A stretch of 47,628 nt of DNA from an uncultured Limnohabitans sp. (lineage in GTDB: Bacteria; Bacteroidota; Bacteroidia; Cytophagales; Cyclobacteriaceae), in contig CAZPKI010000001.1 in the NCBI GenBank assembly GCA_964587015.1, positions 1-47,628 of the forward strand. The letters are read 5' to 3'. Shown here one piece after another: positions 1 to 47,628 of this stretch. The notes beneath the pieces were generated by a model. It saw only the letters and a list, made by a program, of their open reading frames with translations, was not told the DNA's origin and made no database searches. The translations under genes were made by a program, and so were the position numbers. Position 1 is the first letter of the stretch. Every line of letters begins with the position of its first letter.

Positions 1-2
1 AA

Positions 3-1877
3 GAATACCTGGAGGCTACGCTGAAAAATGGATTTTCATCCAAAACTAGTGGCAAAGCACCTGTCTTGAAGATTCGATTGGAGCAGGTAGCCTCCCTACC
101 TAAGGAAGGTTATACGCTAAAAACCACAAGTGGACAGGTACTGATTCAGGCCTCAAGCACGACTGGAGCCTTGTATGGGGTCAATTCCTTTTTGGCGCTA
201 TTGCCTCCCGCATTTTGGAAGGATGGGGTGCAAGAACTTATGCTTCCTCAGGTAGAAATTGAAGATGCTCCGGCATTTGGTTATCGAGGCCTGTTTTTGG
301 ATGTCGCTCGCAACTTCCAATCCAAGGAACAAGTGTTCAAACTCTTGGACCTCATGTCTTTCTACAAGTTGAATGTATTCCACTTCAACTTGGCCAATGA
401 CGAGGGATGGAGAATCGAAATTCCAGGGTTGCCAGAATTGACCGAATTCGGAGGCCGTAGAGGCTTTTCTGTGGATGAGTCCGAATTTCTATGGCCTTAC
501 TATGCTTCTGGAGCAGATCCTAACCAAAGTACTTCGGGCACTGGCTTCTATACAGCAGCAGATTTTCAGGAAATCTTAACCTACGCCAAGGAAAGAAACA
601 TCGAAGTGATCCCTGAACTCGGTGTACCTGCACATTCTAGAGCTGCAATCTTGGCAATGGAAAAGCGATACCGAACCTTCATGAAGGCCGGAAAGGAGAA
701 AGAAGCACTTGCCTACAGACTGGCGGATCCAGAAGATGAATCCAAGTACCTATCTGCACAAAATTTCAAAGGCAATACAGTGTGCGTATGCCAAGAATCT
801 ACTTATGCTTTCTACGAAAAGCTAGTCGTTGAAATTGGTAAAATGTATGCTTCCGCAGGCGTGGAGGCTAAAAATTGGCACAGTGGAGGAGATGAGGTGC
901 CCAAGGGTGTCTGGACCGCATCTCCTATTTGTGCAGACTTTTTGGCTAAAAACCCCCAACTCCAAACAGGTGATCTGATCGATTATTTCCGTGAGCGAAC
1001 TGCGACCATTCTTCAAAAGTACGGCTGGAAGATGGGTGGATGGGAAGAAATTGGTCAGACCCACGGTACTGCTTCAGTTAGTCCCAATCTAAAATTCGCC
1101 AACCAAGATTGGAAACTCTATGCCTGGAATGCAGTAGCAGGCTGGGGTGGAGAAGACATGGCCTACAAACTTGCGAATGCAGGCTACCCGGTTATTATTT
1201 GTTCTAGCGCCAATTTCTACTTTGATCTGGCTTACTCCTGGGATCCTGATGAGCGAGGGCATAGTTGGAGTGGGGTAGTCGATTTGTATCAATCCTGGAA
1301 AGCCGTGCCCGGGAAATTATACCTGTCTCATGATCAAACCATCGATGGCAAGCCCTGGAACTGGTCGGAGCAAGCACAAAAATTCACTAAACTAACTGAC
1401 CAAGGTCGCCAGAATATCATCGGTGTTTCTGGACAAATATGGACAGAAACGATTAAAGGTGGCGAAATGCTGGAATATTACCTTTTCCCCAAAATGTTGG
1501 GCTACGTAGAACGCGCGTGGAATGGAGATCCTGACTGGTCGAATCAAGCGACAGAAGTCGAAATGAAGGTAGGAAGAGCGAAAGAATGGAACCAGTTTGT
1601 GAATCTCGTGAGTCAGCGCGAACTCCCACGACTTGAGCACATCTTTGGTGGAGTTGAATTTAGACTTCCCAAACCAGGTGTTTCAATTATCAATGAACAA
1701 GTGATGGTAAATTCAGGATTTCCAGGAATGTTGATTCGCTACACGGACTCTGGGCAAGAACCAACGGAAACCTCCCCAATTTACAGAGAACCAATTTACG
1801 TAAGACCTGGATATACGCCTCGATTTAAGCTGTTTATGCCCTCCGGAAAAAGCGGCTTGAGTTCCGGTGTTAATTAA
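3..1877 (+). CDS. GH20 beta-N-acetylhexosaminidase (chitobiase-like), 5'-truncated
   Basis: Frame open from position 3, so the true start is upstream of the window. GH20 motifs YRGLFLDVARNF, NDEGWRIEI, PAHSRAA and catalytic HSGGDE; C-terminal IRYTDSGQEPT module. Confidence 0.93.
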   Translation, partial: EYLEATLKNGFSSKTSGKAPVLKIRLEQVASLPKEGYTLKTTSGQVLIQASSTTGALYGVNSFLALLPPAFWKDGVQELMLPQVEIEDAPAFGYRGLFLDVARNFQSKEQVFKLLDLMSFYKLNVFHFNLANDEGWRIEIPGLPELTEFGGRRGFSVDESEFLWPYYASGADPNQSTSGTGFYTAADFQEILTYAKERNIEVIPELGVPAHSRAAILAMEKRYRTFMKAGKEKEALAYRLADPEDESKYLSAQNFKGNTVCVCQESTYAFYEKLVVEIGKMYASAGVEAKNWHSGGDEVPKGVWTASPICADFLAKNPQLQTGDLIDYFRERTATILQKYGWKMGGWEEIGQTHGTASVSPNLKFANQDWKLYAWNAVAGWGGEDMAYKLANAGYPVIICSSANFYFDLAYSWDPDERGHSWSGVVDLYQSWKAVPGKLYLSHDQTIDGKPWNWSEQAQKFTKLTDQGRQNIIGVSGQIWTETIKGGEMLEYYLFPKMLGYVERAWNGDPDWSNQATEVEMKVGRAKEWNQFVNLVSQRELPRLEHIFGGVEFRLPKPGVSIINEQVMVNSGFPGMLIRYTDSGQEPTETSPIYREPIYVRPGYTPRFKLFMPSGKSGLSSGVN

Positions 1878-2614
1878 AGCATCTTGACTAAGGGCTTGTA
1901 GGCTTCGAGCAAGGCTTCATTGTGGGTTGCTCCTTGATCAGAGTTGGAACTCGCAAAAACTTCTGGTACAATCCCTTGAGCGAGAAGTTGTGCGGTAGCC
2001 TCAACGCAAACCGCTTGCAAGATTGCAGTACCGATTACGGTAGAGGTAGGTCCAACCGGCGTTATTAAGCCTTCTAGGTAAAGTGCGGAGTCTCCAATGT
2101 CCCCGAAATTATCCAAGACCACATCTCCCAGTTGGTACAGTTTGAGTCCAGAGGAGTGCCTAGATGATACGGATTTGCTATGCGCCAAATTGGTGATGAC
2201 CATTACTTTTGCTCCCTTCTTCCGCGCAAAACTAGCCAATTCAATAGGGACTGAATTCCTTCCTGAATTCGAAGAAATTAGTAATACATCTTTTTCCGTG
2301 ATTTCATACTCTTGAAAAAGGAGAGGGGCATAGCCCTCTTTTCGTTCCTCTTCGGTGCTTCCTGTGGCACTTTCATGTAGCATTAGCTTCGGAAGTAGAA
2401 GTGGACGAACTCGAGCAAAGCCGCCAGCTCTATAAAAAACTTCCTCAGCCAGCATGTGGGAATGACCCGTACCACAGGCGTAAATCCAGCCGTTATTTTT
2501 TAAGGCAGCTGAAATGTAGGAAGCGGCTTCCCTAATTTCTTTTTCCTGCTGGAAAGCCTTCTCCATTTTTTCAGTAAGGAGCAGCTGATAGTTGTGGTAG
2601 GCGGTAGCAGCCAT
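1874..2614 (-). CDS. SIS-domain sugar isomerase/sugar-phosphate-binding protein (UPF0309-like)
   Basis: GTGHSHMLAEEVFYRAGG, ISSNSGRN, GPTSTV motifs. ATG at 2614 preferred because 2653 overlaps the upstream gene. Stop overlaps the GH20 stop (TTAA 1874-1877). Confidence 0.85.
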   Translation of the reverse strand: MAATAYHNYQLLLTEKMEKAFQQEKEIREAASYISAALKNNGWIYACGTGHSHMLAEEVFYRAGGFARVRPLLLPKLMLHESATGSTEEERKEGYAPLLFQEYEITEKDVLLISSNSGRNSVPIELASFARKKGAKVMVITNLAHSKSVSSRHSSGLKLYQLGDVVLDNFGDIGDSALYLEGLITPVGPTSTVIGTAILQAVCVEATAQLLAQGIVPEVFASSNSDQGATHNEALLEAYKPLVKML

Positions 2615-2633
2615 GGCAAGGGGAAGTAAAGAT

Positions 2634-4742
2634 TTAGTGCAGTAAAATTTCATCTACAAATACCCAACCTTTGGCACCAGCACCAGGATGCCAGCTGGGT
2701 AATTTGGAAATGGGCTGTGCTTTCAAGCGAATTTGATCCATTGGGCCAGCAGGTAAGGGAATCGATACTAAACCAAATCGAGGTTCTTCCACCTTGGTGG
2801 AACTAGCTTGTGCTGGGTTAGTTACTTTTTTCCATACTCCTTTATTCCCAATCCACACTTCAAGAGTTTGTGGAGGAAAGATGTAGGCTCCTTCATGCAG
2901 GAGAAAACTTACTTCCAGAAGTTTTGGTTGTGCTGATCCAATAGCTACGGTGATGTCTAAAGGCTTTTCTGAAAATCCTAACCAATCTCCAGTGGTATGA
3001 TTGGCTTTTGCCTTTATGCCATCAAACAAGCTGGCAGCTCCTTTCGCAGCATATTTTGGGTTGGGGGGATTGACTAAATTGTAGGTAGTTGGGGTGATCC
3101 CTTTTTTAATCAAAAGTTCTTTAGTAGCTGTACTTCCTATCCAACCTGCAGCAAAGGCCCTCGCTCGGATGGGTGTAGATGCGTTGAGCACGATGGGTTC
3201 TTTGTAAATGGGACTGCTTACACTATCTGGGAGGCTTCCATCTAGCGTGTAGCGTATCTCAGTAGATCGAATGGGATGTGTTAAGCTTACCTCAGTTTCC
3301 CCCTCAAATAGGGTGCTTTCAAACTTTATTTTTGGTGGATTTAGGGCGTAAATCACTCCATTCCCCTCATAGCCAAAGTCAAGTTGAGTAGTGGATAGCG
3401 CCTTAGTCAATTGATTTTTTTGCTGCTCTTTGAGTCCGGTTTGCCAGAGGTAAAGGTGCCGTAGCTTTCGCATGCTTACCAAGGCTTTGATTCCTTCCTC
3501 ATCCAGTGTATTTCCTGAAATGGCTAGAACTTCAAGTTTGGGTAAGGTTACCAGCTCCTTGAGTTGATTTCCTGTTAGGGAAGTAAAGTTGAGGTAAAGC
3601 GACTCAAGATTTTGAAAACCAGCTAGTAAACTTAAGTCTGCTTCTTCAAGAGGCATGCGGCTCAAATTGAGTTTGACCACCTGATCTTGGACTACCTTGA
3701 GCTCTGCCAAGGACTTGGCATCAAAAGCGGAGGATCCATAATATGCAACCTCTAGCGCGGGCGATCCTGGGTAAATGGGTCTTACCTTTCTGAAAAAGGT
3801 GGTTAGCTCCGCAACATCATCTTGGTCAGCAGCTGAAAAGTCATAAGATTTTTGAGCTGAAAATCGAGAAGCCACCAGTTGGAAAAGGGGTTCTTCCTGG
3901 GGGAGATCCATCACTTTTTGATCAAAGGCTGCACCTGAGCTCACCCAAAGGCTAAGAATTTCCAGCTCCTCTTCGGTAAGCTGAAGCTTATTTTTTGGAG
4001 GCATGTGCTCTTCCTCCTCTAGCGGGAGGTGGATGCGTTGGATAAGCAAGGAAAGTTCAGGTTTACCTGCCACAAAGAGCGCTCCAGACTTCCCGCCTTT
4101 TTCGATGCCAGCAAGAAGATCCAAACGTAGGTCGCCTTTGATTTTTCCTTCCTGGTGACAAGCAATGCATTTTGATTCAAAAATTGGCTGAACAAGATCT
4201 CTAAAAACCTCTGCATCGGCTAGGGAAAGAGGTTCTTCGCTCGTTAGCTGCAAAGGAGCAAGCAAGAAATCTTCTCCATGGGTAAGTGCAGCGCCGTAAT
4301 GACCTGCAAGCACCAGAAGTAAGGCGAGGCTAAGGGATAGGGAGCGTAGGATAGTGATGGCACGATCACGCAAGAAGTAAAGCGCCACTGCAACTCCTTG
4401 GCTGCTGATTGCAGTCCATTTATGCCAGGAAATGGCGTCACCGGAATAGTCCTCTGTGGCGAGGAAAAGTCCCGCCACCACTGTTGCTCCTGCTAGATTG
4501 GCTCCAATCAATAGGAGCCAAGTGAAGTAGCGCATTCGATTTTCATCTCGAATCCACAGCAGCGAAGCGCCCAAAAGCAGGAGGACAATTGGGAAGTGCA
4601 GGAGCAAGGGGTGCAACCTTCCCACTACCTGTAGCCAAGTTGGAAGTTGTAAATTTTCTCCTCCAACAAGTAGAATAGCCGTTAATCCACACCAAAAAAT
4701 GAGGAGATTTTCAAGTAAAATTTTAGGCTTCAAGAGATTCAA
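2634..4742 (-). CDS. Membrane protein with planctomycete-type cytochrome c, LRR and Fn3-associated domains
   Basis: N-terminal TM helices with GRLHPLLLHFPI; CIACH heme motif and HMPPK; LRR-like repeats (LESLYLNFT, LEVLAISGN, LRHLYLWQT); IRYTLDGSLP; C-terminal WVFVDEI. Confidence 0.8.
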   Translation of the reverse strand: MNLLKPKILLENLLIFWCGLTAILLVGGENLQLPTWLQVVGRLHPLLLHFPIVLLLLGASLLWIRDENRMRYFTWLLLIGANLAGATVVAGLFLATEDYSGDAISWHKWTAISSQGVAVALYFLRDRAITILRSLSLSLALLLVLAGHYGAALTHGEDFLLAPLQLTSEEPLSLADAEVFRDLVQPIFESKCIACHQEGKIKGDLRLDLLAGIEKGGKSGALFVAGKPELSLLIQRIHLPLEEEEHMPPKNKLQLTEEELEILSLWVSSGAAFDQKVMDLPQEEPLFQLVASRFSAQKSYDFSAADQDDVAELTTFFRKVRPIYPGSPALEVAYYGSSAFDAKSLAELKVVQDQVVKLNLSRMPLEEADLSLLAGFQNLESLYLNFTSLTGNQLKELVTLPKLEVLAISGNTLDEEGIKALVSMRKLRHLYLWQTGLKEQQKNQLTKALSTTQLDFGYEGNGVIYALNPPKIKFESTLFEGETEVSLTHPIRSTEIRYTLDGSLPDSVSSPIYKEPIVLNASTPIRARAFAAGWIGSTATKELLIKKGITPTTYNLVNPPNPKYAAKGAASLFDGIKAKANHTTGDWLGFSEKPLDITVAIGSAQPKLLEVSFLLHEGAYIFPPQTLEVWIGNKGVWKKVTNPAQASSTKVEEPRFGLVSIPLPAGPMDQIRLKAQPISKLPSWHPGAGAKGWVFVDEILLH

Positions 4743-4754
4743 CTGGAGTAGAGG

Positions 4755-6209
4755 TTAGGCAATTAAATCAGATACTACTTTGCCATGAACATCGGTCAGT
4801 CGGTACCTTCTTCCCAAGTGTTTGTAGATCAGTTTCTCATGGTCTATGCCCATCAGATGCATGACTGTAGCTTGGAAATCGTGGACATGAACCGGGTTTT
4901 CTTGGATGTTGTATCCAAAATCATCCGTTTCACCATAGACCATCCCAGATTTCACACCTCCACCGGCCATGAATATGGAAAATGCGCGTGGGTGGTGGTC
5001 GCGTCCATAGTTTTCGGGAGCGATTTTTCCTTGGCAGTAGTTCGTTCTTCCAAATTCCCCACCCCAAATCACCAAGGTTTCATCTAGAAGCCCTCGTTGC
5101 TTGAGATCAGTGATTAATGCAGCAGAAGCTTGATCTACATCTTTGGCTTGGCCAATCATCTGATTGGGGAGATTGTCATGCGTATCCCAGCCTTGGTGGT
5201 ACAGCTGCACAAACCGAACTCCATTTTCAGAAAGTTTCCGTGCCAAAAGGCAATTGGCGGCATAGGTTCCTGGTACTAGACAATCTGGTCCATACAGCTT
5301 CACTACTGCATCTGGTTCTTTGCTGACATCGGTGATTTCCGGAACGGCAGTTTGCATACGGAAAGCCATCTCGTATTGCTGAACCTTGGTGGTGATCTGA
5401 GGGTCATTAAACTCCTGGTAGCTAAGTTCATTCATGGCTGCCAGCTGATCCAGCATCCTTCTTCGTTGATTCTTGCTCATGCCTTCTGCATCGGAGAGGT
5501 AGAGGACAGGATCTTCTGAACTCGAGAACTGTACCCCCTGGTGCCTTGCATCCAAGAAGCCACTTGACCACAATTTTGAGTAGACCCCTTGTCCATTTCC
5601 CTTGCCCCGGCTGAGAAGCACACAGAAGGCAGGAAGGTTTTCATTTTCGCTTCCCAACCCATAGCTCAGCCAGGAGCCCATGCTAGGGCGATTGCCTACC
5701 TGGGCTCCTGTTTGGAAAAAGGTAAGTGCCGGATCATGGTTGATCGCTTCGGTATGCATGGATTTGATGATACAAAGGTCGTCAACCACAGAAGAGATGT
5801 GTGGGAAAAGAGAAGAGATCCAAGCCCTACTTTGTCCGTATTGGTTGAAATCAAAGTAGGAGCCCACCAATGGAAAGGAGCTTTGTCCGGCAGTCATTCC
5901 TGTGAGACGCTGTCCCGCGCGGATGGATTCGGGAAGTTCCTGTCCAAAACTTTTTATCAGTTGTGGTTTGTAATCAAAAGTTTCCAACTGGGAAGGGGCA
6001 CCATTTTGAAAGAGGTAAATAATGCGCTTCGCCTTAGGTGCAAAATGGGGCAATGCCCGCATTAAAGATTCTTCGGCTTCCTTTTTTCCTGAGAATAGGT
6101 CTGGAATCAATAAAGACCCCAAGGCAACACTTCCTAAGCCAAGGCTCACGCGGGAAAGAAATTTCCTTCGATTGTGATTGAGTCCTTGTTCTAAAAATTC
6201 TTTGTCCAT
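4755..6209 (-). CDS. DUF1501 family protein (alkaline phosphatase/sulfatase-like fold), Tat-exported
   Basis: Twin-Arg NRRKFL; family motifs KAKRIIYLFQNGAPSQLETFDYKP, GWDTH, WGGEFGRT, GRDHHP. Confidence 0.9.
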   Translation of the reverse strand: MDKEFLEQGLNHNRRKFLSRVSLGLGSVALGSLLIPDLFSGKKEAEESLMRALPHFAPKAKRIIYLFQNGAPSQLETFDYKPQLIKSFGQELPESIRAGQRLTGMTAGQSSFPLVGSYFDFNQYGQSRAWISSLFPHISSVVDDLCIIKSMHTEAINHDPALTFFQTGAQVGNRPSMGSWLSYGLGSENENLPAFCVLLSRGKGNGQGVYSKLWSSGFLDARHQGVQFSSSEDPVLYLSDAEGMSKNQRRRMLDQLAAMNELSYQEFNDPQITTKVQQYEMAFRMQTAVPEITDVSKEPDAVVKLYGPDCLVPGTYAANCLLARKLSENGVRFVQLYHQGWDTHDNLPNQMIGQAKDVDQASAALITDLKQRGLLDETLVIWGGEFGRTNYCQGKIAPENYGRDHHPRAFSIFMAGGGVKSGMVYGETDDFGYNIQENPVHVHDFQATVMHLMGIDHEKLIYKHLGRRYRLTDVHGKVVSDLIA

Positions 6210-6210
6210 A

Positions 6211-8520
6211 TCAACTTTTAGTAATGGTTTCTTCCAAATTGTAGAGGCTGATAATCACCTGCATGAGTGCTGCATTTTGTGGGGTGATGGCTCGAGGTAG
6301 GATGGGGTACTCCCCAACATCCAAGATCGCCGCTGCGTCTTTTGGATTCGTTTGGAAATGTTTAAGCTCGGTGTTGTAGTAATTTTGGAGCAATTCTTTT
6401 TCTTCGGTCTTCAATTCTCGACACACAATTCGTTTGAATGCTTCGCCTATGGCTTGATCCGATTGGGTGAATTTTTCGGAAAGTCGGGTAGACAATACAC
6501 GAGCAGCTTCCAAAATCATGGGATCATTCATCATGGCGAGTGCTTGCAGCGGGGTATTGGTTCGATTTCGAGTGATCTCACATCGGTCTCGATTGCTCGA
6601 GTCGAAGATGATCGCTTTTGGTGGGGGAACTGTTAATTTGATGAAGTTGTAAATTCCTCTGCGATACAATTTGTTGCCGGTATCCTGTTGGTAGTTGGCG
6701 AGTACCCCACGACCAGAAGTAGCCGCTTCCCAAAGCCCCGAGGGCTGGTAGGGCTTAACACTTGGTCCTCCAATCTCTCCTACCAATAACCCGCTTGAAG
6801 CAAGTACGAGGTCTTGAATATTTTCAGCAGGAAGCCGAATTCGTGGAGCTCGGGCTAAATAAAAGTTGTCAGGGTCAATCTCCATATGCTTGGAAGAAAT
6901 ACTTGCTGACTGTCTGTAAGTGGCTGAAAGTAAGATCTTTTTGAGTAGTCCTTTCATGTTCCAGCCTTGCTCCATAAAATCTGCTGCTAGCCAATTGAGG
7001 AGTTCAGGATGGGTAGGGAGGTCGCCTTGCATCCCAAAATCACCTGCAGATTTGACAATCCCTCTTCCAAAGATTTCTTGCCAGATTAGGTTGACAAATA
7101 CACGTGCTGTAAGTGGATTATCCCGACTAGTGGTCCACTTGGCAAGTCCTAGTCGATTTTTTTCAAAGGAGGGCGAGAAGGATAAGATGGAAGTGGGGGT
7201 AGATGCTTCTACAGGTAGGGTAGGAGCATCGTATGCCCCTCTATTGAGGATGTAGGTAGTTCTTTTCTCTTCCAATTCACCCATCACAGAAATACTCAGT
7301 TTGCTTGTGTCTTGATGATTGATGAAGCTTAGGATGCCATCCAAATCGTCTCGTTCTACCCAAAGAATTGGCGTTTTTGCTGGTTTGGACACACTCACAT
7401 CCCCCTCAAAGCCTTTTTCTTGGGAGTTGTTAAAAAAAGCATAGAGCTGGTAATATTCCTTTTGAGATACAGGATCATACTTGTGGTCATGGCACTGGGC
7501 ACATTCCATCGTGATGCCGAGGATACCTTTACTGAAGGTGTTGGTTTTGTCCAACACATACTCGACACGGTACTCTTCTTCAATGATACCACCTTCTTCA
7601 GTGTATTTGTGATTTCGATTGAAGGCAGTTGCCAAGATTTGCTCTTTGGTAGGATTGGGTAGCAGGTCACCTGCTAGCTGCCAAGTCAAGAATTTATCGT
7701 AGGGTAAATTTTTATTGAAGGCATGAATCACCCAATCGCGGTAGGGCCATTGGCTTCGGATGTTATCGTCTTGGTAGCCATAGCTGTCGGAGTAGCGAGA
7801 TATATCCAGCCAGAGAATTGCCATTTTCTCTCCATAAGCTGAGCTATTGAGCAATTGGTCTAGTAATTTATCGTAGGTGTTTCCCCCTTTGAAACCTGCA
7901 TATTTTTCCAAGATCTCTAGGGATGGAGGGAGTCCTGTGAGGTCTAAGCTTGCACGCTTGATCAGTTCGAAGGAGCTTGCTTCAGGATTTGGTTCCAGCC
8001 CTTTAGATTTCAATTTCACTCCTACAAACTGGTCGATTTCGTTGTTGCCCCAATCGGCGTAGGGAACTTTTGGTTTTTCTACTCGTGTAAAAGCCCAATG
8101 TGGTTCATAGGCAGCACCTTGTTCGATCCAGCGGGTGATCAACTGAATCTCGGTATCGGTAAGGCTGAGGTTTGATTCCGGTGGAGGCATGATCAAGCTC
8201 GCGTCAGTGCTTGTGATGCGGTGGTAAACTTCCGAGTTGAGCGGTTTTCCTGCTACGAGTGCAAATTTGCCAGGACTTTCTTTTAAGGCTGCAAAAGCAC
8301 CTTCCTCCGTATCTAGTCGGAGGTTCGCTTCTCGCTTATTGGCATCGGGACCATGGCAAGAAAAGCACTTGTCTGAAAGGATTGGGCGAATATGGAAGTT
8401 ATAACTCAGCTGTTCTCCTTCCAGTAATTCAGGAGGGGTGGCGGATTTTTCTGAGCAACTCCAAAAGGAAACGATGCTCAAGGTCCAAATAAGCCCTCGA
8501 ATAAGGCTTGAGTAGGTCAT
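6211..8520 (-). CDS. Planctomycete cytochrome c (PSCyt1) + DUF1549 + DUF1553 protein
   Basis: IRPILSDKCFSCHGPD, HWAF, YRDWVI, CAQCHDHKYDP, PTHPELLNWLA, NTPLQAL. ATG at 8520 gives a signal peptide with a possible lipobox (FWSC). Confidence 0.9.
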   Translation of the reverse strand: MTYSSLIRGLIWTLSIVSFWSCSEKSATPPELLEGEQLSYNFHIRPILSDKCFSCHGPDANKREANLRLDTEEGAFAALKESPGKFALVAGKPLNSEVYHRITSTDASLIMPPPESNLSLTDTEIQLITRWIEQGAAYEPHWAFTRVEKPKVPYADWGNNEIDQFVGVKLKSKGLEPNPEASSFELIKRASLDLTGLPPSLEILEKYAGFKGGNTYDKLLDQLLNSSAYGEKMAILWLDISRYSDSYGYQDDNIRSQWPYRDWVIHAFNKNLPYDKFLTWQLAGDLLPNPTKEQILATAFNRNHKYTEEGGIIEEEYRVEYVLDKTNTFSKGILGITMECAQCHDHKYDPVSQKEYYQLYAFFNNSQEKGFEGDVSVSKPAKTPILWVERDDLDGILSFINHQDTSKLSISVMGELEEKRTTYILNRGAYDAPTLPVEASTPTSILSFSPSFEKNRLGLAKWTTSRDNPLTARVFVNLIWQEIFGRGIVKSAGDFGMQGDLPTHPELLNWLAADFMEQGWNMKGLLKKILLSATYRQSASISSKHMEIDPDNFYLARAPRIRLPAENIQDLVLASSGLLVGEIGGPSVKPYQPSGLWEAATSGRGVLANYQQDTGNKLYRRGIYNFIKLTVPPPKAIIFDSSNRDRCEITRNRTNTPLQALAMMNDPMILEAARVLSTRLSEKFTQSDQAIGEAFKRIVCRELKTEEKELLQNYYNTELKHFQTNPKDAAAILDVGEYPILPRAITPQNAALMQVIISLYNLEETITKS

Positions 8521-8766
8521 GGGTTCAGGTGTTAATCCCAAAAAGTTAAAAATAAATTGGGGATTTTAGGCAATAATTTTAAACTGGAATTTTGGTGAAC
8601 AAGGAAACAATTGGATTAATGCTGCTTTTTTTGATTTTTATACCTACAAATTGTTGCCATTGCTACTAAAAAACTGCAATTCCTTCCGTTATTTGTAGAA
8701 CTAATTCTTAGATGGGCAGTTTTTTGTGCTGCTCAATTTTTTTTGTTGACTCGAGTAAAGCAAATA

Positions 8767-10170
8767 ATGAAAAAAATAAATACGATTTGTTGCATCGGAG
8801 CAGGCTATGTGGGAGGACCTACAATGGCTGTCTTGGCACTCAAATGTCCAGCTATTCGTGTCGTGGTAGTAGATGCCAATGCTGCTCGAATTGATGCTTG
8901 GAATCACGATAATTTAAGTTTTTTACCAGTTTACGAACCTGGTTTGGCCGAGGTAGTTGCCGAAGCTAGAGGGAGAAACTTGTTTTTCTCCAAAGAGGTT
9001 GAGCAGGGAATTGAGGAGGCAGACATGATTTTTATTTCAGTCAATACACCTACCAAAACCTATGGGGAAGGGAAGGGGATGGCTGCTGATTTGAAGTGGG
9101 TTGAGCTCTGTGCACGGCAGATTGCAGCAGTTGCTACCTCCTCCAAAATTGTGGTTGAAAAATCCACCTTGCCTGTGCGGACTGCTCAGGCAATTAAAGA
9201 TATTTTGCTTAATTCTCAGTCTGGAGTTTCTTTCCAAGTACTTTCCAATCCTGAATTTTTAGCTGAGGGGACAGCGGTACAAGACCTATTAAATCCGGAC
9301 CGGGTATTGATTGGGGGTGATCAAAGTGCAGAAGGGAAAGAAGCAATTCAGGCTTTGGCATCGATCTATGCTGCTTGGGTTCCTGAGGAAAGGATTTTGA
9401 CGACAAACCTTTGGTCTTCTGAACTAAGCAAGCTTACTGCAAATGCGTTTTTAGCGCAGCGTGTATCTTCAATCAACTCCATTTCAGAACTCTGTGAGGC
9501 TACAGGAGCAGATGTGGATGATGTAGCCAAAGCCATTGGGATGGATTCTCGAATTGGCCCAAAGTTCTTAAAGGCTTCTGTAGGTTTTGGTGGATCTTGT
9601 TTCAAGAAAGACATCCTCAATTTAGTTTACATCTGTAGGAGTTATCAGTTGCATGCCGTGGCAAATTACTGGGAGCAGGTAATTAAGATTAACGACCATC
9701 AAAAGGCAAGATTTGCGAAGCAAATCATCAAAAGCCTGTACAATACGGTTAATGGAAAGAAAATTGCATTTTTAGGTTGGGCCTTCAAAAAGGATACCAA
9801 CGACACCCGAGAATCTGCAGCCATCTATGTAGCGGATCATCTTTTGGATGAGTGTGCTTCCGTGGTGGTTTACGATCCCAAGGTATCCAAAGAAAAGATT
9901 TATGCGGACTTGGACTTCCTAGAAACTCGTTCAAGTGAAGAAAATAGAAGCCTGGTTCAGGTTGTTGGTTCGGCTTATGAAGCATGCAAAGATGCTGCAG
10001 CTGTTGCCGTTTTAACCGAGTGGGATGAGTTTGTCGTTCTTGACTGGGAGCAGATACATGCGGAGATGAAGCAGCCAGCCACGGTATTTGATGGGAGAAA
10101 TATCTTGGATGCTGCTCGAATGGAAAAGATAGGATTTAGATTTCAGGGAATAGGAAAACCTGCCATTTAG
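8767..10170 (+). CDS. ugd: UDP-glucose 6-dehydrogenase
   Basis: [27 protein letters not shown], catalytic [22 protein letters not shown] at 8767 preferred over TTG 8743. Confidence 0.93.
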
Positions 10171-10276
10171 TTTGTTAGCGTAAATTATCTTTTCGGGATT
10201 GAACTCTGAAAATAAATCTCTTTTGATATCAAAAACTAGACGTGCCAAGTATCAATTTGACTAATAGAAATAGCTT

Positions 10277-11578
10277 GTGAAGCCAATTAATGAAGTAAAG
10301 ATTGCTGTAATAGGCTTAGGCTATGTTGGCCTTCCCTTGGCGGTAGAATTTTCAAAGAAGTACCCTGTCGTAGGATTTGATATCAATCAAAAGCGAGTAG
10401 GAGAACTGGTCTCAGGCCGCGATGCGACCCTAGAGGTTGAGGATGCATCCCTTTCATCTGTGTTGCTCTTGTCCAATCCTCAAGTAGGTCAAAAAGGCTT
10501 ATTTCCAAGTTTTGATTCCAAGGACTTGAGCGATTGTACGGTATTCATTGTTACGGTTCCTACGCCAACTGATAAGCATAATCGCCCAATTCTTGTCCCA
10601 ATGTTGAGAGCTTCAGAAAACATTGGAAATTATTTAAAGAAAGGGGATGTGGTCATCTATGAATCTACTGTATATCCAGGAGTAACTGAGGATGATTGTG
10701 TGCCAGTATTGGAAAAGGTTTCTGGATTAAAGTTTAATATTGATTTTTATGCAGGGTATTCTCCAGAGCGAATTAATCCAGGAGATAAGGTTCATACCGT
10801 AGCACAGATTGTAAAAGTTACTTCTGGCAGTACTCCAGAAATTGCAGACTTTGTAGATACTTTGTATCGCAGCATCATTACTGCAGGAACTTACAAAGCT
10901 TCTTCGATCAAGGTTGCGGAAGCCTCCAAAGTAATTGAAAACTCACAGCGTGACATCAATATTGCCTTTGTAAATGAGCTGGCAAAGATTTTCAATTTGT
11001 TGGGTATTGATACCCAAGAGGTTTTGGAAGCTGCCGGCACGAAGTGGAATTTTCTAAAATTTAAACCGGGATTAGTCGGCGGACATTGCATCGGAGTAGA
11101 TCCATTTTATTTGGCTCAAAAAGCGCAAGAGGTAGGCTATCATCCCGAAATAATTCTTGCAGGAAGGAGGGTTAATGATAGCATGGGGAAGTTTGTCGCT
11201 ACCGAAATCATCAAGTTGATGATGCGTAAGGATATCAAAGTCTTGGATGCTAAAGTGTTGATTTTAGGGTTTACCTTCAAAGAAAACTGTCCTGATGTAA
11301 GGAATACGCGCGTAATTGATATTTACCATGAATTGCGAACCTTCGACATGGGAGTAGACGTATACGATCCTTGGGCCAATGCTCAAGAAGTGGAGGAGGA
11401 ATATGGAATTAAAATTCAAGTCGGTACTGTCCTTCCTGATATTTCAAAGTATTCGGCAATCGTTCTAGCTGTATCGCACGATGCTTTTGCTACCATGCCG
11501 TTACGAAAAAATGAGAATCAGGTCATCTATGATGTCAAAGGAGTGTTGGATCGATCTTTAGTAGATGCTCGCTTGTAA
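10277..11578 (+). CDS. UDP-N-acetylhexosamine 6-dehydrogenase (TviB/WbpO/CapL family)
   Basis: [55 protein letters not shown]. Confidence 0.9.
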
Positions 11579-11804
11579 GTAGAATTTGCCTATTAATTGC
11601 TTGTATTTAAAGTAGTTAGTATTTAACTAGTGGGCATGAGATTGTTTTTGATTGAAGCCGCTTCGTTCATTAAAGAGTAGACCAATGAAAAAAAAGTTGA
11701 CCACTGAAGTAAGTAGCTCAAATCTTTGCAATGTTTTATTTAATTTGCAGTATCTAAGAATCCGAAATGGATTACCTAACCGAAATCAATAACCAATAAT
11801 TACG

Positions 11805-12275
11805 ATGAAACATCCAATGTTCGCTATTTCCTTGAGGAAAACCATGTTGATGGCAGTACTAGTCCTTTTGGCTATGGGTGCCTGTAAAAGCAAAAAGAAG
11901 GCTGTTGAGCCAGCTCCAGCTCAAGAAGTTGTAGCAGAGGTCGTTAAACCTGCTCCTGCTCCTGCTCCAGTGGTTCGTTCTGCAGATGAAGTTGCAGTTG
12001 AAAAGCTTGAAAGTCAATTTGCTTCCATCGCATCAGCTAGCAATGTGACTACGGCGAACCAGTCTATCCAGGAAGTATTGGCCATGTTTTCCAACCCGGA
12101 GACCCCAATTTTGATTGTCATTCATGAGGAAGGTGGAGTTAAAGATTACGATGAGCCAACGACCATCAAGAAGTATTTGGAATACTTGAAAGACACCAAG
12201 AAAAACTTGAATTACATCTCTGATATTCGATTGGCAGGGGGTAAAGTGACTGAATTGGAACTTAAAAGAAAATAA
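11805..12275 (+). CDS. Lipoprotein of unknown function
   Basis: Signal ending LAMGA-C-KSKKK, Pro/Ala linker (PAPAPAP), compact C-terminal domain. Confidence 0.8.
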   Translation: MKHPMFAISLRKTMLMAVLVLLAMGACKSKKKAVEPAPAQEVVAEVVKPAPAPAPVVRSADEVAVEKLESQFASIASASNVTTANQSIQEVLAMFSNPETPILIVIHEEGGVKDYDEPTTIKKYLEYLKDTKKNLNYISDIRLAGGKVTELELKRK

Positions 12276-12299
12276 TCTATCCCCGAAACTATAGTTCAT

Positions 12300-12875
12300 A
12301 TGAAAAATACAGGAATTCTGATCCTAGGGCTATTTCTTGCTACAATGACGGTAGCATTTGCTCAGGACAATATTAGCCCAAGAAGAAAGCAAGCAATTGA
12401 CTCACTTGCTTTGGAAAAGGTAAAAGACCTTTCCAAATACATTTCCATCATTGGAAATAAAGAAACTCAATTTTCTGAGGCAAACCGCGTAATGGATAGA
12501 GCTGAAGAGCTTTTTGCAGCAGGTGCAGAAATGGGAGTTTCTTCCATAAACACGCAAGAGATCGCCTACTACAAAGTAAGAAGATACTTTGAGCGATTGA
12601 TGGCCTTGAATTACGACAAGGTAAATATCACTTGGTACGACATCCAGTATGTCTCTGATTTGGAGAGACAGCCAGATGGTCGATATGTAGGTGTGATTAC
12701 TGTTTACCAGCGCTTTGAGGGTACCTCCATTGAAACTGGCATGAACTACAAGGATACGACCAAAAAGGATATTACCATTTATGTAGAGAAGAAGCAAACT
12801 CAAATTGCTGGCCGTACCATTGAATTTTGGGACGTAATGCTTGGCGATATTCGAGTGACTGAAACTTCCGCATGA
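12300..12875 (+). CDS. Exported protein of unknown function
   Basis: Signal peptide (AFA-QD); ATGA overlap with the next gene. Confidence 0.8.
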   Translation: MKNTGILILGLFLATMTVAFAQDNISPRRKQAIDSLALEKVKDLSKYISIIGNKETQFSEANRVMDRAEELFAAGAEMGVSSINTQEIAYYKVRRYFERLMALNYDKVNITWYDIQYVSDLERQPDGRYVGVITVYQRFEGTSIETGMNYKDTTKKDITIYVEKKQTQIAGRTIEFWDVMLGDIRVTETSA

Positions 12876-13711
12876 GAAAAAGCGTACTGATTTTTGTAAT
12901 TTTTATTTCCTACATCTCTATTGTCTCGGGGCAAGGCTTAGGCAGCCCCGGGACAATAAAAGATGATGGTAGATTTGCAGCCTCTACCAAACAAATGAAC
13001 CAATTTTTCAGAAGGTTCAACGGAGAGGAATCCATAGATGGAACCAAGCGTTTTTATCCTGGTGATTCCCTTTATCAAAATGAAAAGTTAAGAAAGGGAT
13101 TTGTCTCCATACTTTTTGACAACCAATCTTCTGGCATCAGTCCCGAGTTGAAATCTGAATTTATCATCAATATTCTTTCTCCAAACTATCCTCAATATTT
13201 GGTTTTCCATAAACCAGGCTGGATTGCTGAAGTGGATGCAGTATTTTGGTACAAGGGTAAAAAAGAGAAGCTGACCTTTATTATGAAAATCCAGCCTGAG
13301 GGCTTGGGTTACGAATGGGTCATTGATCAAGTGATCTTTGATCCCTTCAAAAACTTATTTAATAAGCCCGTTGGCTCAGCGAAAGATTTTCTCCACCCTC
13401 TAAGTCATGAGCTCGGATTCATGAATATGAGGAGGGCTTTTCAAGACTCAGAAAATCCAGAATCATTTACCCCAACTTCATACAAGCCAGATTATTTAGC
13501 AATTTTCCTTTTTGAGATGAAACAGGATAATTTGCGATTTGAAACGGTTAATGGAGTGAAATTCCATTTTTTCCAGATTGGTGGATGGTATTTTGAAGTA
13601 AATCAATTCAATCGACCAGGATTCAATACGGGGTGGTTAGTTTCCAATTTAATGCGATTAGGCCCAGGAGATAAGGAGACTTTATTGAAGTATATCTATG
13701 ATCAGGATTAG
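12872..13711 (+). CDS. Exported protein of unknown function
   Basis: Signal peptide (VSG-QG); overlaps both neighbours. Confidence 0.8.
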   Translation: MRKSVLIFVIFISYISIVSGQGLGSPGTIKDDGRFAASTKQMNQFFRRFNGEESIDGTKRFYPGDSLYQNEKLRKGFVSILFDNQSSGISPELKSEFIINILSPNYPQYLVFHKPGWIAEVDAVFWYKGKKEKLTFIMKIQPEGLGYEWVIDQVIFDPFKNLFNKPVGSAKDFLHPLSHELGFMNMRRAFQDSENPESFTPTSYKPDYLAIFLFEMKQDNLRFETVNGVKFHFFQIGGWYFEVNQFNRPGFNTGWLVSNLMRLGPGDKETLLKYIYDQD

Positions 13712-16151
13712 TAGGTATACTTTTCTTTTTTTTCTTTTTTGGTTGTCTTTTGTTGCTCAAGGACAGACCATAAAGGGATATTCTACGGAACAATTAACTG
13801 AACTATCCACCAAAGTGGAAGATCAGATTCGTTTCTTAGAATTCCTGCTCAATACAGTTGGTAATTCTCAAACTTCTGCTCGTGATAAGGATGTGATCAT
13901 CCGTGAGAGCTACCTGAAGATTTTCCAAAACGGAAAGGTTCAAGTAGAAGATGATTTAGTCTTCGATCGAAAAGTAGTTACCAATAAAGATGTTACGGCT
14001 TACTTTAGAGACCTTGAATTTTTTTACAAAAACATTGAGTTTAAGTTCAAAATTCGTGAGATCAAGCCAGGCCAGAAGGAAAATGGCCAAGTGTTTTTTT
14101 TAGCCTCTTTAGACCGTACCCTTACCGCTACTGGTTTGAAAGGAGAGAAAATCTCAAATATCAAACCCAGGTTTATTGAAGTAAACCTGGATGAAAAATC
14201 ACAAGAGCTTAAGATTGCAAGCATTTATACTACCAAAATCAGTCGTGATGACGAGTTGAAAGCTTGGTGGACTTCACTTGATCCAGAATGGAAACTCTAC
14301 TTTAAATCTCGTTTTCAGCTTTCCAAAAGTGACTCAGTAGATCTTGGCAAGCTCTATAAATTTGTATCAGTAGATTCCCTTAATTTGTCTGGGAAATCGC
14401 AGATTAAGCACCTTAAACCTCTCTCTGAATTAAGGGATCTTAAGTTTTTGGATATTAGCCATACCGCAATTGAAGATCTTTCCCCGATCTCAAACATTAC
14501 TTTTTTAGAAACCTTGAATCTATCCAGTACCCCGACAGCAGCGATAAAATTCATTAAATATTCAGACAAGCTTAGGGATTTAGACATTTCCAATACCCAA
14601 GTTGAAGATATAAGTGAGCTTGTTAATTTGACTAATTTACGGGTATTTAAAGCATCCAATACCGCTATTCAAAGTTTTGCTGTTCTAAATCAGTTTAAGA
14701 ATTTGAAGTTCCTTGACTTAACAGAAAGTGGATTCAACTCCATAGAGAATATCAAGGATTTAGCGGTTTTGGAAGTATTGTCATTGAGCAAGAACTACAT
14801 TTTAAATTATTCACTTCTTTCAAAACTCAGTTCCTTGGTCACTTTGGACCTTTCACATACCAATTTTGAAGATCTTTCTCCATTGTCAAGTATGAGCAAA
14901 CTTGTGCATTTGGATATCAGTGCTTGCAATATCTCTGACTTATCTCCTGTTGCTTCTCTAAAAAGCTTAGCGAAAATAGCGGCAGATGAAACAAAGGTGA
15001 GTCAAGAAGATGCAACCTTATTTGTTCGAAACCATCCAGATATCCTATTAATTCACCATGTTAAAGACTTGCAATCTTGGTGGGAGGGTTTGTCCTTGGC
15101 TTGGAAAAATGTGCTAATTAAAATCAATCCTGAACTTCAAATTGAAAAGCCCAGAATTGAAATCTTAACGCAGACTTTGAATTTGTCCGAACTCAACTTG
15201 GATGATTCAGGAATTGAAACCTTGATGCCCCTTGTTAGGTTCGTTGCGCTTACGTCAATAAGTGTTTCTAACAATCCAAAGATAGACAATTTACTACCGC
15301 TACAGGAGGTAAAGACGCTACGTCAGTTTACTGCAAAAAATACCAGTATTCAGGATGGTTCTGGATTAAAAGAAAATATGCTGCTCGAACGAATTGACCT
15401 TGAGGGTAGCCCTATTTTGTCAATAGCGGCAATCTCCAGTCTTCCCGAACTTCGCTATCTGAATGTAAATTCTTCGCAAGTGAAGGAAATCGAATTCCCG
15501 GAATTTCTTTTAAGTAGACCAGATGTTTTGGTTATTTATAGATCTGATATTTTGGCAAGCTGGTGGGAAGCGCTCGATGAAGATTGGAAGCAAGTGTTTA
15601 TTGAAAAGTATAAACTTTCAGCTTCTCCAACCACAGAGGAACTGCATCACCTCACTTCTGAGTCTTCTTTAGTGTTAGAAAGAGTTTCATTTACGAGTTT
15701 AGAACCTTTAATAATCTTTTCAAACTTGAGAAAGTTGACTGTTTTTGACGCTCCTGTCATGGTCTTGAATCCATTACGACAGTTGACAAAGCTCACTTCC
15801 TTAAAGCTTTCCCAGTTACCAGCGATCGATTATTTACCTATTGCAAGCTTGTTGGATTTGGTAGAGCTCGACTTATCCAATACAGGCATTGAAGAACTTA
15901 TCGCTTTAACTAAGCTGACCAACTTAAAGAAGTTGAATCTTTCAGGAACAAATATCAAATCGCTTAAGGGAATTGAGACCTTGAAGAAGTTGGAGGAGTT
16001 GGATGTAGCTAGTACAGATTTAAGATCATTGAAAGCCTTGGAGGATCTAGTAGGACTCAAAAAACTGACCTGTTTCAATACGCGTTTGACCCCTCGAAAT
16101 GTTGATTCCTTTAAAGAAACTTTTCCAAAATGTGAGGTGCGCTACTATTAA
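13698..16151 (+). CDS. Exported leucine-rich-repeat (internalin-like) protein
   Basis: Signal peptide, ~180-aa non-LRR N-domain, then many ~22-aa LxxLxxLxLxxTxIxDLxPL repeats in three blocks. Confidence 0.9.
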   Translation: MIRISRYTFLFFLFWLSFVAQGQTIKGYSTEQLTELSTKVEDQIRFLEFLLNTVGNSQTSARDKDVIIRESYLKIFQNGKVQVEDDLVFDRKVVTNKDVTAYFRDLEFFYKNIEFKFKIREIKPGQKENGQVFFLASLDRTLTATGLKGEKISNIKPRFIEVNLDEKSQELKIASIYTTKISRDDELKAWWTSLDPEWKLYFKSRFQLSKSDSVDLGKLYKFVSVDSLNLSGKSQIKHLKPLSELRDLKFLDISHTAIEDLSPISNITFLETLNLSSTPTAAIKFIKYSDKLRDLDISNTQVEDISELVNLTNLRVFKASNTAIQSFAVLNQFKNLKFLDLTESGFNSIENIKDLAVLEVLSLSKNYILNYSLLSKLSSLVTLDLSHTNFEDLSPLSSMSKLVHLDISACNISDLSPVASLKSLAKIAADETKVSQEDATLFVRNHPDILLIHHVKDLQSWWEGLSLAWKNVLIKINPELQIEKPRIEILTQTLNLSELNLDDSGIETLMPLVRFVALTSISVSNNPKIDNLLPLQEVKTLRQFTAKNTSIQDGSGLKENMLLERIDLEGSPILSIAAISSLPELRYLNVNSSQVKEIEFPEFLLSRPDVLVIYRSDILASWWEALDEDWKQVFIEKYKLSASPTTEELHHLTSESSLVLERVSFTSLEPLIIFSNLRKLTVFDAPVMVLNPLRQLTKLTSLKLSQLPAIDYLPIASLLDLVELDLSNTGIEELIALTKLTNLKKLNLSGTNIKSLKGIETLKKLEELDVASTDLRSLKALEDLVGLKKLTCFNTRLTPRNVDSFKETFPKCEVRYY

Positions 16152-16235
16152 GTACATTATTTGATAGTAGACTAGGGTAGGGGGATGATTTGAATCTTTT
16201 AATCTTGTTTTATTAAATCACTATTTGTAAAACCT

Positions 16236-16967
16236 GTGAAAATCGCTGCACTTATTCCTGCCCGCTATGCTTCCACTCGTCTGCCTGCCAAACTGGTTCA
16301 AGATCTTTGTGAACTTTCTGTAATCCAGCGTACCTATCAAAGCACGGTAGCAACGGGAGTATTTGATGAAGTGTGGGTAGTTACTGACCATACCCAAATT
16401 CAAGGTCAAATTTTGGCGATTGGAGGAAATGTAATTCTGAGCAAAAAAGAGCATGAAAGCGGATCCGATCGAATTGCAGAGGCATTGGATCAAGTGGATG
16501 CGGACTTGATTGTAAATGTGCAAGGAGATGAGCCATTTCAAGATGCGGAGACCCTAAGGAATTTGGTGGCAGTTTTTAGCAACTCAGAAGTCAAGGTAGC
16601 AAGCCTAATGTGTGTTTTGGATGCTGGTCAAGTTCAAAACCCCAATTTCGTCAAGGTGGTAGTGGATAAAAATCACCGAGCAATTTATTTTTCAAGGTCA
16701 GCTATTCCATACAATAGGGAAGGGGTTGAACTTACTTATTGGAGGCATATTGGTGTGTATGCCTACCGTCGGGAGATTTTGCAAACTTTTACCAAATGGC
16801 CCAAGGGTCACCTGGAGCAGATCGAACTTTTGGAACAACTTCGCTTGGTCGAAAGAGGAATACCTATTCAGATGGTAGAAACGACTCATCTATCTATTGC
16901 CATAGATACGCAAGAAGATTTGGATACTGCTAGATTATTTATAACTAGAAATTCAAGTAATTTTTAA
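16236..16967 (+). CDS. kdsB: 3-deoxy-manno-octulosonate cytidylyltransferase (CMP-Kdo synthetase)
   Basis: IPARYASTRLPAK, SGSDR, VNVQGDEP, YFSRSAIP, HIGVYAY, LEQLR, IDTQED. Confidence 0.95.
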   Translation: MKIAALIPARYASTRLPAKLVQDLCELSVIQRTYQSTVATGVFDEVWVVTDHTQIQGQILAIGGNVILSKKEHESGSDRIAEALDQVDADLIVNVQGDEPFQDAETLRNLVAVFSNSEVKVASLMCVLDAGQVQNPNFVKVVVDKNHRAIYFSRSAIPYNREGVELTYWRHIGVYAYRREILQTFTKWPKGHLEQIELLEQLRLVERGIPIQMVETTHLSIAIDTQEDLDTARLFITRNSSNF

Positions 16968-17564
16968 TTTATAGATACTTAATCAAATCATAATTGTTTT
17001 TTTTCTATAAAAAATTATAATATAGCAATTCGTTTTATCCTGTAATTAAACTGTATTTACAGAATCTTTGACACTATCCATGGGTTTCAATTGCCTAATT
17101 AGAAAGCAACTTAGCCACAACCTCAACCTCAATTGCAGTTTAAGGTTTCTGGTTTTTTAAGTTGATTATTCGCAAGTATGCTAGTGGCTCGATTGGGTGT
17201 TGCCCGCTACAGATAATCATTTACATGTCATAGCCATGATCCATTATGCTCTTAATTTGAGCTTCAAGCCTTATTTCTTTGGTGGCTGGTGAAAAAATGG
17301 AGAATGATTTAATCAAAAAATAACATGCCAGATAGTTGTAATTACTTGATAATGTAATTTCTTTATGATTAACTTAATGGAATCGTTTATATAACTCCTC
17401 TTTAAAGTTTAATTCTACATTTTTGAGGAGAAAAATAAATAAAAAAAAAACAGTCAAAAATTTTAAAAATTATTTTCTTTTGCTTTTCTTTCTGAACTGA
17501 TAGAATAAATAGCTTACACGCATTCCCCCAAATTAGAAATCATTTTAAACTTTAAAACAAATTT

Positions 17565-19070
17565 ATGGCAACTGTATTAGCAACACCAGGCGTTTACATT
17601 GAAGAAAATAGCGCCTTTGCCTCCTCTGTTGTCCCAGTAGGGACGGCTATTCCCATTTTCCTGGGATATACGCAGAAGGCGGCTCGTGGAACAAAGTCTT
17701 TATCAAACGTTCCAACTCGAATTTCCTCATTTGCGGAATTTGAGCAATTCTTTGGAGGTTCTCCAAAAGTAAAATTCGAAATCAGTGCTGACGCGTCTAG
17801 TGTCAATGGCTACAAGTTGTCCGTTGATGCTTCTACACGTTTCTTGCTGCATTCTGCCGTAAAATTCTTCTATTCAAATGGTGGAGCAGATTGCTACATA
17901 TTGTCAGTAGGTGACTACAATTCTGGCATTAGCGCAAAAGATTTCAATGACGAAGCTACTGGTAAAGGATTACCTCAAGTATTGAAGTACAGCGAACCTA
18001 CTCTTCTAGTAATTCCTGAGGCGATTCTACTTGAGAAAGCAGAGTGTTTTGCTTTGCAGCAAGCTATGTTAATGCACTGCGGATATGCTACAAAGAGCCG
18101 TTTCGCTATTCTTGACGTTTATGACGGAGCTAAGGAAAGAACTTATGCTGACGATGACGTTATCAATCAGTTCAGAGAAGGTGTAGGCGCAAATTTCCTT
18201 CAGTGGGGTGCTGCTTATTATCCTTTCGTTCAGACCACAATCGTTTCTTCTGGTGATGTTAATTTCACAAACATCAGCAACACTGCTGACCTAATTGAAA
18301 TTTTGTCTCAAGAAGTTGATGAAGATTTGGCTGCTGATCGTATCAACCAAGCTAGAGCTAACGCAATCAAGTCAGAATTGGCTAAAATTGAGTCAGCTAC
18401 CACTAAAGAAGAAGTAAATTCTTTGCAAGCTACCTTAAAGGTGGTAAGTGGAAAATTAAATTCCATCTTAACTGCAATCTCCGAAAGTTTGAATTTGCTT
18501 CCTGCAAGTTCTGCTATGGCAGGTGTTTACACAATGGTTGATAGTTCAATTAACGTTGCAAAAGCTCCAGCTAACCTTTCTTTAGGTTCTGTAGTAAGCC
18601 CAAGTGTTCAAATCACAAGCGATACTCAAGAGGAGTTGAACCTTCCTTTGAACGGTAAGGCAATCAATGCTATCCGTTCTTTCCAAGGCAAAGGTGTACT
18701 AGTTTGGGGAGCGCGTACTTTGGACGGCAATAGCCAAGACTGGAGATACATCTCTGTACGTAGAACAATGACTTTCTTGGAGCAAAGTATTAAGGCAGCT
18801 GCAGAAGGTTTTGTATTTGAGCCAAACAACACGACTACTTGGTCAACGTTAAAGGCAACGGTAACTAACTTCTTGAGAAATCAATGGCAAGCTGGTATCT
18901 TGGCTGGTCAAAGCCCTGATGATGCTTTCTCTGTGGAGATTGGCTTAGGTGTTACAATGACGCCAAATGATATTCTAGATGGATTGATGAAAATGACCAT
19001 TAAAGTTGCAATCGTAAGACCAGCTGAATTCATTGTCATCACATTTGAGCAGCAACAACAAAAATCATAA
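17565..19070 (+). CDS. CIS contractile tail sheath (Afp2/3/4, Alg2-like)
   Basis: TPGVYIEE, TAIPIFLGYT, GAAYYP, KAPAN, VWGARTL, WRYISVRR, FVFEPN, RPAEFIVI. Confidence 0.95.
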   Translation: MATVLATPGVYIEENSAFASSVVPVGTAIPIFLGYTQKAARGTKSLSNVPTRISSFAEFEQFFGGSPKVKFEISADASSVNGYKLSVDASTRFLLHSAVKFFYSNGGADCYILSVGDYNSGISAKDFNDEATGKGLPQVLKYSEPTLLVIPEAILLEKAECFALQQAMLMHCGYATKSRFAILDVYDGAKERTYADDDVINQFREGVGANFLQWGAAYYPFVQTTIVSSGDVNFTNISNTADLIEILSQEVDEDLAADRINQARANAIKSELAKIESATTKEEVNSLQATLKVVSGKLNSILTAISESLNLLPASSAMAGVYTMVDSSINVAKAPANLSLGSVVSPSVQITSDTQEELNLPLNGKAINAIRSFQGKGVLVWGARTLDGNSQDWRYISVRRTMTFLEQSIKAAAEGFVFEPNNTTTWSTLKATVTNFLRNQWQAGILAGQSPDDAFSVEIGLGVTMTPNDILDGLMKMTIKVAIVRPAEFIVITFEQQQQKS

Positions 19071-19098
19071 TCAACTACTTTACTAAAATATACTAATT

Positions 19099-19569
19099 AT
19101 GGCAACACCAACCGCAGGAACAGGTGGAGTACAAGACCAATTTTGGCCCTTACCAAAGTTCTACTTCTCCGTTGATATCGGAGATCAGACCGATTTACCT
19201 TTTCAGGAAGTTTCAGGACTAGATATTGATGCAGACGTTATTGAATACAGACATGGAAATAGTCCAATACACTCTGTAATCAAAATGCCTGGATTAAAGA
19301 AATATGGCGATATCACTTTGAAGAAAGGTGTATTCACAACTGACAACAAGTTCTATGAGTGGATTTCTAAAATCAGCTTGAACACTTACGAAAGATTAAC
19401 TGTTGTTATTCGATTGTTGGACGAAGCTGGAGCGCCAAAAATGACTTGGACTTTGACCCATGCATTTGCTAAGCAAATCACTCCAACTGATATGAACTCA
19501 CAAAGCAGTGAGGCGGCTATCGAAACCATTGTGTTCACACACGAAGGATTGAGCATAGAAGCAGCTTAA
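19099..19569 (+). CDS. CIS inner tube protein (gp19 family, Afp1-like)
   Basis: WPLPKFYF, FQEVSGL, IEYRHG, KMPGLKKYGDITLKKG, AIETIVFTHEGL. Confidence 0.95.
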   Translation: MATPTAGTGGVQDQFWPLPKFYFSVDIGDQTDLPFQEVSGLDIDADVIEYRHGNSPIHSVIKMPGLKKYGDITLKKGVFTTDNKFYEWISKISLNTYERLTVVIRLLDEAGAPKMTWTLTHAFAKQITPTDMNSQSSEAAIETIVFTHEGLSIEAA

Positions 19570-19588
19570 TTGCTAGGTATTTCTATCT

Positions 19589-19642
19589 ATACCCGGTACA
19601 AATCTCAATAAACCTATTGAGATGCGTACTGGGTATTTTTTT
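19589..19642 (+). terminator. Intrinsic terminator after the sheath-tube pair
   Basis: ATACCCGGTAC-aa-ATCTCAATA / AACC loop / TATTGAGAT-gc-GTACTGGGTAT (one G-U pair), ending in a T run at 19636-19642. Confidence 0.8.
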
Positions 19643-19783
19643 GATTTGACTTTCCTTTCACCTTGAAAAGAAGAATCTTTACAAGAAAAATTTAAAAAAG
19701 TTTAAATCGTGTGTTCAAAGGATTTTATCCCTAGTTTTAATCCTTAGTTCTTGATTCTAACGCATTTATTTCTATTTTTGATT

Positions 19784-20008
19784 ATGGGAAAGTCGATATT
19801 GCAAGAATTATTGGTGGTTGTCTCTATCCTCCTTCTTTCGGTAGTTTGCCTGCCTATCTTTTTTATGTTCCTTTGGTTTGCCGATACCAGTAAGTCTATT
19901 TCTGATTTATTGTTTTTACCAACAATTTTAAGTGGAGTTGGTGTCCTTTTTTTTAGTTTGTATTTGGGTAGAATGGTATTTGTTTTTTTGAAATCAATTA
20001 AGCCTTAA
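19784..20008 (+). CDS. Small two-TM membrane protein
   Basis: Two hydrophobic segments and a basic C-terminus. ATG at 19784 preferred to TTG 19751; stop 13 nt before the cap gene. Confidence 0.6.
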   Translation: MGKSILQELLVVVSILLLSVVCLPIFFMFLWFADTSKSISDLLFLPTILSGVGVLFFSLYLGRMVFVFLKSIKP

Positions 20009-20021
20009 TTAAATAATTCAC

Positions 20022-20990
20022 ATGATTCATGTTGTCCTATCTTCTGTAGTTTCCACCTTGAATGAATACATTAGGAATGAATTGAATTTGCAGGAGGATG
20101 TGGTTATTTTAACGAATGCTGTTGACTTATCTGGAAATTTGAATTCTCAAATTGACAACAAATTGTGTCTTTTTTTACACAATTTAGATGAGGAGCGTGT
20201 GATACGAAATGGGGGCTACCAAACTTTTGCAGGGACCAATCCTCCTAAGCATTTCAATTTGCATGTGATGTTTGTGGCTAATTTTCCTGATCCAAATTAC
20301 CTTGAAGCCCTACGTTATATTTCATTAGTATTGGAGTTCTTTCAAGGTACGCAAGTCTTTGATAAATTTAATTTACCGACTCTTTCCACAAATGTGGAAC
20401 GATTGAGTTTTGAGTTCGTAAACTTCTCGTTTGATGAATTGAATAGTGTTTGGAGTTCTTTGGGGTTAAAATACATGCCCTCAGCTTCCTATAAAATCAA
20501 ACTTTTGAGTTTCACGAATAATTTGATTCGTGAAGAAGTTACTTCTGTCGGAATTTCAAATAATAAAAGGGGGTCTGGGCCAGTTGGCAACAATGGCTCT
20601 GATACTTCACAAGGAAATAATGGCACTTCAGGAAATCAGCCTCCGCCCATAATTCCTCGAGAAATGAATCCACTGGGTACTGTGGGGCTAATTAAAGATA
20701 TTCAGGATGATATGGCCGAAGATCCTATTGAGGACCAAATATCTTACTATCCATCAGGAGAGGATGAAGGTTCCTTTAGAGCGCCTAAACCAAAAGTCCC
20801 ATTAGACTCAGTTGGAAATGTGGATGATGCTCAGGATGCAATAATGGATAACCCTGGAGATACACAATATTCATCAGGTCCTTCAATACCTCCAATTAGA
20901 GAAAGAAGGCCAATAGATGATAACCAAATAATAAAGGATGTTGATGATCCTTTCTTGGATAATAATAGAAATAATAGTAGTATTGAGTAA
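20022..20990 (+). CDS. DUF4255/Pvc16-like tail cap (terminator) protein with C-terminal low-complexity extension
   Basis: LHNLDEE, NPPKHFNLHVMF, YLEALRYISLVLEFFQ, VWSSLGLKYMPSASYK in the first ~180 aa. Confidence 0.85.
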   Translation: MIHVVLSSVVSTLNEYIRNELNLQEDVVILTNAVDLSGNLNSQIDNKLCLFLHNLDEERVIRNGGYQTFAGTNPPKHFNLHVMFVANFPDPNYLEALRYISLVLEFFQGTQVFDKFNLPTLSTNVERLSFEFVNFSFDELNSVWSSLGLKYMPSASYKIKLLSFTNNLIREEVTSVGISNNKRGSGPVGNNGSDTSQGNNGTSGNQPPPIIPREMNPLGTVGLIKDIQDDMAEDPIEDQISYYPSGEDEGSFRAPKPKVPLDSVGNVDDAQDAIMDNPGDTQYSSGPSIPPIRERRPIDDNQIIKDVDDPFLDNNRNNSSIE

Positions 20991-21064
20991 TTGGGTTTTT
21001 TCAAATCATACGGGTTTAGTGAAATACGTTCCAATTTTCAATTAAATATTTCCTAGTGTAAAGG

Positions 21065-21907
21065 ATGGATAATTACCAAAGTTCATATCGATTTGTTACC
21101 AAATTCACTGAAGTTTTTTCATGTGTTTTTCTGCATGGGTATTACGATAGTGAGATTTGTACCGATTTGAGTTTTCAACCCTCATCCCGTACAAAATTCT
21201 TAATCAAAAATTACAACCTGATCTTCAAGCCTAGGCCTGGGGGATTTGTACTGGCAGTCAATTCTGACAAAGATTTTAGCAATCTTATTTACAAAGATCC
21301 TTTTGAATTGGATTTTGAGTTTAGATTCACTAATCCGCATTTTTTCTCTTTTACGGTTCTTTTAACAAATCCTGAAATTCGATATTTAATCGATGATAAT
21401 TTAGAATCTTCTGTTCAATTGAGTGCATTGGAGGGAGTAGCAGATCCAGAATTGGATAAACCAGGATTGTCTGGGATAATTAAAGTTAAACACGATCCTA
21501 ACTTTCCTATTTTACCTATTGTCAATCGATTAACAGACCGTTTTATTCCAAGACGTAAGCAGGTTTTTCTAACAAATCGGATGATTAAGCCAGTTTATAT
21601 ATGTTATTGTCCTGAAGAAACAATTGGACTTTTTGCGGGGATGACGATTGAAAATGAAGGTGAATTTAAGAATAGAGTTGAATTTGAACCACCACAGCTT
21701 ATTACCACAGATTCTGGCTTAACTGCATATAAATTTGTGGCAAAGCAGGAGCTGCCTATGAAATCAACTTGGAAAGGGTTCTTTAGACTATTACGTACCA
21801 ATCAATTGGGTGTTTATAAAAAAACACTCCCAAATCCAAGTCCACAGAGTATCAAATTTGATCCATTTGTAAACAGTTATATTTCTGAAAATTTCGTAAA
21901 ACTTTAA
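21065..21907 (+). CDS. Hypothetical CIS protein, candidate cap adaptor (Alg16B-like by position)
   Basis: Follows the DUF4255 gene. HGYY..DLSFQPS..T, NPHFFSFT and C-terminal LPNPSP resemble the gene usually paired with DUF4255 in Bacteroidota eCIS. Confidence 0.55.
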   Translation: MDNYQSSYRFVTKFTEVFSCVFLHGYYDSEICTDLSFQPSSRTKFLIKNYNLIFKPRPGGFVLAVNSDKDFSNLIYKDPFELDFEFRFTNPHFFSFTVLLTNPEIRYLIDDNLESSVQLSALEGVADPELDKPGLSGIIKVKHDPNFPILPIVNRLTDRFIPRRKQVFLTNRMIKPVYICYCPEETIGLFAGMTIENEGEFKNRVEFEPPQLITTDSGLTAYKFVAKQELPMKSTWKGFFRLLRTNQLGVYKKTLPNPSPQSIKFDPFVNSYISENFVKL

Positions 21908-22061
21908 ACTCATTTAGAAGTGGAGAGTAAATCAATCTAACCTCTGATTTTAACTTTTGAAGTTTAGAATGTAGCCTGCTATAAAAATGAGTAATATTTT
22001 CATGAGAAACTTTAGTACTAATTTAGTTCAAGGATTCAAGTAATAGAGAATGTTTTAAGCC

Positions 22062-22571
22062 ATGGTAAAAATGTTGCGTCCAAAAGATCCCCCGGTATCC
22101 TATAATTTCATGGTTGCTCTTGCTCCATCAACTACCCCAAGTTCAATGCTAGGGGCAGTTGCTTTAGCGAGTTTAGTTTTCGACGCTGCTTTCACCCAAA
22201 TTTCTGGATTAGGGGTACAGTTGAATTATACTCCAGTAAGAAGTGGAGGATACAACAACGAAGTATACCATCTGCCAGGTGGAGTAAATCGTGGTGCTTT
22301 GACCCTAAAAAGAGGATTAGCTTCCTTTGCATCCCCTTTGATGCAATGGTGTTTGGGAACAGCCTCAGGCTCAAATTTTATCGAACCGAAAACCATTGTT
22401 GTGATGCTTCAGGACAAAAATCCTAATTATCCACCAGTTATGACTTGGATGTTATACAATGCAATTCCAGTTAAATGGGAAATTGATGAATTAGATGCAA
22501 AAAAATCGGATATTGTGATTGAATCTATAGAAATTGTATTTTCAAATATGGATGTTGTTGGAACAAGTTGA
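22062..22571 (+). CDS. Second gp19-family protein, tube initiator (Afp5-like)
   Basis: PPVSYNFMV, DAAFTQISGL, LTLKRGL, AIPVKW, IVIESIEI. Confidence 0.88.
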   Translation: MVKMLRPKDPPVSYNFMVALAPSTTPSSMLGAVALASLVFDAAFTQISGLGVQLNYTPVRSGGYNNEVYHLPGGVNRGALTLKRGLASFASPLMQWCLGTASGSNFIEPKTIVVMLQDKNPNYPPVMTWMLYNAIPVKWEIDELDAKKSDIVIESIEIVFSNMDVVGTS

Positions 22572-22610
22572 TTCTCTACAAATAGCTCATATTTAATGTA
22601 TTAGAAGTAT

Positions 22611-22802
22611 ATGCCTGTAGAAATTAAACAGTTGATGGTTAAAGGGATTATGGAAGATGCCAATCAACCTTCCAGTGAATCTGCTACTCCTCGAATGGCG
22701 AAGGAAGAAGGGGGGAACTTGACCTATTCTGCCAAAAAACAACTGATTGATGAGTGTGTTCATGAGGTTATGGAGCGAATTAAAAAAATGAATGAATTGT
22801 AA
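22611..22802 (+). CDS. Small CIS protein (DUF5908/Afp6/Alg6 plug-like)
   Basis: MPVEIKQLMVKG N-terminus and LIDECVHEVMERI C-terminal helix; lies between tube initiator and LysM genes; TAATG overlap. Confidence 0.75.
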   Translation: MPVEIKQLMVKGIMEDANQPSSESATPRMAKEEGGNLTYSAKKQLIDECVHEVMERIKKMNEL

Positions 22803-23503
22803 TGTTTAGTTCAAACGGAAATCTTAAGCTCACAGCTTATGAAAATTTTGAAAGTGGGCAGCCTAAGTCAGCATTAAGCGGGGGCACCTACACTTTGCAA
22901 ATCAATCCCGAAAACTTGTCTATAAGTTACGATCAGCTCCCGGAACAAAATGATGAGCCAGCGTCTGCAGCTGGAATGCCAGTCAGTGATAAAAATCCAG
23001 CATACAACAAGCAAACAGTCTCAGTTAATTTTACCATAGATAATTCAGGAGCAGTACCTAATAAGCCTGAAAAAATTACGAGTTCTGGTGGATCAATAAA
23101 AGACTCTGTAGATCAATTTTTGAAAGTGGCAGTAAAGCCAACCAAAGCGACTCACCGCCCACCATTTGTTCAATTGCAATGGGGTAAATTTATTCTCGTC
23201 GGGAAAGTCTTTGGCTTAAAGATTAGCTATACCTATTTTGATGTAGATGGTGAGCCTATCCGAGCAGACATAGGTTTTTCGTTGGTAGAGGAGGTAGACG
23301 AAACGGTAATTAGTAGAGAATTTCAAAGCCCAGATATTACTCGAATAGTCACAGTAAAGGATGGGGATACTTTGATTGGTCTCTGTGAATCTTTTTATGA
23401 GGATCCGAAGTATTATTTGCAAGTAGCCATCTACAATAATCTTCCCTCATTTAGGGGTTTGAAAATAGGTAGTCAAATCGAATTTCCACCTCTAGAGAAA
23501 TAA
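22802..23503 (+). CDS. CIS tube initiator/LysM protein (Afp7-like)
   Basis: INPENL, HRPPFVQLQWG, YFDVDGEPIRA, SPDIT; C-terminal LysM VKDGDTL...NNL...IEFPPL. Confidence 0.9.
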   Translation: MFSSNGNLKLTAYENFESGQPKSALSGGTYTLQINPENLSISYDQLPEQNDEPASAAGMPVSDKNPAYNKQTVSVNFTIDNSGAVPNKPEKITSSGGSIKDSVDQFLKVAVKPTKATHRPPFVQLQWGKFILVGKVFGLKISYTYFDVDGEPIRADIGFSLVEEVDETVISREFQSPDITRIVTVKDGDTLIGLCESFYEDPKYYLQVAIYNNLPSFRGLKIGSQIEFPPLEK

Positions 23504-23506
23504 TCC

Positions 23507-25306
23507 ATGGCTGCGGCAAAATCCCCTGATGATTCATTACAAACCGTCATTTCCTTTGAGGTAAAGGTAGGTGGAAGTGCCCTGCCCACAGGAATGGTAG
23601 TTTTGAAATTGCACGTTAAGTTGGAGGTAAATAAAATCGCCAGAGCATATATTTCAATTTTAGGAGGAAAATCCTATGAAAATCTGTTTCCAGAAAGTGA
23701 AGAAGCTATTTTCGCACCGGGTAAAGAGGTTGAAATATCTATTGGTTATGCGCAAAAAAATGTAAAAGTATTTTCTGGAATTATTACCAAGCATAGCCTT
23801 GACATTGGAACGAATTACCTAAGTTATTCTTCCCGAAATGTTCTTTTACTAGAAGCATCAGACAAGTCAATAAAAATGACTGTAGGTAAAAAATCTGAGA
23901 TTTATGAGACGAAAAAGGATAGTGAAATCATCACGACCTTACTTTCTACTGCAGGATTGACAAAAACTGTTACAGCAACAACTCTTACACACGATTTAAT
24001 TTCAAGACACAATTGCAGTGATTGGGAATTTATGCTCAACCGAGCCAAAGCCAATGGCATGGTTGTATTAAATGCAATGGGTGCGGTGACTGTAGAAGCG
24101 CCTAAGTCTTCGGGGACAGAAGTGTTAACAGTCACCTACGGAAAAGATATTAAGTCTTTTAAAGGTGATCTTAATGCAGGTACCCAGTTGCAGGGAGTCG
24201 AAGCCATTAATTACGATATCTACAATGAAACGGAAGTTAAACAAACAGGTGCAGACTCAAAGTTTGATATTCCTGGAAGTATTACGGGTTCAGAATTGGG
24301 AAAAGTAGCAGCCGCAACAACAGTTAGTTTAAACGTTCCAGTGCCTGTATTAACTCAAGAGCTTAAAGGGCATGCAGATGCATTATTGGCATCTAGTAGG
24401 TTGCGAAGAATGACAGGGGAAGTAAGTTTTCGGGGCAGCACTGATGTGACTCTAGGAGGCTATATAAAATTAGCTGGTTTCGGAAAGTTATTTAATGGAT
24501 TGGTGTATATCACAGGTGTGGAACATCTGGTTGAAAATGGGCAATATGTAACCAAAGTTTCTTTTGGATTAAAGCCTGAGTTTTTTTCAACTAATCCGCA
24601 CGAAGAATTGAATTTACTTCCACCGATTGCAGGTCTACATGTTGGAATCGTTAAAAAATTGGATGCGGACCCTGATAAAAAGAATAGAATTCAAGTAATG
24701 ATTCCCTCTTTAAAAAGTACTGGAAGCGGGATTTGGGCAATGTTAGGACATTTTCATGCGGGTAAAAATTCAGGTAGTTTTTTTGTTCCAGAGCTCAATT
24801 CAGAAGTGATTGTAGGATTTATCAATGATGATCCAAGATTCCCGGTAGTTTTAGGTTCTTTGTATAGTAAAAATAACACTACAGAAGAAAAATTCACAGC
24901 TGACAACTTCATTAAATCTATTGTTACTAAAGGAGGGACACGCTTGGAATTTGAAGATAAAGACAAGACCTTTAAAGTAATTACTCCTGGAAAAAACATG
25001 ATTTTTATCTCGGATAAAGACAAGGGAGTGAAAATTGAAGATCAAAATGGAAACACAATTGTAACTTCCGCTGATGGGATAAGTATGGATTCCGATAAGG
25101 ATATAAAAATCACAGCTGCTGGTAATTTAGAATTGAATGGAACCAAAGGGGTTAAAGTAACTTCATCTTCGGGCGATGTTACTGTAAGCGGAAAAAATGC
25201 AACCTTAAAAGGAAGTGCAAAAGTTGAAGTCAATGGGAGTGCTGGTGCAGATATCAAATCATCTTCAGCTATAAATATTAAAGGTTCAATGGTAAATGTT
25301 AATTGA
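23507..25306 (+). CDS. vgrG: VgrG-like central spike (Afp8-like)
   Basis: EVNKIARA, SDWEFMLNRA, DPDKKNRIQV, FFVPELNSEVIVGFINDDPRFPVVLGSLYS; beta-helical C-terminus ending IKGSMVNVN. Confidence 0.93.
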   Translation: MAAAKSPDDSLQTVISFEVKVGGSALPTGMVVLKLHVKLEVNKIARAYISILGGKSYENLFPESEEAIFAPGKEVEISIGYAQKNVKVFSGIITKHSLDIGTNYLSYSSRNVLLLEASDKSIKMTVGKKSEIYETKKDSEIITTLLSTAGLTKTVTATTLTHDLISRHNCSDWEFMLNRAKANGMVVLNAMGAVTVEAPKSSGTEVLTVTYGKDIKSFKGDLNAGTQLQGVEAINYDIYNETEVKQTGADSKFDIPGSITGSELGKVAAATTVSLNVPVPVLTQELKGHADALLASSRLRRMTGEVSFRGSTDVTLGGYIKLAGFGKLFNGLVYITGVEHLVENGQYVTKVSFGLKPEFFSTNPHEELNLLPPIAGLHVGIVKKLDADPDKKNRIQVMIPSLKSTGSGIWAMLGHFHAGKNSGSFFVPELNSEVIVGFINDDPRFPVVLGSLYSKNNTTEEKFTADNFIKSIVTKGGTRLEFEDKDKTFKVITPGKNMIFISDKDKGVKIEDQNGNTIVTSADGISMDSDKDIKITAAGNLELNGTKGVKVTSSSGDVTVSGKNATLKGSAKVEVNGSAGADIKSSSAINIKGSMVNVN

Positions 25307-25342
25307 TTTACCTCAGATAATCTGAATAAAAGAAAAGGTTAT

Positions 25343-25759
25343 ATGGCAGAAGAAAAGAGTTTCTTAGGTAGGGGTTGGTCATTTCCTGTGACTTTTAATA
25401 AGTCTCTAGGCAAAGTAAATATGGTTAGTGACGAAGTAGATATTCGACAAAGTTTGGAAATCTACCTTGCCACTAAGCGTGGGGAGCGGCTTCTTCGTCT
25501 TGCTTATGGATCATTAATGCACGAGTACATGTTTGAGAGAGCCACATACGGAAATTTGAATTTTCTTTGTGAGAGTTTGAAAAATGATTTGCGTGTTTAT
25601 GAACCTAGGATTATCGTCCATGGAGTGGACGTCGATTCCAAAAACATTAACGATGGCGTAGCACATTTTACGATTGATTACGAGATACAATCGACTAACG
25701 TGAGAGATAATATCGTTTATCCATTTTATATATTGGAAGGCACAAATATACCTGAATAA
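25343..25759 (+). CDS. gp25/GPW-like baseplate protein (Afp9-like)
   Basis: FLGRGWSFP, DIRQSL, GERL, YEPRI, NIVYPFYILEGT. Confidence 0.93.
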   Translation: MAEEKSFLGRGWSFPVTFNKSLGKVNMVSDEVDIRQSLEIYLATKRGERLLRLAYGSLMHEYMFERATYGNLNFLCESLKNDLRVYEPRIIVHGVDVDSKNINDGVAHFTIDYEIQSTNVRDNIVYPFYILEGTNIPE

Positions 25760-25764
25760 GCATT

Positions 25765-28700
25765 TTGGAAAATCTAAGTGATTTCAATACTGATCCTTCA
25801 AGGGCGCGTCAAAAAGACCCGCTAGATCCCCGATATTTTTTACCGGAGGAACGTACTTTGAGTGATTTCCTCAAATTTATCAATCGTTTATCAAAGCATG
25901 TAAACTTTTACGACGAGCGACTCGAGTTAAATGGAGATTGGTTTGATTTTTTTATTTCCAATGAACTTTTCTTGCTAGCTGAAATTGAGAATTTTGATTT
26001 AAAAGCTGCGGAAAAAGAAAAAACTGCAATTCTCCTTCAATTTGAGCGAACTGATGTTCTTGAGGAGAAAACCCTGCTGATCCAAAAACTTTTTGATCAA
26101 ATAAAAATTATGCTTCGTACGGTAGACCACTGGTATGGCCTGTCCTCCAAGTATAATAAAAAAAGAGAAAGTACTGGCCTCGAGAATGAGCTTGTTGGTG
26201 CAATTAGCTACCGTTGTAAAGCAGTTTATGACCAACTGCTGTTTCTTTCATCTGAATTAAAAGAATTAGGAAGTCCGATAGAACTAGTTATTGATGATCT
26301 ATCATTTAATCCGCTTTGGAATGCTCCTGAATCAAAAGCACCAAGTATTGGATGGGGTGCTGAACTTTTGGATGCCAATTACCTTTTAAAGCAATTGCTT
26401 TTACTTCATAGACCGATCTTCAAGACGATCGTTAACCTTACAGAGCGTTCGAAGCAGCTTTTTCGTGAAAATCTTTCCAATAAGCAAGATCATGAGCCGC
26501 AAATTGGCTTGATGATTGCTTTTTTTCATTTGTTTAGAGAGCTTCAGGAAGAAATAAATACCGTTCCAGATCGACTTCTCACGTATTATTTTGAACGTAT
26601 TCTAGGTCAATCCAGAGAAAATCAGGAAGCGGACATTGTAAATTGTTATGCGGATATAGATCCTGAAGTGGATCAAGTGAATATTCCAACTAATGCTCGT
26701 CTAATTGCGGGGCAAAATGAGTTTGGTCAAGATATTATTTACGAAGTTCAAAATAGTGTTTCACTTTCCTCTTTAAAATTGAAAAGTCTGTATACGATGT
26801 TTGTTTCACGAAATAAGCTCATCGATCCAGGCACTCCGTTTCAAACAGTAAACGGGATATATTACAAGAATATTTCCTTGGATAATGGATTTAAAGCCTT
26901 TCAAGCATTAGGAGAGGAACAACGTTTTTTGGATAAGGAAGCCAAAACCATGGAGGAGGTTGATATAGGATTTTCTATTTCGTCTCCTACCTTACGACTT
27001 GGTGGAGGTTACAGACATTTAGAGCTAGACTTTATATTCTTGACTGAAAGTTATCAATACTTTTTGGCAATGCTCTTGTCTATTTCTAGGACAAAAAATC
27101 AACTGCCTGAAGAAGTATTTCACCAGATTTTTACGGGCTCTTTAAGTTTACAACACACTACTGAAAAAGGCTGGTGTGAGGTACCCTCTTACGAGGTGGT
27201 TCCTCCAATGAGTTGGAATGAAAATAGTTTTAAACTTATAATTGATTTTGGTCCAGGACATCCTGCCATTACTCCATATAAAGAGGAGGTGCATGGGGAA
27301 GGATTAAACTTGGTACAGCCTGTTTTGAAGGTTCTCCTAAAAAATCAACATGTTTTTCACCCCTATTCTTTCTTGCAGTTTTTAGAATTGGAGCAGGTGA
27401 AGATCAGAGTTGATGTGAAGCAACTTAAAAACCTAAGCTTACAGAATAATTTTGGTTCTGTTGATTCCAACATCCCATTTGAATTATTTGGTGCAACTCC
27501 AAAAGTTGGAAGCTATGTTTTAATTAGCAACGAAGAGATCTTTTCAAAAGATTTAGAGAGTCTAAATGTAGGTTGGACCTATCATGGTCTACCCTTAGGT
27601 GAGGATATGAAATCCTACTTTTCAGGCTACCCATTTGGGATAGAAAATGATAGTTTTAAATTCAAAGTTCAAGCACTTTCTGACTATAGGTTTATGCCGA
27701 AGGATGAGAATCAATCGGTAATTATTTCTTTGTTTGACGAAAAGGATGGAAAAATTGCCACAGATCGGTACATCGATACTATAGACTTAGATGCTTTAGA
27801 AATACTACCGGATTACAATTTGAATACGGTAGAAACTAGGGAGCTCTTTTTTAATCAGGAAACTGGATTTTTAAAAATTGAGCTAGTTTCTCCAGCCATT
27901 GGATTTGGATTCGATGTCTACCCTACAGTTTATGCTAACGAAGTCACTAAGGCTACAAAGGCACAATTAGAAAATCCTAAATCGGTATTTTCAATGGAAG
28001 TGCCAAACCAGCCTTTTTCACCCATGGTGAAAGATGTTTTCATTGACTATTCCTCTTCTTCTGAGATAAACTTTTTGGGAACCAGATCTTTTTCTAATCA
28101 AACCAAAAAACAAGAAAACTTCATTCAAATTCATCCTTTTGGCAAGAAATTTTTGCTAAAAGATGGGATAGTAAATGAAAGCTCTTTTCTTCCATTCCTC
28201 GAACTTCAAGGTGCCTTGTACCTAGGATTGGAAACGAAGGAATTTGCGGAAGAATTTAGTATGCTTTTTCAAGTAGTTAAAAACAAGGGTGATTTTCAAG
28301 GTGATCCACCAAAGCTAGATTGGTTCTATTTGGCAAATGACAATTGGAAAGCATTTAAGAAAGAGGATATTTTATTTGATAGTAGCTTTGGCTTAACTCG
28401 TTCAGGGATTATTTCTTTCAAAAGTCCAAAAGATATCAGCCTGAATAACTTGGTGATGCCGAACGGTTTGTATTGGATTTGTTGCCGTACCAAAGATCAG
28501 CAACCCATGGCAAGTAGTATTTCAGGGATTTATTTAAATGCATTTTCGGCAAAAGCCGTATTGCAAGAGGGCGTGCATCATGACGCAGTACTACCTGCGT
28601 TTAAGATAGAATCTTTTCAGCAAGCCATACCTGGGATACTTGGTGTCACCCAGCCTATTCCATCATCTGGAGGAAGGGAAAGAGAAGACAAAAATCATTT

Positions 28701-29514
28701 TTATAAGAGGGTTAGTGAAAGTCTAAAACATAAGTTTAGAGCAGCTACTTGTTGGGATATAGAAAAAATGCTACTTCAAAAATTCAATTGGCTTGGGTTT
28801 GTAAAGGTTTTTGGAAACTTTGGTCAGGAGAATTTTGTAGATGCAGGTTCAGTCGTTGTTGTCGGAATGCCTAAAATTGAAGATAGGGATAACTTCTACC
28901 TGCCTAAACTAAACCCAGGACAACTCAAGGAGATGGAAATTTACCTCAAGGAGGTACTGAATTCTTTTGTGGATTTTAGAGTTATTAATCCTCAGTATGA
29001 ATATTTGATGATTAAAGGGAAAATTAAATTTAATTCTTCAGATACAGGACTTATTTTCAAGCAACTATACCATGAATTACTGGTAGAAACATGTCCGTGG
29101 TTCTTTGATGATATTTCTACTGCATTCAATAAACGAGAGACGAAAAGAGCTGAGATATTGAATTTGATTACAAGTAGGCCTTATATTAAATTTTTTACAG
29201 GTTTCTCCTTGGCTCAGATGTATGAAAATGAACAAGGAGATTATCAATTTGTCGATGGGGCGCTGTTGGATGATGGAATGGAAACTGTTTCAGTAGGAAA
29301 ACCTTGGTCTATTCTTATCCCTTATCCATTAAAAAAATTGAAGCTTGTAGAAGAAGAGAACTATCTTCCAGCCGAAGCATTTGATTTGGAGGACATGGTC
29401 ATTGGAGAGAATCTCATCATTACTTCTGATTATACGGAACCCGTAAAAGAAATTAAAGAAGAAGTAAAAATAGAAGAGGATGAGACGTTTTATCACTTTA
29501 ATTTTAAATTTTAG
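25765..29514 (+). CDS. Baseplate J-like wedge/cage protein (Afp11-like)
   Basis: LDPRYFLPEER, GDWFDFF, YYFERILG, FELFGATPKVGS, GLTRSGII, FYKRVSESLKHKFRA. TTG start is uncertain. Confidence 0.88.
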   Translation: MENLSDFNTDPSRARQKDPLDPRYFLPEERTLSDFLKFINRLSKHVNFYDERLELNGDWFDFFISNELFLLAEIENFDLKAAEKEKTAILLQFERTDVLEEKTLLIQKLFDQIKIMLRTVDHWYGLSSKYNKKRESTGLENELVGAISYRCKAVYDQLLFLSSELKELGSPIELVIDDLSFNPLWNAPESKAPSIGWGAELLDANYLLKQLLLLHRPIFKTIVNLTERSKQLFRENLSNKQDHEPQIGLMIAFFHLFRELQEEINTVPDRLLTYYFERILGQSRENQEADIVNCYADIDPEVDQVNIPTNARLIAGQNEFGQDIIYEVQNSVSLSSLKLKSLYTMFVSRNKLIDPGTPFQTVNGIYYKNISLDNGFKAFQALGEEQRFLDKEAKTMEEVDIGFSISSPTLRLGGGYRHLELDFIFLTESYQYFLAMLLSISRTKNQLPEEVFHQIFTGSLSLQHTTEKGWCEVPSYEVVPPMSWNENSFKLIIDFGPGHPAITPYKEEVHGEGLNLVQPVLKVLLKNQHVFHPYSFLQFLELEQVKIRVDVKQLKNLSLQNNFGSVDSNIPFELFGATPKVGSYVLISNEEIFSKDLESLNVGWTYHGLPLGEDMKSYFSGYPFGIENDSFKFKVQALSDYRFMPKDENQSVIISLFDEKDGKIATDRYIDTIDLDALEILPDYNLNTVETRELFFNQETGFLKIELVSPAIGFGFDVYPTVYANEVTKATKAQLENPKSVFSMEVPNQPFSPMVKDVFIDYSSSSEINFLGTRSFSNQTKKQENFIQIHPFGKKFLLKDGIVNESSFLPFLELQGALYLGLETKEFAEEFSMLFQVVKNKGDFQGDPPKLDWFYLANDNWKAFKKEDILFDSSFGLTRSGIISFKSPKDISLNNLVMPNGLYWICCRTKDQQPMASSISGIYLNAFSAKAVLQEGVHHDAVLPAFKIESFQQAIPGILGVTQPIPSSGGREREDKNHFYKRVSESLKHKFRAATCWDIEKMLLQKFNWLGFVKVFGNFGQENFVDAGSVVVVGMPKIEDRDNFYLPKLNPGQLKEMEIYLKEVLNSFVDFRVINPQYEYLMIKGKIKFNSSDTGLIFKQLYHELLVETCPWFFDDISTAFNKRETKRAEILNLITSRPYIKFFTGFSLAQMYENEQGDYQFVDGALLDDGMETVSVGKPWSILIPYPLKKLKLVEEENYLPAEAFDLEDMVIGENLIITSDYTEPVKEIKEEVKIEEDETFYHFNFKF

Positions 29515-29516
29515 GT

Positions 29517-30254
29517 ATGGCATTATTAAATAGACAATCCCTAATCAACTACTTTAAAAAAGGTAGTGCGCCTTCTGAAAGGCACTTTGCAGATTTGATT
29601 GAGTCTACTGTAAATATTGTGGACGATGGAATTTCGAGAGAAGGAGAGAATGGTTTTAGAATCACACCAATCGGTAGATCAAAGCGGTTGATTTCTTTCT
29701 ATAAAAACTTCAAGCAAATTAATCCAGAGTGGAGTATCAACCTGGATAAGGAGCAAAATGGTGGATTGGCTTTTCAAGAGGAAGAAAAAAAGCCTTTGTT
29801 AGTACTTAAAAATGGAGGAAACGTAGGCATTGATGAGGAAAATCCAAAATCAAAACTTGACGTAAATGGTGTGATTACCTCCAAAGGTCGAGTGGGTTCC
29901 ATGCTGGTTGGAGAAGTACCGGGTGATGGAAAATGGCACACGATGATTGATCAGCTTAATGAGCCCTGTGCTTTAGAATTGATAGTTAAGATTGATGGAG
30001 AGAAGGGTAGTGGGCGTTATGCACTAGCCCACCTAATTGCCTTGAATACCTATGGTGGTTCTTCATCTAAGGGCAGGATAAATCAGACTAACTCCTATTA
30101 TGGTAGTTACTTCAATCGATTAAAATTCCGATGGTCTGGCAGTTTGTACAACTACTCCTTGGAAGTAAAAACTGCTAGGCATTATGGATTGAATCCTACT
30201 TCAGGAGAGCCTTACCCAATTAAGTTTTCAATTGGTAGTTTGCTTCCACTTTAA
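29517..30254 (+). CDS. Short tail-fibre/adhesin-like CIS protein
   Basis: NRQSLINYFKKG..PSERHFADLIES N-terminus, one GNVGI..PKSKLDVNG fibre motif, VPGDGKWH-started C-domain. Confidence 0.65.
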   Translation: MALLNRQSLINYFKKGSAPSERHFADLIESTVNIVDDGISREGENGFRITPIGRSKRLISFYKNFKQINPEWSINLDKEQNGGLAFQEEEKKPLLVLKNGGNVGIDEENPKSKLDVNGVITSKGRVGSMLVGEVPGDGKWHTMIDQLNEPCALELIVKIDGEKGSGRYALAHLIALNTYGGSSSKGRINQTNSYYGSYFNRLKFRWSGSLYNYSLEVKTARHYGLNPTSGEPYPIKFSIGSLLPL

Positions 30255-30279
30255 TTGAAATTTTGTAAATTTCCCCACT

Positions 30280-33063
30280 GTGTCTAATTCTATCCCAAGC
30301 GAGCATTTCGAAAAACCTATTCTTAGGTACGATCTTCTATTTGAAGAGGGCTTATCGTATGTTCAAAAATATTCAGGGAAAATCTGGACGGATTACAATT
30401 ACCACGATCCTGGGGTTACCTTTTTAGAATACCTTAGTTATGCTTTAACGGATTTAGGGTATCGAACAAACTTTCCCATAGAAGATCTTTTTCTCTTCGG
30501 ATCGGATTCATTTGATTCAATTAAGGAGAACTTACTTTTTGGCCCAGCTGCTGCGTTCAGCAGTAGCCCGTTTACAGTGAATGATTACCGTAAGTTGATC
30601 ATTGATCGAATAAAGCTTGTAGCGAATGCCTGGGTTGTCCCTATCAAGGGAAATAAAATGGGATTGAGAGGGCTTTTTGAAATATTTATTGAGTGTTCTG
30701 AAGAGTTGAGTGATATTGAAGTGCATTACCTCAAAAAGGAGGTGTCAGATCTCTTTTATAAATACAGGCTTGTAGGCCATGATTTGGAAGAGGTGTATAT
30801 CCTCAAAAAGGTTTACCTAAGTGTTGAAGGTGCAATTGTTATTGAATCAGATGCTTTGGGTGAATTGGTTATGGCTAAATTGTATGCGGTTTTAGATAGC
30901 TACATCAATCCCCAAGTGAAGTTTCATGATCCGATGAGGCTTTGGAATGAGCAAGGTATTTCTCCAGAAAACATTTTTACAGGACCACTTCCGAAGTATG
31001 GATTTGTTTTTGATGAAGATTTGACCTCTAAAATTGATGCTATTTATATTTCCCGAATAAAAGAACTTATTCTCTCAGTTGAAGGGGTAAAAGAAATTCG
31101 GAACCTTCAACTTTTCAGAAATGGGCTTCCTGTATTTGATAACTTTGTTCAATTACAAAAAACAGAATTTCCTAGAATCGATTATTTGGACGAACTCACA
31201 GATACTTTTGAAAGTAATCTGAAGCTTTTAAAGAATAATGTAACCTACGAGGTTGACCCAATTATTACCAAACAGTTGCTTTCTACAGAGATCTCCTCAA
31301 GTAATAATTTTTATTACCAGGAGCTTCAATATGAAGAAAAATTGCCATCTAGCCGTTTTTCTTTAGAACAGCTTCGAACACATTTTCCGATTCACAACGA
31401 ACTCCCTGCATTTTTCGGGGTAGGTGTTACTGGTGTTTCCAAAAATGCTCCTAAAGAAATCCAAGCTTCTGCTTTACAGCTATCTGGCTATTTGTATTTT
31501 TTCGAACAGATTATGGCATCCTATTTAACTCAGTTATCAGGATTAAGACAATTGTTTTCGATAAGAGATACTTCCTCTACGTATTTTCATCAGTTGCCAA
31601 CTGCCATCCCTAACCTTGATAAGCTCCTTTCCTCACAAGAGGAAGTAACCAATGCATTGCATGAGTCTGTCGAAAGAATTGAAGAATACTTAGATAGAAA
31701 GAATAGGTTATTAGACCACTTGCTAGCTAGATTCGGGGAGAAACTGGATGAAACCAAACTAAAGAAAATTTGCCGTTCTTCAGACTTGGATTCTTCTGAG
31801 AATTGGGCAAAATCTATACTTCAAACTAAGATTAATTTATTGACCCAACTTATTGAATTGGGACAAAATAAATCAAAAGGCTTTGACGTAAAGGCGATGG
31901 AAATTTGGGATTGCTCAAATTTGTCCAGCATAGAAAAAAGAATTGGATTGACTTTAGGTATCCAAAACATAATTCGGAGAAATATTTCTGCTCCGTTGAT
32001 GGACCATTTCCAAGTGGATAAGTCAAAAGAACAGGTGGGCAATTGGGAATTGGTAGATCTAAAGCTAGACGGACAGGATGGTAAGGTATTTGCTTTGCCT
32101 GCAGCTAATTACGAGGAAGGTTCGATACACTTTTACGGGCAAGGAATATCCTTCGTTAAGGAGATTTTTGAGTTATTGACTTATGAAAAAGGAATTTCCA
32201 TTGCTCATTCAAGTGTTACTAAAAAGCACTTTTTGTTGATGAAGCAAAGGAAATCGGAATTTTCCTCCTTGTTGTTTCAATCTGAAAATCTAGAAGATTG
32301 TGTACTTAAAAAAGACCAACTTTTAGCTAAAATCTCAGAACTAGACGTTCAGTCTGAGGGATTTCATATGATTGAAAATATCCTGCTTCGTCCGCTTGAG
32401 TCAGTTTCATATTTGTTTTCTTTTGTGGATGCAGATGGTGAAGAATATATTGAAGGATTGTATCCAAGTGACATGGAAAGTCAACGTTCCTTAGGAGAAG
32501 ATCTCTTGGGTTTTGGCCTTCAAATTGATAATTACAGTATAGTAGAAGATGAATCTTCACTTACCTATTATATCCAGATCTATAATTTTAGCCATGAACC
32601 TGTTGCGAGATTGAGAAATAATTACAGCTCAAAGCCAGGTGCAAAAAAAGCTATAGATCAAGCGATTCAATTTTTTCAAGATATCCGTAATCGCACTTTG
32701 GCTTCTGAATCAGTTATGGGAGTTAATGTCGTGGGGGGTACAGGAAATAGTTTTCCAGTGGACTTCCAGTTTTCAGATACCTTGAGTTTCATTTTTCCTG
32801 AATGGCCAGTTCGATTTCAAAAATCTGATTTTGTGAATTATTTACATGATCTTATTTCTGAAAACATCTTGGCGCACCAGTCAGCCAAAGTATATTTTGT
32901 CAATGTGGTTGACCTTTACAATTTTGAATCTTTATACTATGAATGGTTGTTTTTGAAAAACCAGGATCAGCTTGATTTGAAGAAAATCGATGTGTTGTCA
33001 TTGCAGCTCATACAGCTCCTGAGAAGTTTCAAAGAAATTTATTCTACTATCAACCATGGCTAA
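30280..33063 (+). CDS. Baseplate protein (Afp12-like)
   Basis: WTDYNYHDPGVTFLEYLSYALTDLGYR, PFTVNDYRKLIID, RLLDHLLARFGE, EGFHMIENILLRP. Confidence 0.9.
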   Translation: MSNSIPSEHFEKPILRYDLLFEEGLSYVQKYSGKIWTDYNYHDPGVTFLEYLSYALTDLGYRTNFPIEDLFLFGSDSFDSIKENLLFGPAAAFSSSPFTVNDYRKLIIDRIKLVANAWVVPIKGNKMGLRGLFEIFIECSEELSDIEVHYLKKEVSDLFYKYRLVGHDLEEVYILKKVYLSVEGAIVIESDALGELVMAKLYAVLDSYINPQVKFHDPMRLWNEQGISPENIFTGPLPKYGFVFDEDLTSKIDAIYISRIKELILSVEGVKEIRNLQLFRNGLPVFDNFVQLQKTEFPRIDYLDELTDTFESNLKLLKNNVTYEVDPIITKQLLSTEISSSNNFYYQELQYEEKLPSSRFSLEQLRTHFPIHNELPAFFGVGVTGVSKNAPKEIQASALQLSGYLYFFEQIMASYLTQLSGLRQLFSIRDTSSTYFHQLPTAIPNLDKLLSSQEEVTNALHESVERIEEYLDRKNRLLDHLLARFGEKLDETKLKKICRSSDLDSSENWAKSILQTKINLLTQLIELGQNKSKGFDVKAMEIWDCSNLSSIEKRIGLTLGIQNIIRRNISAPLMDHFQVDKSKEQVGNWELVDLKLDGQDGKVFALPAANYEEGSIHFYGQGISFVKEIFELLTYEKGISIAHSSVTKKHFLLMKQRKSEFSSLLFQSENLEDCVLKKDQLLAKISELDVQSEGFHMIENILLRPLESVSYLFSFVDADGEEYIEGLYPSDMESQRSLGEDLLGFGLQIDNYSIVEDESSLTYYIQIYNFSHEPVARLRNNYSSKPGAKKAIDQAIQFFQDIRNRTLASESVMGVNVVGGTGNSFPVDFQFSDTLSFIFPEWPVRFQKSDFVNYLHDLISENILAHQSAKVYFVNVVDLYNFESLYYEWLFLKNQDQLDLKKIDVLSLQLIQLLRSFKEIYSTINHG

Positions 33064-36000
33064 CCATGTAGTCAACTCTCTCAATTTTGAGATAAAGGTG
33101 GCTACCAAATCTAGTTTCAAAGTTGTCTCAGAGGAGATATCCGCTTTGGTTAATCAAAACTTGGGAGAACTTATCGATGAGATTTTTTCAGAGATATACC
33201 CAGAGCAACACCTTTTGGTAATTGATAAACTTGAAATTGACCTAGGTCAGTTGAGAATTGACCAATTGCGAGGTGACCTCACACAAAGATTTAGAAACCA
33301 ATTTACCCTAGCTTTTAAGGAGCATTTAAAATCCCTTTCAGTTCAAATTTCTTCATCGGATGAAATCCCTTTTCTTATTTTGGATGGATACATTCGTTCT
33401 GGAGTTCGTCCGCAGTGGTTGCAAGCTAGAGAAGCAAATTTTCAGCAACATCTTGCCAGAGCTTTTGAAAAGAATCCCAGAAGATTTTCAACAAAGATTA
33501 GAGGGTATCTGAGAAATCAGACCTATAAAAAAAGGGTATTGGAAAACTTCTCTGAAGGGATGCTGATGCAGAGTGTACTTGTAGAACACCCTCTGAATAG
33601 CGAAATTCTTTCAGAGGAAATTACCAGATTGAGTGATTTTTTTAGACAACAGTATCGACATCTAGCTCCAAGTTCCAGTTCCATGTTGTTTAAAAACTTG
33701 CTGGCTGGAATCCTGATGTATCCACAAAAAATTAATAAGCTGAGTAGCTTCAGAGCTGCAGTAGCTTCGGAAATGGAGCGGCAGTTTGGTGTAAATGTTG
33801 CTGCATCGTATCAGGAATCAGGCTTTGCAATTGGGTACTCTGAAAACTCCCTAAGTCGGACCTCTAAACTGACACCTGAAATAAAGGAGAAATTAGCACT
33901 TGACCAGCGGAACGTAGAGGACGAAGCTTTGATCCAAAAGTTTCAATTTTTTATGTTCCACGGATATACGCTCACGGACAATAGGAGTACTTCTTATCGG
34001 TATAGGAATATTAACACCTTGTTTTTAACTCTCTTAAACCAAAATTTTGAAGACCTAGTTGAGTTTTTACTTGCTTATGGTAAATCTGCTGCTATCAAAA
34101 GAAGGTTTTTAGATAGTCTATCTCAAGATGCTATTCTAGAATTTTTTGCAAAGGTGGCGCCTCAGAAAAGAAAACTTTTGGAATGGGTAGTAGATGTATT
34201 TGAACAAGTTCAAGAGGATTACCAGCCAATTAACCAAACGCTTATTCAAGTAAAGAAGTCAATCAATGAAATTACCTATGATTTATTCTTAACAAAGAAT
34301 TTACAGTCAATTTCAGATGAAAATTACTTACGGTTTTTATTCAAAAAGACCGCTCAGAAGTATGGAATCAGCTATAAAAACCTACTTTTTCTAACCCTTA
34401 AATCAATCTCCTCAAAAGAAAAAAAATACCGAGTTTTCAATTTCAGTCAAACCTTAGAAGGGCTGTACGCCACAGATATCCTTAGAAAAAAAGGATTCAG
34501 AGTTGGGGATTTGATTTTTTCTTCAAAGAGATTGGATGAAAAAGAATTCCGGGACGACTTAAGTACTAAGGAAAAATACATTTCCATTTTTTCAAAGTTT
34601 TATGTTGCCAATTATGGATCCTTACCTGAAGAGGTAATTAACTGGCTGCGCACTAGAATAGATGCTATCTCATTTAATAGCCCTAAACAACTTCTTGAGC
34701 TATGGAAAGAGTTTGGAAAAAAATACAAGTTTAAGGATGAACCCCTCTCTTTTTATGCTCTTTTGAAGGAAAAAGGAGTTGAGGTGAATGATTTGATTCG
34801 GCCTTCAAAAAAAGAGGATAAGCAAGAGTGGAAGGCAAACTTTAAATCTAAAGAAGAGTTAATTTCTTTATTATCAAGTTTTTATAAAGAAAATAACAAA
34901 GACGTACCAGTCGCTGTGACTGACTGGCTGGGCATCAAGGTCAAATCCATTTCCTTGACTAATCCTACTCAACTTTTAGAGCTGTGGAAGGAATTTGTAA
35001 AAAAATACAAGCTAAAGGATCATACCCTCTCTTTTTCTACTCTTTTGAAGGAAAAAGGAGTTGAGGTCAGTGATTTGATCCGGACTTCGAAAAAAGGTGA
35101 GGAGCAAGAGTGGAAGGCAAACTTTAAAAATAAAGAGGAGTTAATTTCTATATTATCAAGTTTCTATAAAGAAAATCATACAACACCCCCAGTCGGTGTA
35201 GTGGATTGGCTACGGATCAAGGTACAGTCCATCTCTTTGACTAGTTCCACGCAAATGCTCGAGCTGTGGAAGGAATTTGTAAAAAAATATAAGCTTAAGG
35301 TGGACAGCTTATCCTTTTCTGCTCTTTTGAAGGAGAATGGATTTAAAATTGGTGATTCGATTCGGCCATCAAAGAATGTCGATGAGCGTGAGTGGAAGTC
35401 AAATTTTCAAAATAAAGAGGAGTTAATTTCTTTGTTTTCAAGTTTGTACCGGGAACAATTCGGAGCACTGCCCACAGAAGTATCTTCTTGGCTTCGAACT
35501 AGGCTAAAAGACCTAGCATTGGATCAATCTTCATCCCTTTTTGAGCTTTGGGAGGACTTTGCCCAAACTTATTCGCTTCCTGTGGGAGATCTATTGATTC
35601 CTATTTTATTGGAAAGAAATGTGAATCCTAGCATCAAATTGACTGTTGCTGAGTTCAATTATTGGGTTAAAAAGTACAGTATACAGGGGATTTATCCTTC
35701 CAAACCTACTGATGCAGTTCAACTACTTTCCTATTTGCTTACCCATAAAAAAGTGGTTTCGATCGATTCGGCTAAAAAAATTGCTGCTGGACTTTTGATT
35801 TCACTCGCGAGTAGTAAGGCAGCGTTTATAAAGGTGGCCGAGCTCATTCGCCCAAGACTAGCGCCCTCCATTCCTGGATTTATAGTTTGGATTGACCAAC
35901 TTCTTAAAGAAAATAATGCGGAAGCATTGGAAGGAAGGGTTTACATCTGGCTCTACCATCAATTTATTTTGTTGCCTTCAAATCAACTCACTGTGGCTTC

Positions 36001-38737
36001 ATTGCAAGATAAGGTCAGTCATTTTTTGCAATTGAATAAAGATGGGGCGAGTTGGTCCGATGCCAATGGATTTATAGCGACATCGATGCGGATGTCCTCA
36101 CAAAAAAGAAGGCAGCGAAGTCTTTCTTCAAAAATGATTGCTCGAATTTTTTCTATTTTAGGAACTCGGGAGGTGTATGCAATTTTTTCAGAGGCCAAAA
36201 GGTATGATGAAGAAATCCTACTTAAACTGCTGATAAATAAATACTCCAAGTCTTTTTACCAGCTGCTTGACACGCATCGATTCAACTCTGAATTTCAAGA
36301 TGCAATTCTTGTGCAGGCACCCAAATGGCTTAAAAAGCAAATTATAGATTATTTACTCCAAAGATCATCTTTCGATTGGAACAGCAGCCTCTCGGCTATA
36401 AAGTTCTATTTTGAAGAAAATAAGTGGATTAAGTTGGATGGGGCTTCATTTGAAAGCCTTATCGAAATCACGCTATGGAGGCAAATTTTTGACCCAAATC
36501 CTGTATTGTTAGAGGAGCTAATCCTAGAGCTTCTAAATAAAGCGATGGATTCACGCCTGCTTACTCCGAAGTTTTGGAAAGATTTAAAAGTATATGTCCA
36601 GGTAGGTAGGCAAGTAAAGGAAAATAATTCCATTGTTTCCCTGTCAAAGTTGGAAGGTTTGGATGGTTTTGAAATCCTTGTTTCCCGAACTGGTTTTCAA
36701 AAGGAGGAGGCCTCAATTTTACCAATTTTAGAAGGGTTGGTCTATGATGCAGTATTTCCTGTTGGCCACACCTTTGAAGGAAGTCCTGCAGAGGAATATG
36801 GCGATTACATCAGTAAGCTAGTTTTAGACAATAGAAATGAATTTTTGAATCTATTCTCCAAAGTAAAGTCTCCTATTTTAAGTAGGAGATTCATAAACCT
36901 TTTGGAATATAAGGGATTACTGCTGCTAATTAAAGAGAAACACAAGCGAGATGGTTTGGCGATTTCAATGACCCAGCTTGAAAGAATTGTGAAGGCTTTC
37001 GGGGTTCGAGAGCAAGGAAAAGTTGAGGTTTTTTTACGAGCCTGGCTTGTTTATCTTTTTCATACTGGCACGACCCAATTGCCTGCCGTCAAACTTGTGG
37101 GAGCAGTGGCTACACTTTTGTTGGAAGAGGGTGTTTTAGATAAAGTGAATCTCGACCTCAGCAAAAGTTTCGATTCTTTAGCTAGTCAGTTTAAATGGAC
37201 TGAGGCAGAAAAAAAGTATTTCTTTGAATTGGGCCAAAATTGGGCAGATGAATCTCTTATTTCTCCGCTATCTTCTGAATTAGTAGGAGAGGATACCCTA
37301 GTAGCCTATTTGAAGCAAGGTCAGGATCCTTTTTTTAAGCAGATGAAGGGGAGTGGATTTTTCACTATTTGGTTGAATTTGTTTTTTGAAATAGCCTCAG
37401 CCGCTTCCATAAAATCATTTGTAGCGCTTTTCAAGAATAGCTTCTATGTGAATAGTTACGAAACGAATAAAAAGTATGAACTATTTTTTCAACGTTTCTT
37501 TCAACTAAAAGAGGGGTATGATTCTTTTCGACAGGCACTTGCCTCGAACCCCAAACTTTGGTTAGAGTTTCGGAAGAACAATCCCAATCTTTTTAAGGAA
37601 ATAGATCTAGGGGTTGAGGCAAAGAAAAAGCCGATGGAACTTCTAGAGCTTCTTCAATTTTACATTACCTATGGAGCGCTACCCAAAGAGGAGGGTAGTT
37701 TGCAAGCCTTTTCCAAACGCTTGATTGGCCTTAAAGGTGGTGATTTAGATAAAGTTCGAAACCTGTTTCTTACCAGCTTGGTAGCCACCAATAAAAAGAA
37801 AAACTTGTTAAAGCTACTTCGGTATGTGGAAGAGAAGTGGTTTTTTGTGCTTTTGCATCCAAAGCTCTACGGTGAACTTGATCTCTTAGTCGAAGAAGTG
37901 AGGAAGAGGACGGGTAGTAATCTTTATGCAGATTTGCGGATTCTCGATAAAGTAGATCGTATTCTGTTTTTTGCGGAAGCTTTTTCCAAATATGGACTTC
38001 CTTCAAAGCATGTAATCGAACTTATATTACCCATTTTCGAACAGTGGATGGAGACTAAAAGTGCTTCCGTGATCGCTGCGATCTTTATAGGTACTGAGCC
38101 CAAATCTGAATTGTTAGTTTTGATCCAGCATACCAGCCGAAAAGTGAAAAAGATTATCGAGGAAGAATTGGAAAAGAATGAAGAGGAAGTTGAAGAAGAA
38201 CCTGTTGTCCCAGAGCCTGAAGAGCTTGATTTTGGAATAGGTGTTTCCGTATACAATGCGGGTATGATCTTGTGCTGGCCATTTTTCGGTAGATTCTTTG
38301 CCGCACTCGGATTGGTGGAGCAGGGAAAATTTAAAGGGCAGCAAGCTGAAGAACGAGCAGTTCAGTTGCTTCAATACTTGGCAACTGGGCTGACTGAGTT
38401 TGAGGAATGGGATCTAAGTTTGAATAAAGTCCTGTGCGGTGTTCCCATGAATACCCCAATAGCGCCTAGTTTTGAAATTACTTTGGAAGAAGAGGAGATG
38501 GTGAATAAATTGATTAACGGCACGATATTTAATTGGGAAAAAATGAGAGGTACTCGATTAGAAACCTTTAGAGAGACCTTTTTTATGCGTACGGGAATGT
38601 TGTACGAAAAGGACAACCGTTGGGAATTAATTGTAGAGCGAAAAGCTTATGATCTACTTTTGGATACGCTAACTTGGAATATTACCATGATAAATTTAAG
38701 TTGGATGAAGAAAAGATTGAATGTGCAATGGAAATGA
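33056..38737 (+). CDS. CIS tape measure protein (Afp14-like), 1893 aa
   Basis: N-terminal IDKLEIDLG; C-terminal CIS_TMP-type domain (NAGMILCWPF, LLQYLATG, LNKVLCG, AYDLLLD..W); directly upstream of the ATPase. Confidence 0.9.
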   Translation: MANHVVNSLNFEIKVATKSSFKVVSEEISALVNQNLGELIDEIFSEIYPEQHLLVIDKLEIDLGQLRIDQLRGDLTQRFRNQFTLAFKEHLKSLSVQISSSDEIPFLILDGYIRSGVRPQWLQAREANFQQHLARAFEKNPRRFSTKIRGYLRNQTYKKRVLENFSEGMLMQSVLVEHPLNSEILSEEITRLSDFFRQQYRHLAPSSSSMLFKNLLAGILMYPQKINKLSSFRAAVASEMERQFGVNVAASYQESGFAIGYSENSLSRTSKLTPEIKEKLALDQRNVEDEALIQKFQFFMFHGYTLTDNRSTSYRYRNINTLFLTLLNQNFEDLVEFLLAYGKSAAIKRRFLDSLSQDAILEFFAKVAPQKRKLLEWVVDVFEQVQEDYQPINQTLIQVKKSINEITYDLFLTKNLQSISDENYLRFLFKKTAQKYGISYKNLLFLTLKSISSKEKKYRVFNFSQTLEGLYATDILRKKGFRVGDLIFSSKRLDEKEFRDDLSTKEKYISIFSKFYVANYGSLPEEVINWLRTRIDAISFNSPKQLLELWKEFGKKYKFKDEPLSFYALLKEKGVEVNDLIRPSKKEDKQEWKANFKSKEELISLLSSFYKENNKDVPVAVTDWLGIKVKSISLTNPTQLLELWKEFVKKYKLKDHTLSFSTLLKEKGVEVSDLIRTSKKGEEQEWKANFKNKEELISILSSFYKENHTTPPVGVVDWLRIKVQSISLTSSTQMLELWKEFVKKYKLKVDSLSFSALLKENGFKIGDSIRPSKNVDEREWKSNFQNKEELISLFSSLYREQFGALPTEVSSWLRTRLKDLALDQSSSLFELWEDFAQTYSLPVGDLLIPILLERNVNPSIKLTVAEFNYWVKKYSIQGIYPSKPTDAVQLLSYLLTHKKVVSIDSAKKIAAGLLISLASSKAAFIKVAELIRPRLAPSIPGFIVWIDQLLKENNAEALEGRVYIWLYHQFILLPSNQLTVASLQDKVSHFLQLNKDGASWSDANGFIATSMRMSSQKRRQRSLSSKMIARIFSILGTREVYAIFSEAKRYDEEILLKLLINKYSKSFYQLLDTHRFNSEFQDAILVQAPKWLKKQIIDYLLQRSSFDWNSSLSAIKFYFEENKWIKLDGASFESLIEITLWRQIFDPNPVLLEELILELLNKAMDSRLLTPKFWKDLKVYVQVGRQVKENNSIVSLSKLEGLDGFEILVSRTGFQKEEASILPILEGLVYDAVFPVGHTFEGSPAEEYGDYISKLVLDNRNEFLNLFSKVKSPILSRRFINLLEYKGLLLLIKEKHKRDGLAISMTQLERIVKAFGVREQGKVEVFLRAWLVYLFHTGTTQLPAVKLVGAVATLLLEEGVLDKVNLDLSKSFDSLASQFKWTEAEKKYFFELGQNWADESLISPLSSELVGEDTLVAYLKQGQDPFFKQMKGSGFFTIWLNLFFEIASAASIKSFVALFKNSFYVNSYETNKKYELFFQRFFQLKEGYDSFRQALASNPKLWLEFRKNNPNLFKEIDLGVEAKKKPMELLELLQFYITYGALPKEEGSLQAFSKRLIGLKGGDLDKVRNLFLTSLVATNKKKNLLKLLRYVEEKWFFVLLHPKLYGELDLLVEEVRKRTGSNLYADLRILDKVDRILFFAEAFSKYGLPSKHVIELILPIFEQWMETKSASVIAAIFIGTEPKSELLVLIQHTSRKVKKIIEEELEKNEEEVEEEPVVPEPEELDFGIGVSVYNAGMILCWPFFGRFFAALGLVEQGKFKGQQAEERAVQLLQYLATGLTEFEEWDLSLNKVLCGVPMNTPIAPSFEITLEEEEMVNKLINGTIFNWEKMRGTRLETFRETFFMRTGMLYEKDNRWELIVERKAYDLLLDTLTWNITMINLSWMKKRLNVQWK
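34478..35605 (+). repeat. Four in-frame tandem repeats of 282 nt (94 aa) in the tape measure gene
   Basis: TTTTGAAGGA recurs at 34761, 35043 and 35325 (282-nt spacing), with a diverged first copy at ~34479. Protein units L(L/R)K.(K/N)G...D.I..SK...KE..IS..S.(F/L)Y...WL...ELW..F. Confidence 0.93.
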
Positions 38738-40077
38738 AAGCGGATACTGAAAAGTTGATTCGACCTATTTTGCAAGATCTTGCTTGGTTAGAATCTATCT
38801 TGGATCTACGGATGAATACCTATTTTGAGGATTCAACTACTGAGTTCATTTTCCCAGATCCTCCTACCTGGCTAGGGGAAAAGACACCTTATTCCCAATT
38901 TATAAGTGAGCACAAATTGAATTTCACAGAGCGGGTTGTGTTTTTGATGAGTATGGTTCCTATCCTTAGTCCTCAATCCTTTGACTGCTTTTTTATTCAG
39001 AACAAGTCCATTGGAAGACCTTTTTCAGAATTTGGTGGAGTAGAGTCCAAGTCTCACAAGGGATTCATTCCTACCGTGGAAACAGCCAATTTTGTCTTAA
39101 ATGGGAAGGATATATTTAAAAGACTTGATTTGTACAAGGTCTTTTCGGAAGATCATTTTTTCTCTAAGTTTCAAGTGCTCAGTTTGAAGAAAAACTCTGA
39201 AACCGAATCGTTTTGGTCCAATAGCTTGCAGATTAATGAAGATTTTTTTTACCACTTGATTTCGGGAGAAAAGTTGGCACCAAAATTTTCCTCAGAATTT
39301 CCAGCCAAAGAGATTACCACTCGATTGCAAATCAATGATTTAGTGCTCAACAAGCAGTTGATGGATGAGTTGGATTTAATTTTAAACTGGATTCAAGTTA
39401 GGGAAGAGATAAAATCCTCTGAAAAGTTGCGAAAAAGTTTCAGAACAGGCTATAGAGCCTTATTTTATGGTCCCCCAGGTACAGGAAAGTCCCTTACAGC
39501 AGCCATACTTGGTAAAAGTTATGATTTACCCGTTTACCGAATTGACTTGTCTCAAGTCGTATCTAAATACATTGGGGAAACCGAAAAAAACCTTTCTAGG
39601 CTTTTGGATATAGCAGAGCATAAAAATTGGGTGTTATTTTTTGATGAAGCGGACTCCCTTTTCTCTAAGCGAACAGAAGTAAACGATTCAAAAGATAAAT
39701 ATGCAAATCAGGGCACTTCTTACCTGCTTCAGCGGTTGGAAGAATACGATGGATTAGTCATTTTGGCGACCAATCTTCGGCCGAATATTGATCGCGCATT
39801 TATTAGGCGCTTTCAATCCATTCTCTATTTCAACCTACCAACTGTAGATGAACGGATAAAATTATGGGAAAATTCGTTGAAAAATTTCACCATTTCTAAG
39901 GATGTTTCCATAAAGAAAATAGCCGAGAAATATGAAGTCTCTGGTGCATCTATAGGTAACGCCATTCAATTCTCTTGGTTGAGCTCTAAGCGGGATCTTA
40001 GAAATGAGATTTCTGCCTTAGATATTGAGGCAGGGCTCTTGCGTGAGATGGCTAAAGAAGGTAGGGCGGTAAAATAG
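38734..40077 (+). CDS. CIS AAA+ ATPase (Afp15-like)
   Basis: Walker A GPPGTGKS, VSKYIGETEKNL, Walker B LFFDEAD, SYLLQRLE, DRAFIRRF. ATG at 38734 overlaps the TMP stop (ATGA). Confidence 0.93.
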   Translation: MKADTEKLIRPILQDLAWLESILDLRMNTYFEDSTTEFIFPDPPTWLGEKTPYSQFISEHKLNFTERVVFLMSMVPILSPQSFDCFFIQNKSIGRPFSEFGGVESKSHKGFIPTVETANFVLNGKDIFKRLDLYKVFSEDHFFSKFQVLSLKKNSETESFWSNSLQINEDFFYHLISGEKLAPKFSSEFPAKEITTRLQINDLVLNKQLMDELDLILNWIQVREEIKSSEKLRKSFRTGYRALFYGPPGTGKSLTAAILGKSYDLPVYRIDLSQVVSKYIGETEKNLSRLLDIAEHKNWVLFFDEADSLFSKRTEVNDSKDKYANQGTSYLLQRLEEYDGLVILATNLRPNIDRAFIRRFQSILYFNLPTVDERIKLWENSLKNFTISKDVSIKKIAEKYEVSGASIGNAIQFSWLSSKRDLRNEISALDIEAGLLREMAKEGRAVK

Positions 40078-40181
40078 CGAGTACCCGAAATCATAATTTA
40101 ACTAAAGGAGTAATTTCTCTTTAAGAAACCTTAGATTGAGACATATTTGAACCAGTGAATCACCTATCAGTTTAGCCTAAA

Positions 40182-41270
40182 ATGTTTGATTATTGCTATT
40201 GGCCAGAAGGATTAGAGGTCGAACTAAAAAAGCAACTTGATAATTTCCATCATCAGGCTCAAATGCTAATTGATGGCCAGATGTTTTTGGAATTGGCCAA
40301 TAAAATACTCAAAGCCCAGGTCGCTGGTAAATACTTTGAGCTTATCATTTTATTACCCAAGGGGTATAGGACCCTTGAAAATGCAAATTTATTTCACCGA
40401 ATCACCCAAGCAGGTGCTAAAGTGGGGATAATTGAAATCACCGCTTTTGACGAGGAGGTTGAACAGTTTTCCATTTTTGATAACAGTTTATATTACAGCA
40501 CAAAGCGATTAAAAGGTGAAGTAGATTTCACAGAATTTTTTTTCAAAAAGCACCAGGATTTTGATAATTTAATGGATGTCAGCCGGCTGGTCAATTCGTA
40601 TTCACAGGAAATTAAATTGACTTTTACTGCAGAGAAGTATTTTGCAATAAAAGGGGAGGAGATAAGCATCTTTTGGGAATCCACAAATGCAAACTCAAAT
40701 ATCTTGACCCCAGGCAATCTGATGCTCGACACCAAGGGTGAAGAGCGAATTACGATTGGGGAAGATTCTTTGCTAACAATTACTTCCAAAAATGAAAAAA
40801 GTAAAACTTCTTTGTCTATTTTTATTAAGTGTATTGAGGTTGATCATTTGAGGTTGTCAATTTCGATTTTCAACAAGGAAATTGACGATTACATTCCAAT
40901 AGAATCTATTTCAAAAAACAAAGAAATATATGCAGTTTACCTGAGCGATGTAGTAAAAGTTGAATGGGTTTGCAAGCCTGGAACAACTCTTTTCGAATCT
41001 CGAATGGGAAAATTGAACAATATAGGAGTCCATAATTTTGTTTGTTTAGAAAAAATAAGTTTAAATTTTGAGATGCATATCTCAAATACCATTACACACA
41101 AGGGTATTGAATTTTATCCTGTATCTAGAGATGGTGGTGATATAGAACAAATTTCTTTGGAAGTGAGTGAGGGTAAGTCAATGAAACCCGATAATACGGA
41201 GTTGAAATCCTTACAAAAAGAAGCATCCTTTTTAACTAGACTATTATCAATATTTAGCTCAAAAAAGTAA
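40182..41270 (+). CDS. Hypothetical protein: degenerate PLD-like N-domain plus Ig-like domain
   Basis: 362-aa ORF without signal peptide. PLD-like pattern ending VEQFSIFD; FTAEK..IKGEEISIFWES Ig-like pattern. Domain calls are tentative. Confidence 0.55.
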   Translation: MFDYCYWPEGLEVELKKQLDNFHHQAQMLIDGQMFLELANKILKAQVAGKYFELIILLPKGYRTLENANLFHRITQAGAKVGIIEITAFDEEVEQFSIFDNSLYYSTKRLKGEVDFTEFFFKKHQDFDNLMDVSRLVNSYSQEIKLTFTAEKYFAIKGEEISIFWESTNANSNILTPGNLMLDTKGEERITIGEDSLLTITSKNEKSKTSLSIFIKCIEVDHLRLSISIFNKEIDDYIPIESISKNKEIYAVYLSDVVKVEWVCKPGTTLFESRMGKLNNIGVHNFVCLEKISLNFEMHISNTITHKGIEFYPVSRDGGDIEQISLEVSEGKSMKPDNTELKSLQKEASFLTRLLSIFSSKK

Positions 41271-41271
41271 A

Positions 41272-42345
41272 ATGGGATTTGGGGATTTCTTTTTATTTTG
41301 CTCAGGTGTAAGTAAACCGGTTTTGGATAAATGTCCTGATTCCGAAAAAATAAAGCATGTCAGTATTGGGGCATCGGTTTTATTTACCGGCATTCTAGCC
41401 ATGCTATCTTCCTATTTTGCATTTAGTCTTATTTTTGAAGCCTATTTTCTTAATTTTTTTCTGGCGTTTTTTTGGGGCTTGATTATCTTCAATCTTGACC
41501 GATACATCGTTGCCACGCTCAGAAAGAAAGGTGATTTTTTTAGAGAAGTACTTCAAATTAGTCCACGTTTATTTCTATCGACACTGATAGCCTTGGTGGT
41601 TTCCAAACCGCTAGAATTACAGCTTTTTAAATCTGAAATTGAGCAAAATCTCAATGAAAAAATGGAGACGCGAATTACAGTTGCAGAACAGGAATACGCT
41701 ACTGCTCTTACAAACATAGATGAGGAAAAGAAAAAGTTAGACGTACAACTTCGCGAGTTTTTTGATTTAAAAGAATTTTACTACCAAGAGTACAAGTGCG
41801 AGTGTGATGGCACCTGTGGTACGGGTAGGTATGGCAGTGGAAAAGAATGCGAACGAAAGCAGAAGAAATACGAAGATTTTATTCTAGAGTATGAATCCAA
41901 AGAGCTTGACATTCGAGAAAGTAAAATGGCTCTGGAGAAAAGTAAGGGCGATAGATACAACTTATTTCAAGAAGATAAGGAAAACATCAAGGCAAACTTT
42001 TCCTTGGGATTACTTGCTAGGCTTCAGGCATTGCATAATTTAGAAAGTTTGGCGCCTTGGTTGATTACCTTGATGATTCTTTTTGTTGAAATTGCGCCAG
42101 TTTTGACTAAATTGTTTGCTTCAAAAGGACCGTATGATGATTTTTTAGCCCTAGAAGAAAATAATTTTAAAATGGAATACATCAATAACATGTACCAAAC
42201 GGGGCATCAAGTTGAGCAAGGATATTCCAGTAAGTTGAGAGAAGTACAAAGTATCAAAAAAGAACTTCTTTCGGATAAACAAAAGAAAGTTCAAGAATTG
42301 TATAGGGACCTTGGTAGAGAGATTACCAAACAAATAAATAAGTGA
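41272..42345 (+). CDS. DUF4407 membrane/coiled-coil protein
   Basis: FCSG..CP..E, IIFNLDRYIV, PRL..VVSKPLELQLF..EI, CECDGTCGTG..G..C, GLLARLQAL, GPYD. Confidence 0.85.
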   Translation: MGFGDFFLFCSGVSKPVLDKCPDSEKIKHVSIGASVLFTGILAMLSSYFAFSLIFEAYFLNFFLAFFWGLIIFNLDRYIVATLRKKGDFFREVLQISPRLFLSTLIALVVSKPLELQLFKSEIEQNLNEKMETRITVAEQEYATALTNIDEEKKKLDVQLREFFDLKEFYYQEYKCECDGTCGTGRYGSGKECERKQKKYEDFILEYESKELDIRESKMALEKSKGDRYNLFQEDKENIKANFSLGLLARLQALHNLESLAPWLITLMILFVEIAPVLTKLFASKGPYDDFLALEENNFKMEYINNMYQTGHQVEQGYSSKLREVQSIKKELLSDKQKKVQELYRDLGREITKQINK

Positions 42346-43616
42346 TGACGTCTACCAAATTTGCGCTATTAGCCATTTTTTCAACCTTCTACTTCAATTG
42401 TAGCAGATTGGTTGCAGGTGGAATCTTTCCTTTGGGAGCTTCATCCCCCTTTGGTATTCAGGATACGCTACTTTCTCAAACTTTCCAATCCGAAAATGAT
42501 TTTAGCTACTTTATTGCGAATGAATTTGGTGTTACAGAAAATATAGAGCAAGTAAACAAGCAAAGAATAGACAGCTTGTACCAGGTTCTGAATAAAGATA
42601 AAAAAATCCTAATCCCTAAAAAGGACCTCATAGATTTTTTAGGATATACACTTGAAGCTCCAGTTGCTAAGGAGGTGGCTTCTCAGACGGTTTCAATAGA
42701 TTCAAAAAAAAATGAATTCCGATTGGAGCTGGAGGCAATGGAGGGTGATTTTTTTAGACTTAATTATTCTGTCATTAATGGGTTCATTCAAAGTATTGGA
42801 CCAGCAGCCATGGTAGATGTATTGCTCAATGAGGTAAGTGTAGCCCGATCCTTAACGAAGAAAAGAGGAAAGTTCGTGGAATTAGAATTTGAGGCGCTTA
42901 CATCAGGGAAGTTAGAAATTGTGATACGAAATGTGGGCCCGTTACCTGAAGAGGGGAATCTGCAAGTATTTGTGACTCCCAGAAAAGAGCGCATCAATTT
43001 GAAAGAAATAAGGAATAAGGTTTTAGTTAAGAAGATGGAAGATACCATAGTCCAAGACACTATATTTCAAACCATTATAGATCAACAGGTTGTATTGGCT
43101 CAAAGGGCCAACCTAAAAGGGAGCTCTTTTTTTCAGCAAAAAATTGATTTTAGTTCCGATCAAGAAGTTTTAGGATTTTCAGTCTTTTTTTATCCGTTCT
43201 CGGAAAAAGAAAACCTCCAAGTTTTCCGAAGAGAAACCTACCGAGAAGATCCTTTAGAAGACTTTTCCTCAAAGGAATTAGTTGGAAGATCCTTTACATA
43301 TCTTCCTGAATATTCGATTCCTTTCCTGACTTACACCGTTACCGACGACAATTCAAAAGTCTTGTGGTCCAACAATTTGGATTCTTACCTTACTAGTTGG
43401 GGAATAAGCCCCAATAGTAAAGGTAATTACGCATTTTTTAAGGCTAAGGAAAATATGGCAAATACCGCTATCTTGGTAAGATTTTTGAATTCTTCCGAAT
43501 TGTACGATTTGGATTTTGGATTAAAAATTGTCACCCTATCTGTCAAAAGATTTAAAATCATGCAGGAGCTTGATGTTGAGGAATTTGAAGAAACTATACT
43601 GTTGTCTTTGCTATGA
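42342..43616 (+). CDS. Exported hypothetical protein, beta-rich
   Basis: Hydrophobic N-terminus; 4-nt overlaps with both neighbours. Confidence 0.7.
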   Translation: MMTSTKFALLAIFSTFYFNCSRLVAGGIFPLGASSPFGIQDTLLSQTFQSENDFSYFIANEFGVTENIEQVNKQRIDSLYQVLNKDKKILIPKKDLIDFLGYTLEAPVAKEVASQTVSIDSKKNEFRLELEAMEGDFFRLNYSVINGFIQSIGPAAMVDVLLNEVSVARSLTKKRGKFVELEFEALTSGKLEIVIRNVGPLPEEGNLQVFVTPRKERINLKEIRNKVLVKKMEDTIVQDTIFQTIIDQQVVLAQRANLKGSSFFQQKIDFSSDQEVLGFSVFFYPFSEKENLQVFRRETYREDPLEDFSSKELVGRSFTYLPEYSIPFLTYTVTDDNSKVLWSNNLDSYLTSWGISPNSKGNYAFFKAKENMANTAILVRFLNSSELYDLDFGLKIVTLSVKRFKIMQELDVEEFEETILLSLL

Positions 43617-45346
43617 AAAATGTTGATTTAAAGAACCTCTGCCTTTTTGTTTTTATTGCCTTCGCTGTTGTGGCTTGTAAAGAAGTGGCTACTTTAAAGT
43701 CAAGCACTAGACGGGTATCTTCAGAGCTCAAAACCATGCAAAATAGCTCAAAGAAATTGATGGGGTTTTTGGGTGTCAAAGATTCTTCTGCTCAGAATAG
43801 TGATAGTTTGGCCAACACTTATGCACCCTTAAACCAAAAGGTTTTTTTTAATAAATACGACTTCCTTTACGATGCACTGAACGGGGATAAGACCAACCAA
43901 TACCTGCACTCCTTAACGTACGATTCCACTACTGAATTGTATATAAATCAGCGGATGGACAAGCGGTTTCTGAGAGAGGATACGGAGGTTTACACCTGGT
44001 ATCCTTATTGGATGGGGGATGTTTGGAAGAGTTATGATTTCAATCTGATCTCTAGCATTTCGTTTTTATCCTACAACATCGACCCAAAAACAGGAAGCTA
44101 TTTGAACCCCGCTCAAATAAAACAGTGGAGAGAAACTGATTTATTGGATTCTGCAAAGATACACAAGACTAAAGTCCTGCTCAGTTTGGCATTGGAGGGT
44201 GAAGAAAACCATCTCGAATTTCTCAAAAATGAGAAATCATGGACTACCACGCTTGACTCAATTACAGTTTTGCTGAAAGAAAGAGATGCTGATGGAATAG
44301 AGGTCGAGTTTATAGACATTCCCCTAGAACTAGAACCCAAATTCTTAGATTTTGTAGCCCAACTTAAAGAAAATCTGAGTTATCGTTTTATTACCAAAAA
44401 GTTGACTTTATCCTTAGTAATCCCAGCAGCCCCTGACAAATTTCCATTTGACTTGAGGAAGTTAGATGAGTCTGTCGATTTATTCATTGTTAAGGGTTTG
44501 GATTACCATGAGGAAGATGGCACTGTGGCTGCAGTAGCCCCATTACGAAATGAAACCGCCGGTGGTCCAAGTTTGGAAAATACCCTTCTCACTTACTTGG
44601 ATAGGGGCTTGAATGCAGAAAAATCGATTTTAGCGTTGCCTCTCTATGGATCTCAATGGTCAGGGACTTTTGATCCAGAGGAAGGATTTTACACCACTAA
44701 CTTTGAAAGAAAAGTAACGCTTTCTGAGGTGAATCGAGTCTTCCAGTCTAAAGACAGCATTTACAAGATTGAGCCTATCCTGGATGAGACGACCATGACC
44801 CAGTATTTTTTCTTGGAGTTTCAAGACAATACCTCCATAGAAGGCTGGTATGACGATTCGTTAACGTTATCAAAGAAAATGGATTATGCCTTGGTCAATA
44901 AGTTTAAAGGGGTAGGCTTATGGGCTCTGGGATACGACTTGGGAAAAAATGAGGTATGGGAGGTAGTGGCAAAAAAGTTTACTGGAAATATGGTCCTAAT
45001 CAAAGATCCAATCAAAGAATTGGATGGATATCCACTACGGATCACTTCTTTTTTCCAAACCTACAAAACAATATTTGTGGCCACTTTCTTATTAATCACC
45101 CTTGCGATCATTATTGGATTGGTTATTGCCTTTTCTGATTGGCGATTTAGAGAAACTATTTTGGCAAGCCAACTCTACAGTTCGATTACTTTATCCTTTT
45201 TTTGCCTGCTATTAATTTGGATTTCCACCATTTTTGGCTGGTTAAATAGTGGAACTTGGGGTTATGTTCTATCATTTTTTGCAGGTGCAGGAATTTACTA
45301 TTTGGTGAGGCGATATGGAGGAATGATAAAAATTAACAAGCCCTAA
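43613..45346 (+). CDS. GH18-fold lipoprotein with altered catalytic motif and C-terminal TM helices
   Basis: Lipobox VVAC; WYPYW, ADGIEVEF, LDYH, LALPLYG, WYDD, GVGLWALGYD; three C-terminal hydrophobic helices. Confidence 0.85.
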   Translation: MKNVDLKNLCLFVFIAFAVVACKEVATLKSSTRRVSSELKTMQNSSKKLMGFLGVKDSSAQNSDSLANTYAPLNQKVFFNKYDFLYDALNGDKTNQYLHSLTYDSTTELYINQRMDKRFLREDTEVYTWYPYWMGDVWKSYDFNLISSISFLSYNIDPKTGSYLNPAQIKQWRETDLLDSAKIHKTKVLLSLALEGEENHLEFLKNEKSWTTTLDSITVLLKERDADGIEVEFIDIPLELEPKFLDFVAQLKENLSYRFITKKLTLSLVIPAAPDKFPFDLRKLDESVDLFIVKGLDYHEEDGTVAAVAPLRNETAGGPSLENTLLTYLDRGLNAEKSILALPLYGSQWSGTFDPEEGFYTTNFERKVTLSEVNRVFQSKDSIYKIEPILDETTMTQYFFLEFQDNTSIEGWYDDSLTLSKKMDYALVNKFKGVGLWALGYDLGKNEVWEVVAKKFTGNMVLIKDPIKELDGYPLRITSFFQTYKTIFVATFLLITLAIIIGLVIAFSDWRFRETILASQLYSSITLSFFCLLLIWISTIFGWLNSGTWGYVLSFFAGAGIYYLVRRYGGMIKINKP

Positions 45347-45353
45347 TTTAAAG

Positions 45354-45584
45354 ATGAACAAAATCGCAAAAGAGGTTCTCTTTTTCTTTCTGTTTTCCTA
45401 CCTAGCAATTTGGATTTGTTTCCCTGTCCTTATTGTTATGGATCCCAAGGCTTCTTCCCCTATTTGGAGTCCATTGGAGGAGGTATACCTTATTCAACTT
45501 TTCTTTTTTGTGTGGTTGGTAATCCTTCTTGCCTTGTACGCGCTTCGACTGCTTGTATTTTTTGTAATCAAAAAACTCGAATAA
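45354..45584 (+). CDS. Small two-TM membrane protein
   Basis: Starts 7 nt after the GH18 stop; two hydrophobic segments; resembles the 19784-20008 product. Confidence 0.65.
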   Translation: MNKIAKEVLFFFLFSYLAIWICFPVLIVMDPKASSPIWSPLEEVYLIQLFFFVWLVILLALYALRLLVFFVIKKLE

Positions 45585-45648
45585 TCTATTGGGTAAACTT
45601 CCTGTTTTCTTCCTAACCTCATTTCAGAATAAATACCTCGATAGACGC

Positions 45649-45732
45649 GAATCCTCCCTACGGGAGGCAGGCCTGCCTAACGCAGGGTGGCCACAAAGAA
45701 ATAGGAATCCGCTGCGTTAGGATTCCTACTTC
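45649..45732. repeat. GC-rich nested palindromic (REP-like) element
   Basis: Hairpin CCTCCC-TAC-GGGAGG (45653-45667); perfect palindrome AGGCAGGCCTGCCT (45665-45678); hairpin TAGGAATCC/GGATTCCTA (45702-45728). Confidence 0.6.
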
Positions 45733-46114
45733 ACTGGATATTCTATACTAATGATGCGCCGCTTTTACACCAGTATCCAAGTAAAAAAGGTTTGAAGTTC
45801 AATTATTTAGCTGTGGACTTTGGACAATGGTCAGTTCAATCCGTGTGGTTAACAGGGGATTTTGAGCAACTGTCATGAATGCAGATAATCATTTTATATT
45901 TTCCGACTCATTATTAGAATTTACCAAGGGTATTCGCTAATTTTATTTTGTAGTGCCGTATTTTTTTTGTCCTACTTTTAATTAGAGGATGTATTTTCTA
46001 TACTTTTTGTTTAGTGTATTTGTATTGAGTAAAATGGTTTGTATAATTTATCTATTTAATTGTGCTTTTCATTTAGAAAAAAAAGGTTTAGTAATCAAAT
46101 CTAAGATTTAGTTT

Positions 46115-47628
46115 ATGGAGATTTTAAATTCTCAAAATGATACTTTAATTGGGGATACAGGTTTTTTGGCTGGAAGGCAAAGACAGGTATTCGATTTACT
46201 TAGCTTGTTTCAAACCTCTCAATTAATTGGATTTATTGGAGAAAATGGATCGGGAAAAACAACCCTAATCAAAAAGGGATTGTTCCCTGAATTAGAAAAA
46301 GGGTTTTTGGGTATTGCAGGAAAAAAATGGAAGACGGTTACGATTCGTCCGGGCATTACTCCATTAGAGAACCTTTCAGCAGGGGTAGCAAAGTTGGGAT
46401 TAACGAGTGGAAAGCAAAAATTGGAGGAGGAGGTATTTCTTACCGAATCCATGCGCTTGTCTAATGAAGGCTTAAAGAATGCTTGCCTTCCCAATCCAAA
46501 TCAAAAAAGTGAATTTAACTCACTGGTAGTTATTGATAATTTTGAGGACCTTTTCCAGTACAGAGATGTAGCCGCAAATGCAAGTGACTGGGATGATACA
46601 GTAAAGAGCTTTATTCAGAATATAACCAAATGTGCTAGCTATTCTTCCATTCCAGTTTACTTCTTGGTGGTGATCAGGACACAGTACATGTCCAGACTTT
46701 TTGAATACCGTCATTTTTATGAAAAAGTATCTTCTTCCCAATTCAACCTGCCTCAGTTCCGAAAATCTGAATTTTTGGAGGTTGTAAAAACTCTTTTGAG
46801 CAGTTCCAAAAAGAAAATCAATAAAGATGGGATGGATTTCCTGTACAATCAATTTGGAAAAGATCAAAAAAATCTGACTTTATTAGGCCTTTACCTTCGT
46901 GAGGTTCTAGCATCCACGGCTGCTTCTTCCCAGGATGAAATTGGTCTAGAAACCTTGGTTCAGATTCCTAGTGACACACTTTACGCAAGAAAGCTGGATG
47001 ATTTTTTTGATTCTCTTGAAGAACACCAAAAAATACTAATAGAAAAATTATTTAAGCAAATTACGGTTACGCAGGATGCATCTAGTTTCAATAAACCAAC
47101 GCTAGTAGACCATTTTTTAAAGGTTTCAGGAGCGCAGCTCAATGAGCTTGGTCCCTTAATTCAATCGGTTCAAACTACATGTTCTTATGTATTTGAGGTA
47201 GTAATGCCCCTTCAAGAACGTTTAGAGCTTAAAAATCAGCCTTTAACCTCGGGATTAGCGGTGATTGACATTAAAAATGATCAGTTTATCCCCAATTGGC
47301 CGCGTCTGGTAGATTGGATCAAGGAAGAGCGAGATTCGCAAGACTTGTATAAAAAACTCAGCGAAAAATCAACCTTGTTTGACAAGGGATTAACCGATTA
47401 TTTGAAGACTCCTGATTTGGACATAGCACTTACTTGGTATGAGGAGCAAAATCCTGACGAATTGTGGGGCAATCAGTTCGATTCAAATTACGAGCATACG
47501 ATTTCCTATTTGCTTACGAGTAAGGCGAAGTTTCAAGAGGAAATCTTGAAAAAAGAATTGGCGAAAAAAGAAAAAGCGAAGCGTTTGAGAAAAACTATTA
47601 CGGTGGTTAGTATCATCACCGTATTTGT
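46115..47628 (+). CDS. nSTAND1-type P-loop NTPase, 3'-truncated (not in ORF track)
   Basis: Hand translation from ATG 46115: FLAGRQRQ, Walker A GENGSGKTT, GLFPEL, W..VTIRPG..PLENL, Walker B VVIDNFEDLF, WPRLVDWIKEE. Same frame at the window end (RLRKTITVVSIITVF, start of a TM segment). Confidence 0.85.
   Translation, partial: MEILNSQNDTLIGDTGFLAGRQRQVFDLLSLFQTSQLIGFIGENGSGKTTLIKKGLFPELEKGFLGIAGKKWKTVTIRPGITPLENLSAGVAKLGLTSGKQKLEEEVFLTESMRLSNEGLKNACLPNPNQKSEFNSLVVIDNFEDLFQYRDVAANASDWDDTVKSFIQNITKCASYSSIPVYFLVVIRTQYMSRLFEYRHFYEKVSSSQFNLPQFRKSEFLEVVKTLLSSSKKKINKDGMDFLYNQFGKDQKNLTLLGLYLREVLASTAASSQDEIGLETLVQIPSDTLYARKLDDFFDSLEEHQKILIEKLFKQITVTQDASSFNKPTLVDHFLKVSGAQLNELGPLIQSVQTTCSYVFEVVMPLQERLELKNQPLTSGLAVIDIKNDQFIPNWPRLVDWIKEERDSQDLYKKLSEKSTLFDKGLTDYLKTPDLDIALTWYEEQNPDELWGNQFDSNYEHTISYLLTSKAKFQEEILKKELAKKEKAKRLRKTITVVSIITVF

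Follow-up and report, generated by a model that had tools for sequence, protein, structure and literature searches.

A clade Ib-type contractile injection system inherited together with a candidate envelope module in Bacteroidota

Profile scans of the ORFs of the window (the whole stretch of DNA analysed, 47,628 nucleotides) revealed a contractile injection system (CIS) whose structural genes are all intact and on the + strand, in an island that also carries a module of envelope genes inherited together with it. On sequence comparison the system is assigned to clade Ib of the CIS. It is probably a cell-retained injector of the T6SS-iv/SalCIS kind, with a predicted length of ∼400-430 nm and an envelope apparatus of its own, of which we infer the attachment and the protein contacts. 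The confirmed set comprises sheath, tube, Pvc16_N cap, tube initiators, DUF5908 plug, VgrG, gp25, two wedges, CIS_TMP and AAA ATPase, in agreement with the first-pass annotation, which had announced a near-complete CIS set with one sheath gene; this gene lies at 17565-19070. That annotation had also considered the single sheath as atypical, but one sheath is normal in this clade, AlgoCIS and SalCIS having one each (PMC8894135, PMC13266070). The features are the following.

17565..19070, +: Cis2 contractile sheath, single copy, 501 aa (Pfam sheath)
19099..19569, +: Cis1 inner tube (PF06841, E 2e-41)
19751..20008, +: small two-helix membrane protein ahead of the cap (hydropathy, synteny)
20022..20990, +: Cis16A cap (Pvc16_N, E 1e-30)
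21065..21907, +: Cis16B cap adaptor (profile match)
22062..22571, +: Cis5 tube initiator (PF06841; NCBIfam CIS5 below cut-off)
22611..22802, +: Cis6 putative plug, 63 aa (DUF5908, E 6e-11)
22802..23503, +: Cis7 tube initiator (CIS_tube, E 3e-26)
23507..25306, +: Cis8 VgrG-like spike (best PDB match SalCis8 9rce_F, E 3e-121)
25343..25759, +: Cis9 gp25-like sheath initiator (PF04965)
25765..29514, +: Cis11 wedge of cage-forming length, 1249 aa (PDB matches)
29517..30254, +: Cis13 short fibre (profile match, model, hydropathy)
30280..33063, +: Cis12 wedge, 927 aa (weak TIGR02243 N-terminal match; position kept in related loci)
33056..38737, +: Cis14 tape measure (TMP), 1893 aa (CIS_TMP, E 2e-87)
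38674..40077, +: Cis15 AAA+ ATPase (PF00004)
40182..41270, +: module gene 1, 362 aa, predicted cytoplasmic, no family (without signal or TM helix)
41272..42345, +: module gene 2, DUF4407 four-helix membrane protein (PF14362, E 1e-64; hydropathy)
42342..43616, +: module gene 3, 424 aa, predicted exported, jelly-roll (GOLD/CBM-like) (model)
43613..45346, +: module gene 4, SalCis20-like GH18/TM protein, 577 aa (PF00704; YdhD, YaaH matches)
45354..45584, +: small two-helix membrane protein behind the GH18 gene (hydropathy, synteny)
46115..47628, +: nSTAND1 NTPase-TM-coiled coil-WD40, first 504 aa (PF20703, E 2e-33)

Among solved structures, SalCIS is the best match for the sheath, the spike, Cis11 and the cap adaptor. 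The sheath aligned with SalCIS 9r9h in one full-length stretch (E 9e-145, 487 bits), ahead of AlgoCIS 7adz (4e-94, 320 bits) and of tCIS, with PVC/Afp behind; judged by this ranking of PDB matches, it is closest to the clade Ib sheaths. Cis11 matched SalCis11 9rce_A (1323 aa, E 2e-79), Alg11 (7e-68) and tCIS (2e-64) and, by its length and its long matches to SalCis11 and tCIS Cis11, is predicted to be of the extended, cage-forming type. The profile of Cis16B matched SalCis16b (E 2e-20), Alg16B (6e-18) and tCIS All3326 (2e-17). Sequence similarity thus designates SalCIS, not AlgoCIS, as the closest solved relative. SalCIS, from Salmonella enterica subsp. salamae (2026), is a clade Ib CIS associated with the membrane and equipped with a Cis13 fibre and a membrane protein of hydrolase fold; it was observed close to the inner membrane, with no detection outside the cells (PMC13266070). 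The cell-retained reading is favoured because four proteins match SalCIS best and SalCIS was observed at this place. Both systems have a single sheath, cap and adaptor, a plug, a long Cis11 (its cage predicted here), a long tail, Cis13 between Cis11 and Cis12, and a protein with a signal, a SleL/GH18-like domain and three TM helices. Here, by contrast, the GH18/TM protein is shorter (577 aa), with its catalytic Glu missing, the genes of tip and cargo lie in trans, and about seven more envelope genes are co-inherited, which the description of the 18-ORF SalCIS operon does not mention (PMC13266070). The system had been proposed as undescribed; its kind, however, was described in 2026 (PMC13266070), and it is for the larger envelope module that no published description was found.

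AlgoCIS, from Algoriphagus machipongonensis, shares with this CIS the genus, the single sheath, the cap adaptor, the plug, the cage (predicted here) and a DUF4157 cargo, but it is free and released and measures ∼130 nm, has an Alg19 fibre, encodes PAAR and cargo within its locus, and possesses a TMP of 526 aa versus 1893 aa (PMC8894135). The host here is an aquatic Algoriphagus. At 0.22-0.23 nm per residue, 1893 aa predict a tail of ∼400-430 nm, and an envelope-spanning injector is favoured because this length is near the 420 nm of the Aureispira T6SS-iv. That Bacteroidota clade Ib system is likewise described, in the available part of the report, with a TMP-set length, a caged baseplate and DUF4157 effector candidates (bioRxiv 10.1101/2024.01.29.577165). 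Imaging showed a trans-envelope complex and an antenna in that system, whose genes the available text does not name (bioRxiv 10.1101/2024.01.29.577165); here such a complex is predicted from genes, the two being compared by description, and the host, unlike Aureispira in that account, is not known as filamentous or predatory. The TMP had been called very long and repeat-expanded. This is right against the 526 aa of AlgoCIS, and a variable repeat of 282 nt (94 aa) is present at 34688-35445, but 1893 aa is mid-range in a family of ∼820-3200 aa. The 94-aa unit occurs in 4 copies here, in 6-7 in three closer relatives and in 0-2 in four others, a natural variation among close kin which gives predicted tails of ∼370-500 nm.

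For the remaining tail components, the plug role of Cis6 is suggested by its position and its size relative to Alg6 (PMC8894135). Cis16A carries a low-complexity tail of ∼140 aa, absent in several relatives (183 aa there). The small protein encoded at 19751..20008 has no match in Pfam or PHROG, is kept in close relatives, Belliella and Mongoliibacter, and may be an accessory or possibly a holin; it has no detectable relationship with the small TM protein encoded at 45354. By homology, Cis15 is predicted to be a cargo loader, the role given to this type of ATPase in the available text of bioRxiv 10.64898/2026.05.27.728243. Among the island proteins scanned, no Pfam/NCBIfam match to a TssJLM-type complex or to TssA/ClpV was found, and a tape measure and a cap are present where T6SS i-iii would have TssJLM and TssA/ClpV.

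The absence of a PAAR tip and of a DUF4157/toxin gene had been taken as a sign of cell anchoring. In the locus both absences are real: the VgrG-gp25 gap measures just 36 nt, and Pfam scanning found no DUF4157 gene. Genome-wide they are not, a DUF4280 PAAR-like gene being carried by another contig (C106:1003-1389) and a DUF4157 cargo gene by a further one (C52:2161-4242), so cell anchoring cannot be argued from a lack of tip and toxin genes. Since homologues of both genes adjoin CIS in relatives, their products are probably used by this CIS. No classic PAAR (PF05488 or the PAAR proteins of relatives) was found in this genome or in five other PAAR-less genomes; in PAAR-less genomes the tip gene is resolved by DUF4280 only. 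The exchange of tip type, from PAAR to DUF4280 in trans, is recurrent. Scattered tip and cargo genes could also indicate a decaying, non-working island in a streamlined lineage, as kin have lost the island, some retaining an orphan or split DUF4280, and two module genes, the second nSTAND and the MFS-like gene, are absent from this genome and from one other (G102). This is highly improbable: the ORFs are all intact and have conserved counterparts in 13 related genomes, the tip is replaced and not lost, and the locus is covered in 4/4 runs by contigs from RNA libraries of close strains, a weak point with DNA carry-over possible. The depths of these contigs are unsuitable for ranking genes.

Cis13 was identified by its position and its homology to the tCIS protein. 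Its profile matched residues 1-47 of tCIS Cis13 All3316 (E 7e-6) and also Bdellovibrio fibres; no relatives were found in viral contigs. The profile and the model (pLDDT 80) indicate a baseplate-binding N-terminus, a beta shaft and a T4 gp9-like head, the latter superposing on a phage gp9-type chain (Z 8.7, rmsd 2.9, 108 residues), tied with tailspike heads. No hydrophobic segment was detected by hydropathy, and the C-terminus is modelled as a beta sandwich. By this match, the N-terminal baseplate-binding domain of Anabaena tCIS Cis13 is homologous, but in the available text (PMC8894136) the tCIS protein anchors via its own membrane helix, which Cis13 here is without. By description, a short Cis13 (Aasi_0556 type) proposed as inner-membrane anchor is also found in Amoebophilus T6SS-iv and Bacteroides BIS (PMC12210884, available part); the Amoebophilus system is without a trans-envelope complex according to the available text of bioRxiv 10.1101/2024.01.29.577165. 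Cis13 is here predicted to be an adaptor to the membrane module. The docking of SalCis13 on SalCis20 is itself a model in its source paper, called speculative by reviewers in the accessible part (PMC13266070), called speculative there. Our complex prediction of three Cis13 with two TM parts of the GH18 protein reached 0.20 against a mark of 0.32 and counts neither for nor against the contact.

The claim of an operon beginning 104 nt after the ATPase gene was confirmed, the four genes that follow its first ORF overlapping or lying within 7 nt. The 362-aa protein had a single long match among 400 Bacteroidota, located inside a CIS locus. The DUF4407 protein has a long extramembrane segment by hydropathy; DUF4407 alone is no marker, because this genome has a second copy (contig C12, 32% identity) with unrelated genes around it. 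The model of the 424-aa protein (pLDDT 81, pTM 0.48) consists of jelly-roll domains linked via a long two-strand ribbon; one compared with a GOLD domain gave Z 13.2 (rmsd 1.5, 90 residues), and Foldseek returned generic jelly-roll matches only (TM-score ∼0.2). The 577-aa protein has a lipobox-like N-terminal signal, a GH18/SleL-like domain and three C-terminal TM helices; from this layout and its SleL/YaaH similarity, its architecture appears to be that of SalCis20, although SalCis20 (9R9A) is not among the PDB matches listed (best 60 of 136). The motif column of the alignment shows another residue in place of its catalytic Glu in this lineage. As 12/18 aligned homologues keep the Glu, an ancestral lytic activity is possible, which speaks against the cell-retained reading.

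These data bear on whether the particle is retained. A released eCIS like AlgoCIS, with Cis13 as target fibre and the GH18 protein and two small two-helix proteins opening the envelope, is unlikely but deserves weight: released systems exist in clade Ib (PMC8894135), the head and shaft of Cis13 resemble tailspike and Bdellovibrio adhesin domains, which fits a target fibre and speaks against cell retention, two membrane genes are of holin size, and the GH18 relatives YaaH/SleL act on peptidoglycan. However, the GH18 domain is membrane-tethered in a SalCis20-like manner, and release leaves the conserved nSTAND-WD40, barrel and jelly-roll genes unexplained. The non-lytic reading is further favoured because the catalytic Glu is lost and no PHROG family, lytic or other, was matched among 10 locus proteins.

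Envelope cassettes had been placed on both flanks, which holds downstream, inside the island, but not upstream: the lipoprotein/LRR cassette there is core genome (117/123 Algoriphagus), lies outside the island and remains in kin when the island is absent, and was thus ruled out as a part of the system. In four close island-free kin kdsB directly adjoins gldH, so the CIS structural genes and the module were gained or lost jointly. The cassette runs past 45584 with nSTAND1 and, outside the window, a TonB-type receptor (C1:49300-52176). A reading of nSTAND1 as a broken gene was rejected: it runs on past the end of the window, over a scaffold gap of 100 N, and is 1025-1066 aa long in relatives.

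The proposed synteny check showed that the four-gene block and the nSTAND-TM-WD40, TonB-type barrel and MFS-like genes accompany the CIS in three orders (Cytophagales, Chitinophagales, Flavobacteriales), in rearranged order, and that the module is missing in CIS-less kin. The loci compared are kin, chosen by similarity and contig size, and most profile matches fall on loci used in building the profile. Among 31 such loci the GH18/TM gene was present in 26; the other 5 had none within the stretch read, some of which end at contig ends. An even draw of 400 Bacteroidota gave it in 5/5 full-length Cis13 loci. The block keeps its order in 13/31 loci, behind the ATPase (5), ahead of the cap (6) or between ATPase and cap (2), with nSTAND in all 13/13. 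Within the genus, gene 42342 occurs in 14/123 genomes, every one with this CIS type, and nSTAND1 in 3/4 genomes with it and 0/44 without. The module is itself modular, two of its genes being absent from this genome and G102 and GH18/TM being its sole gene in many Cis13 loci, which weighs against cell retention through the whole set. Such minimal loci, the sensor architecture of STAND-TM-WD40 (partly general knowledge), and the frequent organisation of these genes as a separate divergent unit of varying number are also compatible with membrane contact via GH18/TM only, the nSTAND/WD40/TonB/MFS genes forming a sensing circuit, inherited with the CIS, which regulates expression or triggers self-directed firing and cell death (as in Streptomyces CIS or tCIS), with no channel. 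This seems quite unlikely, as throughout many rearrangements the genes stay within the structural operon or next to it, in places even between tube genes or directly after Cis12, and are not found without CIS within the genus.

The idea of a cell-anchored CIS that has a long tail and envelope genes of its own is thus supported by module co-occurrence and the SalCis20-like gene, the anchoring itself being deduced. In the favoured cell-retained injector, the ∼400-430 nm tube would assemble, receive a DUF4280 tip and be loaded by Cis15 with DUF4157 cargo, both encoded in trans, and would dock on the inner membrane in the T6SS-iv/SalCIS manner, with the co-inherited envelope genes as anchor and passage. 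Cis13 fibres would attach to the GH18/3-TM protein on its cytoplasmic side, a contact which the 362-aa protein and DUF4407 would possibly join; the GH18 domain, its catalytic acid gone, would hold peptidoglycan instead of lysing it, with the exported jelly-roll rod carrying the scaffold outwards. A contact signal from outside would be coupled to firing by the nSTAND-TM-coiled coil-WD40 protein together with the TonB-type outer-membrane barrel, and the long tube would pass its own cell's envelope into the touching cell. The module genes may correspond to the envelope-spanning part that is visible in predatory relatives and so far has no name. More tentatively, the 362-aa protein, DUF4407, jelly-roll rod, GH18/3-TM, nSTAND-WD40, TonB-type barrel and MFS-like proteins could make up the complex, not of TssJLM type, that spans the envelope and triggers firing in Bacteroidota T6SS-iv, in which the barrel, via a periplasmic WD40 propeller and a cytoplasmic STAND NTPase, fires the 400-nm injector; if so, small planktonic Algoriphagus, Flavobacteriaceae and Chitinophagales would bear an ixotrophy-type contact weapon. 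The locus bears on how an eCIS-like particle turns into a cell-anchored secretion system: SalCIS supplies just one membrane protein, and here a short conserved list of candidates spans inner-membrane, periplasmic and outer-membrane members.

A promoter and terminator scan remained at chance level (17 versus 24 and 8 versus 6.7 expected, respectively). Two cultured, non-pathogenic carriers, Belliella aquatica (CGMCC 1.12479) and Mongoliibacter ruber (DSM 27929), make the system testable.

The structural genes of the contractile injection system (CIS) were read in the window as follows.

17565-40077, forward strand: CIS structural set, all genes intact
First half, forward strand, in gene order: sheath, tube, small membrane gene, cap, cap adaptor, Cis5, plug, Cis7
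Continued, forward strand: VgrG, gp25, Cis11, Cis13, Cis12, tape measure, AAA ATPase
From 29517, 245 aa: Cis13, assigned by profile match to All3316 of tCIS and by position

Among solved structures, SalCIS was the top match of the sheath (E 9e-145; AlgoCIS 4e-94) and likewise of Cis11, the spike and the cap adaptor. The first-pass annotation had listed the single sheath gene as an oddity; the count is correct but AlgoCIS and SalCIS also have one sheath each. The SalCIS cluster is defined by Cis13, Cis20 and a Cis11 extension, and SalCis20 has the same architecture as the GH18/TM protein of the window (PMC13266070); the kind of system is already known. A second tube gene (74-78% identical) directly follows the first (window 19099-19569) in the genomes G006, G009 and G018; elsewhere the number of tube genes reaches four, and G155 has an 815-aa tube fusion. 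The cap carries, at 20550-20990, about 140 extra residues rich in Pro, Asp and Asn, an extension confined to the closest relatives. In the kdsB-sheath interval of G102:C4, a 308-aa transposase-like ORF immediately precedes the sheath gene; IS insertions shut off the Aureispira system, and the ORF of G102 is intergenic.

The CIS had also been described as flanked by envelope cassettes. Upstream this fails, the 191-aa gene found there being core (117 of 123 Algoriphagus genomes, 82/82 complete ones). Among ten kin stretches, the four extending past kdsB have gldH next and no island, and the island limits are therefore placed between these genes, from after kdsB (16967) to before gldH (C1:52642, on a 61-kb contig whose first 47.6 kb make up the window; the assembly is of 2.18 Mb and 72.9% complete). 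The GC content of C1:17000-52600 is 37% versus 44% for the genome. The downstream cassette stands, and lies inside the island with nSTAND1 and a TonB-plug receptor. Most close relatives have in addition a second nSTAND-WD40 gene and an 830-860-aa MFS-like gene, both missing from the window genome and G102.

The gene content of the CIS and of this module, and their linkage, were directly observed. In the genus, Cis13 was matched in 30/123 genomes falling into two groups, and the 424-aa gene at 42342 in 14/123, namely 13 with full Cis13 (at least 72% identity) and G007, whose CIS locus is split over contigs; in the second Cis13 group (about 40% identity) the tape measure is directly followed by a GH18/TM gene of 780-820 aa. 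nSTAND1 was present in 3/4 genomes with this CIS type and in none of 44 without it. Beyond the genus, 31 loci were assembled (22 of 80 related loci extended, picked for closeness and long contigs, and nine others), from hosts including Belliella aquatica, Mongoliibacter ruber, Fulvivirga, Marivirga, Chitinophagales, Saprospiraceae and Flavobacteriaceae. The GH18/TM gene was found in 26 of them, nSTAND in 19 and the 42342 family in 15; ten loci carry the TonB-type barrel and eight the MFS-like gene. Most of the loci contributed to profile building. Kin are not independent, and the counts carry no statistic. The four-gene block (362-aa, DUF4407, 424-aa and GH18/TM genes) is intact in 13, after the ATPase in five, before the cap in six and between the two in two; on the proposed check of synteny, the downstream operon is a module that travels with the CIS and is rearranged. 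In a quick sheath tree (37 rows) the block is confined to one clade of 22 rows (support 83).

Since most of the loci helped to build the profiles, an even draw of 400 complete Bacteroidota served as the unbiased check. Full-length Cis13 was detected in five genomes, a sixth matching its N-terminus alone, and all five loci carry the GH18/TM gene. The 362-aa family gave one long match, inside one of these loci, and a short Ig-like segment alone in five other genomes. Generic GH18 matches occurred in 48/400, so GH18 by itself is no marker of the system. Mongoliibacter ruber G140 (loci L077, L200-L201) offers a natural comparison, carrying a pair of Cis13-type systems: the full module accompanies the first, whose tape-measure region is broken into several ORFs, and a large GH18/TM gene is the sole module part of the other. 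In G148, G149, G144 and G159, recurrent genes with no assignment (about 190-200, 650-910 and about 1180 aa) beside the nSTAND/TonB/MFS genes may be further module or antenna parts.

In the nSTAND proteins an NTPase is followed by a single membrane helix, about 170 residues rich in Ala, Glu and Lys, and WD40; from this order a long-stalked propeller in the periplasm is predicted. The 424-aa model comprises a hydrophobic helix at its N-terminus, several jelly-roll units and a long ribbon of two strands; its jelly-roll resembles the GOLD domain (Z 13.2), a likeness of fold that establishes no function. The GH18 protein starts with a hydrophobic signal ending in Cys, its domain is closest to the spore enzymes YdhD/YaaH/SleL, and two C-terminal membrane helices are above threshold (three in many homologues). 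A homologue in G150 (L167:14015-16171) has an extra N-terminal segment resembling, by eye, an OmpA-type peptidoglycan-binding domain. Taken together, the island products are predicted to lie in the cytoplasm, inner membrane, periplasm and outer membrane, which is what a trans-envelope apparatus requires. We consider it rather probable that the CIS is a cell-retained, inner-membrane-docked injector with the module as anchor and probably trigger; what we infer are its docking and protein contacts, its trigger, its use of the cargo and its target. That the nSTAND/TonB genes, linked as they are to the CIS, form a regulatory or self-kill circuit only is quite improbable.

The 42-sequence Cis13 profile matches the N-terminal 47 residues of All3316 (E 7e-6), named Cis13 in PMC8894136, and also Bdellovibrio fibre shafts; the predicted structure is a beta shaft with a beta-sandwich head (phage gp9-type chain, Z 8.7; tailspike heads tie at Z 8.5), and hydropathy found no membrane helix in Cis13. 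Several observations count against a docked injector. The head of Cis13 is adhesin-like, and the anchoring of SalCIS is itself speculative. The GH18 catalytic Glu, whose position we take from the GH18 motif, is kept in 12/18 aligned rows, hence by most homologues, and replaced here and in five others. A released eCIS, to be set beside the adhesin-like head on one side and the module linkage on the other, is unlikely. The loss of two module genes in the window genome also counts against the docked injector; a decaying system, with these losses and an intact structural set, is highly improbable. In three of four RNA runs (three freshwater, one estuary; contigs mostly 90-99% alike) summed depth over sheath and tube contigs was much above the flanks, no more than a hint of expression, as contig depths cannot rank genes and DNA is possibly present. 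That the module genes are the envelope and trigger complex of Bacteroidota T6SS-iv is a tentative possibility.

No published description of the larger module was found in the literature searched, and supplements or figures on Aureispira or SalCIS may name some genes. DUF4407 occurs in three papers, which by title or abstract do not concern CIS; among the 20 matches listed of 331, DUF4407 and nSTAND are mentioned by none, and no paper combines four of the five terms contractile injection, STAND NTPase, WD40, TonB-dependent and Bacteroid; TonB, WD40 and glycoside hydrolase are absent from the main text of PMC8213781.

The reported absence of tip and toxin genes applies to the locus and not to the genome. 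The CIS locus has no PAAR gene (the VgrG-gp25 gap is 36 nt) and PF05488 had no match anywhere in the genome. Outside the CIS contig, however, G000:C106:1003-1389 (locus L216) holds a DUF4280 gene. DUF4280 is a divergent type of PAAR (PMC8651086), and the gene is 72-80% identical to CIS-adjoining DUF4280 genes in Belliella (G139), G143 and G149. In a survey of 38 genomes (two fragmentary ones unclassifiable), DUF4280 was present in 14/15 with a PAAR-less CIS locus and in 1/8 whose locus has PAAR; among 13 kin where this CIS was not found it was intact in two and split in one. These orphan or split copies (G105, G016, G003) suggest that the island was lost after the tip gene had moved. A 693-aa DUF4157 gene (G000:C52:2161-4242) has an N-terminal part resembling genes within related CIS loci, and a homologue of its neighbour, a 166-aa YbjN-like gene, adjoins a DUF4157-like gene in the CIS locus of G159. 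As both genes have homologues in related CIS loci, tip and cargo are most likely encoded in trans. The DUF4157 gene is Gly/Ala-rich and the YbjN-like product is a possible chaperone or immunity protein; both lie in a low-GC islet (G000:C52:902-4854, L215; 38% versus 45%) with a divergently oriented 279-aa gene whose low-complexity N-terminus is like CIS cargo.

The repeat-expanded tape measure was confirmed, copy number of a 94-aa unit explaining why its length in close relatives ranges over 1605-2178 aa. With the ratio of 0.229 nm per residue given in bioRxiv 10.64898/2026.05.27.728243, 1893 aa predict a tail of about 430 nm, and with the cross-system slope of the same paper about 410 nm; the Aureispira T6SS-iv tail was measured at 420 nm (bioRxiv 10.1101/2024.01.29.577165) and that of SalCIS is about 600 nm (PMC13266070).

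Outside the island, four core genes form a cassette at 11805-16151 (a lipoprotein, proteins of 191 and 279 aa and an LRR protein of 817 aa), a highly conserved putative envelope system; the 191-aa protein, without assigned family, is 86-99% identical across nearly all searched Algoriphagus genomes. At 1874-8541, planctomycete-type cytochrome c (PSD1/PSCyt), DUF1501 and SIS genes beside GH20 are ordinary and syntenic in relatives.
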